NCBI RefSeq assembly: GCF_020745735.1
Contig: NC_083435.1
Span: forward strand, 11,067,201-11,131,200
DNA from: Hemiscyllium ocellatum
Taxonomy: Eukaryota
Direction of reading: 5' to 3'
Length of the DNA stretch: 64,000 bases
The notes under the pieces: generated by a model
The model's input: the letters and a program-made list of their open reading frames with translations, nothing else
Databases searched by the model: none
Told to the model about the DNA's origin: nothing
Shown here: positions 1-64,000 of the stretch, piece by piece
Numbering within the stretch: the first letter of the stretch is position 1
Layout: each line of letters opens with the position of its first letter
Program-made: the position numbers and the translations under genes

Positions 1-1097
1 TGATAGGGGAGGGGAGGGAAATATATCCTTGGTGGTGGGGTCCGTTTGGAGGTGGCGGAAATGGCGGCGGATAATACGTTGTATGCGCAGGTTGGTGGGG
101 TGGTAGGTGAGAACCAGTGGGGTTCTGTCTTGGTGGCGGTTGGAGGAGCGGGGCTCAAGGGCGGAGGAGCGGGAAGTGGAGGAGATGCGGTGGAGGGCAT
201 CGTCGATCACGTCTGGGGGGAATCTGCGGTCCTTGAAGAAGGAGGCCATCTGGGCTGTGCGGTGTTGGAATTGGTCCTCCTGGGAGCAGATGCGGCGGAG
301 ACGAAGGAATTGGGAATATGGGATGGCGTTTTTACAGGGGGCAGGGTGGGAGGAGGTGTAGTCCAGGTAGCTGTGGGAGTCAGTCGGTTTATAGTAAATG
401 TCTGTGTTGAGTCGGTCGCCCGAGATAGAAATGGAAAGGTCTAGGAAGGGGAGGGAGGAGTCTGAGACAGTCCAGGTGAATTTCAGGTCGGGATGGAAGG
501 TGTTAGTAAAGTTGATGAACTGTTCAACCTCCTCGTGGGAGCACGAGGCAGCGCCGATACAGTCATCGATGTAGCGGAGGAAAAGGTGGGGGGTGGTGCC
601 AGTGTAGTTGCGGAAGATGGACTGTTCCACATATCCTACGAAGAGGCAGGCATAGCTGGGGCCCATGCGGGTGCCCATGGCAACTCCTTTAGTTTGGAGG
701 AAGTGGGAGGATTGAAAAGAGAAGTTATTCAGGGTGAGGACCAGTTCAGTCAGTCGAAGGAGGGTGTCAGTGGAAGGGTACTGGTTGGTGCGGCGGGAAA
801 GGAAGAAGCGGAGGGCTTTGAGTCCTTCGTGATGGGGGATGGAGGTGTACAGGGACTGGATGTCCATAGTGAAAATAAGGCGTTGGGGACCGGGGAAGCG
901 AAAATCCTGGAGGAGGTGGAGGGCGTGGGTGGTGTCCCGAACGTAGGTGGGGAGTTCTTGGACTAAAGGGGACAGGACCGTGTCGAGGTATTGGGAGATG
1001 AGTTCGGTGGGGCAGGAGCAGGCTGAGACAATGGGTCGGCCGGGGCAGGCAGGTTTGTGGATTTTGGGCAGGAGGTAGAAACGGGCGGTGCGGGGTT

Positions 1098-2813
1098 GTG
1101 GGACTCCCAGGGGATCTCCCATCCACCGCCTCCAACCTCATAGTCCCACAACCCCGCACCGCCCGTTTCTACCTCCTGCCCAAAATCCACAAACCTGCCT
1201 GCCCCGGCCGACCCATTGTCTCAGCCTGCTCCTGCCCCACCGAACTCATCTCCCAATACCTCGACACGGTCCTGTCCCCTTTAGTCCAAGAACTCCCCAC
1301 CTACGTTCGGGACACCACCCACGCCCTCCACCTCCTCCAGGATTTTCGCTTCCCCGGTCCCCAACGCCTTATTTTCACTATGGACATCCAGTCCCTGTAC
1401 ACCTCCATCCCCCATCACGAAGGACTCAAAGCCCTCCGCTTCTTCCTTTCCCGCCGCACCAACCAGTACCCTTCCACTGACACCCTCCTTCGACTGACTG
1501 AACTGGTCCTCACCCTGAATAACTTCTCTTTTCAATCCTCCCACTTCCTCCAAATTAAAGGAGTTGCCATGGGCACCCGCATGGGCCCCAGCTATGCCTG
1601 CCTCTTCGTAGGATATGTGGAACAGTCCATCTTCCGCAACTACACTGGCACCACCCCCCACCTTTTCCTCCGCTACATCGATGACTGTATCGGCGCTGCC
1701 TCGTGCTCCCACGAGGAGGTTGAACAGTTCATCAACTTTACTAACACCTTCCATCCCGACCTGAAATTCACCTGGACTGTCTCAGACTCCTCCCTCCCCT
1801 TCCTAGACCTTTCCATTTCTATCTCGGGCGACCGACTCAACACAGACATTTACTATAATCCGACTGACTCCCACAGCTACCTGGACTACACCTCCTCCCA
1901 CCCTGCCCCCTGTAAAAACGCCATCCCATATTCCCAATTCCTTCGTCTCCGCCGCATCTGCTCCCAGGAGGACCAATTCCAACACCGCACAGCCCAGATG
2001 GCCTCCTTCTTCAAGGACCGCAGATTCCCCCCAGACGTGATCGACGATGCCCTCCACCGCATCTCCTCCACTTCCCGCTCCTCCGCCCTTGAGCCCCGCT
2101 CCTCCAACCGCCACCAAGACAGAACCCCACTGGTTCTCACCTACCACCCCACCAACCTGCGCATACAACGTATTATCCGCCGCCATTTCCGCCACCTCCA
2201 AACGGACCCCACCACCAAGGATATATTTCCCTCCCCTCCCCTATCAGCGTTCCGCAAGGACCACTCCCTTCGTGACTCCCTTGTCAGATCCACACCCCCC
2301 GCCGACCCGACCTCCACCCCCGGCACCTTCCCCTGCAACCGCAGGAAATGTAAAACTTGCGCCCACACCTCCACACTCACTTCCCTCCAAGGCCCCAAGG
2401 GATCCTTCCATATCCGCCACAAGTTCACCTGTACCTCCACACACATCATCTATTGCATCCGCTGCACCCGATGTGGCCTCCTCTATATTGGTGAGACAGG
2501 CCGCTTACTTGCGGAACGCTTCAGAGAACACCTCTGGGCCGCCCGAACCAACCAACCCAATCACCCCGTGGCTCAACACTTTAACTCCCCCTCCCACTCC
2601 ACCGAGGACATGCAGGTCCTTGGACTCCTCCACCGGCAGAACACAACTACACGACGGCTGGAGGAGGAGCGCCTCATCTTCCGCCTGGGAACCCTCCAAC
2701 CACAAGGTATGAATTCAGATTTCTCCAGCTTCCTCATTTCCCCTCCCCCCACCTTGTCTCAGTCGGTTCCCTCAACTCAGCACCGCCCTCCTAACCTGCA
2801 ATCCTCTTCCTGA
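1098..2813 (+). CDS. PLE reverse transcriptase + GIY-YIG endonuclease (N-terminally truncated; true element coding starts ~1110, the GTG 'start' is created by the fold-back junction)
   Basis: Motifs FYLLPKIHK, MDIQSLYTSIP, KGVAMGTRMGPSYA, FLRYIDD, PFLDL, CxxxxCxxC linker, IYCIRCTRCGLLYIGETGR (GIY-YIG), RFREH and terminal GMN; no stop codon over 571 codons. Confidence 0.93.
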   Translation: MGLPGDLPSTASNLIVPQPRTARFYLLPKIHKPACPGRPIVSACSCPTELISQYLDTVLSPLVQELPTYVRDTTHALHLLQDFRFPGPQRLIFTMDIQSLYTSIPHHEGLKALRFFLSRRTNQYPSTDTLLRLTELVLTLNNFSFQSSHFLQIKGVAMGTRMGPSYACLFVGYVEQSIFRNYTGTTPHLFLRYIDDCIGAASCSHEEVEQFINFTNTFHPDLKFTWTVSDSSLPFLDLSISISGDRLNTDIYYNPTDSHSYLDYTSSHPAPCKNAIPYSQFLRLRRICSQEDQFQHRTAQMASFFKDRRFPPDVIDDALHRISSTSRSSALEPRSSNRHQDRTPLVLTYHPTNLRIQRIIRRHFRHLQTDPTTKDIFPSPPLSAFRKDHSLRDSLVRSTPPADPTSTPGTFPCNRRKCKTCAHTSTLTSLQGPKGSFHIRHKFTCTSTHIIYCIRCTRCGLLYIGETGRLLAERFREHLWAARTNQPNHPVAQHFNSPSHSTEDMQVLGLLHRQNTTTRRLEEERLIFRLGTLQPQGMNSDFSSFLISPPPTLSQSVPSTQHRPPNLQSSS

Positions 2814-2946
2814 CCTCTCCGCCCCCACCCCACTCCGGCCTATCACCCTCACCTTGACCTCCTTCCACCTATCCCACCTCCATCGCCCCTCCCCCTAGTC
2901 CCTCCTCCCTACCTTTTATCTCAGCCTGCTTGGCTCTCTCTCTCTT

Positions 2947-2982
2947 ATTCCTGATGAAGGGCTTATGCTCGAAACGTCGAAT
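2947..2982 (+). ncRNA. Minimal type I hammerhead ribozyme (family A)
   Basis: attc-CTGATGA-a-gggc(ttat)gctc-GAAAC-GTC-gaat: conserved CUGAUGA/GAAA core, 4-bp stem II, attc/gaat stem I, palindromic ACGT stem III (dimer type), GUC cleavage triplet. HHRs in PLE pLTRs are established knowledge. Confidence 0.8.
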
Positions 2983-3720
2983 TCTCTATTCCTGAGATGC
3001 TGCCTAACCTGCTGTGCTTTGACCAGCAACACATTTGCAGCTGTGATCTCCAGCATCTGCAGACCTCATTTTTTACTCCCAGCTTGTAGCACAGAGAGTA
3101 ATCCTGATATTACAACCCACAAGAACCTCGTTTTTAAATTCCTGCGTAACTTTCTATATTCTCCCTACAGAATCTCATTCTTTTCACTTCCTATGTCATT
3201 GGCTCCAATGTGTACAATGACATTCTACCCTCTCCATTATGGGATCTGTCTAAACTGTTCACCTAAGCCTCTCTCTTTATTTCTACACCACATTTAAACA
3301 TCGCCATGATTCCAAACAAAAATAAACCTATTCTATTGCAAAAAATTTCCAGTGTTATAACATCTTCGTAAATCTCCTCTGTACCCTCACTGTTGTGATC
3401 ATATACTTCAAAGGTTGTGCACTGCACTCCGCAGTCTCTCAAGGGGTTTATACAGTAATAATTATCCTGGTTTTGCACTCTAGGCTATGGCAAATAAAGT
3501 TTCCCTTTGGTTGAGATGGTCTGGCCTGAAAAAAGGCAGGAAAATGATCAGTAGAGGCAAAATATTTTTTATGCTTGCAAAGCCATCATGTGTCAATGCA
3601 GGCTTGGTGGGCCAAAGGACCTCTTCCTGTGCTGTACTGACATTTGGTCTTTATCATGACCTTATAACTCCTTTACCGACCTGCTATCTGCAGGCATTTG
3701 CAGAAATGCAAACCAAGCTT

Positions 3721-3830
3721 CAGCTACTCTGTTCTGAAGAAGGGTCACTGAACCTGAAATGTTGACTCTGCTTTCTCTCTGCAGATGCTGCCCGACTTGC
3801 TGAGTTTCTCCAACTATCTCTGTTTTTTGC
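3721..3830 (+). mobile_element. PLE terminal fragment with degenerate HHR (family C)
   Basis: CTGAAGA-agggtcactgaacct-GAAATGTT-gactctgctttctctctgcagatgctg; same terminal sequence class as 9.6, 12.9, 24.1, 35.45 and 55.4 kb. Confidence 0.6.
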
Positions 3831-4884
3831 CATTCTGCTCCTCCTTAATTTTCAACATCCTACTATTTGCACTGGTTTTCCTGCTTTTCCCACCCTCCCT
3901 AAATACATCACACTTATGCAACTGGAACCACAATTGCCACCTTTCTGTTGGACTTCAGAGAGGCCATTTATCCTGAGCTGCCTTTCAAGGTAATTAAGGG
4001 GCTGTGTATGAATTGATTTTACACTCTGCCCATTTTTCCCTCCCACAGAATTCCTCCTGTGAAAACCAACATTTCACTGAGATTTCTGCACTGAAACAAC
4101 TTGCCAACCAACCAGCCCCACTTTTTTCTGCATGTTGCGATGGTTTGAAATTCGGCATTCTTGTATTTGTCCTGAGGGAGTGGGTGATGAAAAGATTCAG
4201 AAACATGTCTCTCTTTTTAGAATAATCCTGCAGTGTTGAATACAGCTGGTTGCTGTTTATGGTCCATTGATATTGGCAGAAGGATACACTGTTCTGAGCG
4301 AAGAAGTTCATGCTTGAGCTGTTGCACAGCCCCCTAAAAGAACCTTAACACTGGTCAATGGATATTGATTCTTTACTTGATTCAGTTTTGCATGTGTTAA
4401 ATAAAATGGTACAGCAGATGTAATTTAAGGGAATCCCATCATATCTGAACATTCGCAAGTCGGTGCTTTTACTTGCATGGAGTTACAATTACGTAGTCAC
4501 TTGTGGTAAGAACTGTGTTGTTTGTGCAAGTGAGATATGAGCCAAAGAATCAGAATTCAGATCAGCAAAATTCACTTCCTGATGGACAGGTTGGGATTTA
4601 CAACTAATCTTATCCCTTTAAAAGATTCCTGATCTTTACAACTAAACTGAGATTCTCAACATGCCATTTGCTTTTCAAGCTCACATGCCCTGTATTATTA
4701 GGACAGGCTTCTGGATTCCTAAAATAACACTTATTATGGATCAGGCCAGATCCCCTCAAAACATTTCAAGAAAGTAGACAGGCCCTAACTTTGCTAGTTA
4801 TCTTAAGCAGGTGTACAGTGAATGCTCCAGGAGTTTTAAACAAAGCAGAATTTATTTTCAATATTATATTTCAATATTTCTTTT

Positions 4885-5350
4885 TAAGAAAAATGAGGAA
4901 GGTTTAGAGAGGGTGCAGGTGAGATTTAGGAGAATGCTGCCTGGTCAGCAGGGCTTGTCTTATGAAGAAAGATTGAGAGAGTTAGGGCCTTTCTCATTGG
5001 AGTGAAGGATGACAGGTGACTTGATACAGGCGTATAAGATATTGAGAGGCACAGATAGAGTGGATAGACAGAGACCTTTTCCTGTGGCAGAAGTCTTTAT
5101 CATGAGGGTACATAATTTTAGGGTAATTGGAGGAAGGTTTAAGGGAGATGTCAGAAGTAGGATCTTTAATCAGAGTGGTAGGCGTGTGGTATGCACTGTC
5201 AGCAGTGGTAATAGAGGTGGATACCTTAGGGACACATAAGCAACTCTTGGATAGGCACATGGAAGTTAGTACCATGAAGGGTATGTAGATTAGTCTGATC
5301 CTAGAGTGGGATAAAAGACCAGCACAATCTCAAGTGCTGAAGGGCCTGTT
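4885..5350 (+). mobile_element. CR1 LINE 3' fragment (degenerate)
   Basis: Translates LERVQVRFRRMLPG...LSYEERLRELGPFSLE*RMTGDLIQAYKILRG, the CR1 ORF2 C-terminus. Confidence 0.8.
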
Positions 5351-8260
5351 TTGTGCTTACTGTTCTGTGTTGTATTACAATAAAACACAAACAAAAGTGA
5401 ACAGAATATAGAACAACTTGACCTATCCAAAAACCCAACAGACTATCCCAACTTATTGATGCTATTCCGTCTACTTGCGACAATCCCATAAACACTCTTT
5501 GGCACAAAAACCAAAATCAAACACAAGGTCTTTAATGAGAGAGAGCAATGGCAGAGATATTCAGCATGGAACATTTTCTTCCATGTCGCTGTTTCTTGGA
5601 CCAGCTGCCTCACTAACTGGCTGCCTGCTTTCAGTGAACAGTCAGTCTGACTTTTAAAAAATCCAAAACAAAAGCTGAGCTGGGAGAACTGGCCACTCCT
5701 CTTATGTTGCACAGGTACTTTTCTTTCAAAACTTGAAAGCCTTTTGACTGAGGCAGTATCTGTTGCTATAATCAAATTGGCCCGAAAACCCTTCAGCCCT
5801 TGAGTTTTCTAAATCACTGTCTTTCCGACCTCTCTGAAGGAAAAGCCACATACAGCATAACCTTGATAAAAAAGGAGCGTTGTCACACATTATATTAGAT
5901 CAAAGAGTTAAATATAGGGACAGGGTCAGCCATTCAGCCTCTCAAACCTATTTCCAATTTTATTGAGATCATGGCTGATTTGTAGCCGAACATCAGATAC
6001 CTGTCTTTTGCCCAAACACCTTAATACACTTGCTTAACTTTAAATCTTAGGTAGTTAAGCCTTTGATATTGCATTCACTGCCATTGGTGGAAGAGCATCC
6101 CAAATATCTATCACTCTTTGTGTGTAGAAATGCTGCTGAACATCCCTGCTGAACGGTCTGGCCCTAAGTCTCAGACTATGCCTCTATTTTACAAATACTT
6201 TATCTTTACTTCCCCTATCTTTTCCTGTTAATATCCTGAGACAGAAAGGTCTAAACTGGGAGGGTGGCGAGGGAAGAATTAGCGTGAGCATTCTGTTTCT
6301 CTGTCCATCTCAGTTTGATTCTCCATCTCGCTGCCTCTCAGTGCAGGAACAATTGGAACGTGGAGAGAATAATTTGAGTGTTATGTACCTTCACCCAAAA
6401 ACTGTTCCTATTGTTTTTGTTTTTGACTTTGTGGTGAATGACAAGATAGAATATACATAGGAACAAAGGATGTAAGATCAGGAGTAGATCACTTGTTCTA
6501 TCATGTTGTTTGACATTCAATGAGATCTCACCTTCACCTTTCTGTCTGTACACCCTAACCTTTCACTCCCCTCTCTGTGAAACTCAATTTTGAAAAAATA
6601 TAAAGACCCATCCTCCTGTACATTGTTGGGTAGAGATTACCATACTTCCTGGATCTCAGAGAGAAACATCATTTGTCTCTCTGTCATGAAAGGCAGATTT
6701 CTCCACCACAAGGTGTCCACCCTATCCAATCCATCAAGATCCGATATCATCCCTCATTTAGCCAAGGCAGTCCTGTCCTGTCTGCCAAATCTCTTCATTC
6801 TCTACCTCTCTGTCATTCTATTATCATCCTGAAACAAGGGAACATCACCACCAGCAAGTTCCCCTCCAAGTCACTGATTTCAAACTCTACTGCCACCCCC
6901 TCAGTGTCATTATGGTGATATCATGGAACTCCTCCCTGATAGCATTGGATGTCCCAAGAAAATGAAAGCACCTCAGCATCATCCCTAATTATAAACCAGC
7001 AACCCAACCAACTGAGCTAACCAACTATCCTCCCTGACCACCATAAAGACATAGGCATTGGTGACTCTGCTTGGATACATTCCTGGAGGTTTCACCACAT
7101 ATCCTCTGACCTTAAATTGCTCCACCTGCCCTTTCCCACCCTCTCTCTCCCACCACTGGTCACCTAGAACATCCATCCTCATAGTAACCATCTGTCCCCA
7201 GCCAACCAGAGAGTGAGCAGATCCTTGCACTCCTGATTGGATGCTAAGCATCTCCCATATTTTCATAATCAGCCAATTAAAGTGTTGAAAACAACAGATT
7301 CATTCCAAGCCCCTAATGATTTCTGTACCCTACCCTGCAACTGACTGCCTACTGGAAGTCCAGATGCCTGATGCCAGTCCAGGGTCTGTGCTACACCTCT
7401 GCCTGGACTTTGCCCAGTAACTGGATCAGGGCTCTGCCTACGCCTGGCCCTGTGTCTGATGCAGAGCTTTGTCTGAACTTAGGGCAAGCAGGATACCTTG
7501 TACTCACCAACTGATCAGACTTGGGGCCCACACAGATCCTGTCCACTGAAACACAGCTTTCTCCTGGGTTTAGGATCCAAATCAAATAATCCAATTAAAT
7601 GAGAGAAACTAACAGAAAATATCTACCTCAGTGATGGTGTTACAAATCAAATCAACAGATAACATAAATACTGAATTAGAAAACTGACTAACATTGTCCT
7701 GAAGCTCCTCTGAGAAAAACAGAAAAGACACTTTATGAAGGAGCAGTGATCATGAGTTCAGAAACTCAGAGAATTGTTGCAGTATATTTTAAAGAACACA
7801 TTGCTGCTACTGAGCACCAGGGTTGGACAGAGGTCCATCGGTACAGACCCAGTATTCTCAACCACCCCGGATATGACAATCCCTTCATCCCCAGGATCAT
7901 TATTATAACCCTCCTCTGAACAGCTTCCAAAGCCACCACATCCTTCCTTAGATAGGGTGGAGAGCCCAAAACAGATCATAAAATCATTGAAATGTAGAAT
8001 GGTCAACACAAAAAAAGGCCAGTTGTCACATTGTGTCTGAGATGACCCCATTTAAAGAGCAATACAACGATACTTATTGCCCTGACATTTGCCTGGCAGA
8101 TCATTCTGATTTTTGCTGATCTGGTCATGTCTATTGCTCTCCTCTCATGGACTCTGTCCCCATGAGCTCTGGGCATTGGGTGTCTACACTGCATTTTACA
8201 GGCTGCTGTAACTGAGTTCAACTGTTTCTGCTCTGAGTCTGATGCATTTCTGTCTTTACC

Positions 8261-8526
8261 TTCTCTGAGATCATGACTTGGAGGTGTCTTGTGTTGGACT
8301 GGGATGCACAAAGTTAAAAATCACACAACACCAGGTTATAGTCCAGCAGGTTTACTTGGAAACATTAGCTCATGAAATACTTGCCTCTTCCTCAGGTGAT
8401 TGTGGAGAAGGTTGTGTTCCCCACTACCATCTGATGAAGAAGCAGCACTTCCAAAGCTGGTGTTTCCAAACAAGCCTGTTGGACTATAACCTGGTGTTGT
8501 GTGATTTTTAACTTTCTCTAAGATCA
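8261..8526. mobile_element. Fold-back PLE mini-insertion (family B termini, head-to-head HHR remnants)
   Basis: aagttaaaaatcacacaacaccaggttatagtcc (8311) is inverted to ggactataacctggtgttgtgtgatttttaactt (ends 8514); flanked by imperfect direct repeat ttctct(g/a)agatca (8261..8273 / 8514..8526). Confidence 0.75.
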
Positions 8527-9599
8527 ATGACTATCTGTCTCTCAGTGAAACCGGTAAACTATTTAATAACAATCTGGTATGTAGAATATTGACTAAAGCT
8601 CTTTAAGAATATTCTTCCAGTGCCTTCTTTGCTAATTTGCAATAGCATGTCTCTGATTAATGTCATACTAAAATCATCATTTATACTTTCATTCCCATTT
8701 TACTGTGACTTTCTTGTTAGATAGACAGGTCTGATTGGATCATCCTCCACCTGATTCTCAGGCAGTGGATTCCAGTTCCTGACATCTCACTGTTTCATTG
8801 AAACCTTTTTCCTGCTGTTGTTTTTGATTAATTTGTCAGTCACTAGAAATCCATCAGCTCTTGTTCGGGACGCTTCTGTTAAAACAAACAATCATGCTTT
8901 CACTATTTTGTCCAGTCACCAGATAATTTTTATCAAATCTTGTAAACCTGCTCAGAATTTTCTCTACCCTCAGGAGAATAACCCACCTATCTGTTCTGCA
9001 AACTGAAGTCCTTCGTTCCCAAAACTGTAGTCAATGTATTATTCACATCTTTTGCAAAGTGTCATGCCCAGAATTGGATAGACCTCTCCAGTAGAGGTCA
9101 AACAAACTTTTGAAGAATTTCTTCATAGCTTTGTTCATTTTGTACAGATATTTGATTCAAAGTGAAGGACCATATAAATAAAAGGGTAAGTTCTAAAACA
9201 AGTGGAGGAACAAACAGTCTTTGATGAATATGTGCACACATCATTGATGATGTAACACTGTGATCAAGAGCTTAAAACCAATAGGTACCATTTCACACAA
9301 ATTACAGCTTCAAGATGTCAGTTCATTCCAAACGTCTCTGTCCTCTAGCTGTCCATCACTGATCTCCTTGCTGTTTAAATAAAACTACTTTGACGCTATC
9401 TATATCATTCGCAATTCAGTCCATGGGCCCACACCCAAGTCATTGAGCTATGCCAGAAAATCAATGCTCCAGGAACTGAGTCAGAAGAAACATCACCGAT
9501 AAACTCACTCCATCTGGAACAAAATACTCAGTCAGTGCCACCCAGATGGATTCATCTTCAGAAAATAAAGCACAAACAACTCTGCTTGTTGGAATTCAG

Positions 9600-9705
9600 A
9601 AACAAAAACAGAAATTGTTGAAAAAGGCTCAGTAAGTCGGGCAGCATTTGTGAGGAGAGTAACTGAGTTAACGTTTTCGGTCCAGTGACCCTTCTTCAGT
9701 CGCTG
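9600..9705 (-). mobile_element. PLE terminal fragment with HHR (family C)
   Basis: Minus strand reads CTGAAGA-agggtcactggacc-GAAAACGTT-aactcagttactctcctc. Confidence 0.65.
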
Positions 9706-9729
9706 TCGTTTCATTTTATAGGCTTTAAC

Positions 9730-10110
9730 TTTGAATTCTTTTTGAGTTATTCAGCATGAAATCGATCTTTCCATCCAACCAGTCCATGGCAACGATAATC
9801 CCAAACTAAACTAGTCCGGCCTTCCTACACTTGGTCCATATCCCTCCAAATATTTTTTATTCATCTACTTATCTAAACGTCTTTTAAATGCTGCAACTGT
9901 ACCCGCATCCACCACTTTCACACACGATGCACTCTCCGTGTAACAGATAATTGCCTCTTGTGTTTTTTTCTATTTCTCTCTCACCTTAAAAATATGTCCC
10001 CTCTTGAAATCCCGTACCCAAGGGGGAAAAAACACTTGTCATTCATATTATTTATACCCCTCATGATTTTATAAACCTCCATAAGGTCACACCTCAATTC
10101 CCTAACCTTC
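9730..10110 (-). mobile_element. CR1 LINE 3' end
   Basis: Reverse of the CR1 3' UTR/ORF2 end (catccaaccagtccatggc ... atgattttataaacctccataaggtcac). Confidence 0.7.
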
Positions 10111-11378
10111 ACTGAAAATTTAAATTTTAGGTGACAATTTCACAAATACCTCTTCAAGTCCAGACATCCTCGACCCGAACTGTGTCTTCAAGAGAAAACT
10201 CAAAGAATACAATTAAACGTGACTTGCTTTTAACAAAACCCATACTGGCTTTCCTCAATTACACCACACTTGTCTAACTGAAACCAAGATAATTCTTAAA
10301 AGTTCCCATCACGGAGGTTGGTTTCACTGCGCTGTTGCTGCTTGTTTTATGTTTGCATTTTAGTTTTGAACAAGTTGAAACAATGATAATTTTACAATAT
10401 TACAATCTTCAGACACCTAACTTTTAACCTGATTTGAATGAACAATTGAATAGATTTTTTTAAATAAATGCAGGGCTGCATGATACAGACACTGGGTTGG
10501 GAACAGCTGAATAGTCTCATCGATGTCTGTCCACAGCTTCAAAGGTTGAAGCAGGTGGACGTTCCCACTGCCCACCTCATTACTATCTCGACATGGCAAT
10601 GACTGAGGAAACTTGGCATCCTTTCCAGGCAACTAAAACTCCAGGACCCCCACCTGGAGACTCAAAATAATCCAGGTGAGTTTGGAATAGCAGATGTAAG
10701 GATACAAATGCTAGAGAAATTTGCAAATAAAACGAACAGCAAGTTTATTTACCGTTTCTTGGATGTAATCACTTTTAAGACATTTTGTTTGTGTTCCAGT
10801 GAAACTTAGGTTTTTTAATTGAAGAAACCACTTTCAAATGTTGTTCTGCACTCCATTACAAATTCTAATTATACAGACACAGATGCAATCTGAACAGGTT
10901 ATACACAGAGTGTATTTGAGTAATGCTGTTATTAAAACAGACATTTATATTGTAGCGATTTAAGGCCCATGTCACTGATGTACAGAATGATGAAAGAACA
11001 GGAAATGAGGGATAATTAATAACGGTGACTCCATCCACATGCTGTGCACCAACTGAACTGTTTATGAAACGGTTAAATATCATATGACTATGATATTCAC
11101 AAGCAGCCAGTTCACCAACATCTAAAGGTTTTCGAATCAGTACTTACAGCATTCTCACTCCATGTGGATACACAAATAGTCTCAAGTCAACTTCCCATTC
11201 TAATGTAAAATAAGCTCCCATAGACATAGGTCTGATCTTCCCTCCAATTTTATTTTATTTTCCTGGACAATATTTACAGACCTGAACAAACCTAATCCAT
11301 TTTCTCCGTATGATTAAATCATATGCGGGATATGGACTACCGCAACATGGTAAGAGTTTGAATAAAATCTCTGACATT

Positions 11379-11389
11379 TTTATTTTATT
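11379..11389 (-). terminator. Candidate polyadenylation signals of butyrophilin-like gene B
   Basis: Two overlapping AATAAA on the minus strand (plus tttatt at 11379 and 11384), ~620 nt downstream of the stop at 12004. Confidence 0.4.
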
Positions 11390-12003
11390 AAACAAACCCA
11401 ATTAACAAAACAAGTGCAACACTCAGTGGTCCTGGCAGCATGAGAACGAGCTCCCTGTTTGATCCAAATCGAAGAGTCGACTATCACAGCAGCAGTTCAT
11501 CGCCCAGCTCCCCCTCCCCTCCTCCCGGAAGGAAATCTGAGACTTCTCGATGATAACAGTTGGATTCCCCTGCCCCATGAAGATGAGAATTTGGGAGATT
11601 TGTCGGACAGCTGCTCCTGCAGGAATAACACTCACTTCTGGATTTATAGTGAACGGGACAATCGTTTCTCCACACGTTGTTCTCTCTCCGCCTTGCAGGG
11701 AAATGATTTGGTGTTCCCCCTGGAAAGACTCCCCTGAGCCCAGTCTGAGACCCACTGACTGATTCATCTCCAACACCGTCATGTAGCGCCACCTCCCGCC
11801 TGTGGAGCAACATTACAGACAGGAAGGGGTCCCCGGGTTCCTGCAGCTCACAGCTCATTCTACCCAGTCAGTCCCTCTCTACAATTGAGCTTCTATTTGT
11901 TTCTTCTCTCCCCCTCCTTCTCTCCCCCAGACTGAGACCGACCCCCATCAGTTTACAGCTGGCAGGAGGCAGGGGGACGGGGTGAAATTATGGGATGGAT
12001 CTG

Positions 12004-12554
12004 TCAGTGCCCTTTAATCCCGCAGATTGTCAGCGGGGCGGAGTTTTTCCCGCCGTCATTCCCTCCCGGATGGAAGATGGGAAAGATCCTCTCAGTGAAA
12101 GTGTGGGTGAAAGTGTGGAGATGGGACATGGTGTCCGCATTGTAAAATGACACCTGTCCATCCTCATAGTCCAGGAAAACCCCGATCTTCCGGGGATTCA
12201 CACTCGGGGAGAGGGGGGTCCGTGAGGGGGAGGTGGCGGCAAAATAACCACGTCTGAGATCCAGCTCCGCAATCCAGAATCCAGTCTCCGGGCTCGGGAT
12301 GGTCCTCACTTTCCTCTCCACAGACTCTCGGGCCATACCCAGATACCACCAGGTCTTCTCCCCCACCTCCACCTCCCAGTAATGTCTCCCTGATGTGAAT
12401 CCCTCTGATCCCAGGACACAGGAACAGGAATCAAATCTCTCCGGGGAGTTAGGGAGCGGCTGCCTTTTGTCTCCGAGTCTCACACTGGTCCGGTCCTCAG
12501 ACAGGATGAGCTGGGGGTGCGCTGTGTTCGGATTCAGAGTCAGAGAGGCTGGAG
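12004..12554 (-). CDS. Gene B last exon: B30.2 (PRY/SPRY) domain
   Basis: [18 protein letters not shown]...RFD...[19 protein letters not shown]...[17 protein letters not shown]...IFPIF; long polypyrimidine tract and acceptor cccag| at 12555; in-frame alternative acceptor ctccag| gives a start at 12548. Confidence 0.92.
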
Positions 12555-12629
12555 CTGGGGGCGAGGTCAAGTAACACCGTCAGAGAGAGGGAGGGAGAGC
12601 GAGGGGAGAACAAAGGGAAGCGAAAGGAG

Positions 12630-12720
12630 GGTGAAGGAGGCGGGGTCACTGAGGAGCAGCGGCCCAATACAGACCGTGGCGGGAGTGACCCGGTCTGGGA
12701 GCGGGAGCAGCCAATGGTCA
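12630..12720. promoter_or_regulatory. GC-rich intronic patch with GC-box and two CCAAT motifs
   Basis: GAGGCGGGG at 12637..12645, CCAAT at 12664 and 12711, several CpGs; function untested. Confidence 0.25.
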
Positions 12721-12884
12721 GACCATGTGAAGGTTCTCCTGTCTGTGGTCTGCTGCGGGAAAGATTTTGGAGGGGGACTGTGATGTTTGCTTCTTGTGTA
12801 TAAATGGAACTTTTCCCTATTCTGTCATTTAGGAATGCACCTAAGGTAGTGTTGTAAGCGGCAAATTATAAATGTTTCAGTGTC

Positions 12885-13192
12885 AAAACAGAGATCGCTG
12901 GAAAAGTTCAGCAGGTCTGGCAGCATCTGTGGAGGGAAATCAGCGTTAACATTTCGGGTGGAGAGACCCTTCCTCAGAATTCACTCTATCCGAAATGTTA
13001 CCCTGTTTTCCTTGAATTGAGTACCCAGCTTTACTATATACTCAAATGAGTACATCGAAAAGTTTGAAGTAACATTTCGGGTGGAGAGACCCTTCCTCAG
13101 AATTCACTCTATCCGAAATGTTACTTCAAACTTTTCGATGTACTCATTTGAGTATACAGTAAAGCTGGGTACTCAATTCAAGGAAAACAGGG
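12885..13192 (-). mobile_element. PLE terminus (family C) with duplicated HHR inside a double fold-back
   Basis: 55-bp direct repeat 12947..13001 = 13070..13124 containing (minus) CTGAGGA-agggtctctccaccc-GAAATGTT; 13001..13080 inverted to 13113..13192 with one mismatch. Confidence 0.8.
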
Positions 13193-13329
13193 AGGGAGAG
13201 GAAAGGGACAAGAGTGGGGAGTGAGGTAGGAGATCAGGAAGTGGAGGGAGAGGGAAGTGTGGAGAGTATCAGAAAAAGTGGGGTGCTTCAAATAGGAAGG
13301 AAGTGCAGGAAGGAGTTTGGGGGGGGGGG

Positions 13330-15120
13330 GGTGGGCAGTGTCCTAGTGATATTGTCACCCGATTATTAATCCAGCAACCCAGAATAATGTTCTGGACACC
13401 TGGGTTCAAATCCTGCCATGGCAGATGGTGGACTTTGAATTCAATAAAAAAAATCTGGAATTACGAATTAACTGATGACCATGAAACCATTATCAATTGT
13501 CCGAAAAACCCATCTGGTACACCGATTTCCCTTTAGGGAAGGAAATCTGCCATCCTTAGCTGGTACGACCGACATATGACTCCAGAACCACAGGACTGTG
13601 GTTGACTCTCAACTGCTCTGTGGGATAGCTGAGCAAGCCACTCAGTTTTATCAATCGCTAGAAAGTCCCAACAAAGAAAGGAAACTGGACAGACCACCTG
13701 GCCTCAACTTTGAAACTGGAAAAGACAACAGCAAAAATACAAACAGCCCTGTCGACCATGCAAAGTTCTCCTTACCAATATCTGGGGGCTAATGCTGAAA
13801 TTTGGAGAACTGTTTCACAGACTAGTCAAACAACAGCATGACATAGTCATTCTTACGGAATCATACCTTACAGATAACACCCCAGACACCACCACTACCA
13901 TCCGTGGATATGTTCTGTACCACTGGGAGTCCAGAGGGAGTTGTCCTGGGAGTCCTTGACAGCGACTCTGGACCTCATGAAGTCAGGTGCAACATGGGCA
14001 AGGAATCTTCTTCCTTGTTACTATGTACCACCCTCCTTTGACTGATGAATCAGTACTCCTCCATGTTGAACAACACTTGGAGAAGCCTGAGGGTGCAAGG
14101 GTGCAAAATGGACTCTGTGTGGGGATTTCAATGTACATTACCAAGAGTGATTTGGCAGCAGTATTACTGATCAAGCTGGTTGGGTCCTAAACGATATAAC
14201 TGCAAAACTGGGTCTGCGGCAGATAGTGAAGGAAATATACTTGACCTCATCCTAGGCCAAACTGAAGACTGCAGATGCTGGAGATCAGAGTGGTGCTGGA
14301 AAAGCACAGCAGGTCAGGCAGCATCCGAGGAGCAGGAAAATTAGTGTTTCCTCAGATGCTACTTGGCCTCATCCTTACTAATCTGCTGGCTGCAGAAACA
14401 TCAGTCCATGACAGTATAAGTGAAAGTGACCACCATACTGTACTTGTGGAGAAGAAACCCCGCCTTCACATTGAGAATAACCTCCATCATGTTGTGTGGC
14501 ACTATCACTGTGTTAAATGAGACAGATTTGAACTGATCTAGCAGCACAAGACTGGGCGCGCATAAGGCGCTGCGGGCCATCAACAACAGCAGATCTGTAC
14601 TGCAGAACTGTACTCTAGCACAATCTGCAACCTCAAGGCCCGGCATATCCCCCCATTCAACCATTACCATCAAGCCAGGGCATCAACTCTTGTTCAATGC
14701 AGTGTGCAGAGGGCATGCCAGGAACAGCATCAGACAGACCGAAAAATGAATGTCAACCTGGTGAAGCGACCATACAGGACTATTTGCATGTCAAATAGCA
14801 TACACAGAAAGTGATAGGTAGAGCTAATTAATCCCACAACCAATGGTTCAGGTCTAAGGTCTGCAATGCTTCCACATCCAGTCGTGAATGGTGGTGGACA
14901 ATGAAACAACTCACTGGAGGAGGAGGCTTCACAAATATCCCCATCCTCAATGATAGGGAAGGCCAGAATATCAGTGCAAAAGATAAGGCTGATGCATTCA
15001 CAAAAATCTTCAGTCAGAGGTGCCGAGTGGATGATCCATCTCAGGCTCCTCCAGTGGTCTCCAGCTACCAATCTCCAGACAATTTGATTCATTCCACATG
15101 ATATCAAGGAACGGCTGGAT
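13330..15120 (+). mobile_element. 5' part of a degenerate non-LTR retrotransposon with tRNA-like head and APE endonuclease (clade unresolved)
   Basis: B-box-like gggttcaaatcc at ~13402; decayed APE motifs (HDIVILTESYLT, YHPP, GDFNVH-like, LDLIL, DHHTVL). Interrupted by a PLE fragment at 14254..14360. Confidence 0.7.
14254..14360 (-). mobile_element. PLE terminal fragment with 15-bp TSD
   Basis: ctgcagatgctggagatcagag...cagcaggtcaggcagcatcc terminus; flanks acttg(a/g)cctcatcct at 14239..14253 and 14361..14375. Confidence 0.75.
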
Positions 15121-15124
15121 GCAC

Positions 15125-15975
15125 TTGATATTGCATACACATATACTCACACATGTACCTTCTCACAGACTTATACCCCTTTACACTCACACTCACACTC
15201 ACACATATGCACACACTCTCTCACAGACAGACATAAACACCACAACCTCCCTCCCACACACACACACACACACATATAATTTTGTGGGGTGAATTTGTAC
15301 TTGGAGAATTACATTTTACTTTGCTCAAAAACTGCATGAATCCATCTAAGATTCTGTAAATGTATTTTTTAGAATAGTAAAACTCTAACTATTGAGGCAC
15401 AGACAGTCACACAGACGAGCTCACACCTTCAATACATTATCTTGGCTGGTAGTAACTGTTAAAGTAAAAAATGAGGTCTGCAGATGCTGGAGATCACAGC
15501 TACAAATATGTTGCTGGTCAAAGCACAGCAGGCCAGGCAGCATCTCAGGAACAGAGAATTCGACGTTTCGAGCATAAGCCCTTCATCAGGGCTTATGCTC
15601 GAAACGTCGAATTCTCTGTTCCTGAGATGCTGCCTGGCCTGCTGTGCTTTGACCAGTAACTGTTAAAGTTCACTTGAGAATGTAACTTTTAAAAAACTTC
15701 TGTGATTTACATATGAAAGAAGTGAAACTAACAGGGTCATTCTAACAGACGAGAGACTGAACAAACAAATAATCAAGGTATTTTTCAATGAATAATTTCA
15801 GTTACATCACACTGTAAACTTCTGCTATAAATTCTGTGTCTTACAATCGTGTACTCTACAACCACCCAATGAAGGTGCGGAGCTCCGAAAGCTATTGCTT
15901 CCAATTAAACTTGTTGGACTATAACATGGAGTTGTGTGATTTTAATTTTGTACACCCCAGTCCAACACCGACATC
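15125..15975 (+). mobile_element. PLE family B 3' region with degenerate HHR, interrupted by a family A hairpin insertion
   Basis: Ends aatgaaggtgcggagctccGAAAGCTAttgc...ggactataac...ccccagtccaacaccgacatctccaaatc, the same terminus as at 8.3, 48.6 and 49.2 kb. Confidence 0.6.
15466..15654. mobile_element. Fold-back PLE mini-insertion (family A) with perfect 15-bp TSD
   Basis: Arms 15510..15582 / 15588..15660, loop tcatc; intact HHR core on the minus strand; TSD agtaactgttaaagt at 15451..15465 and 15655..15669. Confidence 0.9.
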
Positions 15976-16264
15976 TCCAAATCGCAACTCACTACCACCT
16001 TCTCAAGGACAAATAGGGATGGGCTATCAATTCTGGCCATCCAGTGACGCCCAAGTCCCACAAATTAATTATAAAATGAGGGGGGTAAATATTCCCTGTT
16101 GCATTTTCATTGTATTTCCCAGGCCTACCAGGATCTGGTCTGAGAATAAAGATTGACAGCTCTTGCTGCATCTCCATATCAAAGATGGCCGAACCAATTA
16201 GCAACTTCCTCTCATGCTTTATAAAATGGGGTCTCTTTTTATCCATCTGCAGTGATTCATTTTA

Positions 16265-16600
16265 TATTAATTCACAGGATGAGGGTGTCACTGGCCAGTC
16301 CAGCATTTATTGCCTGTCCCTCATTGCCCAGAGGGCAGTTCAGAGTCAGCAGCATTGCTGAGAGTCTGTAGGCCACACACAGGGTAGGAATTGTAGTTTC
16401 TTCCTTCAAGGGCATCAGTGGACCAGCTGGCATTTTCATGACAATTGACATCAGTTTCATGGTCATCATTAGACTCTTAGTTCCAGACTTTTAATTGAAT
16501 CCAAATGCAACCATCCACCATGGTGGGATGTGAACCCAGGTCCCTAGATCATTACTTGGTTCTCTAGATTAGTTGTCTGGACATTGCTTCTCCATGTTGC
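16265..16600 (-). mobile_element. tRNA-derived SINE sharing head/body with 13330..13620 and tail with 15975..16070 and 51440..51535
   Basis: Minus strand: gggttcacatccc B-box, gatgaccatgaaact, gaaggaagaaact...ggcctacagactc, and 3' gggcaatgagggacaggcaataaatgctgg. Confidence 0.65.
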
Positions 16601-17019
16601 TGAACCCAAAGCCCAGAGAAGGTGAATTCCAATTCGACCAGTGCAGTTTGAGAATTGGAGAAATAGTTTGAAGGAAAATTAGTGAAATAAAGACATGACA
16701 TCAGCAAAAGTGACCGGAGACTGTCAAATTGTCTTAAACCCTGAGAAGGTCATGTGGTACAGTGAGTAACCTTACTGCCTCTGGGCCAGAAACTTCAGGT
16801 TCAAGTTCCACTTCCAAACTTGTATCTGTAGTGTTTCTGTCATAACATGGCCAAATGGATTGATCAATCATCTTGTAAATCCTTCTGATAAGCCAATGGC
16901 AGGGGGTGGGGTGGGGGAGGTTCTTGGTCAGCCAGAACAGGGTGATGAAGATAGACAGCCTGCCCATGCACTACTACACAGATACAAACACACAGAGTCT
17001 GCTGCACCCAGCATTTTAC

Positions 17020-17046
17020 CTGCATAGCTCCGTATCCTGTTCCACT
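17020..17046 (-). CDS. Gene B 27-nt microexon (E-WNRIRSYA)
   Basis: tctttgcag|AGTGGAACAGGATACGGAGCTATGCAG|gtaaaa; matches the W-x-R-x-x-x-Y-A exon that typically precedes B30.2 in butyrophilins. Confidence 0.9.
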
Positions 17047-17202
17047 CTGCAAAGATAACAGAAAAGGAGGAAAAAGATTAATCATCTGCAACACTCTCAA
17101 ACAGGACAACGGTCAAAGTACATCATGATTTACAGTTAAATAAGGACCTGGAGGGTTCACCGCAGTGGGGAGTGACCGGCTATCGCTTGACAATGTGCAA
17201 AG

Positions 17203-17204
<2 letters not shown>

Positions 17205-17254
<50 letters not shown>
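17205..17254. repeat. (CA)n microsatellite
   Basis: About 25 uninterrupted AC units. Confidence 0.95.
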
Positions 17255-17256
<2 letters not shown>

Positions 17257-17601
17257 CTTTAGATTGAGTAAAGGTAGAGATTAACATATCATTAATTTTC
17301 ATATTTTCTTGTTCTATTTGGCCAACATTATCATGGGCAAACATCAGAAGTATACATACTGATCGGTGAAGTTCCTTTCATTATGTTCACAGACAGAACA
17401 TACCTGACTGGACCAGAGGCCTCCATTGCTCTAAAAGGAAACAGAGAATTGGAATGATCTGAATAAATCCCACTCAACAGACTTCACTTCATTAACAAAT
17501 TTTACTTTCATACCAGAGTTTTCTAAAATGAAGATACTGGTACTGAATATGAGGTGAAAGTCCAATCCCCGAGTGTGGAAGTTTTGGGAATAATCTCTTA
17601 C

Positions 17602-17628
17602 CTAACTTCTGCTGAAGGTTCACAATTT
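17602..17628 (-). CDS. Gene B 27-nt microexon (E-IVNLQQKL), heptad-like linker
   Basis: ttttcttttcag|AAATTGTGAACCTTCAGCAGAAGTTAG|gtaaga. Confidence 0.88.
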
Positions 17629-17769
17629 CTGAAAAGAAAAACGGACAAGGGTGAAATTTGTCATATGTAGAGCAAGGTAATTCAAGTCTTACATTAATTA
17701 AACAGAAATATCACTGAAAAACTGAACATTACTTGATTGGAATTTTTTTTTGAAGGTGAATATATTTTA

Positions 17770-18110
17770 CAAAGTAATTTGTTTTTTAAAAAAATCCATT
17801 ATGAAGGGAATAGACAAGATAAAAACAGGGAGGTTGTTTCCACTGGCGGGTGAAACACAAACTAGGAGGCATAATCTCATAATAAAGAGGAGTGGATTTA
17901 GGATTAAGTTGAGAATGAACTTCTTTTCCCAAAGGGTTGTGAATTTGTGCAATTCTCTTCCCAGTAAAGCAGTTGAGGCTGTCTCAGTGATTGTTTTTAA
18001 AGCAAAGATAAATAGATTTTGAACAGTAAATGAAGTAAAGGTTATGATGAATGGGCGAGTAAGTGGAGCTGCGTCCAAGAAAAAGATCAGCCATGGTCTT
18101 CTTCTCTCAA
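17770..18110 (+). mobile_element. CR1 LINE 3' fragment
   Basis: MKGIDKIKTGRLFPLAGETQTRRHNLIIK...FFSQRVVNLCNSLP. Confidence 0.75.
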
Positions 18111-18241
18111 GTGGCTAGATGGGCCTATCTGCTCCTATTTCCTGCACTGTTATGTCCTTACTAATCTAGTGTGGCATTGCTCACCTGTCAGATAATATAC
18201 TACATATACATTATACATCAGCAACTTATATTTATAGAATG

Positions 18242-18454
18242 GCTGAAAATGTGTTGCTGGTTAAAGCGCAGCAGGTCAGGCAGCATCCAAGGAACAGGAA
18301 ATTTGACGTTTCGGGCTAAAGCCTCCTGATGAAGGGCTTTAGCCCGAAACGTTGAATTTCCTGTTCCTTGGATGCTGCCTGACCTGCTGTGCTTTAACCA
18401 GCAACACATTTTCAGCTCTGATCTCCAGCAACTGCAGACCTCACTTTTTACTCC
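18242..18454. mobile_element. Fold-back PLE mini-insertion (family A) with perfect 15-bp TSD
   Basis: Arms 18242..18323 / 18335..18416 around loop tcctgatgaag; plus-strand HHR CTGATGA-agggcttt-agccc-GAAACGTT; TSD tatatttatagaatg at 18227..18241 and 18455..18469. Confidence 0.9.
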
Positions 18455-19646
18455 TATATTTATAGAATGCCTGTTTTTCTGTTAAAAATCTCAAAATCAT
18501 TCATACACACGTTATGATTAAAATATGACAAAACTATACAGTGAGATGTTAGGTCAGGTGATCAAAGCTTTTTCAGAGGTAGGTTTTTAAGGAGTGTCTT
18601 TAAGGGAGAAAGTGAGATGGGGGTGGGGGGGGGTATGGGTTGGAATTGAGTCACCTGACACTGCACCTCCAAATGAAGGAGCAAACATAATTGGGGTGTG
18701 CTAGAGGACAGAATTAGAGGAGCACAGATAATTTGCAGGGTTGAAGGGCTGGAGGAGTTACAGAGCAGTGAAGGTAAGGACATGAAGGGATTGGAGAACT
18801 GGGTGAGAAATTAGGAAATAAAACATTGTAAGGTCAGCAAGCAGGAGAGTGGGACTTGGGATGAGTGAAGACACAGGCAGCAGAGGGTCAGGTGGCCTCA
18901 AGTTTACAGGTTAGAATGTGGGACACCAGTCAGAGAGTGTTGAACTAGAGAAAACTGTGCTGTAAGGAACACATTGTTCCTCTGCTCTAGTGAGGTTGTA
19001 ATTCCCCACAACAGAATGTCAGAAGGTTAGAAATAATCAGAAGATACGGAAATATGGCAGATGTAATATTATTTGACTATTTGTAGAATTGTGAAGAGTA
19101 TTGACTGTGAAAGCAATTTGTTCATAAACACTTGTCCCGATAAAAAAGAAGTTGTGTGTTTCACTCAGTTACAGGCCGGAAGAGGAGTGTATGTTAATCT
19201 GAAGGTTATCTAGGGAGAAACTGACTATTTCAATTTACGTACAATATTGACAGTCTCCTACTACTTCAGATTCTCAATCCCAACTCACTGGCTGTTCTGA
19301 AATTCATCTTTCCCATTCACAACTCTGATGGGGAGAAAGTTCTCACTCAACAGATTTTAAATCTTCTGAATTCTTCACGTCTTCAATCCAAAATAGAGAA
19401 AAAATATTAGAGCCTTCAGGTGGGATAGTGCTGGGAAGAAAATCCATTGTGATCAGACTGACAGCTCACACCAACTATAGAAATGCGAACCTTTCTTATT
19501 GTTAACACATGAAAACCTTCAACCTATCCAGTGATATTCTTCTTTAGCAAATAATTATTTAATTTCTTTTCAAAAAGATTTTTGGACCCTTTCGACAGCG
19601 GTTAGTTTTTGCAAAAAGTTCTCAGGGTTTGAGCCGAGTTTGTCAC

Positions 19647-19766
19647 CTTGAACCTTATTCTGTAATCTCCGATGGTACCACACTGTGAGAGCGACTGCTG
19701 CAACAGTCAGAGCAAACAGGATCCAGAACGCTATCAGCCATCCGGAAACATTGGGGAAGAAGGAAT
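19647..19766 (-). CDS. Gene B transmembrane exon (120 nt)
   Basis: tacag|AT..: D-SFFPNVSGWLIAFWILFALTVAAVALTVWYHRRLQNKVQ; donor CAAG|gtgaca; same length as the gene A TM exon. Confidence 0.9.
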
Positions 19767-20565
19767 CTGTATCGAGAGAGAGAGAGGACAGGAGGAAAGG
19801 GAGAGAAATGAAAGGAAAGGGAGAAGGTGGTGAGAAAGAGATAAATGGGAGAAATGGCAAAATTGAAGAGGAAAGGGTGGGGGTAAAGGTAGGGGGAGAG
19901 TGGAGAAGGGACAAAGAGTTGGAGAGAGACGGGGAGAATGGGGATACAAAGGGAGAGAGAGGCGGTGGAGAAGTGGGAAAAGAGAGAGTGAGAAAGCGAA
20001 CCATTCAGCTGTTTGAATTAATACAAACACATTGTTAGACCCTGTACTCAACTTCAATCACCCCTCTTTCTCTATTAGCTTCTTTTCCCCCATTACCCAT
20101 TTCCCTCTTCCAACCTCCGTTCCGCTATCTCTGTCTCCCTCCAACACCCACTCTCTGTCCATTACCTCACTGCCTTTTCGCAAACTCAAATATTCCCACT
20201 CACCCCCCCCACCGTTCCATCACACTTACTCCTTCCGCCCAATTTGCATTGCATCCTCTCTTTCTCCCTCCATCACACCCTCTCCTTCTCCCTCGATCAC
20301 TCTCTCCTACTCCCTCCATCACACCCTCTCACTCTCCCTCAATCTCCATCACTCCCTCTCTCCTGGTAAAATGCCTTTTGTTGCCACAAGGGGCAAGCTG
20401 TAGCCGTGAGAGACTGACCTTTGCCACTTGTCTCTGACCAGGGCCACGAGGCGCCTTTTCAATCACAGCATTTCCTCAGGATTTTATATTTCTCTATCAT
20501 CTGATCCAAGTCCTTTCCCCCAGCCCACTGAGTATCTGGGAAAGTCTCCTCCCACCATGACAGAC

Positions 20566-20850
20566 CTGCGATCTGGATGTGAGCCTCCTGTGTCTCCTTC
20601 AGGATCACATTGTTAATGACACATCTGTACTTGTTGGGGGACTGCTTGGGGATCTCGATGGAGCTGCTGACAGTGAACAGCCCCTGAGGGTCTGACTGGT
20701 ACTTGGTTTGCTGCTGGGCCGTCACGTTCCCACCATCTCCGTCTACCCACAGAATGGTCGGCTGTGGGTACCATCCATCGGATCTGCAGCCCAGTCTGAT
20801 GCCATTGCCCGTTTGGCCCTCCATCTCGATCCTTGGCTGGTGGCCTGTAC
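20566..20850 (-). CDS. Gene B IgC exon (285 nt)
   Basis: ttgcag|GT..: GTGHQPRIEMEG...RLGCRSDGWYPQPTILW...GLFTVSSSIEI...YRCVINN...QIA; donor GCAG|gtctgt. Confidence 0.93.
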
Positions 20851-21329
20851 CTGCAATCACAGAGACATCATGAAGGGGAGTAGGCCGCAAAGCCTGTCAT
20901 GGCCTCCCTACACCACTCGGTCAGATTGCAGCTGACCTGTACTTTCATAATCCCTTCATGCAGGGTAACCAGAGTTCGATTAGAATCTGTCAGGGCAAGT
21001 TGGTGGGGGAGGGCAGAGGAAACCTCACTCGGAGAGATGAGAGAGAAACAGGCCAGACAGGAAATACCCACAGGTCAAATTAGTCACCAGGTTAGGTTCT
21101 ACCAACTGGAATTATTTCTGGGCCTTCAAACTGGCTGCACATAAAAACATTTTGTTTTAAAAAGGCACATTATAAAGTTCATAAGCACTGCAAAAACCTT
21201 CAACTAACTGGAAAGTTTTGCTTTCATTTAAAAAAAAAGGAGGTCCTGCTGTTAAGGCAGAGATGAACAAACATGTTTGCTCCAACATGACAAATTAGTC
21301 TGTGGAATCTATTCCCCAGAATCAAAAAA

Positions 21330-21900
21330 CTACAAGAATATTCTGTGTCCAGTTCTGGAATCCACATTCGAGTATGGATGTGATTTCTCTGGAGAGGGCT
21401 CAGGAGAGGTTTTTTTTGCCTGGTCTGGAGAGTTATGTTTGTGAAGAGAGATTGGATAGACTGTGGACAAGAACAGAAACTGCTGGAACAACTCAGATGT
21501 ACAGCATGGAAACAGACCCTTCGGTCCAACCCGTCCATGCTGACCAGATATCCCAACCCAATCTAGTCCTACCTGCCAGCACCCGGTCCATATCCCTCCA
21601 AACTCGTCCTATTTATATACCCATCCAAATGCCTCTTAACTGTTGCAATTGTACCAGCCTCCACCACATCCTCTGGCAGCTCATTCCATACACGTACTAC
21701 CCTCTGCGTGAAAAAGTTGCCTCTTAGGTCTTTTTTATATCTTTCCCCTCTCACCCTAAACCTCTGCCCTCTACTTCTGGACTCCCCGACCCCAGGGAAA
21801 AGACTTTGCCTATTTATCATACCCATGCCCCTCATAATTTTGTAAACCTCTATAATGTCACCCCTCAGCCTCCGACGCTCCAGGGAAAACAGCCCCAGCT
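21330..21900 (-). mobile_element. CR1 3' fragments (21480..21900 minus; 21330..21470 plus)
   Basis: RQSLFPGVGESRSRGQRFRVRGERYKKDLRGNFFTQRVVRVWNELP on the minus strand. Confidence 0.8.
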
Positions 21901-21959
21901 GGGCACCATCTGTGGAAGAAAGGAGTATTACTCATTGACGTCCAGTGACTCTTCATCAG

Positions 21960-24215
21960 AAGTTCAAAAGAAACATTATTTATGCGGAAGACAATGTTCA
22001 GTTTGGGGGAAGGAGTGGAAATGGGGAGATTGGAGGGGTGCAAATTGCTGGAGATGGAGCCCAGAGACAGGCAGACAGAGAGATGAAAGTAGTGGGTAAA
22101 CAAGGAGATTACGGATGGCAGGCCAGGACAGAATAGAAGCTGAATAAGTGATAATAGGGGCAAAGAGAAGGAGAAAGTGTGTGAGCTGTATGATAGCAAT
22201 CCAACTAGTTTGATAACAGATCTTAGAGTATGTGGGAATAGGTGACTGTGCTAAAACCAACCCCTGTCAGTACAGGACCTGGTGTGGTATAGGTAAAAAC
22301 ACTGAAAGATGGAATCAGACTCTAAAGTTATTGAACGTGATGTTGAGCCCTAAAGGCTGCAGTGTCCCAAAGCTGAAAATGAGCTACTGTTCTTCAAGCT
22401 TGCACTGGAGGCTCACTGGAACACTGCAGCAGGCCTGAGACAGAGATATTGGCCAGGCATGTGGAAATGGCAACTGGAAGCTCAAGGTCATTCTTGCAAA
22501 TAGAATATTGATGTTTTGCAATGTGGTCACCCACTTTGTCTTTTGATTTCCTAATTTAGAAGGGACTGCACTGTGAACAGCAAATACCAGATTGAGTGAA
22601 GGGCAGGTAAATCATTGCTTCAGCTGGAAGATATTTCAGGGGGCCTGGATCCAGAGGAAGGAGAAGGTATATGGGCAGGTTTTACATATTCTCTGATTCC
22701 TTGGGAAGGTGCCATGAGAGTGTGGGGAGATTTGGGAGTGGACGAAAAGTGGGCCAGAGTCTCCTGGAGGGATTGGCCCTTGCAGAGCTTTCAATTTCCA
22801 CCCTACCGTCACGTTCACCTGGTCCATCCCTGACTCCCCCATTCCCTTCTCAAATTCCATTTTGGGGAATAGGATGGCTACGAACAAACTCACCATCTCC
22901 CATAGTGACCATGTCTACACATCCTCTCACCCTGCCTCTCGTAAAGACTCCATCCCATTGCCGCAGTTTCTCCACCTCCATTACATCTGTTCTGATGATA
23001 CCACCTTCCACATGGTGCTGCCTCCAAAATGTCCACCCTTTTCCTCAATCAAGGATTCCCCACTACTTGGGGTTGCAGGGCCCTTCGCCATGTTTAACCT
23101 ATCTCCTGTTCTTCACCCATACCCCTTTTCTCTTCCCTCCCACAATGACAGTGTCACTGTACTCCTCATTTACCACTTGACCAGCTTATGCATCGAAACA
23201 ATCTTTAGCTGCCATTTCCACCATATCCAGCAGGATTCTATCACCAGACACATATTCCCTTCTCCTACCTTGTCAGCTTTCCACATGGACCATTCCCTCC
23301 GCCACACACTGGTCTACTCCTCCTTCACTTCCAACACCCTCTCAGACCCCAAACACTTTTCCATGCAATTGCAGAAGGTTTAACACCAGCCTGTTCACCT
23401 CCCCCTCCTCACTATCCAGTGTGCCAGACATACCTTTCTGGTAAAGCAGTAATTTACCTGCACCACTCCATCTAATCTGCTGTATTTGCTGTTCACAATG
23501 TGGTCTCCTCTACATTAGGGAGATGTAAAGCAAACTGGGCAACCACTTTGCAAAACACCTATTTTCTGTCCACAAAAATGACACTAAGCTTCTAGTTGCC
23601 TGCCTCTTCAACACACCACTGCATTCTTTAGCCAACATTTCTGTTGCAAGTTCAGCATAGTCTTCCAGACAGCATCAGCACAAACTCAAAGAACAGCATC
23701 TCATTCACCATTTGGGAACACTGCAGCCTCTGGGACTCAAGGTCAAGTTCAATAAATTTGATCATTTCATTTTTTTTAAACTCACTCACACCAGGTCTGT
23801 CCTGATATGTGTTGCTTTAAGCAGTCACCCATGCTCACGGAATTCTAGAACCCACTGTCAACACACATGCATTGCATTCAGTACAGCTCACCTATTTCCC
23901 CACTTATCACTCTTATTATCACTTCTTCTTCTGTCCTGAATTTCTATCCACAGCCTCCTTATTGACATACACCTTTCATCTCTCTCTCTCTTTCTCATGG
24001 ACTCCATCTCCACCTATCCACTCATTTCTCCCCGCACCCTTCTCCAAACTTCAGTTTCAGCATACTTACCACATGTTCCTAATTGCTAACTGCTCTAATC
24101 AAGAGTCACTGGACTCGAAAGGGTAACACTGCTTTCTTCTCATTGGAGACACCAGATCTGCTGAGATTCTCCAGGAATTTCTGCTTTTGTTTCAGGTCAC
24201 CAGCGTCTGCAGTTC
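21960..24215. mobile_element. Old PLE copies back-to-back (minus ~21960..22790; plus ~22790..24215), degenerate
   Basis: Plus: FHPTVTFTWS, DHVYTSSHPASRKDSIPLPQFLHLHYICS, decayed GIY-YIG and terminal HHR remnant (~24105); minus: decayed GIY-YIG/3' region. Confidence 0.75.
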
Positions 24216-24419
24216 TTTATTTATAATTGATTAGACTAGAGTTAGTTTCATCAAAGCAGAGGAGACTGGGGAGCTGATTGAGATGTCACACATTATGAGG
24301 GGCATAGGTTGGTTACATTCTCTTGGTAGAGGGATCAATGACCAGGGGACATAGATTTAAGGTAAGGGACCGGAGGTGTCCAGGGAATGTCCAGAAAAAT
24401 GATTTCATGCAGAGCGAGA

Positions 24420-27400
24420 TGGGAATCTCTTCTGGGGTAGAAGGGACCTGTACAAGAAGGATAGATTGCACCTGAATTGGAAGGGAACTAATATACTTTA
24501 CACGAGCTGCTCGGGAAGATTTAAACTAGTAAGGTGAGGGGGTGGAACCCAGGGAAACAGTGAGGAAAGTGATCAATCTGAGGCTAGTGCAGTTGGGAAA
24601 GGGAGCAAGTCAAACAGGGCAAGAAGGAACAAAGTAGAGAAGAAGGTACGACTGTTAAATGTAATGGCATTTGCTTCAATGCAAGAGGCCTAACAGGGAA
24701 GGCAGATGAACTCAGAGCATGGTGAGGAACATGGGTTTGGGATGTCATAGCAATTACAGAAACATGGCTCACAATGGACAGGACTGGCAGCTTAATGTTC
24801 CAGGATACAAATGCAATAGGAACGATAGAAAGGGAGGCAAGAGAGGAAGGGGAGTGACATTTTTGATATGGGATAGCATTATTGCTAATTTAAGGAAGAT
24901 ATTACTGGGAATGCATCCAGGCAAGTTATTCGGGTGGAACTGAGAAATAAGAAAGGAATGATCACCTTATTGGGATTGTATTATTGACCACTAATAGTTA
25001 GTGGGAAATTGAGATATAGATTTGTAAGGAGATTTCAGTTATCTGTAGGAATAATAGGGTGGTTATGGTAGGAGATTTAAACTTTCCAAACACTGGGACT
25101 GCCATAGTGTTAAGGGTTGAGGTGGAGAGGAATTTGTTAGGTGTGGACAACAAAATTTTCTGATTCAGTATGTGAATGTTCTGACTCGGGAAGGAGCAAA
25201 ACTTGCCCTACTCTTGGAAAGTAAGGGAGGGCAGGTGACTGAGGTGTCAGTGGGAGGAGCACTTTAGGCCAGAGACCATAATTCTATTAGTTTTAGAATA
25301 GTGATGGAAAAGGATAGATCAGATCTAAAAGTTGAAATTCTAAATTGGAGAAAGGCCAATTTTGACGGCATTAGGCAAGAACTTTTGAAAGCTGATTGGG
25401 GACAGATGTTCTCAGGTAAAGGGATGGCTGGAAAATGGGAATCCTTCAGAAATGAGATAACGAGAATCCAGAGAAAGTATATTCCTGGTAGAGTGAAAGT
25501 AAAGGCTGATAGGGAAAAGTAGGGAATGCTGGATGATGAAAGACATTGAGAGTTTGGTTAAGAAATAGAAGGAGGCATAGGACGGTATAGACAAGATAGA
25601 TTGAGTGATTCCTTAGAGAGTATAAAGATAGTGTTAAGGGCTTAGATGGAGAAGAATTTGTTAAGTGCATACAAGACAATTTTCTGATTCAGTATGCGGA
25701 TGTACCTACAAGAGAAGGTGCAAACCTTGACCTACTCTTGGGAAATAAGGCAGGACAGATGACTGAGCTATCAGTGGGGGAGTACTTTGGGGCCAGAGAC
25801 CGCAATTTTATTAGATTTAAAATAGTGTTGGAAAAGGGTAGACCAGATCTAAAAGTTGAAGTTCTAAATTGGGGAAAGGCCAATTTTGACGGTATTAGGC
25901 AAGAACTTTTGAAAGCTGATTGGGGGCAGATGTTTACAGGTAAAGGGACAGCTGGAAAATGGGAAGCCTTCAGAAATGAGATAATGAGAATCCAGAGAAA
26001 GTATATTCCTGTTAGGGTGAAAGGAAAGGCTGGTAGGTATAGGGAATGCAAGATGACTAAAGAAATTGAGGGTCTGGTTAAGAAAAAGAAGGTAGCATAT
26101 GTAAGGTATAGACAGGATAGATGAATGAATCCTTAGAAGAGGAAATAGGAAGTAGGAGTATACTTATAAGGGAAATCAGGAGGTCAAAAAGGGGACATGA
26201 GATAGCTTTGGCAAATAGAATTAAGGAGAATCCAAAGAGCTTTTACAAATACATTAGGACAAAGGGTAACAAGGGAGAAACTAGGGCCCCTCAAAGATCA
26301 GCAAGGTGGCCTTTGTGTGGAGCTGCAGAAAATGGGGAGATACGAAATTAGTATTTTGCATCAGTATTTAATGTGGAAGAGGATATGGAAGATATAGAGT
26401 GTAGGGAAATGATGGTGACATCTTGCAAAATGTCTATATTACGGAGGAGGATGTGCTGGATGTCTTGAAATGGGTAAAGGTGGATAAATCCCCAGGTCCT
26501 GATCAGGTGTTGTGGGAAACTAGAGAAGTGATTCCTGGACCTCTTGCTGAAATATTTGTATCATCGATAATCACAGGTGAGGTGCTGGAAGACTTGGTTG
26601 GCTAATGTGGTGCCACTGTTTAAAAAGGGTGGTAAGGACAAGCCAGGGAACTATAGACCAGTGATCCTCATGTCGGTGGTGTGCAAGTTGCTGGAGGAAA
26701 TCCTGAGGGACAGGATTTACATGTATTTGGAAAGGCAAGGACTGATTCGGGATAGTCAACATGGCTTTGTGCGTGGGAAATCATGTCTCACAAACTTGAT
26801 AGAATTTTTTGAGGAAGTAACAAAGAGGATTGATGACAGCAGAGTGGTAGATGTGATCTATATGGACTTCAATAAGGCATTTGACAAGGTTCCCCATGGG
26901 AGACTGATTAGCAAGGTTAGATCTCACAGAATACAGGGAGAACTCACAATTTAGATACGGAACTGGCTCAAAGGTAGAAGACAGAGGGTGGTGGTGGAGG
27001 ATTGTTTTTCAGATGGGAGGCCTATGACCAGTGCAGTACCAAAGGATCGGTGCTTGGTCCTCTACTTTTTGTCATTTACTAAAATGATTAGGATGTAGGA
27101 AGTTTGCTGATGACATCAATATTGGATAGCGAAGAGGGTTACCACAGATTACAACAGTATCTTGATCAGATGGGCCAATGTGCAGAGAAGTGGCAGATGG
27201 AGTTTAATTCAGATAAATGCGAGGTGCTGCATTTTGGGAAAGCAAATCTTAGCAGTACTTATGCACTTAATGGTAAGGTCCTAGGGAGTGTTGCTGAACA
27301 AAGAGACCTTGGAGTGCTCATAGCTCATTGAAATGGAGTCGCAGGTAGCTTGGATAGTGAAGAAGGCATTTGGTATGCTTTCCTTTATTGGTCAGAGTAT

Positions 27401-27990
27401 TGAGTACAGGAGTTAGGAAGTCATGTTGCGGCTGTATAGGACATTGGTTAGGCCACTGTTGGAATATTGTGTACAATTCTGGTCTCCTTCCTATCGGAAA
27501 GATATTGTGTAACTTGAAAGGGTTCAGAAAAGATGTACAAGGATGTTGCCAGGATTGGAGGATCTGAGCTACAGGGAGAGTCTGAACAGTCTGGGGCTAT
27601 TTTCCTGGGGCATCAGAGACTGAGGGGTGACCTTATAGAGGTTTATATAATTATGAAGGGCATGGATAGGCAAAGTCTTTTCCCTGGGGTGGGGGAGTCC
27701 AGAAGTAGAGGTTATAGGTTTAGGGTGAGAGGGGAAAGATATAAAACAGACCTAACAGGCAACTTTTCAAACAGAGGGTGGTATGTGTATGGAATGAGTT
27801 GCCAGAGGATGTGGTGGAGGCTGGTACAATTGCAACATTTTAGATGCATTTGGATGGGTGTATGAATGGGAAGGGTTTGGAGGGATATGGGCTGGGTGCT
27901 GGCAGGTGGGACTAGATTGGGTTGGGATATCTGGTCGGAATGGACAAGTTGGACCGAAGGTTCTGTTTCCATGTTATATGTCTCTGTGAC
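24420..27990 (+). mobile_element. CR1 LINE, ~3.6 kb, ORF1 3' end plus disrupted ORF2, with internal ~524-bp duplication
   Basis: Esterase-like ORF1 end (RRDLYKKDRLHLNWKGTN), APE (NARGLTGKADEL), RT (NYRPVILMS, VDVIYMDFNKAFDKVPH, FADD, QGSVLGP); many stops and frameshifts. Antisense in the IgV-IgC intron of gene B. Confidence 0.92.
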
Positions 27991-29138
27991 TCGATGACTC
28001 AATGTATGTTTGCAATACGAAAGCAAAGTGCCAAATGCAGGAAAATAGGATTAGAATAGTTACCTGCTTGTTATTGAATGGGGCAGATGGGGCAAAGGCC
28101 CTTTATGCAAAGCCAGCCTCGATGACTACATTCCAGCAGATGAATTGTGGGAAACAAAGAACTTAATGCAGAGAAGAGCTGGAGAGGTCCATTCAATCCC
28201 AGATGCCTGTCCCATTACTCAATGTGATCATTGTTAATTCTCCACCTCAACTCCAAATTCCCACTCTTTCCACATGTTCTTTATATTACCTCAGCTTCCA
28301 AAAATATATCTCTTTCTTAAATATACTCAATGTCTGGCCATCCCTGGCTGAGGATGAAAAGACATGCCCCAAGCGTGGGTGCACGGGATTGATCGCTGGT
28401 CAAGTGGATTGCTCTGTGAGCATTGAATGGACTGTTCTGTCCTTTCTAGGGATTAGAAGTGTGAGAGGTGAAAGCATTCTGGTAGGATTTGAGAGGAACA
28501 GGAGCAGGTAATTCAGCCCCTCAAGCCTATTACAGCATTCTGTGAGATCATGGCTGATCCGTGGCCTCACTCACTGCCTTTGGCCAATATCCCTCAATCC
28601 ATCAAAAAGTTAGTCTATCACAGATTAAAAATAGGGTCTACATGGAGAGTTTGTTTCTCGTGCTGACTGAGCTAAAACATCTTCTACTCCAGGGCTCTGG
28701 AAATACTCAGTATGTGAACACTCACCTCAGAAATCTTTTCATTCCTGGTATTCAGGGATGTGGGGAGAGGACCTTGAATGTGGAAGTAAAATTCAAATCA
28801 GCCATAATAGTGAAATAAAATTAAAATATTGAACTGTGGGGCAGCCTGGAGGGACCGAATGGTCTTTTCTCACTTCAGTGGAATGAGACAGTGAGGCAAA
28901 GGTTCCCAACACTCTGAGTGAAGAACTAACCCCCTGTCTCAGTGCTAAGTGACCATCCCCTTATCCTGAAACTGCGTCCCCATGTTCTAGATACCTCCGT
29001 CAGCAGAAACAGCCTCTCAGGGTCTATCCTGTCAGGATCTATTTGCATTCTGCTGGGTTCTGAGTCAATGTTTATCCTTCACCTCAATAACCTGTCCCTG
29101 AGGAGGTCAGCTAGTGTGTTTACAAAATGGTCACTGAC

Positions 29139-29513
29139 CTGTCACATCTAGCGTGAGTTTGAACTCATTGTGTTTGATTCCAGAAGCAACGAAGCACTTG
29201 TACTGTCCCCTGTCAGAGACTCGGACATCCTTCAGCCTGAGAGAGATATTCCCCTTTGCCACTTCATCGAGAAACAGTTCAGTTCGGCCTCTGTAGGCCA
29301 AGTGCTGGGATGCCAAGTCGTCTGCTCCTTCGGTGTACAAGTGGACAGGTGAGCTATAGCCATAGACCATGTTGATCCAGCGGACCTCCATATTCTTTGG
29401 GACTTTGGTCATGACCAAGACACAGTCCAGGACCACACTGCCCCCGACAACCCCCATGATGGGGGATGATGGTCCCGTCACCTCTAAATCTCCCGCTGTT
29501 TCTGTAGGAGTCA
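29139..29513 (-). CDS. Gene B IgV exon (375 nt, includes the end of the signal peptide)
   Basis: ctctctctag|TG..: TPTETAG-DLEVTGP...VLDC...VRW...YRGRTELF...GNISLRLKDVRVSDRGQYKC...LDVT; donor ACAG|gtcagt; in-frame alternative acceptor gives a start at 29501. Confidence 0.93.
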
Positions 29514-30649
29514 CTAGAGAGAGAATCAAATTGATTGGTCATTACTCAGGCTACTACAGCTGTATATTAATGTTTGTAATAGAGAAAGAGGGAGAGGCCG
29601 GGGGACAGAGAATGATTGAGGGAGAAACAGGAGCACCGAAGGATGGAGATGGAGAGGGAGGGATTAACAGAGATAATGACAGATAGGACGGGCAGGGAGG
29701 GATACATACAGAAATGGGGAACAGAGGGACATGAAAATTCAGAGAGTCATAGAGTTGTACAGCACTGAAACAGACCCTTTGGTCCAACTTGTCCATGCCG
29801 ACCAGGTATCCTAAATTCATCTGAACCCATCTGTCAGCACTTGGCCCACATCCTTCTAATCCCTTCATATTCATATGCCCATCCAGATGCCTTTTAAATG
29901 CTGTAATTGTACTAGCCTCCATCACTTCCTCTGGCAGCTCATTCCATAATAGCCCTGCCTTTTGCATGAAATAGTTGCCCTTCAGGTAAATTTTAAATCT
30001 TTATCCTCTCACCCTAAGCCTATGCCCTTGAGTTCTGGACTTCCCCGACGCAGGGAAAAGACATTGTCTATTGCCCCTCATGACTTTATAAACCTTTATA
30101 AAGTCACCCCTCAGCCTCTGATGCTCCAGGGTCTGAAGCCTGCAGCCTCTCCCTATAGCTCAAACCCTCCAACATTGGCAACATCCTTGTAAACTTTTTC
30201 TGAACCCTTCCAAGTTTCATAACATCCTTCCTACAGGAGGGAGACCAGACTTTCACACAATATGCCAAAAGTGGCCGAACCAATGTATAGTTCCAACGTG
30301 AACAACCAACTACCTACACTCGATGCTTTGACCAGTAAAGAGGGACAAAGAGTGAGTGGGAGAGAGGGACAGAAAAAAGTGAAGAATAGAGAAACACAGG
30401 GAGGAAAAACAGACAAAAACTAAATTATTTTGCGTTCTTATTTCACCTGTCACATTTTCAGAATATTTTAATGTTGCCTAGTCTGAAACACAACAGACAG
30501 TTTATTCTTTGTAAGGTACCAAATAGAACAATGAGGTATAAGGCTGGATACCCTTTTTTTAGTGTCTTTACATTCACCAGAGGACAGATGAGGCCAGTGT
30601 CTGATGGCTCAAATATCTCCAAATATTGGCAACTCCAACTTTGCAGCAT

Positions 30650-30800
30650 CTCCTCGGTACTGACCTTATCACAGTGAAGTATTCCCTCAGTACTGGCACT
30701 ATGACAGTGAAATATTCTCCCAGTATTGACCCTATGACAGTGAAATATTCTCCCAGTACTGACCCTATGACAGTGCAGCACTCGTCAACACTGACCTTCC
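30650..30800. repeat. 33-bp minisatellite (~4.5 units; ~2.5 units in the paralogous unit at ~33150..33230)
   Basis: tgaccctatgacagtgaaatattctcccagtac consensus. Confidence 0.8.
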
Positions 30801-30937
30801 AATAGTGCAATATGCACTCAAACTAAACCTCTGACATTGCAATACTCCCTTGGTACCAAGGGAATCCACCCAGATTACATATTCAAATCTCTAGTGTGAG
30901 TACTGATTTTTAGTATTTTTGAAATTCATTTCCCTAC

Positions 30938-30977
30938 TATGAAAGATCCAAATGAGAACCTGGAGCAGAAGAAACAT
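30938..30977 (-). CDS. Gene B candidate signal-peptide exon, proximal copy (MFLLLQVLIWIFH)
   Basis: ttcccag|A-ATG...CAT-A|gtaggg; 41-nt exon (30938..30978), phase 1, in frame with the IgV exon; donor is weak. Confidence 0.5.
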
Positions 30978-31949
30978 TCTGGGAATTCAGAAATCCAGCA
31001 TCGGCAGATCCAAGGAATGATGTGTTGTAGCTGTCTAAAATGTTACCAGAGAGTCTACATCAATAAGAAGATATTCATGCGAGTCAGCATCAATGCAATT
31101 AATGGTCACCGAGAGCAGCAACATTTGAGTATATATCAGTACAAGTGCTGACATATACACCCACATAAGCTGACATACACATATACATATACTGAAATAT
31201 ACAAATGCGTATGAACATATACACTCACATATACTGAATCATATGCCCACATGCTGACGCATACACCATGTACTGAAATGTACACACATGTACACATCCA
31301 CATATACTGGCAGGAACATGTTGACTTCCATCCAGTTACATGCATGCCTTCCCAATTTTCATATTATTCTCCTCTCCATTTATATATTTTTCACTAACTT
31401 GTCCATCTGTGTTACTCTTCCAAAGCTGGCAAATAAAGAGATGGGATAGACTGAGTTTGTGATCCATGGAGCAGAGGAGACTGAAGGGAGACATAATTGA
31501 GATGTGTTAAACTAGGAGCGACATGGAGATGGTTGACAGGAAGAAACTTTTTCCCCTTGGTGGAATATCAATGATTTAAGGTAAAGTGAAGGATGTTTAG
31601 ATGGTTTGTGAAGAACATTATTTTCACTTGGAGGATGGTGGGAATCTGGAACGCTCTGACTGGGAAGGCTGGTCGAGGCAGAAATATTCAGAACATTTCT
31701 GAAGGTCGGTAAATCACTGGGGTCAGATGAATTACATCCAATGCTGTTAAAAGTAAGTCGTGGATAAAAACAAAAGTCCCTCTGAGGGTCATCTTCCAGT
31801 CCTTACTAGACACTGGCAAGGTACCAGATGATTTGAGGTCTGCAGTTGCTGAGATATCATTGATAGTCACAGGTAAAGTGCCGGAAGACTGGAGGTTAGC
31901 AAATATGGTGCCACTATTTAAGGAAGGTGGGAAGGATAAACCAGGGAAC

Positions 31950-32052
31950 GATAGATAGATAGATAAGATCGATAAGATAGACAGATAGATAGACAGATAG
32001 ATAGACAGACAGACAGATAGACAGACAGATAGACAGACAGATAGACAGACAG
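31950..32052. repeat. (GATA)n/(GACA)n microsatellite between the duplicated units
   Basis: gatagatagatag...acagatagacagacag. Confidence 0.9.
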
Positions 32053-33370
32053 AGGCAGAAAGTGATGAGGACACAGAGGGAGGGATAGAGAGAGATAAAG
32101 CCAGACATGAAGAGATAGTGAGGCAGGGAGGGATAGAAACAGACATAAGGAACAGATGGACAGATGAAGAGTCATCGAGTCATCGAGATGTACAGCATAG
32201 AAACAAACCCTTCAGTCAAATTCATCCATGCCAACTAGAAATCCTAAATTATTCTACTCCCATTTGTCAGCAATTGGCGCATATCCCTCTCAATCTTTCC
32301 TATTCACATACCCATCCAGATGCCTTGTAATTGTTGTAATTGTACCAACCTCCACCACTTCCTCTGGCAGCTCATTCTATATACGTACCATCCCCTGGGT
32401 GCCCCTTAGGTCCCTTTTAAGTCTTTCCCCTCTCATGCTAAACCTATGCCTTCTAGTTCTGGACTCCCGTAACCCAGTCAAAAGACCTTGTCTAATTACC
32501 CTGTCCATGCTCCTCATGATTTTATAAACCTTTATAAGGTCACCCCTCAGGCTCTGATGCTCCAGGGAAAACAGCACTAACCTATTCAGCCTCTCCTTAT
32601 AGCTCAAACACTCCTACCCTTGCAACATCCTTGTAAACTTTTTCGAAAGTCTTTCCAGTTTCACAACATCCTTCCGATAGGAATGAGACCAGAATTACAC
32701 ACAATATTCCAAAAGTGACCTAACCAATGGCCTGTACAGCTGCAACATGACTTCCCAACCCTGTACTCAATGCTGTGACCACTAAGAGCGGCAGAGACTG
32801 AGAGGGAGAAGGGGAGGGGGGGAGGGGGGGGGGTGGTGGTAGCCGAAAAAAAAGGATAGAGAAACACAAGGAAGAAAAACAGAAAGCTAAATTATTTTGC
32901 AATCTTATATCAGCTGTCATATTATCAGAATATTTTAGGATGCTTCTCAGTAATAAAACCCTATGAAATGCAGATGTCATTAACGAGTTGGAACACAACA
33001 GACAATTTTTGCATTGCAAGATACCAAATAGCACAATGCGATAAATGGCTGGATTACCTTTTTTTAATGTCTTCATCAGAGGATAGATGAAGCCAGTGTC
33101 TGATAGCTCAAATGTCTCCAAGTATTGGCAACTCCAACTTTGCTGCACCTTCTCAGTACTGACCCAAAGATGGTGAAATATTCCCTCAGCACCAACCCTA
33201 TGACAGTATAGCATTCCTCAACACTGTCCTTCCAATCATCTAATATATGCTCAAACTGACCCTCTGACATTGCAACGCTCCCTCAGTCCCTTCAGAATCA
33301 CCCTAGATTACATATTCAAATCTCTGACGCAAGTCCTGATTTTTATTATTTTTGAAATTCACTTGCGTAC

Positions 33371-33410
33371 CATGCAAGATCCAAATGAGAATCTGGAGCA
33401 GAAGGAACAT
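33371..33410 (-). CDS. Gene B candidate signal-peptide exon, distal copy (MFLLLQILIWILH)
   Basis: aattttcag|A-ATG...CAT-G|gtacgc; 41-nt exon (33371..33411); gives MFLLLQILIWILH-V-TPTETAG/DLEVTGP and accounts for the extra residues at the start of the IgV exon. Confidence 0.65.
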
Positions 33411-34308
33411 TCTGAAAATTCAGAAATCCAGCATCAGCAGATCCAGGGAATGATATGTCATAGCTGTCTAAAATATTACCAGAGAGTTTACATCAATAAC
33501 AATGTTAGAAGAGTCAGCATCAGTGCAATTTATGGGCATAATGGACAGTACTGAGAGCAGCCGCATTTGGCTATATATCTACATGTGCTGACATATACAC
33601 TACATATGCTGACGCACACATGCACATATACTGAAATACACATACATGTGTGAACATAAGCATTAACGTACTGAAATACACATCCACATATGCTGAAATG
33701 TACGCACACATGTATGAATATATAAACTGATATACTGAAATATACACTCATATGTGCTGACATATACACCATGTATTGTAACATATACACATTTACACAC
33801 CCGCATATACTGACATACACATGTAGACTCCCATGCCGTCCCAATTTTCATATGACTCTCCTCTTAGTTTATGCTAATTTGTGCATCTATGTTACTCTTC
33901 CAACGCTGGCAAATATTAGAGGTTGGATAGACTGAGTTAATGATCCATGGAGCAGAGGAGACAGAAGGGAGACGTAATTCAGATGTGTAAGATTAGGAGG
34001 GACATCGACAGGGTAAACAGGAAGAAACGTTTTCCCCTTGGTGGAATGGTCAATGATTTACGGTACAGGGAAGAGATTTAGATGGATTATGAGGAAAATC
34101 TTTTTCACTTGGAGGATAGTGAGAATCTGGAACTCACTGCCTGGGAAGGGTGATAGAGGCAGAACGAGACAGATCTTGGTTCGGTTCCGAGTCTGAGTCC
34201 CCTACCTCCCCCGGGACTGAGTGTGTTCGCGAGGAGCTCCCCACCAAGAGGGAGATCGGAGGCAATCACACAGAAATTGACAGAAGCTGAAATTCCCCCC
34301 AAACTCAC

Positions 34309-34560
34309 CGATTAAAATCCTCCAAAAGATTCAGAAAGGATGACAAAATGGAGCAGCGACCGGAGCCTTTCCGTTTACATTTGATAACCCTCCGTTTCCC
34401 ATTTGCAAGACTTAGAGCGGAAATTTTGAGGGTGTAAACTTCAAAAACTCCGGAGAAACTTGAGCTGAGCTTTCACCAGTTTATCTGCAGCTTCTGTCAC
34501 ATTGCAACACTGAAGTGTTTGCTCAACTTCCTGCCTCTTCGGGAATCCTGCTCGGGTTAA
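34309..34560 (-). promoter_or_regulatory. Probable non-coding first exon/promoter of gene B
   Basis: Consensus donor AATCG|gtgagt at 34309/34308; locally CpG-enriched; ETS-like acttcctg near 34523; no in-frame ATG upstream of the leader; carries a 23-codon uORF. Confidence 0.5.
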
Positions 34561-35049
34561 TTTCCATCGTTCGCTGTTTCAAGGAGAGGAAGGTCACACG
34601 CTCTCTTCCCCTAATCCCCCCCAATGTTAGCTTGTTTGTAAATACATTGTCTTTATGTCTTGCACACTCGTGTCCCCTCACAGGAAGTTCAGGACACCGA
34701 GAGAGATCGATTGGCCCCTCAAGTTGGTGAACACCCACCCAGTCTGAACCCACCTTCCACAACTTTATCTGCAGCCTCAGGTACATCGATTAAAAAATTT
34801 GTTATGAGGAGGGTTTCTGCCTCCATTCCCCTTTCAGAGAGTGAGGTCCTGATCCGGTTCTGGGTCTAAACACTTCGCTAATGTCCTTCCATTAATTTAC
34901 ATTCCTGGCCGTTGGTTATTACCCTGTCTGTTACAGAATCTGTCTAAAATGTTTACGAAGGCCACTTCCGTTATTAATATATCTCACTTAAACATCTCCT
35001 TAGCCTCATGCCGTTCAATCAAAAAAGCCCACCCCATTGTTAGATGCCT

Positions 35050-38000
35050 TCAGTCCGAAAATACTGTTTTAAATCTACTCTGTACCCCTGACTGGTGTGA
35101 CCCCATCCTTCCTGTAACGAGTTCAGAAGTTGTGCACAGTACCATCTGCAGTCTTAGGAGAGGTTTGTACTGGAATAATTCCTCAGTTTTTACACTCTGG
35201 GCTATGGCAAATAAAGTGTCCCTTTCCTGAGAGAAACAGATAGGCAAGAAGGAAGAGGGATATCGACCACACAGAGATATTTACGTTTTAACTTGGAGAA
35301 ACATCATGTGTCAGTGCATTCTTGGTGGGCTGTAGGTCCTGTTCCCATGCTTTCATGTCATTTTTTCTTTATTTATTATTTTGTATCTAATTTTTGGACC
35401 AGCCCTGCTACCAGCAGAGGCATGTGGACATGCAAGTCAAGCTTCCTTCGTTCAGAAGAAAGATCTGAAACACTAACTCTGCTTTCTCTCTGCGGCTGCT
35501 GCCAGGTCTGCTGTGTTTCTCCAGCAATTTTTATTTCTGTTCTTCTGCACTTCTTTAGTTTTCAGCGTCCCACTCTTTGTGATGTGTTCCCCTGCCTTTC
35601 TCACTCTCCCTAAACACCTCACACCTCTCTGAATTGAACATCCATTTGCTATTGTTTGTCCCCTTCTGTTGGTGTTCAGAGGGGCAATTTAAATGTGAGC
35701 TGATTTTAAAGGCATGTAAGGATCTGGGTGCGACGTTAAATTTTAGCTCTGTCTGATTTTCATCCTGATGAATTCCTTGCTGGAAAAACCTGAGTTCCAC
35801 TTCCTAACCAATCAGCACCCTTTTCTCCGGACAAACATGAGGTGATGTAATTTTGGAAGTCAATTGCAGGAAGAAGTATACAATGAATAGCCAGACACTG
35901 AGAGGCATTGAAATACAGGATCTCAGGGCATAAGTTCACAGCTCCCTGATAGTGACAACATAAGTAGATAAAGTGCTAAAGAAGGATACAGATTGCTTGC
36001 CTTCATCAGTTTCGACATTCAGTATAAAAGTTGGCAATCACATCGCAACAGTTAAAACATTAGACTTAAAGTAGTATACAGTTCTAGTCATACACCCTAA
36101 GTACAACTTGGAGGATTGGAGAGGGTGCAGAAGAGCTTTACCATGATTTTGCCTGAATTAGTCTAGTAGCTTGAAGGAGACCTTGGACAAACTTACATTG
36201 TTTCCACAAGAACATAAGAGGTCAAGTGGCACCTTGAGAGAAGTGTCAAAAGTTTTGTCAGGTATGGATACAATGCATAGACTGATAGAGTCATAGAGAT
36301 GTACAACATGGAAACAGACCCTTCGGTCCAACCCATCCATGCTGACCAGATATCACAACCCAATCTAGTCCCATCTACCAGCACCCTTCCCATATCCTTC
36401 CAAACCCTTCCTATTCATATACCCATCCAAAGACCTCTTAAATGTTGAAATTGTACCAGCCTCCACCACATCCTCTAGCAGCTCATTCCATACACGTACC
36501 ATCCACTGCGTGAAAAAGTTGCCCCTTAGGTCTCTTTTATATCTTTCCCCTCTCACCCTAAACCTATGCACTCTAGTACTGGACTCCCTGACCCCAGGGA
36601 AAAGACTTTTTCTATTTATCCTATCCATGGCCCTCATAATTTTGTAAACCTCTATAAGGTCACCCCTCAGCTTCCGATGCTACAGGGAAAACAGCCCCAG
36701 CCTGTTCAGCCTCTCCCTGTAGCTCAGATCCTCCAACCCTGGCAACATCCTTGTAAATCTTTTCTGAACCTTTTCAAGTTTCACAACATCTTTCTGACAG
36801 GAAGGAGACCAGAATTGCTCGCAATATTCCGACAGTGGCCTAACCATTGTCCTATACAGCCACAACATGACCTCCCAACTCCTGTACTCAATACTCTGAC
36901 CAATAAAGGAAAGCATACAAAACACCTTCTTCACTATCCTATCTACCTGCGACCCCACTTTCAAGCAGCTATGAACCTGTACTCCAAGGTCTCTTTGTTC
37001 AGCAACACTCCCAAAGACATTACCTTTAAGTGTATAAGTCCTGCTAAGATTTGCTTTCCCAAAATGCAGCACCTCACATTTATCTGAATTAAACTCCATC
37101 TGCCACTTCTCAACCCATTGGGCCATCTAGTCCAGATCCTGTTCAAATCTGAGGTAACCCTCTTCGCTGTCCACTACACCTCCAAACTTGGTGTCATCTG
37201 TAAACTTACTAACTGCACCTCTTATGCTCGCATCCAAATCATTTATGTAAATGACAAAAATAGAGGGCCCAGCACCGATCCTTGTGCACTCCACTGGTCA
37301 CAGACTCCATTCTGAAAAACAACCCTCCACCACCACCCTCTATATTCTACCTTTGAGCCAGTTCTGTACCCAAATGGCTAACTCTCCCTGTATTCCATGA
37401 GATCTAACCTTGCTAATTAGTCTCCCATGGGGAACCTTGACGAACGCCTTACTGAAGTCCATATAGATCACATCTACTGCTCTGCCCTCATCAATCTTCT
37501 TTGTTACTTCTTCAAAAATCTCAATCAAGTTTGTGAGACATGATTTCCCACGCACAAAGCCATGTTAACTATCCCGAATCAGTGCTTGCCTTTCCAAATA
37601 CATGTACATCCTGTCCCTCAGGATTCCCTCCAACAACTTGCCCACCACCAAGGCTAGGCTCACTAGTCTACAGTTCCCTGGCTTGTCTTTACTACCCTTC
37701 TTAAACAGCGCCACACGTTAGCCACCTCCAGTCTTCCGGCACCTCACCTGTGACTATCGATGATACAAATATCTCAGTAAGAGGCCCAGCAATCACTTCT
37801 CTAGCTTCCCACTGAGTTCTCAGGTACACCTGATCAAGTCCTGGGGATTTATCCACTTTTAACCATTTCAAGGCATCCAACACTTCCTCCTCTGTAATCT
37901 GGACATTTTGCAAGGTGTCGCCATCTATTTCCCTACAGTCTATAACTTTCATATCCTTTTCCATGGTAAATACTGATGCAAAATGTTTATTCAGTTTTTC

Positions 38001-41000
38001 CCCCATTTTCTGTGGGTCCACACAAAGTCCACCTTGGTGATCTTTGAGGGGCCCTATTCTCTCCCTAGTTACTCTTTTATCCTTTGTAAAAATCCTTTGG
38101 ATTCTCCTTAATTCTATTTGCCAAAGCTATCTCATGTCCTCGTTTTGCCCTCCTGATTTCCCTCTTAAGTATACTCCTACTGCCTCTATACTCTTTTAAG
38201 GATTCACTCGATCTATCCTGTCTATACCTGACATATGCTTCCTTCTTTTGCTTAACCAAACCCTCAATTTCTTTAGTCATCCAGCAGTCCCTTTACCTAC
38301 CAGCTTTCCCTTTCACCCTGACGGGAATATATTTTCTCTGGATTCTTGTTATCTCATTTCTGAAGGCTTCCCATTTTCCAGCGATCCCTTTACCTGCAAA
38401 CATCTGCCTCCAATCAGCTTTCAAAAGTTCTTGCCTAATACATCAAAATTGGCCTTTCTCCAATTTAGAACTTCAACTTTTAGATCTGGTCTATCCTTTT
38501 CCATCACTATTTTAAAACGAATAGAATTATGATCACGGGCCCCAAAGTGCTCCCCCACTGACACCTCAGTCAACTGCCCTGCCTTATTTCCCAAGAGTAG
38601 GTCAAGTTTTGCACCTTCTCCAGTAGGTACATCCACATACTAAATCAGAAAATTGTCTTGTACACACTTGAGAGATTCCTCTCCATTTAAACCTTTAACA
38701 CTATGGCAGTCCCAGTCATTGTTTGGAAAGTTAAAATCCCTTACCATAACTACCCTATTATTCTTACAGATAACTGAGATTTCCTTACAAGTTTGTTTCT
38801 CAATTTCCCTCTGAATATTAGGGGGGTCTATAATACAATCCCAATAAGGTGATCATCCCTTTCTTATTTCTCAGTTCCACCCAAATAATTTCCCTGGATG
38901 TATTTCTGGGAATATCCTCCCTCAGCACAGCTGTAATGCTATCCCTTATCAAAAATGCCACTCCACCTCCTCTCTTGCCTCCCTTTCTTTTCTTTCTGTC
39001 GCATTTGTATCCTGGAACATTAAGCTGCCAGTCCTGCCCATCCCTGAGTCACGTTTCCATAATTGCTATGATCCCAGCCCCATGTTCCTAAGCATGTCCT
39101 GAGTTCATCTGACTTCCCTGTTAGGCCCCTTGCATTGATATAAATGCAGTTTAATTTATTAGTCCTACCTTGTCCCTACCTGCCCTGACTGTTTGACTCA
39201 CTTCTGTTCTCAGCTGTACCCCTCTCAGATCGAGCTCATTCCTCGCTATCTCCCTGGATCCCATCCACCCGCCTTACTAGTTTAAATCCTCCCAAGCAGT
39301 TCTAGCAAATTTCCCTGCCAGTATATTAGTCCCCTTCCAATTTAGGTGCAAACCGTCCTTCTTGTACAGGTCACCTTTCCTCTAAAAGAGATTCCAGTGA
39401 TCCAAAAATGTGAATCCTTCTATCATATACCAGCTCCTCAGCCATGCATTCATTTACTCTATCCTCCTATTCCTGCCCTCACTGGCTCGTAGCACTGTGA
39501 GTAATCCAGATATTACTACCCTTGAGGACCTCCTTTCGAAATTTCTGCCAACTGTCTGTAATCTCCCTTCAGACTCTCAACTTTTTGTCAGTCTTTTTCT
39601 GTGATAGAAATGTCAGATATTAGGGGGTGCAGATTTAAGATGGGAGGAGACAAGATGTGAGAAAAGGTTTTTCCACAGGCAGTGGTAGATGTAGGGAACA
39701 CGCTGCCAGGGGAGCACAGTCATTGTATGGCCAAAAAGCCTGTTCCTGTGCTGGACTGTCATCTGTTCACTGGATGTTGTGATGATCTCAAATTTAGCAT
39801 TCTTGCATTTGTCCTGAATGTATGCAAATTGAAGAGCTTCAGAGACACATTTCTCTTTTCAGGGTAATCCTGCAGTGTTGAATACAGCTGGTTGTTCTCC
39901 ATGGTCCATTGATATTGGCAGAAGCACAGATTGTTCTGAACAAACAGGTTCATGCTTGAGCTGTTGCACAATCATTTAAAAGAACGTCAACACTGGTCAA
40001 TGAAAATTGGCTCTTTTCATGATTCAGGTTTGTCTCTGTTAAATAAAATGTGGATATTAAAGCAAATGTAACTTAAGGCAATCCAGTCCAATCTGAGCAT
40101 GCACAGGTCAGTGAAATTGCTTGCATTTGTGGTTGTGGTTCCAGTTAATGTATGAAAGATATTGTTTGTCCAGGTGAGATATGAGCCTGAGGATCAAAAT
40201 TCAGAACAGCAGCATTCAATTCTTGATGGACAGGTTTGGATTTTACAACCAGTACCGTCACTTTAAATAACCCCATATCTTGACAATGAAACTGAGATTC
40301 TCAAAATGCAGTCATTAGCTAAGCTCACGTGCTCTGCATTATTAGATCAGGATTACCAAAATAATACTATATTAAAGTGAAGAGGTAAATATAGGAACAT
40401 AGGAATCATGGTAGGGCATTCAACCCCTTAAGCCTGTTTCACTGTTCATTGAGATCTGTGGCCTAACTCCATATACCTAGAAAATACCTATCTCAGATTT
40501 AAAATTAAAAACTTATCTGGCATCCACTGACACTTGTGAAGAGAGTTCCAAAGCTCTGTGTGTAGACCTTTATGCGTAGAATGCTTCCTAATGTCTCTTC
40601 TGAATGGTCCAGTCCTAATTCTCACACTATGCCCATTAGATTTAGAATTCCCCAACCAATGCAAATAGTTGATGTTTACCCACCCTGTCATTTCCTATTC
40701 ATATGCTGAGAGGAAATGGTCTAAAATGGGTGCAGGTGGAGATGGAAGGTTAAGACTGTGCATTATGCTCATTCTGTATCTCCAACTGTCCATCTCTCTT
40801 TGTCTCCCCCTTTCAGTTCGGGAACAATCTGAGCCTGGAGAGATTAGATTTTATGTACATTCCCTCTAAAAATGGATGGAATTGTTTTCCACTTCTTTTT
40901 GAACGATGAGACAGAAGGTTCAAAGGACTTAACAGCAGGAGTAGGTCACTTGGCCTATCAAGCTGTCTGATATTCGCGGAGATCTCACCTCCACTTTCCT

Positions 41001-41760
41001 GGCTGTACAGCTTAACCTTCTATTCCCTTGCCTAAGAAAAATATATCAAACTCAACTCTGGATAATTTTAAAGACCCAGTACCCTCTTCTTTCTTGGGAA
41101 GACAATTCCTCACTTTGGTGATTAAAAAAAAAACAATTCTCCCCTATCTTTAAAGGGAAACTTCTCATTCTTAAAGTATGTCACATAGTTTTAGACTACC
41201 TCCCACAACCTGCAAGAGGAATCAACCTTTAGATTTCTACCTTATCCAGTCCCTCAAGGTCCTATAGCATCCCTCATTTCACCAAGACAATCCTGCCCTA
41301 TCCATTCAAATCTCTACGTTCTCTCATTCTGCTTCCAAGATCCTGGTGTGTCCCATTTCTCAACTACTGTGCCATTTTATCATTGTCTGTAGGCAATGGA
41401 ATACCACCAATTGCACATACCCCTGTAAACCACTCACCATTTTGATATCACGGTTCCTTCCTTGTTATTGTGGGCAATATAGTGGAATTGCCTCCCCAAT
41501 AGTATTGAGTGCACCACAAAAAAGGATTTCAGCATCACACCACATCTCAATCCAGCCAACTCAGCTAACCAACTTTCTGATCAGGCATGGCATTGATTAT
41601 ACTGCATAGTATTCCTGAGGGTTTTACCACTTAATCTCTGACCCCTAACTGCCCCAGCTCTCTCTCAGCATTGGTTACCCTCAACAACCATTGTCATGGT
41701 AAGCACCAGTCCCCAGCCAACCACAAATTGAACAGAATCTTCCATTCCTGATTGGATGTT
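35050..41760. repeat. Paralogous block, copy 2 (homologous to 3330..7260), expanded by CR1 insertions 35830..39600
   Basis: Same anchors as copy 1, in the same order and orientation. Confidence 0.8.
36280..39590 (-). mobile_element. CR1 LINE, ~3.3 kb, same family as 24420..27990, disrupted
   Basis: MRGKSCLTNLIEIFEEVTKKIDEGRAVDVIYMDFSKAFVKVPHG; QWVEKWQMEFNSDKCEVLHFG; 3' tail ...ctctatgactc. Confidence 0.92.
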
Positions 41761-42830
41761 CCAATTGCTTATGGAAATTGGCAAAAATGGCAGGGTAGTT
41801 GAGAAATGAGATCTTGGAATCAGGGAATAAAAGTGTTGATAGAAAAGCCTTGACATGCACCCAATGGTTTCTCTCTCATTCTGTGTTTGGCTGCCTGTAC
41901 AATCACAATTCCAGGAGAGTCTGGATCAATCCTGGAGGATTAGTGTCTTGGCTTTTCCCCCTGTGTTTCAGTGTGGATGCAGTAGAATAGAGAAGACTTT
42001 CCAACTCCAAAAATTCATTTCTGTTTTATTAAAAATATGGAGCTTAGTCCTTCAAAGATTAGAATAAGCAAATAACATCTTTTACGTAGTAAAACATTAA
42101 AGGCACTTCACAGGATTGGAATCGTACAAAACACAGCATCAAGCACAATGGATTGATGATATCAGATGGTCATTAACTCAGTCAATGGAACTTTAAGAGA
42201 GTCTTGAGTTTTGAAAATGTGGCAGAGGGTTAGAGGTAGTTGAGAGATGATCCCCAATGATGAAGTGATTAAGAGCAATGTCACCTCTCCAGAGGCCAGA
42301 ATAAGATAAACAAAGACGTCTTTTTTTTGGGGGGGGTGTGGGGAGGGGGAGTGTCAGAGTTCTGCGACTGGGGAAGAATATACCAATGGGAAGGATTGGT
42401 GACACATAGATGGATTTAAAAATAATAATGAGAACTTTAAAACCTGGGAGTCAATGCAAGTCAGCGAGCACTGGGGCCAGAGGAGAACGGGATTCGCTGC
42501 AAATAGAGGACCCTCTGCAGTTTTGTGGACAACCTCCGATTTATGGAGAATACTACGTGAGGGAACCTGCCAGGAACACACTGGAATAGTCAAGCCCAGA
42601 GGTGACCAGGGTGGGGATGAAGGTTTCAACAGTGGATGAGCTGAGATGGGTGTGGAATCTGGGGCTGTTATGCCAGTGACTGACTACTGTATATCCATAT
42701 GCCTGGTAACAGTCTGAGAGGAAGTCAACATGAAGTCAAATATGACAAAGATTCCTGGCTCTTTAGTGAAAAGGGAGTGAGGTGGAAGTAGGCAGTCTTT
42801 TTGAGGGTGCTTGGAAGCTCATCTTTACAT

Positions 42831-43110
42831 TAGGAATGAGGAGGGTGTGCCAAGCAGGCTAAGATAAAAGGTAGGGAGGAGGGACTTGGGGGAGGGTCGT
42901 AGGGAATGCGATAGGTGGAAGGAGGTTAACCTCCTCTCCTCCCTACTTTTTATCTTAGCCTACTTGGCACACCCACCTCATTCCTGAAGAAGGGCTTATG
43001 CCCGAAACATTGATTCTCCTTCTCCTTTGATGCTGCCTGACCTGCTGCGCTTTTCCAGCAACACATAGTTAAGCTCTGATCCCCAGCATCTGCAGTCCTC
43101 ACTTTCTCCG
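42831..43110. mobile_element. Fold-back PLE mini-insertion (family A) with 15-bp TSD
   Basis: Arms 42833..42881 / 42936..42984; HHR CTGAAGA-agggcttatgccc-GAAAC begins at 42984; TSD agctcatctt(t/c)acat at 42816..42830 and 43111..43125. Confidence 0.85.
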
Positions 43111-44391
43111 AGCTCATCTTCACATCAAATCACGAGCAGACTGGAATTATCTGAGATTGTCGTCATTAAGGTGACACACGGATCTTATAACTCAGGAACT
43201 GCATTTGGAGTGGAAGTGAAAACAATGGGTTCACTCATCCCAAAATTTAATTGGAGAAATGTTCTTGCTCACTCAGGACTGGCAATCCTACTAACTGCCT
43301 GATCATTTAGCATCAGAACAGGGGTCAAGAGAGCTGGGCAGTGAGGGGGAGCAGGGGATTGTCAATGTTCAGAGGAGAGTTTGTTGGATAAGGACACTAA
43401 GCGCTAGTCGCTGGCCAAGAGGAATGGTGAGCAGTCTTAGCAGACAAGAGCAGGGACCCAATACTGTTACACTTTATGTGGTTCAGCCAAATAAGATGGC
43501 AAATGGTTAAACCACTTGTCTAACTCATCTGAATGCTCTAGGATAACAGGGCAGGGATGAGGAGCAGATTGGGCTAATGACCATGGTGAGAGAGAGAGAG
43601 AGAGAGAACAGTAAGTTACAAGGGGCATTGAAAGCTGAAGTGAATTGAATGAAAGGTCTCACATGTTCAGAACCATGGACTTTTGGAGCAGGTAGAAATT
43701 GTCTTTTGGATTGAAATCGCCAGAGGAGCAGAAATTCAACACAAAATGTGCAAGATGGCCTCTTACTGTGCTTAAAATAACTCATCTTTCTAAGTTTAGT
43801 CATAGTTCGGTATGAGCTTTAAACGTTTAGTTCAACATTCAACACTTAACTGCAGTGACAACTAAATTTTGCTTTACAGAAGGAGTAGATGTATTAGTGT
43901 TAGATAAAGGAGCATTTATAGCTCAAGCAGAGACAGGGATATTAATCTGTGCCCCAAGAGCATTAATCTGGTTACTAGTCACTACCAAAAATCATCGTCT
44001 CCATTTATATCTGCACCATCTCAGCAATTCTCGTGTTTCTCCAGCTTCCCCTTAAGCAGGTTATTATTCATTTCAACTGCTCCATTAGGAATTATTAGGA
44101 ATTACTTTTGAGTCATGGCACTGATGTTTGGTCTAGTACATTGCCTTTCAAGTTAATACCTTCAAGATGGGAATGGGCCTGAGTAGGGCGAGTGTGACCC
44201 ATTCTCACATGGGGGAAAGGGCTCAGCATGTACAAACTTCTTGTGTCAGCCACACAGGTGCCAGTGTGGATTCACTTCGCTGAGCATGACAAATCTTGTA
44301 AACCATTTAAAAATAAGAATGGCAATGTCCATGTCACTTATTGTCATCTTGTTCCCTTTGCAACAGTGAATTAGTTTCACTCCTTCTCGAT

Positions 44392-44960
44392 CTAAATTGT
44401 CCAAGGCCCATCGCGTAAGGTCTGCTTGACACTAGACAATGGGGAATTAAAGGGGCAGATTGTCATCTCCTCCCGGGATCCCCAGGGGCTGAAGAATGGG
44501 TAGATCTTCTCCGTGAATTGTGCCGTGAAGCTATGGATTAGCACCATGTGGTCGGCATCATAGAAACGAACTATCCCCTCTTCACAGTTCAGGTAGATGC
44601 CTATTTTCTGAGCCATGGTCTTGTACTCTAGGGTTTCAGGGCTTATTTCATTGGCCTCGTAGGTATCACCCCGCTTCCCGATGGACCAGTACCCGTTCTC
44701 CGGGCTCAGCGTGATCCACTCTTCCCTGGAGATGGACTCTTTGGCTACTCCCAGATCCCAGTCCGGCTTGTTGCCCACCAGCACCTCCCAGTATTGGCTC
44801 CCGCTCTCGTACCCTTCTTCCGCGATCACAAAGAGCCGGGAGGTGAACCTCTTTGGGCTTTCTGGAAGTTCTTGCCAACTGTCGCTGAACGTCACAGTCA
44901 GCCGGTTCTCGGAGATTATCAGGTAAGGGTTGGCAGTCTCCGGGTCGTAGGTCACAGGTA
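44392..44960 (-). CDS. Gene A last exon: B30.2 (PRY/SPRY) domain
   Basis: tattgacag|TA..: VPVTYDPETANPYLIISEN...RF...EGYESGSQYWEVLVG...WDLGVAKES...GYWSIG...KIGIYLNCEEGIVRFYD...IYPFFSP. Confidence 0.93.
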
Positions 44961-46499
44961 CTGTCAATACAAAAGGAGGTCACAGGTCAGGAGGTTTTTG
45001 ATGGCAATTGTCCACAAATCACTGATGTGAGTGGGCAACTGGGAAAGGGTTTAAAGAACCACAGCGCAGGAGAAGGCCATCCAGCTCATTGTGAGTGTGA
45101 CAGCTCTTTTATAAAGTTATCTGATCAGTCCTCTGCCTTTTCCCTATGGTCTCAAGGGAGGTTGGAATGGATTGAGCTTCGATCAAGCCCTGTATGCCGC
45201 ACTGTTCTGGGCACCAGTACGTAAGGAGGACATGGTAACCTTGGAGCAGATGCATTACAGTTCCACCAGCATAAAACCAAGGCGCGCAGGATTAAATCGA
45301 TCGGGTTTTATTTACCTTAGACGTAGAAAATGAAGGAATGTTCCAACTGACACATTTAATATCTTTATAGGTTTTGATTGGAGGGAGACAAGGTGAAACA
45401 CTTCCCCCTTGTTGTGCATAGGGGTGGAATATACAGAGAGACAGAATCTCTAATTCCAAACAAGGCTGTTCAGGTGTCTATCAGGAAGCAATTTCTCTCA
45501 CAAAGGATAGTGGAGATCTGGAAGTCAGAGGGAGCCACAATTGAAGCAACATTTTTTCAAAACATTAAGAATGGCCTTCTTCAGTTCATGTGCGGAGATT
45601 GAGGCGATAGGGACAAATTGTGTACAAACTGGATCAGTACCTGAGCGGACTGTGCCAGGTTTTAGTGGGTCAAAGAATGAATGATTGGCTGGGGAATGTT
45701 CCTGCTGTTTACATGACGCTGTGCGATCGTAAACAGCCAACTGCAGCAACTCTCAAAGGATGGCCTTCGCAGCTAAACACCCGCAGCACAGGCAGAGTTC
45801 TGGTTATCTTATACCTGAAGGGAGGGGATCAGAACTCCCAACACGATTCCCAGGAAATGAGGGAGGAATGCGACAAAGTGACTGGAAAACCTTCCTCACC
45901 TGCAGCAGTGATGACCCTCTCGGCAGCTGAAAACACAGAGAATCAAAGTCAAAAGGTCATCAGGCAATTTCAACAACCCCCACCAATTCAGCTTGACTTG
46001 TATCACAGCAAATAACCACTAACACCCGCCACACAGCTTAATGTGTCCAACAAACATCAGGATCTCTTGAGGTCCACAAGGAGTATGAAGGAAGCGGAAA
46101 AGAACTTAAACAAAAAGTTAAGGGGGCTGGAAGGGGCCATGATGTATGCTTGGCAAGTACGAACCAGGAGAATGCCGAGGCATTTTATAGGAGCAAGAGG
46201 TTAGCTTGAGAAAGGGTAGGTCCGCTCAAGGACAAAGGAGGGAATTTGTATGGAGCCAGAGGAAATGGACGATGTCCTTAATGTGTACTTTCCATTGATA
46301 TTCACCAAGGAGAGGGACATCGACCGTGGTAAGGTGAGAGTGAGGGAGTGTATTGCTGTTCTGGGTTTTGACAAGGGGTGGGGGGGGGGGGATGTTGAGG
46401 GAGTGGAGAGGCAAGTGAGGAGATTGCTGGGGCCTTGACAGAAATCATTGTATCCTCTTTAGCCACAGGCAAGGCCCCCGAAGACTGGCTAATAGCTAC

Positions 46500-46730
46500 C
46501 TCTCTGCTCCCACCCCCTCTCTGGCCTATCACCCTCACCCTCATCTCCTTTCACCTATCGTATTCCAAGCACCCCTCCCCCAAATTCCCTCCCCCCTACC
46601 CTTTGTCTCAGCCCACTTGGCACACCAGCCTCACTTCCTGAAGAAGGGCTTATGCCCAAAACGTCGATTCTCCTGCTCCTCGGATGCTGCCTGGCCTGCT
46701 GTGTTTTTCCAGCACCACATTTTTCAACTT
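46500..46730 (+). mobile_element. PLE family A 3' end with HHR remnant, nested between CR1 pieces (46080..46490 and 46735..47325)
   Basis: ggcctatcaccctcacc...CTGAAGA(46638)agggcttatgcccAAAACGTCgattc; flanking CR1 peptides MEPEEMDDVLNVYF and LERMQKQFIRMLPGL. Confidence 0.75.
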
Positions 46731-47805
46731 CATCAGTTGGGTATTGAGTACAAAGGTTGGCAAGTCATGTTGCAGCTGTACAAGACTTTAGGTAGGCCAC
46801 ATTTGCAGTACAGTGTACATTCTGGTCACTACACTATAGGGAGGATGTGGAGGCTTTGGAGAGAATGCAAAAGCAGTTTATCAGGATGTTGCCTGGATTG
46901 GAATGCATTAACTATATGGAGACGTTGGGCAAACTTGGACAGTTTTCGAGAGAGCTTCAGAGGATGATGAGTAACCTAATAAATGTATATAAAATTATGA
47001 TGAATATGGATAGTCCCAGGGTGGAATGTCAAATACTAGGAGGCATAGATTTAAGGTGAGGAGGGAAATGTTCAAAGGACATTTGTAAGGCAATTGTTTT
47101 TAAACATTGTAGGTGGTAGGTACCTGGATTGCCCTGTCAGAGGATGTGCTAAAGGCAGAGATGATGGCAAAGTTTGAGAGGCATTTAGACACACACACAC
47201 ACACACACACGGAATACAGGGATATGAACCACATGGAGGCACGTGGGACGAGTTTAGAATGCCATCATGGTTGGCAAGGACATAGTGGGCCGAAGGGCCT
47301 GTTCCTGTGTTGTATCATTCTATGTTCCATCATGCAGGATGCAATGTTCTGGAAACATTGAAACAGTTATTACCTTTCTACTAAAATGGAGGAAGGATTT
47401 TAGTGTTCCCACAGCAGAGATGTTGCTGATTGGAAACAGTTGAGTCCTTCTCAAGGGATGGGCTTTGTTGGGTCAATGGGTTTTCTGATTGGTAACTTTG
47501 GCTGTCAGGGTGAGGACTGAGGAGTCCCCTTCCTGGTGCAGGTATGAGGCTGAGTAACACACCAAAGGCACACAGCCAGACTGATAACTCCTAGCTCTAC
47601 CCTACACCTTCAACCAACACCATCATCAAACTGTTACACTGTAAAAGGATGCTATTCAGTCCACTGACACTAGCATCTATCATATGTTCAATGATATGGG
47701 ATAACGCTCTACATTGACCCTCTGTGAAAGTGGAGGGAATTGTGTTCAGAGATAGAGAAACACTGAGGATTTACTCAGTGCTACAGCAGCTCAGTTAGAC
47801 CTTAC

Positions 47806-47832
47806 CTGTTTGACACAGTTTCTTCTCTTGAT
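47806..47832 (-). CDS. Gene A 27-nt microexon (D-QEKKLCQT)
   Basis: cttcattacag|ATCAAGAGAAGAAACTGTGTCAAACAG|gtaagg. Confidence 0.8.
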
Positions 47833-49055
47833 CTGTAATGAAGCAAAGATATTTTTATCAATAAAGCATTAGCTCAACATTATATCCAATCACAACAAGA
47901 CCACCAGTCAGCAAAGCCAATTACACCTATTGCCATCTCCAAACACTGACTGACCACACCCAGCCTCATCCTTTTATTGCTGAAACTCTCCTCCATTCCT
48001 ATGTTACCTCAAGATCAGGCGATCCTGATAACACTCCAACACGATCCCTCGGTAAACGGATGGAGACAGCGAGCAACAGAGAAAGAGTGACAGAAAGAGA
48101 GCAAATGTATGAGGGAACAGACACAGAGGGAGAGAGGCAGACAGAGGGAGGAAGGGTGAGAGGGAGAGGGAAAGGGTGAATGAGAAAGATAGTGAGGGAA
48201 AAGACAGAGTGCGACACTCAGTGATGGAGAGAGGGAGGCAGTGGAAGAGAGGCATACAGAGGGAGGCAGTGGGAGAGAAGCAGAATGAGGGCTATACACA
48301 TCAGGTCATACAAATATATGCCTCAGGAGAAGGAGCAGGATACAGCCCCTTGGGTCTGTTCTGTGCATTCAATGGCTGAATGGATTCATCCATATTTCAC
48401 TCGACCCTTTCTAATCACCTTTTACCTCCTTCTCAGCAAGAATCCAGCAACATCTGCCTTCGTGAGATTCAAAGTCTGAAGTCACATGACAGCAAGTTAT
48501 AGTTGCCATGTTTATTTGAAATGCTGCTCCTTTGTCAGGTGAAGTCCTGGTGAAGGAGCAGCATTCTGAAAGCTTGTGAGTTCAAATAAAGCCTGTTGGA
48601 CTATAACCTGGTGTCATGTGACTATGGATTTTGTCCACCTCAGTCCATCACTGGCACCTCCACATCATGACAATCATAGTATTCAATTACTCTGTCTGAG
48701 GAAGAGATCATGATCCTCTCTGAGACTGACACATGAAGAGAGGCTGAATCACTTAGGATTATATTCACCGGAGTTCAGAACAGGACTAGACCACGCTAAT
48801 GCTGGAAGGATGTTACTGATGGAGATCGAAAGATGTGGGCCAAACTATTTAAAATTGAGATGAGGAGAAATTCCTTCACCCAGAGAGTGATGAGCCAGTG
48901 GAATTTGCAAATACAGACAGCGCAACTGAGGCCAAAACTTCACACGATTTCAAGAAGAAGTTGAAGATAGCACTTGGGGCTAAGGGGATATCAGGAACAA
49001 GTGGGAACAGGCTACTGAGTTGGATGTTCAACCATTATCAACATAAAGAATGTTT

Positions 49056-49262
49056 AAAATCACATGCCACCAGGTTATAGTCCAACAGGTATACTTGGAA
49101 GCACTAGCTTTCAGAGTGTTCCTCCTTCATCAGGATAACCACCTGATGAAGGAGGAACACTCTGAAAGCTAGTGCCTCCAAATAAACCTGTTAGACTATA
49201 ATCTGATGTTGCGTGATTTTTAACTTTGTCCACCCCAGCCCAACACCTACTCCTCCAAATCA
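49056..49262. mobile_element. Fold-back PLE mini-insertion (family B) with two head-to-head HHR cores
   Basis: Arms 49056..49134 / 49142..49220, loop ataacca; each arm reads CTGATGA-aggaggaacactct-GAAAGCTA-gtg; imperfect flanking repeat aaca(ta)aagaatg. Confidence 0.85.
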
Positions 49263-49663
49263 TAACAAAGAATGGCAGAACAGGCTCGAAGGGCCAATTG
49301 GCCTACTCCTACTTCCTTCGTTTGTAAATAAATGCTCCAGGTCCACCAGACAGATACAGGCCATTCAACCTATCAGGTCTATCTCAATGATTTCCTCCAA
49401 CATTGGGAACATTTTTTCCACGTGTACTGTATTGAACCTCCTTTCCAAATCTTAACAACTTTGATTTAGAAGGCTCCTTGGTTAATGGGTTTATCCTCTC
49501 AGGTCTCATTTTCCAATTCCAAGAAAGACAGACAGAGAGAGAACACCAACATGTATTTAACTTGCAGCTTAAGTTAGAGAAATGTACCCGGGTTCAGCCA
49601 CAGAGACAGTGAGAATGAAACAGAGAAACATCTCTCTCACATTAGACTGAGAGAGTACCTTAC

Positions 49664-49684
49664 CTAAATTAGCATGGGCATTGT
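49664..49684 (-). CDS. Gene A 21-nt microexon (D-NAHANL)
   Basis: ttttctcacag|ACAATGCCCATGCTAATTTAG|gtaagg. Confidence 0.78.
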   Translation of the reverse strand, partial: TMPMLI

Positions 49685-50499
49685 CTGTGAGAAAACATAA
49701 AAAAAAACTTAATTAGTGATGGGAGAGAAATAATCTTCATGCTTGAGTTTACAAATTGACAGAAAACTGGATCAAGAGAGGCTCTCATTGTCCAGGGAGA
49801 GATAGAGAGATCTTTCATTGAGGCTGACTTTGGATCTAGATCAGATCTTGGCCTAGATCTGACCTTGAATTGCCATCAGATCTCAGTATAGACCTGGCCT
49901 GGAGCTTGACTCAGATCTCTGCCAGGAGTATCACAGCATCTGGCTCAGAGCTGTGCCAGTACTAATGCAACATTCAGTGGCCCACACATTTACTGTCCAC
50001 TAAAAGATAGGTCGTTCCTGGGTTTGGGATTGGAATGTAGTAATCCCAATTTAAAAAAGACAGAAACCAACAGAAAATATCCACTTGGTGAGGTGGATAC
50101 AAGTCACCTCAGTGGTCAAGAAAAATCCTGAATTAGAAAACTCACCAACATCATTCTGAAGTTGCTCTGAAAAGGAAAAGAGAAAAGACATGTCAAGGAT
50201 GTGCAGTTACCATCAGTTCAGAGGGGTTTTGCAGTGCATTTTACAGAACACACTGTTGCTACTGAGCACCAGAGGTGGAGGGAGTTAAGGACGTGATGCC
50301 AGTCAAATGGGCTGCTGTTTCCTGGAGGGTGTCAAGCTTCTTGTCGGAGCTGCATTCATCCAGGCAAGTGGGGAGTATGCTACCAACCTGACTTGTACCT
50401 TGTTAGTGGAATAAAATTAAAACTTGTAACAGTTCTCTTACACTTATAAATGGCAGAGATCATGATCTCTTTCATTTGAACCCTAGAAAGATGGTACCT

Positions 50500-51535
50500 G
50501 TCTCTCAACTACACACCTGGATCAGTGTCCCACTTACCCAAGACACCTCTGTAGGGGTACCTCAGGATGCTGTCCTAGGCCCAACCATCTTTACCTGCTT
50601 CATCAATAACCTTCTTTCCACCTGAAGGTCAGAAGTGGGAATGGTGGCCAGTGACTGAATGATGTTCAGCACCATTCACGATTCCTCAGATACTGAGCAC
50701 AGACCATGTTCAAATTCAATGGGATCTGAACAATATCCAGGATTGGGATGACAAGTTGGAAGTAACAGTCACACCACGCATATACCAGACAATGACCATC
50801 ACCAATAAGAGATAATGCAACCAATGCCTCTCGAAAATTCAATGGTTTGCCATCGGTGAATCTCCCACTATCAACGTCCTTGGGATACCAATGACTAGAA
50901 ACTCAACTGGATTCACCAAATAAACCCAGTGGGTACAACAGAAGGTTCAGAGCCTAGGAGTTCCACAGTGAGATACTCATCTCCTGACTCCACAAAGCCT
51001 GCCCATCATCTCGGAGAAACAAGTCAGGGGTGTAATGAGATCTTCCCCACCTGCCTGAATGAGTGCAGCTCCAACAATACTCAGAGCTCAACACCATTTA
51101 GGACAAAGCAGCCCTTTGATCAACACTATATCGACAAGCACCCAGTCCCTCTACTACTGACGCTCAGTAGCAGACCTGTGTATTATCCACAATATGCACT
51201 GCAGAAATTCACCAAAGATCCTCAGATAGCACCTTCCAAACCCATGACCATTTCCACCTAGAAGGACAAGGGCAGCAGATACACGACAGCATCACCATCT
51301 TCAAGCGCCCATCCAAGTTACTTACTATCCTGACTTGGAAATATATCATTGTTCCTTCAATGTCGCTGGGACAAAATTCTGGAATTCCCTCCCCAAGGGC
51401 ATTGTGGGTCTACCTGCAGCACATGAGCTGCAGCAGTTCAAGAAGCCAGCTCACTACCACCTTCTCAAGGGCAACTAGGAATGGGGGCAAGAAACATGCA
51501 GGCACAGCAGCAATTCCCGCATCCCATGAGTGCAT
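50500..51535 (+). mobile_element. 3' part of the non-LTR family seen at 13.3 kb (decayed RT end and 3' tail)
   Basis: cctcaggatgctgtcctaggcccaaccatcttt (PQ.SVLGP-like) and tail ctcactaccaccttctcaagggcaactaggaatggg; a related minus-strand fragment lies at ~55660..55980. Confidence 0.7.
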
Positions 51536-51562
51536 CAAACAAAACTGGCTACAGCGAATGCT

Positions 51563-51665
51563 CTGGGACACAGTGTCCCACTGGCTGCAGGGGTCTCCCT
51601 GGGACATACTGTCCCACTGGCTGCAGGAGCCTCCCTGGGACCCACTGTCCCACTGGCTGCAGAGG
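51563..51665. repeat. 36-bp tandem repeat x3 with internal hairpin
   Basis: ctgggaca-NNN-tgtcccactggctgcagg units start at 51563, 51599 and 51635. Confidence 0.85.
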
Positions 51666-51853
51666 CAAAGAGCTTTTCAACAGTAAGCTTCATTCATTTT
51701 CAATGATAATACTGTCGGACCCTCTGTATGAAACACATCTTGGGCTGAGTGCTCTGTGACCCTCTGGACTCACCAATTGTCAAAGTATAAATATTTGTGA
51801 GATCGAGGGAACACTTTCAACAGAAGATGGGAAATGGCTGAACTGATTCTTAC

Positions 51854-51880
51854 CTGTTCGTTTTGATAAATCTTTGAAGT
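51854..51880 (-). CDS. Gene A 27-nt microexon (D-FKDLSKRT)
   Basis: cttttcattgcag|ACTTCAAAGATTTATCAAAACGAACAG|gtaaga. Confidence 0.82.
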
Positions 51881-52699
51881 CTGCAATGAAAAGATTAAAA
51901 ATGAATGGGCAACTGTGCTCAACATCAACAAATACTCTGTACTTAGAGAGATTCTTTAATGTAGTAACACATCCCGAAGTGCTTCACAAGAGTGTGTTAT
52001 TGAACAAAATTAGACAGTGAGCCAAATAAGGAAATACTAGGGCAGCTTTTCAAAAGCGTGTACGGAGTGGTAGGACTTTGGTCGTCTTTTCAGAATGCTG
52101 GAGTGTCAGAGTGGGTCTTTCAAAGCCCAGGCATCAATGATGGAGTGATTAAAATCCAGAATACAAGGTTCTGCGAGACTGGGATCCAATGGTTGTCAGC
52201 GAGCACAGTTAACTATTGGCAATTAACCATTAACCATCAACGAGGTTTGGCAGTCCAGCTCAGGAACAAGGATGGTGAATTAGAATACAAAGGTTTTGGA
52301 CGTTCAGTGAGATTAGGATCTCTCATGCTGCAATGGTAGTGCTCCTACTTCTGATTCGGAAGCCTTGCGTTCGAGTCCCAACTGCACCAGAGGTGTGCCA
52401 CAACACAACGGGACGGGTTGATGAATAGTATCTGGAAACTCAGAGTACGATCCTGGCCTCAGAGTCAGAAACCAGAGATCAAATCCTATTCCAGGACTGA
52501 TGGTCACAGAAGGGACATTGATAAGATGAGTGACTATTAACCAGTAAATCCTTCTAACATCCTTACGACAGGCGCTGAGACTGGGAGAGTCTCTTGGTTG
52601 GTCACATTCCATGCAGAGAGATCCCCTTCAATCTACAGCCTCTCACAACCTGTTCCCAGAAAAAACCAAGTTCTGGGAATAGACTTGGGCAGCCTCGCA

Positions 52700-53220
52700 C
52701 ACTGAGGAGCACACTAGGGGAATAGAAATCATAGCTCAGCTACACAAAGCCCTGGTCAGACCTCCGTATAACACTGTGTTTAATTCTGGGCACCACACCT
52801 TAGAAACATGTGTTGGTCCTGAAGGCAGTGCAGAGTTGATTTACCAGAATGATACCAGGAATCCAAGTGTCAAACTGCGAAGAGAGATGACACAAGTGAG
52901 AGTTGTTACTCCCTGGAAATAAGATGGGTAATGGGTGTTTGATCAAAGTTTTCAAGATATTAACGGGAACAGTGAGTAGCCAGTTCTATTGGTTAGAGAG
53001 ACTCGGGTTAGGGAACAGAGGGTAGAAATTGGGACCTGATTTCTCTGGAGTAAAATTTAGAAATGCATCTAAGCACAAAGCTGGAGGGAGGTTGGAATTC
53101 TCTTCCACAAACAGCAACCAGTACTGAGTCATTTGTTCATTTTGATTGGTAGATTTTTGCTATCCAAAGAGACATGGATCAAAAGTAAATGAAGGTAGGG
53201 CACAGATCAGCTACTGACTG
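52700..53220 (+). mobile_element. CR1 3' fragment, degenerate
   Basis: aaagccctggtcagacc...gtgcagagttgatttaccagaatgataccagga (LVRP...VQ.RFTRMIPG-like). Confidence 0.65.
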
Positions 53221-54050
53221 GTGGGACAAGGCCTTCTGTTGCTAACTTTCTAAATCATTTTGAAGATGTGGACACCCCTTACTTCTCTCTCAGTGAATTG
53301 TTGTGGAGCTGGTGATGAAATGTCTTCATCAGTGACTTCCAGGCTCCATCAGAGAGTTTCGCTAGTGGCACATGTCACAGGTGGGCCCAGATATAAGAGT
53401 AGACCAGACTCCAGTCTGGGTATAGGTTCTCCTTCACTGAACATTTGAACAAGGAGCAAATTCAGCCCTTCAAGAATGTCCCACCATTCAGTAAGTATCA
53501 CCATTAGTAGCTGTATTCACTGAGCGGTCTACATTTTTTTTCACAAAAAACCTCACCAATATTTCTCTATGATGAATTCTTTTCCCTGTCACTGACGTAA
53601 TATGATCGGATTTCACGGAATCCACTTTCCCCACATAAACTCACAATCTCCTCGATTGTCAAACCCAGAATCTCAACCTCCTATAGCTCGTCCCTGTGGC
53701 AATTCCAATTTTCACAAATTCTAACCAAGGGCACCAAATTAGCAACAGAAGTCCTCAAGGAAAAGACAAAACAAAAGATCTTGCTGAAGATGTCAGCATC
53801 CACCCAAAGACAGGCCCTCAGTTTAAAGGTCCTATTGAAAAAGGTGGCATCGAGGACACTGCAGTATTCCCTCAGGTTGACCTAGGAGTGAGAATCTTGC
53901 CTCTATGCCAGAGTCTCTATACAGTCGGTTTTTAGCCCCTGAGCTGCTGAGTTAGAGATGTGAGATTTAATAATTGGACCAATGTCATACAAGTGACACA
54001 GGACAGCTAAAGGGGGAAAGAGGCAAATGCTTAAATGAAACTTGACATAC

Positions 54051-54077
54051 CTTTGATAGTTGGACGTTTGAGCAGCT
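54051..54077 (-). CDS. Gene A 27-nt microexon (E-LLKRPTIK)
   Basis: ctgttctctttcag|AGCTGCTCAAACGTCCAACTATCAAAG|gtatgt. Confidence 0.82.
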
Positions 54078-54787
54078 CTGAAAGAGAACAGAGAGGTTTG
54101 TGAATATGATGCACTGTTACATTTTACACACACATGCATATACTATCAGATGCATTCCTGTAATGGTACACAGTCAGGCGATCAACACGATACTTCTTGC
54201 ATTGTGAGTCAAATCCCATCCTCCCCCCACTTAATCAGAGCCTATAGTAAAATACTGAGTGGCAAATTTTCCTTCACTCTCTGGATACACCGTTCCACCA
54301 GCTGGAATACGTTCTTCCCTACTGCACACCCTCCCCCAGTGCCACCACAACAGAATCCAAAGCCCCAAAGACCCCTTTATGGATGTCTGTTCACAATTGC
54401 TATAATGTGACTTTAATTCAAGTACAACATATTTTTCTTCCCCCACTTCAACTTTGAAAGTGGCCAGATATTGTCTCCTAATTGCGCCGAGTAACAAAAT
54501 GGTTCAATTGCCTCTGAATTTTCTCAAAATGGTACCTGTGTGTGATTCAACATACTGCTGTAAATAAGAATGGTGCACTGACACAAAGATGGCGTTCTGT
54601 CTCACTATGGCAACCAGTGCCTAAAATGCCTCACATACAAAAAAAACTGCCATCTCACAATTACCACATTTCCTTTAAATGGCACCATGTGTCAAATTGT
54701 CACTCTATTTTAAAGCGGGACCTCTTCTTGTAATGACACCCCCTCTCAAAATGGGGCCTTTTTTTGTAAGTGACGAGTACATCATAC

Positions 54788-54907
54788 CTTTTATCTGTTT
54801 CTGCTGTTTGTACTGATAGTAACTGGCAGCTGCCAGCAATCCAAGGAGCAAGATGAGAAACACGATGAAGGCAATGAAGAAACGTGACATTCTGGGGAAA
54901 AATTCAT
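54788..54907 (-). CDS. Gene A transmembrane exon (120 nt)
   Basis: cctcttccag|AT..: D-EFFPRMSRFFIAFIVFLILLLGLLAAASYYQYKQQKQIK; donor AAAG|gtatga. Confidence 0.9.
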
Positions 54908-55369
54908 CTGGAAGAGGAATCAAAAGAAAGCTCCGTTAAATTCAAAGTTATCAATTGGATTGCAGCTCCGATCCTCGGTCACCCCCAAGGAGGCTCCTTG
55001 TGTCACCAACAAAGTCTTCCCATCACCAAATCTAACCCACCCGCAAGTGGGGAACGGATTAAGAGCGCACAACTGTGGCCATCTTGAACTCTGGCTGTTT
55101 AGAAGTCTACATCATCAGGTGACTCTCTGACTATGAGTTAAGTATGTTCCCAGGAGTTGACTGGGTCAGTCAGGATTGTGAGCCATAGATCAGCTCCCCC
55201 TCTTCCTAGCCCTGGAATCATTGAGGGCAAGTGTGAAAAGGAACTCTGCCCTGATGGAGACCAAGCCTGATTCCGGATTATATTTACACCACAGTAGGAG
55301 TCAATTCAGCCCATCCAGCTTGCACTAGCCTAATCATCCTCCTAACCTTGAATAGAAGCAAAATACTGC

Positions 55370-55490
55370 AGAATTATGAAAACCGAAACAGACGCAGAGA
55401 GAATGCTGGAGAAACTCAGCAGGTTTGGCAGCATCTATAGACAGAGAAACAGTTGACATTTTGAGTCCGACATGACTCTCCTTCAGAAAA
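55370..55490 (-). mobile_element. PLE terminal fragment with degenerate HHR (family C)
   Basis: Minus strand: CTGAAGG-agagtcatgtcggactc-AAAATGTC-aactgtttctctgtctatagatgctgcc. Confidence 0.55.
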
Positions 55491-56151
55491 GCAGATGACA
55501 AAGTCAGTACAGAAGGTGTGAAGAAATTTGAAAAGGTGGGACCCGAATGGTGACCTCAGAGGGAATAGAACACTCATCATTAGCATCATACTACATCACA
55601 AACAAGGCATCTGGTCAACTGAGAGCTAACCACAGGATGTTCCCATGTATCTACTGCCCTTGTCCTTCTCGATGGTAGTGGTCAAGGACTTGAAAGGTGA
55701 CATCTAAGGAGCCTTGGTGATTTACTACATGCATCTTGTAGACAGTACACACTGCTGCTCCTGCACGTTGATGGTGGAGGGGAGTGGATGTTTGTGGATG
55801 TGGTGCTAATCAAGTGGGCCACCTTATTCTGGATGGTGTCAAACTGCTCGAGTGTTGTTGGGGCTGCACCCATCCAGGCATGTGGGGAGTATTCCATCAC
55901 ACTCCTGACTTGTGCCTTGTAGATGGTGGACAGGGAGACAGGGGATGAAGTTACTCATTGCAAGATTCCTAGGCTCTGACTTTGGGATGTAATGCTTCCT
56001 TGGAAATCAACTGAAATTCCCTCTGGACAGCAACCACTGACATCACCAGAGAATTTAAATCGGCTGTGAAAATTTTCAGGAGTTTCACAATCGCACTAGA
56101 AAACATGCAATCTCCCCTTTCTGCAGCCAAGTGCACAGGCACCTCACTGAC

Positions 56152-56436
56152 CTGGGATGCTGAGACTGCTCTGCCGTGAGCTCTTCAAGATGGCACTCTT
56201 CACTAAACACCTGAAGGTGTTGCTCGAACCAGCTGTCACCTCAATGCTGCTTGAGACTTCGTACAGGCCATCCGCTGTCTTCGTCGATGTCATCCTTGAC
56301 CTCTCCGTCATGTTCTTGCCCTTGCCATCTTCCCAGTGCATCATGGGAACTGGGTACCAGCTGGATGAATTACAGTGCAGCCCGATTTCATCGTGCTGGT
56401 ATCCTTCCAATCGTATCACAGGACGCTGGCCGAAAC
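56152..56436 (-). CDS. Gene A IgC exon (285 nt)
   Basis: ttgttgtag|GT..: FGQRPVIRLEG...LHCNSSSWYPVPMMHW...GLYEVSSSIEV...FRCLVKS...SIP; donor CCAG|gtcagt. Confidence 0.93.
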
Positions 56437-57473
56437 CTACAACAAGAAGAATCATTGGTCACGAGGAAGGAAAGACTGGGGCAGACTGAGGCCACAAATT
56501 TTATTCGACGCTAACTCTCTCTGTGACAACAGACCAAGAGGTTAAGCCAGTCACTTCGTGAACTTCGTGTCACATTTGATGGAGAGCTGAGTTTGTGCCT
56601 TTAGTTTGCGACCCTTACTAAAAACAACCATTTCCATCTCCGCAGCCTCACCCCATTTTAACTGTTCCAGCTCATCCTCACTGAAACCTTCTTCCTGATT
56701 CCCTTAGCCCTGCCTTTGGTATGTCCTTCCCACATTACACCAAGTGAACTTGAGGTCATCCAAAATTCAGTTGCCCGTGTCTTCGATCAAAAAACTAAAG
56801 TAGATGTAACATAGGTTTGGCACTCCCTCTGAAGCAACAGTACCTCCCTTAGGTCAGGAGACCACAACTACACACAATGCTCCAGATGTGGTCTCACCAA
56901 GGCTCTTACAGCCGGAGTAAGACATCCCTGCTCCTGATCTCATACCCTCTCACTGTGAAGACGAACTTACTATTTACCAAGAGAAACCAATCACTTTACA
57001 CATCAACAACTCACAATCCAACACCATTGATATCATACTTGGCCAACCTGTTTTTCCCATCATGTACAATGTCACAGTTACCCACCTTATCCTGCAGTGG
57101 CCATACGTTTGCCCATTAACTCAACTTCTTTAAATCTCCCTGAAGGCTCTTTGCTTTCATCCCTCATCATTCATCAGCTCACCGGGTTGTACCAGCTCAG
57201 GCAGCAGGGTAGGGTGAGTGAGGGAGGGGGAACAGAGGGTGGAGAGGTTGTGGAGGGATGTGTAAGAAGGGCTGAGGGGTTGGGAGTGGTGGAGGGAGGT
57301 ATAAGGGGAAGGCAGGCTTGAAAGGCGTGGAGGTGGTGTGGAGGGGTTGGAGGAGGTATGGAGGCATGGAGGAGGAGTGGGAAGAGGAAGGTCAGAAGGA
57401 CATAGAGAGTGAGGAAGTGGGTGACCGAGCGAATTGGTCGATCCCACGGGCAGCTGCTCCCATGGGGACTTAC

Positions 57474-57827
57474 TCGTGGCCTTCAGCTTCATGGGTGCCT
57501 GCTCAATGAATCCCCTGGACTCAACCATGCAGAGGTAGTCTCCTTCATCCTGCAGCCGGACATCTCGCAGTCTGAGAGAGACATTCCCCTGGTTAAACTC
57601 CTGCTTAAAGAACTCTGTCCTGTTCCTGTACGCCGGAGCAGGCTGTTCCTCCACATTCAGCCCAAAGGTGTAGCTGTGGATGGGCACGTGCTGCTCAGAG
57701 TCACTGCGAGCCCATTCTATCTTCATGCCCGGTAGGGGTTTCTCTGGGATCAGCTGGCATTCCAACACTGCCACCCCACCCACCGAGGCGATGATTGGAG
57801 TTTCCGGGCCAGTGACTCGGAACACAT
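57474..57827 (-). CDS. Gene A IgV exon (354 nt)
   Basis: ctttacag|AT..: DVFRVTGP...VLEC...IEW...AYRNRTEFF...GNVSLRLRDVRLQDEGDYLC...LKAT; donor ACGA|gtaagt. Confidence 0.94.
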
Positions 57828-57907
57828 CTGTAAAGAGATGGGGAGAAGGAACAAATGGTCAAACCACTCATTCATAAAAAAGCAAAAACAATATAATTAT
57901 TGTGTCT

Positions 57908-58500
57908 TGTTATGGGCCAGACCAGACTGCCTCAAAATATGTTAAGAAGGTAGGCTAGGCAGCAAGGTGCCATGTTCCAGATGCAATATGATTGGTCAAA
58001 CCATGCAATATTAAGCCAAAGTTTATTCAAACACTACAGTTAAAGTACAATCAAAGAGGACTTGGAATAACTTAAATCTATTGGAAAACACATCAGAACA
58101 ATAGATACAGTAATTATTACTAATTAACTGCTCCAATATAGTAGCATCCCATTAACCCACCCCTTGGCAAAAGACAAATTCAGAAAACAGATTTTGTCCC
58201 ACATGTAATCCAGTAGCCCAGGAAGAGAACCCCCAGCTCCTGGCTGTATTGAGGGAGGGAAAAAAAAATTGCTTCCACTTCTTCAAGACCCAACAGCAAC
58301 TGCTGCTGAAAATGAAAAAAACTGAAAGTTCTGTGGGTGAGCGCTTGACCACACCCACTCACACTGTTTCTATTAAACTAACTTTTAAAAAATTTCCAAG
58401 GCTTCACAAACTCTTAGAAACCGTTCCTCCCCTGTTCTCCCACGTCTCTTTGTAGAAGAAACCAGGACAAAATACATCTCTTAAAGCTACAACATTGTCA
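57908..58500. repeat. Unclassified, possibly solo-LTR-like repeat (related segment at ~5370..5885)
   Basis: TG...CA-like ends (tgttat...attgtca) and by-eye similarity of cccat(a/t)aac.c.c..ttggca.aa to ~5485; no TSD found. Confidence 0.3.
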
Positions 58501-59214
58501 TAGTTCACATAAAATAACATGCACTGACATCTTTTGACCTCTGCATGTCCCAAAACAGTTTTACTGCTGACAATGCTGTAATGTAGGAAACACGGTAGCG
58601 GTCAGTTTGCAATGCATCCGAACCACTGCACTGCAGCCTCTTCCCATTCCCTGAATTCTATCTTGCCATCGTTAGCAGTTGTACCTTCATCTACTGAGGC
58701 CCAAAACCTGGAAATGCCCTCCCTGCCCTGCAGGGATTCTATGATTGATTGATTTAGTGTTGTCACATATACCGAGATACAGTGAAAACTATTGTTTTCC
58801 GTGCTGTACACAGATCGTACCATTCAAAGTGCATCTGCACAGCAGAACGGAGTGTAGAATACAGTGTCACAGCTGCAGTGAAGGTGCAGAGAGAGACACA
58901 GAGAGAGATCAGAATTAATATTTGAGAGGTCCGCTCAGAAATGTGAAAATCACTCTTCCCAACCCCCTCTCTCTTCCTTATTTAAGACGATCCATAAATT
59001 CCCTATCTCTTTGACCAGATTCTAGATTACCATTTTTGATGGCACACGGTTTCACATTCTGATTGGTAGCGCTCGTGGGACAAGGACAAACAAGAGGTTT
59101 CATCAATATTCAAGACTAACCTCCTACACTCTCCAAACAATCTCCTGGCTGTTCCACAGGCTTTGCTAGGATTAGGAGTGCAGTGTGGGAGAGGCAGCAC
59201 TGCAGCGCAAGATG

Positions 59215-59400
59215 TAGATCCCTGTAAATACAGACAGACTCCCAGAGGACACCCTGTAAATACAGACACAGGGCCCGTGGGCACCCTATGTAAGTACTGA
59301 CATGCTCTTTAGGAGATCTCTGTAAATACTGACACAGTCCCAGAGACGATTGTAAACACTGACACCCTTCCCGGGCACACCCTGTAAATATTGGCACACC
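59215..59400. repeat. Degenerate ~33-bp minisatellite
   Basis: Recurring ccctgtaaatac(a/t)gacac motif, ~6 copies. Confidence 0.75.
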
Positions 59401-59929
59401 CCGAGCCCAACCTATATGCGGGGAGGCGCAGAAGAGAGCCTGTTAAAGCCAGGAGAGCTTAAGAGCTTTAAAAATTAGATGGCGTTCACATGGCAAGGAC
59501 TGTACAAAGGCGAAACATGTTTGAGGACGTTAACAGGGAATACATTGAGTAGTTTAGCATATTAGTTAGAAGCCACACTCTCATTGGAATTTAACCGGAG
59601 TTGAGTTTAACCTGAGCGTCACCACACCTTAGGTAAGGGGTGAGAATGAGAATGCAGGACCTTGATGGTGACCCTCAGTCCATGCTGATTGAACCTGGAC
59701 TGTTGGCATTACTGCACCAAAATGTTCAGTCGATGCTGATTTTGGTTTGTTTTGAACCTCCTCAAAATGTGAAAGCGTGTGCAGCGACCCCTCATAAAGC
59801 TGGCTGAGAAATCGTCATCTCTTTTTAAAAGTTTTTGTTGTTCTCTCCGGGATCCTGACTGAAAGCAATTGGCCTGTCTGAAGATGAGCTCACGGGTCGG
59901 TATGGAGTGAGGCACCGAGGGAGTCTCAC

Positions 59930-59987
59930 CTGCCAGTGCAGAATGGATCCTGAGGAGGAGAATCAGACACAGCGCCCCACGCTCCAT
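59930..59987 (-). CDS. Gene A signal-peptide exon (MERGALCLILLLRIHSALA)
   Basis: Hydrophobic 19-aa leader, donor GCAG|gtgaga in phase 1; the exon begins at acceptor cttgtctttcag| (60034), so a non-coding exon lies upstream. Confidence 0.85.
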
Positions 59988-60198
59988 GCTCCCAAACACC
60001 TTCAGCAAAGCTCAGAAGCCTGTCCGTGCCAGCCCTGAAAGACAAGAGATTTTTATCAAGATTCAACACTAATCTCCTTCGCGAATTCACATGATCTAAC
60101 CTTGCTAGCCAGTGTATCACGCGGAACCCCTTCGTAAACTCTGTACAGACAACGTCCACCGCACTACCTTCATCAAAGAGTTAAAAATCACACACCAA

Positions 60199-60430
60199 GG
60201 GGCGGCACGGTGGCTCATTGGGGTGGTACGATGGCTCACACTGCTACCTCACAGAACCAGGGTTCCAGGTTCAATTCCAGCCTCAGACGACTGTCTGTGT
60301 GGAGTTTGCACATTCTCCCCGTGTCTGCGTGGGTTTCCTCCCATAATCACCTGTGCAGGTTAGGTGAATTGGCCATGTTAAATTGCCCAAAGTGTTAGGT
60401 GCAGTAGTCAGAGGGAATCTAATCTAATCT
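60199..60430 (+). mobile_element. HE1-type V-SINE, inserted into a family B PLE terminus
   Basis: ggggcggcacggtggctc...ctgtctgtgtggagtttgcacattctccccgtgtctgcgtgggtttcctcc...gttaggtgaattggccatg; the interrupted PLE terminus is visible at 60181..60198 and 60432..60480. Confidence 0.85.
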
Positions 60431-61390
60431 AAACCAGATTATAGTCCAATAGGTTTATTTGAAACTACAAGCTTTCAGAGAGCTGTTGGGGCAGGATTAC
60501 ATTATTTATAGTAAAATATCAAAGTGTCATACAACTGATACAACGTACTGAACAAACCTGGATTAGGGTTAAGTCTTTGGGAGGTTAGTGGCCACAAGAG
60601 AAAATGACTTAGTGGGAAAACAACAAGGGCCTGAGAGAATTCCACAGGCCTGGGTCCAGATGCACTGACTGCTAGTTTGTAGTCCTCCCTCATCGCCCTC
60701 TGTCTATCACTGGCCACTCACACCCACCAGTGTGACAGGGCTTTTGCCGGGGCCCTGGGGTGACATTCATCGCTAAGGTCTAGCAGCATTGAAGATTTGT
60801 GATCTGGTCGTACTGATTGGGAGGTTTGGCTGTTGTTTTACTTTATAACGAGCTACACAACAACACTGCATCGATTGTAAAGCGCGTCAAGAAATCGATG
60901 GGCGCTATAGAAATGCAAGTCCTTTCTGTGTTCCCCTTGGGATTAGCACGGAGTGGGAGGGAAGAGGACTTCGAGAATTTATTAAACTTCGATGCACAAA
61001 CTAGTCCGAAAACGTTTTTGGGGGAGGGAGACAGGGTTAGGTTAAGTACAGACGGAGTGACGTGACCCGATCGTTTCTGGGCTGGGCCGGGTGGGGACTC
61101 TAAGGGGTCTGTATCACAGATGACCCTGAGTCCCCAGGAACCCTGACCTGCCCTCAGAGTCTCTCTCCGGCAAATACCCCTTTACAGTGCACGACGCGGC
61201 CGCTGACCTGAACTCTGCCCTTTGTAACTGAACGGAGAAGATGGGATCTGTTTCTGTTCTGTCAACCCGGAAAACGGAGAGAATTCGACATCGTAACCCC
61301 TTGTTAATGATACAATCGGCCGCTCAACACCCACCCGCTGCTTCATCAATTGCCTTTCTCTCTCTCTCTCAACACGTTATTTTTTCTTAC

Positions 61391-61560
61391 TTTTCAGCGG
61401 AGAATCGACGGGCCCAGAGTAAGGCCAGCGAAATCTTCAACACTTTCACTTTTAAACATCCGTCGAAAGACGGAAAACGTACTGATGGACTTTATCACAG
61501 AAGTGAGCGAATCCGGGGACAGACAGTGATTCAAATCCCTCAGCTGGCCTCCTCTCTGAA
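61391..61560 (-). promoter_or_regulatory. Probable non-coding first exon/promoter of gene A with IRF-E/ISRE-like motif
   Basis: Donor AAA|gtaaga at 61391/61390; CpG-rich 61050..61520; AAAAGTGAAAGT on the minus strand at 61442..61453. Confidence 0.4.
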
Positions 61561-61924
61561 CCCGTGTCCTCCCTCCCACATTCACTGAGCCAGATAAAGT
61601 GAAGCAATTGGATTATTTGCTGTCCTTCATGAAGCGCTTTCTCAGCCCACCTGTTCGATCAGGGGTTTTACTCCAATGCAAAGTCGCCATTTAACTGCGA
61701 GGCGACTACTGGGGCCTTTACCTGAGGGTCGGTGTCCCTCAGATTGAGGTTCAGAAAGGGAATCCTTCCTGGTAACCTCAGAGGGTGTGGGGATTGAACC
61801 CACGGTCTAAGGATCACGCAGTCCGGCAAGCCAGCTACGGACCTAATCCACTTCCCACACTCCACTATTACCTCACGATCAACTGGAAGAGGCCGTTCAA
61901 CTCATTGTATGGGTTATTATTTCA

Positions 61925-62285
61925 AATATATACTTTATTCATAAAAATGTATCTGTATTAGACACACAGTCACAAACGAAGTTCGATTCTGTGCAGTAGC
62001 ATATAAAGGAAACAAACAAACATTGGAATTTGACTCCAATCTAACAAATTGTCATTTGAACCAAACTATTTTTATGTGCATTTGAGACACTGAGAGGGTT
62101 CCACAACTGAACACACCCCATAATAACCTTCAGCAGGAAGACCTCAGACAGTGGTCTTTCCCCACTGGGCCTTGGTGGCAGCTGCCCAAGCACCCCTCAG
62201 GACATAGTCCTGGACCTAGGAATGTGCCAGTCTGCAACACTCAGTCCAGATTAGAGTAGTTCTGGAAGGCCAACATGTTTCATGT
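61925..62285 (-). mobile_element. Tx1/L1-like LINE 3' end
   Basis: Minus: ECCRLAHS*VQDYVLRG...AATKAQWGKTTV* followed by an AATAAA-containing tail; clade assigned from my recall of this terminus type. Confidence 0.6.
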
Positions 62286-62910
62286 AAATACAGAGGCCAG
62301 TCGGCCCATAGCGGAGTAAATAAAGAGGTCAGCGGGCCCAGAGTGGAGGACATACAGAGGCCAGTGGGCTCAGAGCAGAGTGGGGACAGAGACCAGTGGG
62401 CCCAGAGCAGAGTGGGGACAGAGGCCAGTCGGCCCAGAGCAGAGTGGGGACAGAGGCCAGTGGGCCCAGAGCAGAGTGGGGACAGAGGCCAGTGGGCCCA
62501 GAGCAGAGTGGGGACAAGGCCAGTGGGCTCAGAGCAGAGTGGGGACAGAGGCCAGTGGGCCCAGAGCAGAGTGGGGACAGAGGCCAGTGGGCCCAGAGCA
62601 GAGTGGGGACAGAGGCCAGTGGCCCAGAACGGAGTAAATACAGAGGCCAGTGGGCCCATAGCAGAGTAAATACAGAGGCCAGTCGGTCCATAGCGGAGTA
62701 AATAAAGAGGTCAGTGGGCCCAGAGCGGAGGACATACAGAGGCCAGTGGGCTCAGAGCAGAGTGGGGACAGAGACCAGTGGGCCCAGAGCAGAGTGGGGA
62801 CAGAGGCCAGTGGGCCCAGAGCAGAGTGGGGACAGAGACCAATGGGAATGGCCAGTGGCTCAGAGTGGAATGTAGATGGCCAGTAACCTGGAGCAGAGTG
62901 GGGACAGAGC
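62286..62910. repeat. 32-bp G-rich minisatellite (~19 units) with higher-order ~382-bp duplication
   Basis: cagaggccagtgggcccagagcagagtgggga; the variant-unit block at 62286 recurs at 62668. Confidence 0.92.
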
Positions 62911-63539
62911 CCAGTGAACCCAGAGTGAAGATGGCTACTGCTTGGGAACCAGTGAAGCCCAGTCTGACCACTTGGAAGCTCTTATCAAAAGACTGTAATA
63001 TCTATTGTTTTAACTTTATTCCTTATTTTGCTAACTTATACTATATATATCTGCAACATAGTGCACCCTTGTTCTTTATTTTATCTACTTTTGTATCTAA
63101 GATTTTTATGTAGGATCCTTGTACCTCAGGTGACACCATATGTTAGTGATATTGTATTCTTTTCACTTTGGTAATTTGAGTATACATGACAATAAACCTA
63201 ATTCTAATTCTAACATTGTTGGTTTTTACATGTATGGCCAACCTCACCAACTCCTCTCTCAACTATGCCACTGCTGCCATCACTTGTCAGACTTCCAGTA
63301 CTGGATGAGCAGACATTTTCTTCCCTTTTAATTTTGGCAAGACTGAAACCCATTATTTGCAGTAATTCTTACAGAGTGTTCCCTATTCCATCTCAGTGTC
63401 GCATTTTCACCCCTGAGTTTCTGCCCACATGTTTGAGCCATCAATTTCCACCTCTGTAACAGTGCCCAGACTCAAGACTCGATCCAGCTTATCAATTGCT
63501 GATCTATCCAAGGAAAAAAATCGACATCAGTAAATAAAT

Positions 63540-63730
63540 GACAGAGGATCTGAGATCAAAGTTCAAGGTGTAGAAACTGTTTGGCTGGAGCTAAGAAGCA
63601 GCCAGACGAAGGAAACATTGGTGGGAGTTGTTTATAGAACATCAAATTGTACTAATTTTGAGAACGTTATCATCAGGACATTAGAGACATATGTGATCTC
63701 GATAACAATGAGTGACCTCATTTTGAAAAC
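63540..63730 (+). mobile_element. CR1 endonuclease fragment
   Basis: ETVWLELRSSQTKETLVGVVYRTSN. Confidence 0.6.
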
Positions 63731-64000
63731 TGTGTTTGTTGTTTGTACAAGGTGGGGAACCAACTAGGGATTGGCTTATTTTGGATTTAATGATATATAA
63801 TGAGAAAGGGTTCATTGATAACCTTGCCTTAAATGAAGGATAAAAGGGTGTGTAACCATAAAATATTATATGAGCTTTGAATGTGAGTCAGCTCAAACTG
63901 AAAATTGAATGATATGAAAACATGAAGTTGGCTGTGGCCAATTGAGAAAAATCACAAAGATTTGTTTGAAACCAGCAATGCTTGTAATTTAAAAGAAACT

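What the first reader, a model, noticed from the sequence alone, without database searches (positions are those of the whole stretch)
14239..43125. Recurring 15-bp target-site duplication across independent PLE mini-insertions
Seen: four separate short insertions have 15-bp TSDs: 14239/14361 (1 mismatch), 15451/15655 (perfect), 18227/18455 (perfect), 42816/43111 (1 mismatch). Two more have similar but decayed repeats (8261/8514, ~49040/~49263). Each TSD brackets the entire hairpin, so both arms were laid down in one event. Inference: a GIY-YIG endonuclease with a fixed 15-nt stagger, plus a stereotyped abortive pathway (initiation ~90-130 nt 3' of the HHR, short extension, fold-back, resolution). 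The products are 100-300-bp ribozyme-bearing hairpin elements that look like MITEs but are retro-derived. This is my best candidate for an undescribed system in the window.
Basis: partly seen in the sequence, partly recalled or inferred. Interest (0 to 1): 0.82.

Follow-up and report, generated by a model that had tools for sequence, protein, structure and literature searches.

The report
Short hairpin Penelope retroelement insertions
The 15-bp flanking repeats are real, but the short hairpin insertions are heavily truncated copies of a Penelope-like retrotransposon with that family's already described head-to-head, one-arm-shorter layout, not a new system.

Summary
Observation confirmed. Four family-A insertions carry flanking direct repeats of 15 bp (one may be 16) that abut the element ends. 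Such repeats occur at about 1% of random placements. For 18242-18454, a contig from a related species skips exactly 228 nt (213-nt insert plus one 15-bp copy), so this is a true target-site duplication (TSD) bracketing both arms. A second relative also lacks the insert.

Interpretation partly supported. The hairpins are 3' ends of a Penelope-like element (PLE) whose RT + GIY-YIG ORF lies at 1098-2813, followed by a minimal hammerhead core and a 128-nt terminus. An inverted 5'-truncated copy with a 30-40-bp "tail" on one arm only is the published PLE architecture (Craig 2021, Arkhipova 2013). Frangieh 2024 showed in vitro that a PLE protein cuts and extends both strands from two internal RT start sites about one tail apart.

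A fixed 15-nt stagger rests on n=4 in one family. Family B gives 16-19 bp and 11-16 bp. Unchecked notes from other windows of this genome say 9-17 bp. The scan had already noted such mini-elements elsewhere in this genome.

Possibly new: the tight 15-bp mode, microhomology where the short arm meets the TSD, and hairpin turns clustering at the hammerhead core. Verdict: new member of a known kind, modest interest.

The parts
1..1105 (-). Inverted arm of a young PLE copy. It is cut off by the window start and is 100% complementary to 1142-2246.
1106..3079 (+). Direct arm of the same PLE. ORF 1098-2813 (RT + GIY-YIG), upstream region 2814-2950, minimal hammerhead core 2951-2978, terminus to 3079. 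The 36-nt loop 1106-1141 belongs to this arm.
14238..14375 (-). Insertion A1. TSD 14238-14253 / 14360-14375 (16 nt, 1 mismatch). The 106-nt insert 14254-14359 is a tail-bearing terminus with an aberrant 5' end about 12-17 nt long.
15451..15669 (-). Insertion A2. TSD 15451-15465 / 15655-15669 (15/15). Tail-bearing arm 15466-15582, loop TCATC 15583-15587 inside the CTGATGA core, short arm 15588-15654. The first six TSD bases (15655-15660) match the element 5/6.
18227..18469 (+). Insertion A3. TSD 18227-18241 / 18455-18469 (15/15). Short arm 18242-18323, 11-nt loop at the hammerhead core, tail-bearing arm 18335-18454. The site is empty in two related species.
42816..43125 (+). Insertion A4. TSD 42816-42830 / 43111-43125 (14/15). 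Inverted arm 42831-42925, turn at TTAA 42926-42929, direct arm to 43110 with a 38-nt internal deletion. The outer end of the inverted arm lies in the hammerhead core.
8261..8532 (-). Family B hairpin B1. Tail-bearing arm 8279-8407, short arm 8420-8512, decayed TSD of 16-19 nt at 8261-8278 / 8513-8532.
49037..49274 (+). Family B hairpin B2. Short arm 49053-49134, 7-nt loop just 5' of the hammerhead core, tail-bearing arm 49142-49263. The TSD is weak, 11-16 nt.
48470..48669 (+). Family B hairpin B3. It turns at the hammerhead core with a 6-nt loop, and the short arm ends about 36-45 nt before the tail end. It is old and no TSD is detectable.
21890..24225 (+). Old PLE of another family (E). This is a kilobase-scale head-to-head copy whose inverted arm is about 60 nt short of the tail end. 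No TSD is detectable.
46498..46734 (+). Family A copy that is not a hairpin. It ends at the inner (tail-less) terminus.

Best explanation
These are ordinary insertions of endonuclease-bearing Penelope-like retrotransposons (PLEs) of the Penelope/Poseidon type, at the extreme of 5' truncation.

Inferred steps:
1. The element's GIY-YIG endonuclease nicks both target strands about 15 bp apart. This leaves 3' overhangs, and filling them in gives the TSD.
2. One 3' end primes reverse transcription at the outer start site, about 100 nt 3' of the hammerhead cut. This produces the tail-bearing arm.
3. The other 3' end is extended on sense-polarity element sequence from an inner site. The inner site is usually 36-50 nt upstream and often lies at a few bases of microhomology with the end of the TSD. 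This produces the short inverted arm.
4. The two arms meet head to head where cDNA synthesis stopped. In the mini-elements that point is within about 0-20 nt of the 5' edge of the hammerhead core.

Shown here: TSDs, single-event insertion, PLE origin, arm geometry.

Not decidable from sequence: whether the second arm is copied from RNA (priming from both nicks) or from a folded-back first cDNA. I give dual priming about 0.4 and fold-back about 0.4 within this explanation.
For: PLE identity:
- The ORF at 1098-2813 hits RVT_1 at 33 bits and GIY-YIG at 22 bits.
- 1788 homologues have E <= 1e-30. The best are shark PLE-like proteins.
- The ORF is followed by CTGATGA-A-GGGC..GC(T/C)C-GAAAC-GTC and the 128-nt terminus that forms the hairpins.

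TSDs and single event: and the empty site.

Geometry:
- All seven hairpins have one arm that reaches the terminus and one that stops short. The shortfall is 36-60 nt, and about 120 nt in A4.
- Loops are 4-11 nt in six of the seven.
- Turns lie at or near the hammerhead core in A2, A3, B2 and B3, and about 20 nt upstream in B1.

Microhomology at the short-arm/TSD junction is 5/6 (A2), 5/6 (B1), 4/6 (A4, B2) and 2/6 (A3), read.

Literature:
- PMC8557442: an inverted 5'-truncated copy plus a 30-40-bp tail at one end.
- PMC3846280: a 31-bp tail, an inverted pLTR 37 bp shorter, and palindromes at the inverted junctions.
- PMC11167929: the PLE protein cleaves and extends both strands, reverse transcription starts at two internal sites 111-118 nt into the ORF, the tail is the stretch between them, and the ORF starts in hammerhead stem II.
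Against: - Only four clean TSDs, all from one family, in 64 kb.
- No Rfam hammerhead model reaches threshold, so the ribozyme assignment rests on reading the core motifs.
- The full 5' part of the element is not in the window, so I could not show that the shark ORF starts in stem II as in the Anolis element.
- Nothing here shows nicking positions or which template the second arm was copied from.
- A3 shows no microhomology at its short-arm junction.
Confidence: 0.85

Rival explanations
1. A ruler-like enzyme with a stereotyped abortive pathway. The PLE endonuclease, perhaps as a dimer, always cuts with exactly a 15-nt stagger. A dedicated abortive route turns at the ribozyme and makes mini-hairpins as a distinct product class.
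For: - Four of four scorable family-A events have 15 bp, one possibly 16.
- Four to five of seven hairpins turn within 0-20 nt of the hammerhead core.
- The quasi-palindrome CCT-GATGA-AGG sits exactly at the A2 turn.
- A dimer is predicted for the Anolis protein (PMC11167929).
Against: - B1 gives 16-19 bp and B2 11-16 bp.
- The literature reports variable PLE TSDs, 8-10 bp in rotifers (PMC3846280, PMC8557442).
- Unchecked first-reader notes from other windows of this genome list 9-17, 10-17, 9-16, 13-15 and about 14 bp.
- Other hairpins in the window turn at arbitrary places: 1106/1142, the TTAA at 42926, and about 22750.
Confidence: 0.2
2. Self-propagating non-autonomous hairpin elements, SINE- or retrozyme-like. 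The hairpin itself is the transcribed master and is copied as a unit by PLE machinery.
For: - The elements are very abundant. Hundreds of thousands of contig pieces per run map to the family-A positions.
- Non-LTR retrozymes are proposed PLE-dependent non-autonomous elements (bioRxiv 10.64898/2026.07.22.740005).
Against: - The window's hairpins differ in turn point (5-nt against 11-nt loop, TTAA).
- They differ in where the short arm ends. In coordinates of the PLE copy at 1106-3079, the ends are about 3030, 3041 and 2959.
- Kilobase-scale copies show the same layout.
- A hairpin RNA would give symmetric arms, not one arm short at the outer end.
Confidence: 0.07
3. MITEs, or palindromes made after insertion by DNA-level events such as replication slippage or an inverted duplication of a simple truncated insertion.
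For: They look like MITEs: 100-300 bp, inverted arms, flanking direct repeats.
Against: - The arms are unequal at the outer end, so there are no terminal inverted repeats reaching both ends.
- 15 bp is outside the usual range for DNA transposons.
- The sequence is the 3' end of an RT-encoding element.
- The empty site in a relative lacks both arms and has one repeat copy.
Confidence: 0.03

Closest known systems
Canonical endonuclease-bearing Penelope-like elements of the Penelope/Poseidon clade: insertion architecture with pLTR, inverted 5'-truncated copy and 30-40-bp tail (Evgen'ev & Arkhipova 2005; Arkhipova 2006, 2013; Craig et al. 2021)
   Same: - RT plus C-terminal GIY-YIG with cysteines between the two motifs.
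- Hammerhead motif near the terminus.
- Heavy 5' truncation.
- Head-to-head inverted copy.
- An extension of about 36-44 nt on one arm only.
- Small palindromes at the inverted junction.
- TSDs.
   Different: - Most copies here are only 100-300 bp, so nothing but the terminus is left.
- TSDs in one family cluster at 15 bp, whereas published PLE TSDs are called variable (8-10 bp in Adineta vaga).
PAc, the Poseidon-type PLE of Anolis carolinensis, characterised in vitro (Frangieh et al. 2024, PMC11167929)
   Same: - The outer terminus lies about 115 nt after an ATG in hammerhead stem II (ATG 2965, end 3079). In PAc, reverse transcription starts 111-118 nt into the ORF.
- There is a second start about one tail-length upstream.
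- In PAc both target strands are cut and extended, which would give head-to-head copies.
   Different: - I could not confirm that the shark ORF starts at that ATG.
- The paper reports no stagger or TSD length and does not discuss mini-hairpins.
- It finds no homology between the RT start site and the cleaved DNA, whereas several short-arm junctions here show microhomology.
L1 twin priming (5'-inverted L1 insertions).
   Same: The top-strand overhang primes internally, often at microhomology. The inverted and direct segments sit inside one TSD.
   Different: In L1 the two segments come from adjacent parts of the RNA that barely overlap. Here the two arms copy the same region and so form a hairpin.
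Minimal hammerhead ribozymes of PLEs and non-LTR retrozymes (Cervera & de la Pena 2014, PMC4209133; Li et al. 2026 preprint)
   Same: - CUGANGA core.
- An extra base before G10.1.
- G10.1-C11.1 pair.
- GAAA.
- A one- or two-base-pair helix III with a palindromic centre (ACGU, AGCU, AACGUU).
- Pairs of such motifs on opposite strands 100-700 bp apart were already reported.
   Different: Retrozymes are tandem arrays, whereas these are single TSD-flanked hairpins. In the hairpins that turn inside or at the core, the helix I 5' strand is missing.

Membership tests
Endonuclease-bearing Penelope-like element (PLE) | Reverse transcriptase domain | tested here: met
   RVT_1 at 33 bits against a cut-off of 29.6 on the ORF at 1098-2813. 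1788 homologues with E <= 1e-30 carry PF00078, PF28514 and PF26215.
Endonuclease-bearing Penelope-like element (PLE) | [quoted passage not shown] | tested here: met
   The Pfam GIY-YIG hit scores 22.0 bits, just under the 22.6 cut-off. The motif IIYCIRCTRCGLLYIGET...REHL is read directly. The criterion comes from PMC8557442.
Endonuclease-bearing Penelope-like element (PLE) | Inverted 5'-truncated copy adjacent to the direct copy, with a 30-40-bp tail on one end only | tested here: met
   All seven head-to-head copies have exactly one arm reaching the terminus. The shortfall is 36-60 nt, and about 120 nt in A4.
Endonuclease-bearing Penelope-like element (PLE) | Target-site duplication made on insertion | tested here: met
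   Four TSDs of 15-16 bp. An orthologous empty site holds one copy.
Minimal type I hammerhead ribozyme of PLEs | Core CUGANGA, an extra base, a G10.1-C11.1 helix II, GAAA, and a short palindromic helix III followed by the cleavage base H | tested here: met
   A pattern search finds six intact cores, four in family A and two in family C. They read CTGATGA-A-GGGCTTATGC(T/C)C-GAAA-CG-TC.
Minimal type I hammerhead ribozyme of PLEs | Match to a curated hammerhead covariance model | tested here: not met
   No Rfam hit at gathering score. No hammerhead hit at E <= 10 in the native context 2900-3100. Inside hairpin A3 there is only a 22.5-bit Hammerhead_3 hit against a gathering score of 48.5.
Minimal type I hammerhead ribozyme of PLEs | Self-cleavage | not testable with these tools
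   This needs an in vitro transcription and cleavage assay. The Anolis ribozyme cleaved only when the protein was present (PMC11167929).
MITE | Terminal inverted repeats reaching both ends, and a short TSD typical of a DNA transposase | tested here: not met
   One arm carries 36-44 unpaired nt at the outer end (more in A4), and the TSD is 15 bp.
L1-type twin-priming inversion | Inverted and direct segments derived from adjacent, essentially non-overlapping parts of the template | tested here: not met
   The arms overlap over their whole shared length: 73, 82 and 1105 nt at 99, 96 and 100% complementarity.
Non-LTR retrozyme | Tandem head-to-tail arrays of hammerhead units | tested here: not met
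   The hairpins are single units. The only two same-strand cores lie 123 nt apart in the complex locus 12882-13200. I did not run a dedicated tandem-repeat scan.

The most novel reading that the evidence does not exclude
The shark PLE enzyme measures a 15-nt stagger between its two nicks. It always starts one cDNA at the outer site and the other at the inner site. The hammerhead core, through a defined RNA 5' end or its CCU-GAUGA-AGG quasi-palindrome, is where the two cDNA ends are joined. Mini-hairpins would then be a programmed main product of PLE activity rather than random truncations. They would give a genome-wide in vivo record of priming from both strands.
Probability: 0.2. Interest if true: 0.5.

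Novelty: new member of a known kind. Interest (0 to 1): 0.3.

Why it matters
How PLEs integrate is still unclear. The only in vitro work (2024) showed cutting and extension of both strands and two internal start sites. It did not link these to the inverted-repeat insertions or give the stagger.

Abundant young mini-insertions in a shark genome are compact natural read-outs. Each one records the stagger (TSD length), both initiation points and the point where the two arms were joined.

A census of them could test whether the two nicks are a fixed distance apart and whether the second arm starts by microhomology. For annotation, these hairpins should be masked as Penelope fragments. They should not be called MITEs or microRNA precursors.

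Tried and rejected
- Rfam at gathering score on the whole window: nothing. With permissive E-values there were only sub-threshold microRNA-like hits and one Hammerhead_3 hit in a hairpin. In the native context there was nothing relevant.
- Paralogous empty sites inside the window: none.
- More shark DNA for a larger TSD sample.
- An exact-pattern scan of metagenome contigs gave 48 loci. All were chance matches to the 19-mer only.
- I first read A4 as proof of two independent RNA-templated arms, because its inverted arm holds about 48 nt absent from the direct arm. A gapped alignment showed instead a 38-nt deletion in the direct arm between CCTCCT microrepeats, with the real turn at TTAA. I withdrew that argument.
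- The abundant 'loose ends' at 14290 in the read table could mark a tail-less terminus used genome-wide. However, A1 has its own 10-nt deletion there, so I do not use them as evidence.
- Pfam on the short LINE-like pieces flanking A1 gave no hit. That A1 splits a LINE endonuclease motif (LDLIL / LGLILTNL) is my own reading only.
- TSD searches at nine other PLE-derived loci gave nothing above chance.


Full report
**What is in the sequence**

- 14238-14253 / 14360-14375: 16 nt with 1 mismatch.
- 15451-15465 / 15655-15669: 15/15.
- 18227-18241 / 18455-18469: 15/15.
- 42816-42830 / 43111-43125: 14/15.

A search that knows only the approximate insert ends finds these same repeats as the best flank match. 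In 3000 random placements with the same geometry, about 1% reach such scores, and those include true repeats elsewhere in the window.

Of the two "decayed" cases, 8261/8513 is significant (score 14, p about 0.01), but it is 16-19 bp long with an indel. The case at 49037/49259 is weak (score 8.5, p about 0.08) and 11-16 bp long.

**Independent proof of insertion**

I laid public contigs of the same species and of two related species on 12850-18600. This gave an orthologous empty site for 18242-18454.
- A 574-nt contig of relative B runs 18054-18226 and continues directly at 18455. It skips 228 nt, which is the 213-nt insert plus one 15-bp copy.
- A contig of relative C also lacks the insert. 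Its site differs by about 9 nt.

So the duplication arose with the insertion, and both arms came in together.

For 15466-15654, several contigs in all four runs join 15448 to 15661. These are paralogous copies of the repeat that received the insertion. They lack the hairpin and hold TGTTAAAGT once.

**What the elements are**

The window begins with a young Penelope-like element (PLE).
- The ORF at 1098-2813 has RVT_1 and GIY-YIG hits.
- It has 1788 homologues with E <= 1e-30. The closest are from Chiloscyllium, Rhincodon and Stegostoma.

Downstream lie a pyrimidine-rich stretch, a minimal hammerhead core (CTGATGA-A-GGGCTTATGCTC-GAAA-CG-TC, 2951-2978) and a terminus ending at 3079. The hairpins A1-A4 are copies of the last 100-230 nt of this element.

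This PLE is itself a head-to-head copy, with arms 1-1105 and 1142-2246 at 100% complementarity and a 36-nt loop. The loop belongs to the direct arm.

A second, old PLE at 21890-24225 has the same layout. Profile searches and a core-motif scan give 17 PLE-derived loci of four terminus families, and no further family with an intact core.

**Geometry**

All seven head-to-head copies have one arm that reaches the terminus and one that stops short.
- Family A: 38 nt short (A3) and 44-50 nt short (A2).
- Family B: about 36 nt short in three copies.
- Family E: about 60 nt short.
- A4: about 120 nt short. Its inverted arm starts inside the hammerhead core.

Loops are 4-11 nt in six of the seven copies. 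The turn lies at the 5' edge of the hammerhead core in A2, A3, B2 and B3, and about 20 nt upstream in B1. It lies at arbitrary points in the larger copies.

A2 turns exactly in the quasi-palindrome CCCT-TCATC-AGGG. A4 turns at TTAA. Its apparent 54-nt loop is a 38-nt deletion in the direct arm between CCTCCT microrepeats.

Where the short arm meets the TSD, the last TSD bases resemble the element sequence just beyond the arm. The match is 5/6 in A2 and B1, 4/6 in A4 and B2, and 2/6 in A3, against about 1.5/6 expected by chance. The boundaries in the decayed family B copies are uncertain, so this is suggestive only.

**Comparison with what is known**

This layout is the published signature of endonuclease-bearing PLEs.
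- Craig et al. 2021 (PMC8557442) describe heavy 5' truncation, an inverted 5'-truncated copy next to the direct one, and a 30-40-bp tail often at one end only. They call TSDs variable in length.
- In Adineta vaga the tail is 31 bp, the inverted pLTR is 37 bp shorter, TSDs are 8-10 bp, and palindromes at the inverted junctions were read as self-priming (PMC3846280).
- Frangieh et al. 2024 (PMC11167929) showed that purified Anolis PLE protein cleaves and extends both target strands. Reverse transcription starts at two internal sites 111-118 nt into an ORF that begins in hammerhead stem II, and the tail is the stretch between the two starts.
- In the shark element an ATG sits in the stem II loop (2965), and the terminus is 115 nt further on. 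Family A inner ends lie 38-50 nt before it. That the ORF starts at this ATG could not be checked, because the 5' part of the element is not in the window.
- Cervera and de la Pena 2014 (PMC4209133) already noted pairs of minimal hammerheads on opposite strands 100-700 bp apart, and many single motifs from truncated PLEs.

**Mechanism**

Shown: retro-derived PLE termini, inserted in one event, with a 15-bp TSD in four family-A cases.

Inferred:
1. The two nicks lie about 15 bp apart and leave 3' overhangs.
2. One overhang primes at the outer start site.
3. The other is extended on sense-polarity element sequence from an inner site, sometimes through microhomology.
4. The arms join where cDNA synthesis stopped.

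Priming from both nicks on RNA would leave the same final sequence as fold-back of the first cDNA followed by annealing of the top-strand overhang to the folded-back strand. I could not separate the two. The in vitro data favour the first. The short loops at arbitrary internal positions are most simply explained by the second.

**Is the stagger fixed at 15?**

Four of four scorable family-A events say 15, one possibly 16. That is tighter than the literature's "variable". But the sample is four events from one family.
- Family B gives 16-19 and 11-16 bp.
- First-reader notes on other windows of this genome list 13-15, 10-17, 9-17, 9-16, about 14 and 15 bp. I could not check these, so they count only as leads.

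My attempts to fetch more shark DNA failed. I rate a strong mode near 15 bp as likely and a strictly fixed stagger as unlikely.

**Verdict**

The reading as an undescribed system is not. These are new members of a known kind. The modestly new points are the tight TSD mode, the junction microhomology and the turn hot spot at the ribozyme core. A genome-wide census could test all three.

Noticed in passing
window 1-2246: Perfect 1105-nt inverted repeat with a 36-nt loop at the very start of the window. It is a PLE head-to-head copy whose left arm is cut by the window edge, so its TSD cannot be read. With 100% arm identity it is either very young or a fold-back assembly artefact.
   Followed up: partly
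window 12882-13200: Complex family C locus. Two intact hammerhead cores lie on the same strand 123 nt apart (12944-12977, 13067-13100). A 55-nt unit is repeated at 100% identity, and its 3' end coincides with the predicted ribozyme cut (GAAATGTTA|). There are also 89-nt inverted arms at 13001-13089 / 13104-13192. The part from 13070 on is also present in both related species.
   Followed up: partly
window 18267-18390 and other hairpins: The hairpins give sub-threshold Rfam hits to the microRNA precursor families mir-1791 (42 bits), mir-722 (30) and mir-2007 (28). Such PLE hairpins could be mis-annotated as microRNA genes, or could be the origin of some.
   Followed up: no
window 3650-3920 and 35400-35640: Two copies of one larger repeat that embeds a family C-like hammerhead unit. 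Their flanks are homologous, so they are not independent mini-insertions.
   Followed up: partly
window 46498-46734: Family A copy that is not a hairpin and ends at the inner (tail-less) terminus. It lies between two non-adjacent LINE-like coding fragments.
   Followed up: partly
window 13900-15100: Decayed LINE-like ORF. A1 splits the motif LDLIL / LGLILTNL...SDHHTVLVE. A CA-rich microsatellite follows at about 15120-15290. Pfam gave no hit on the short pieces.
   Followed up: partly
window 42926-42945: There is a 38-nt deletion in one arm of hairpin A4 between CCTCCT microrepeats. This is an example of how such palindromes decay.
   Followed up: yes
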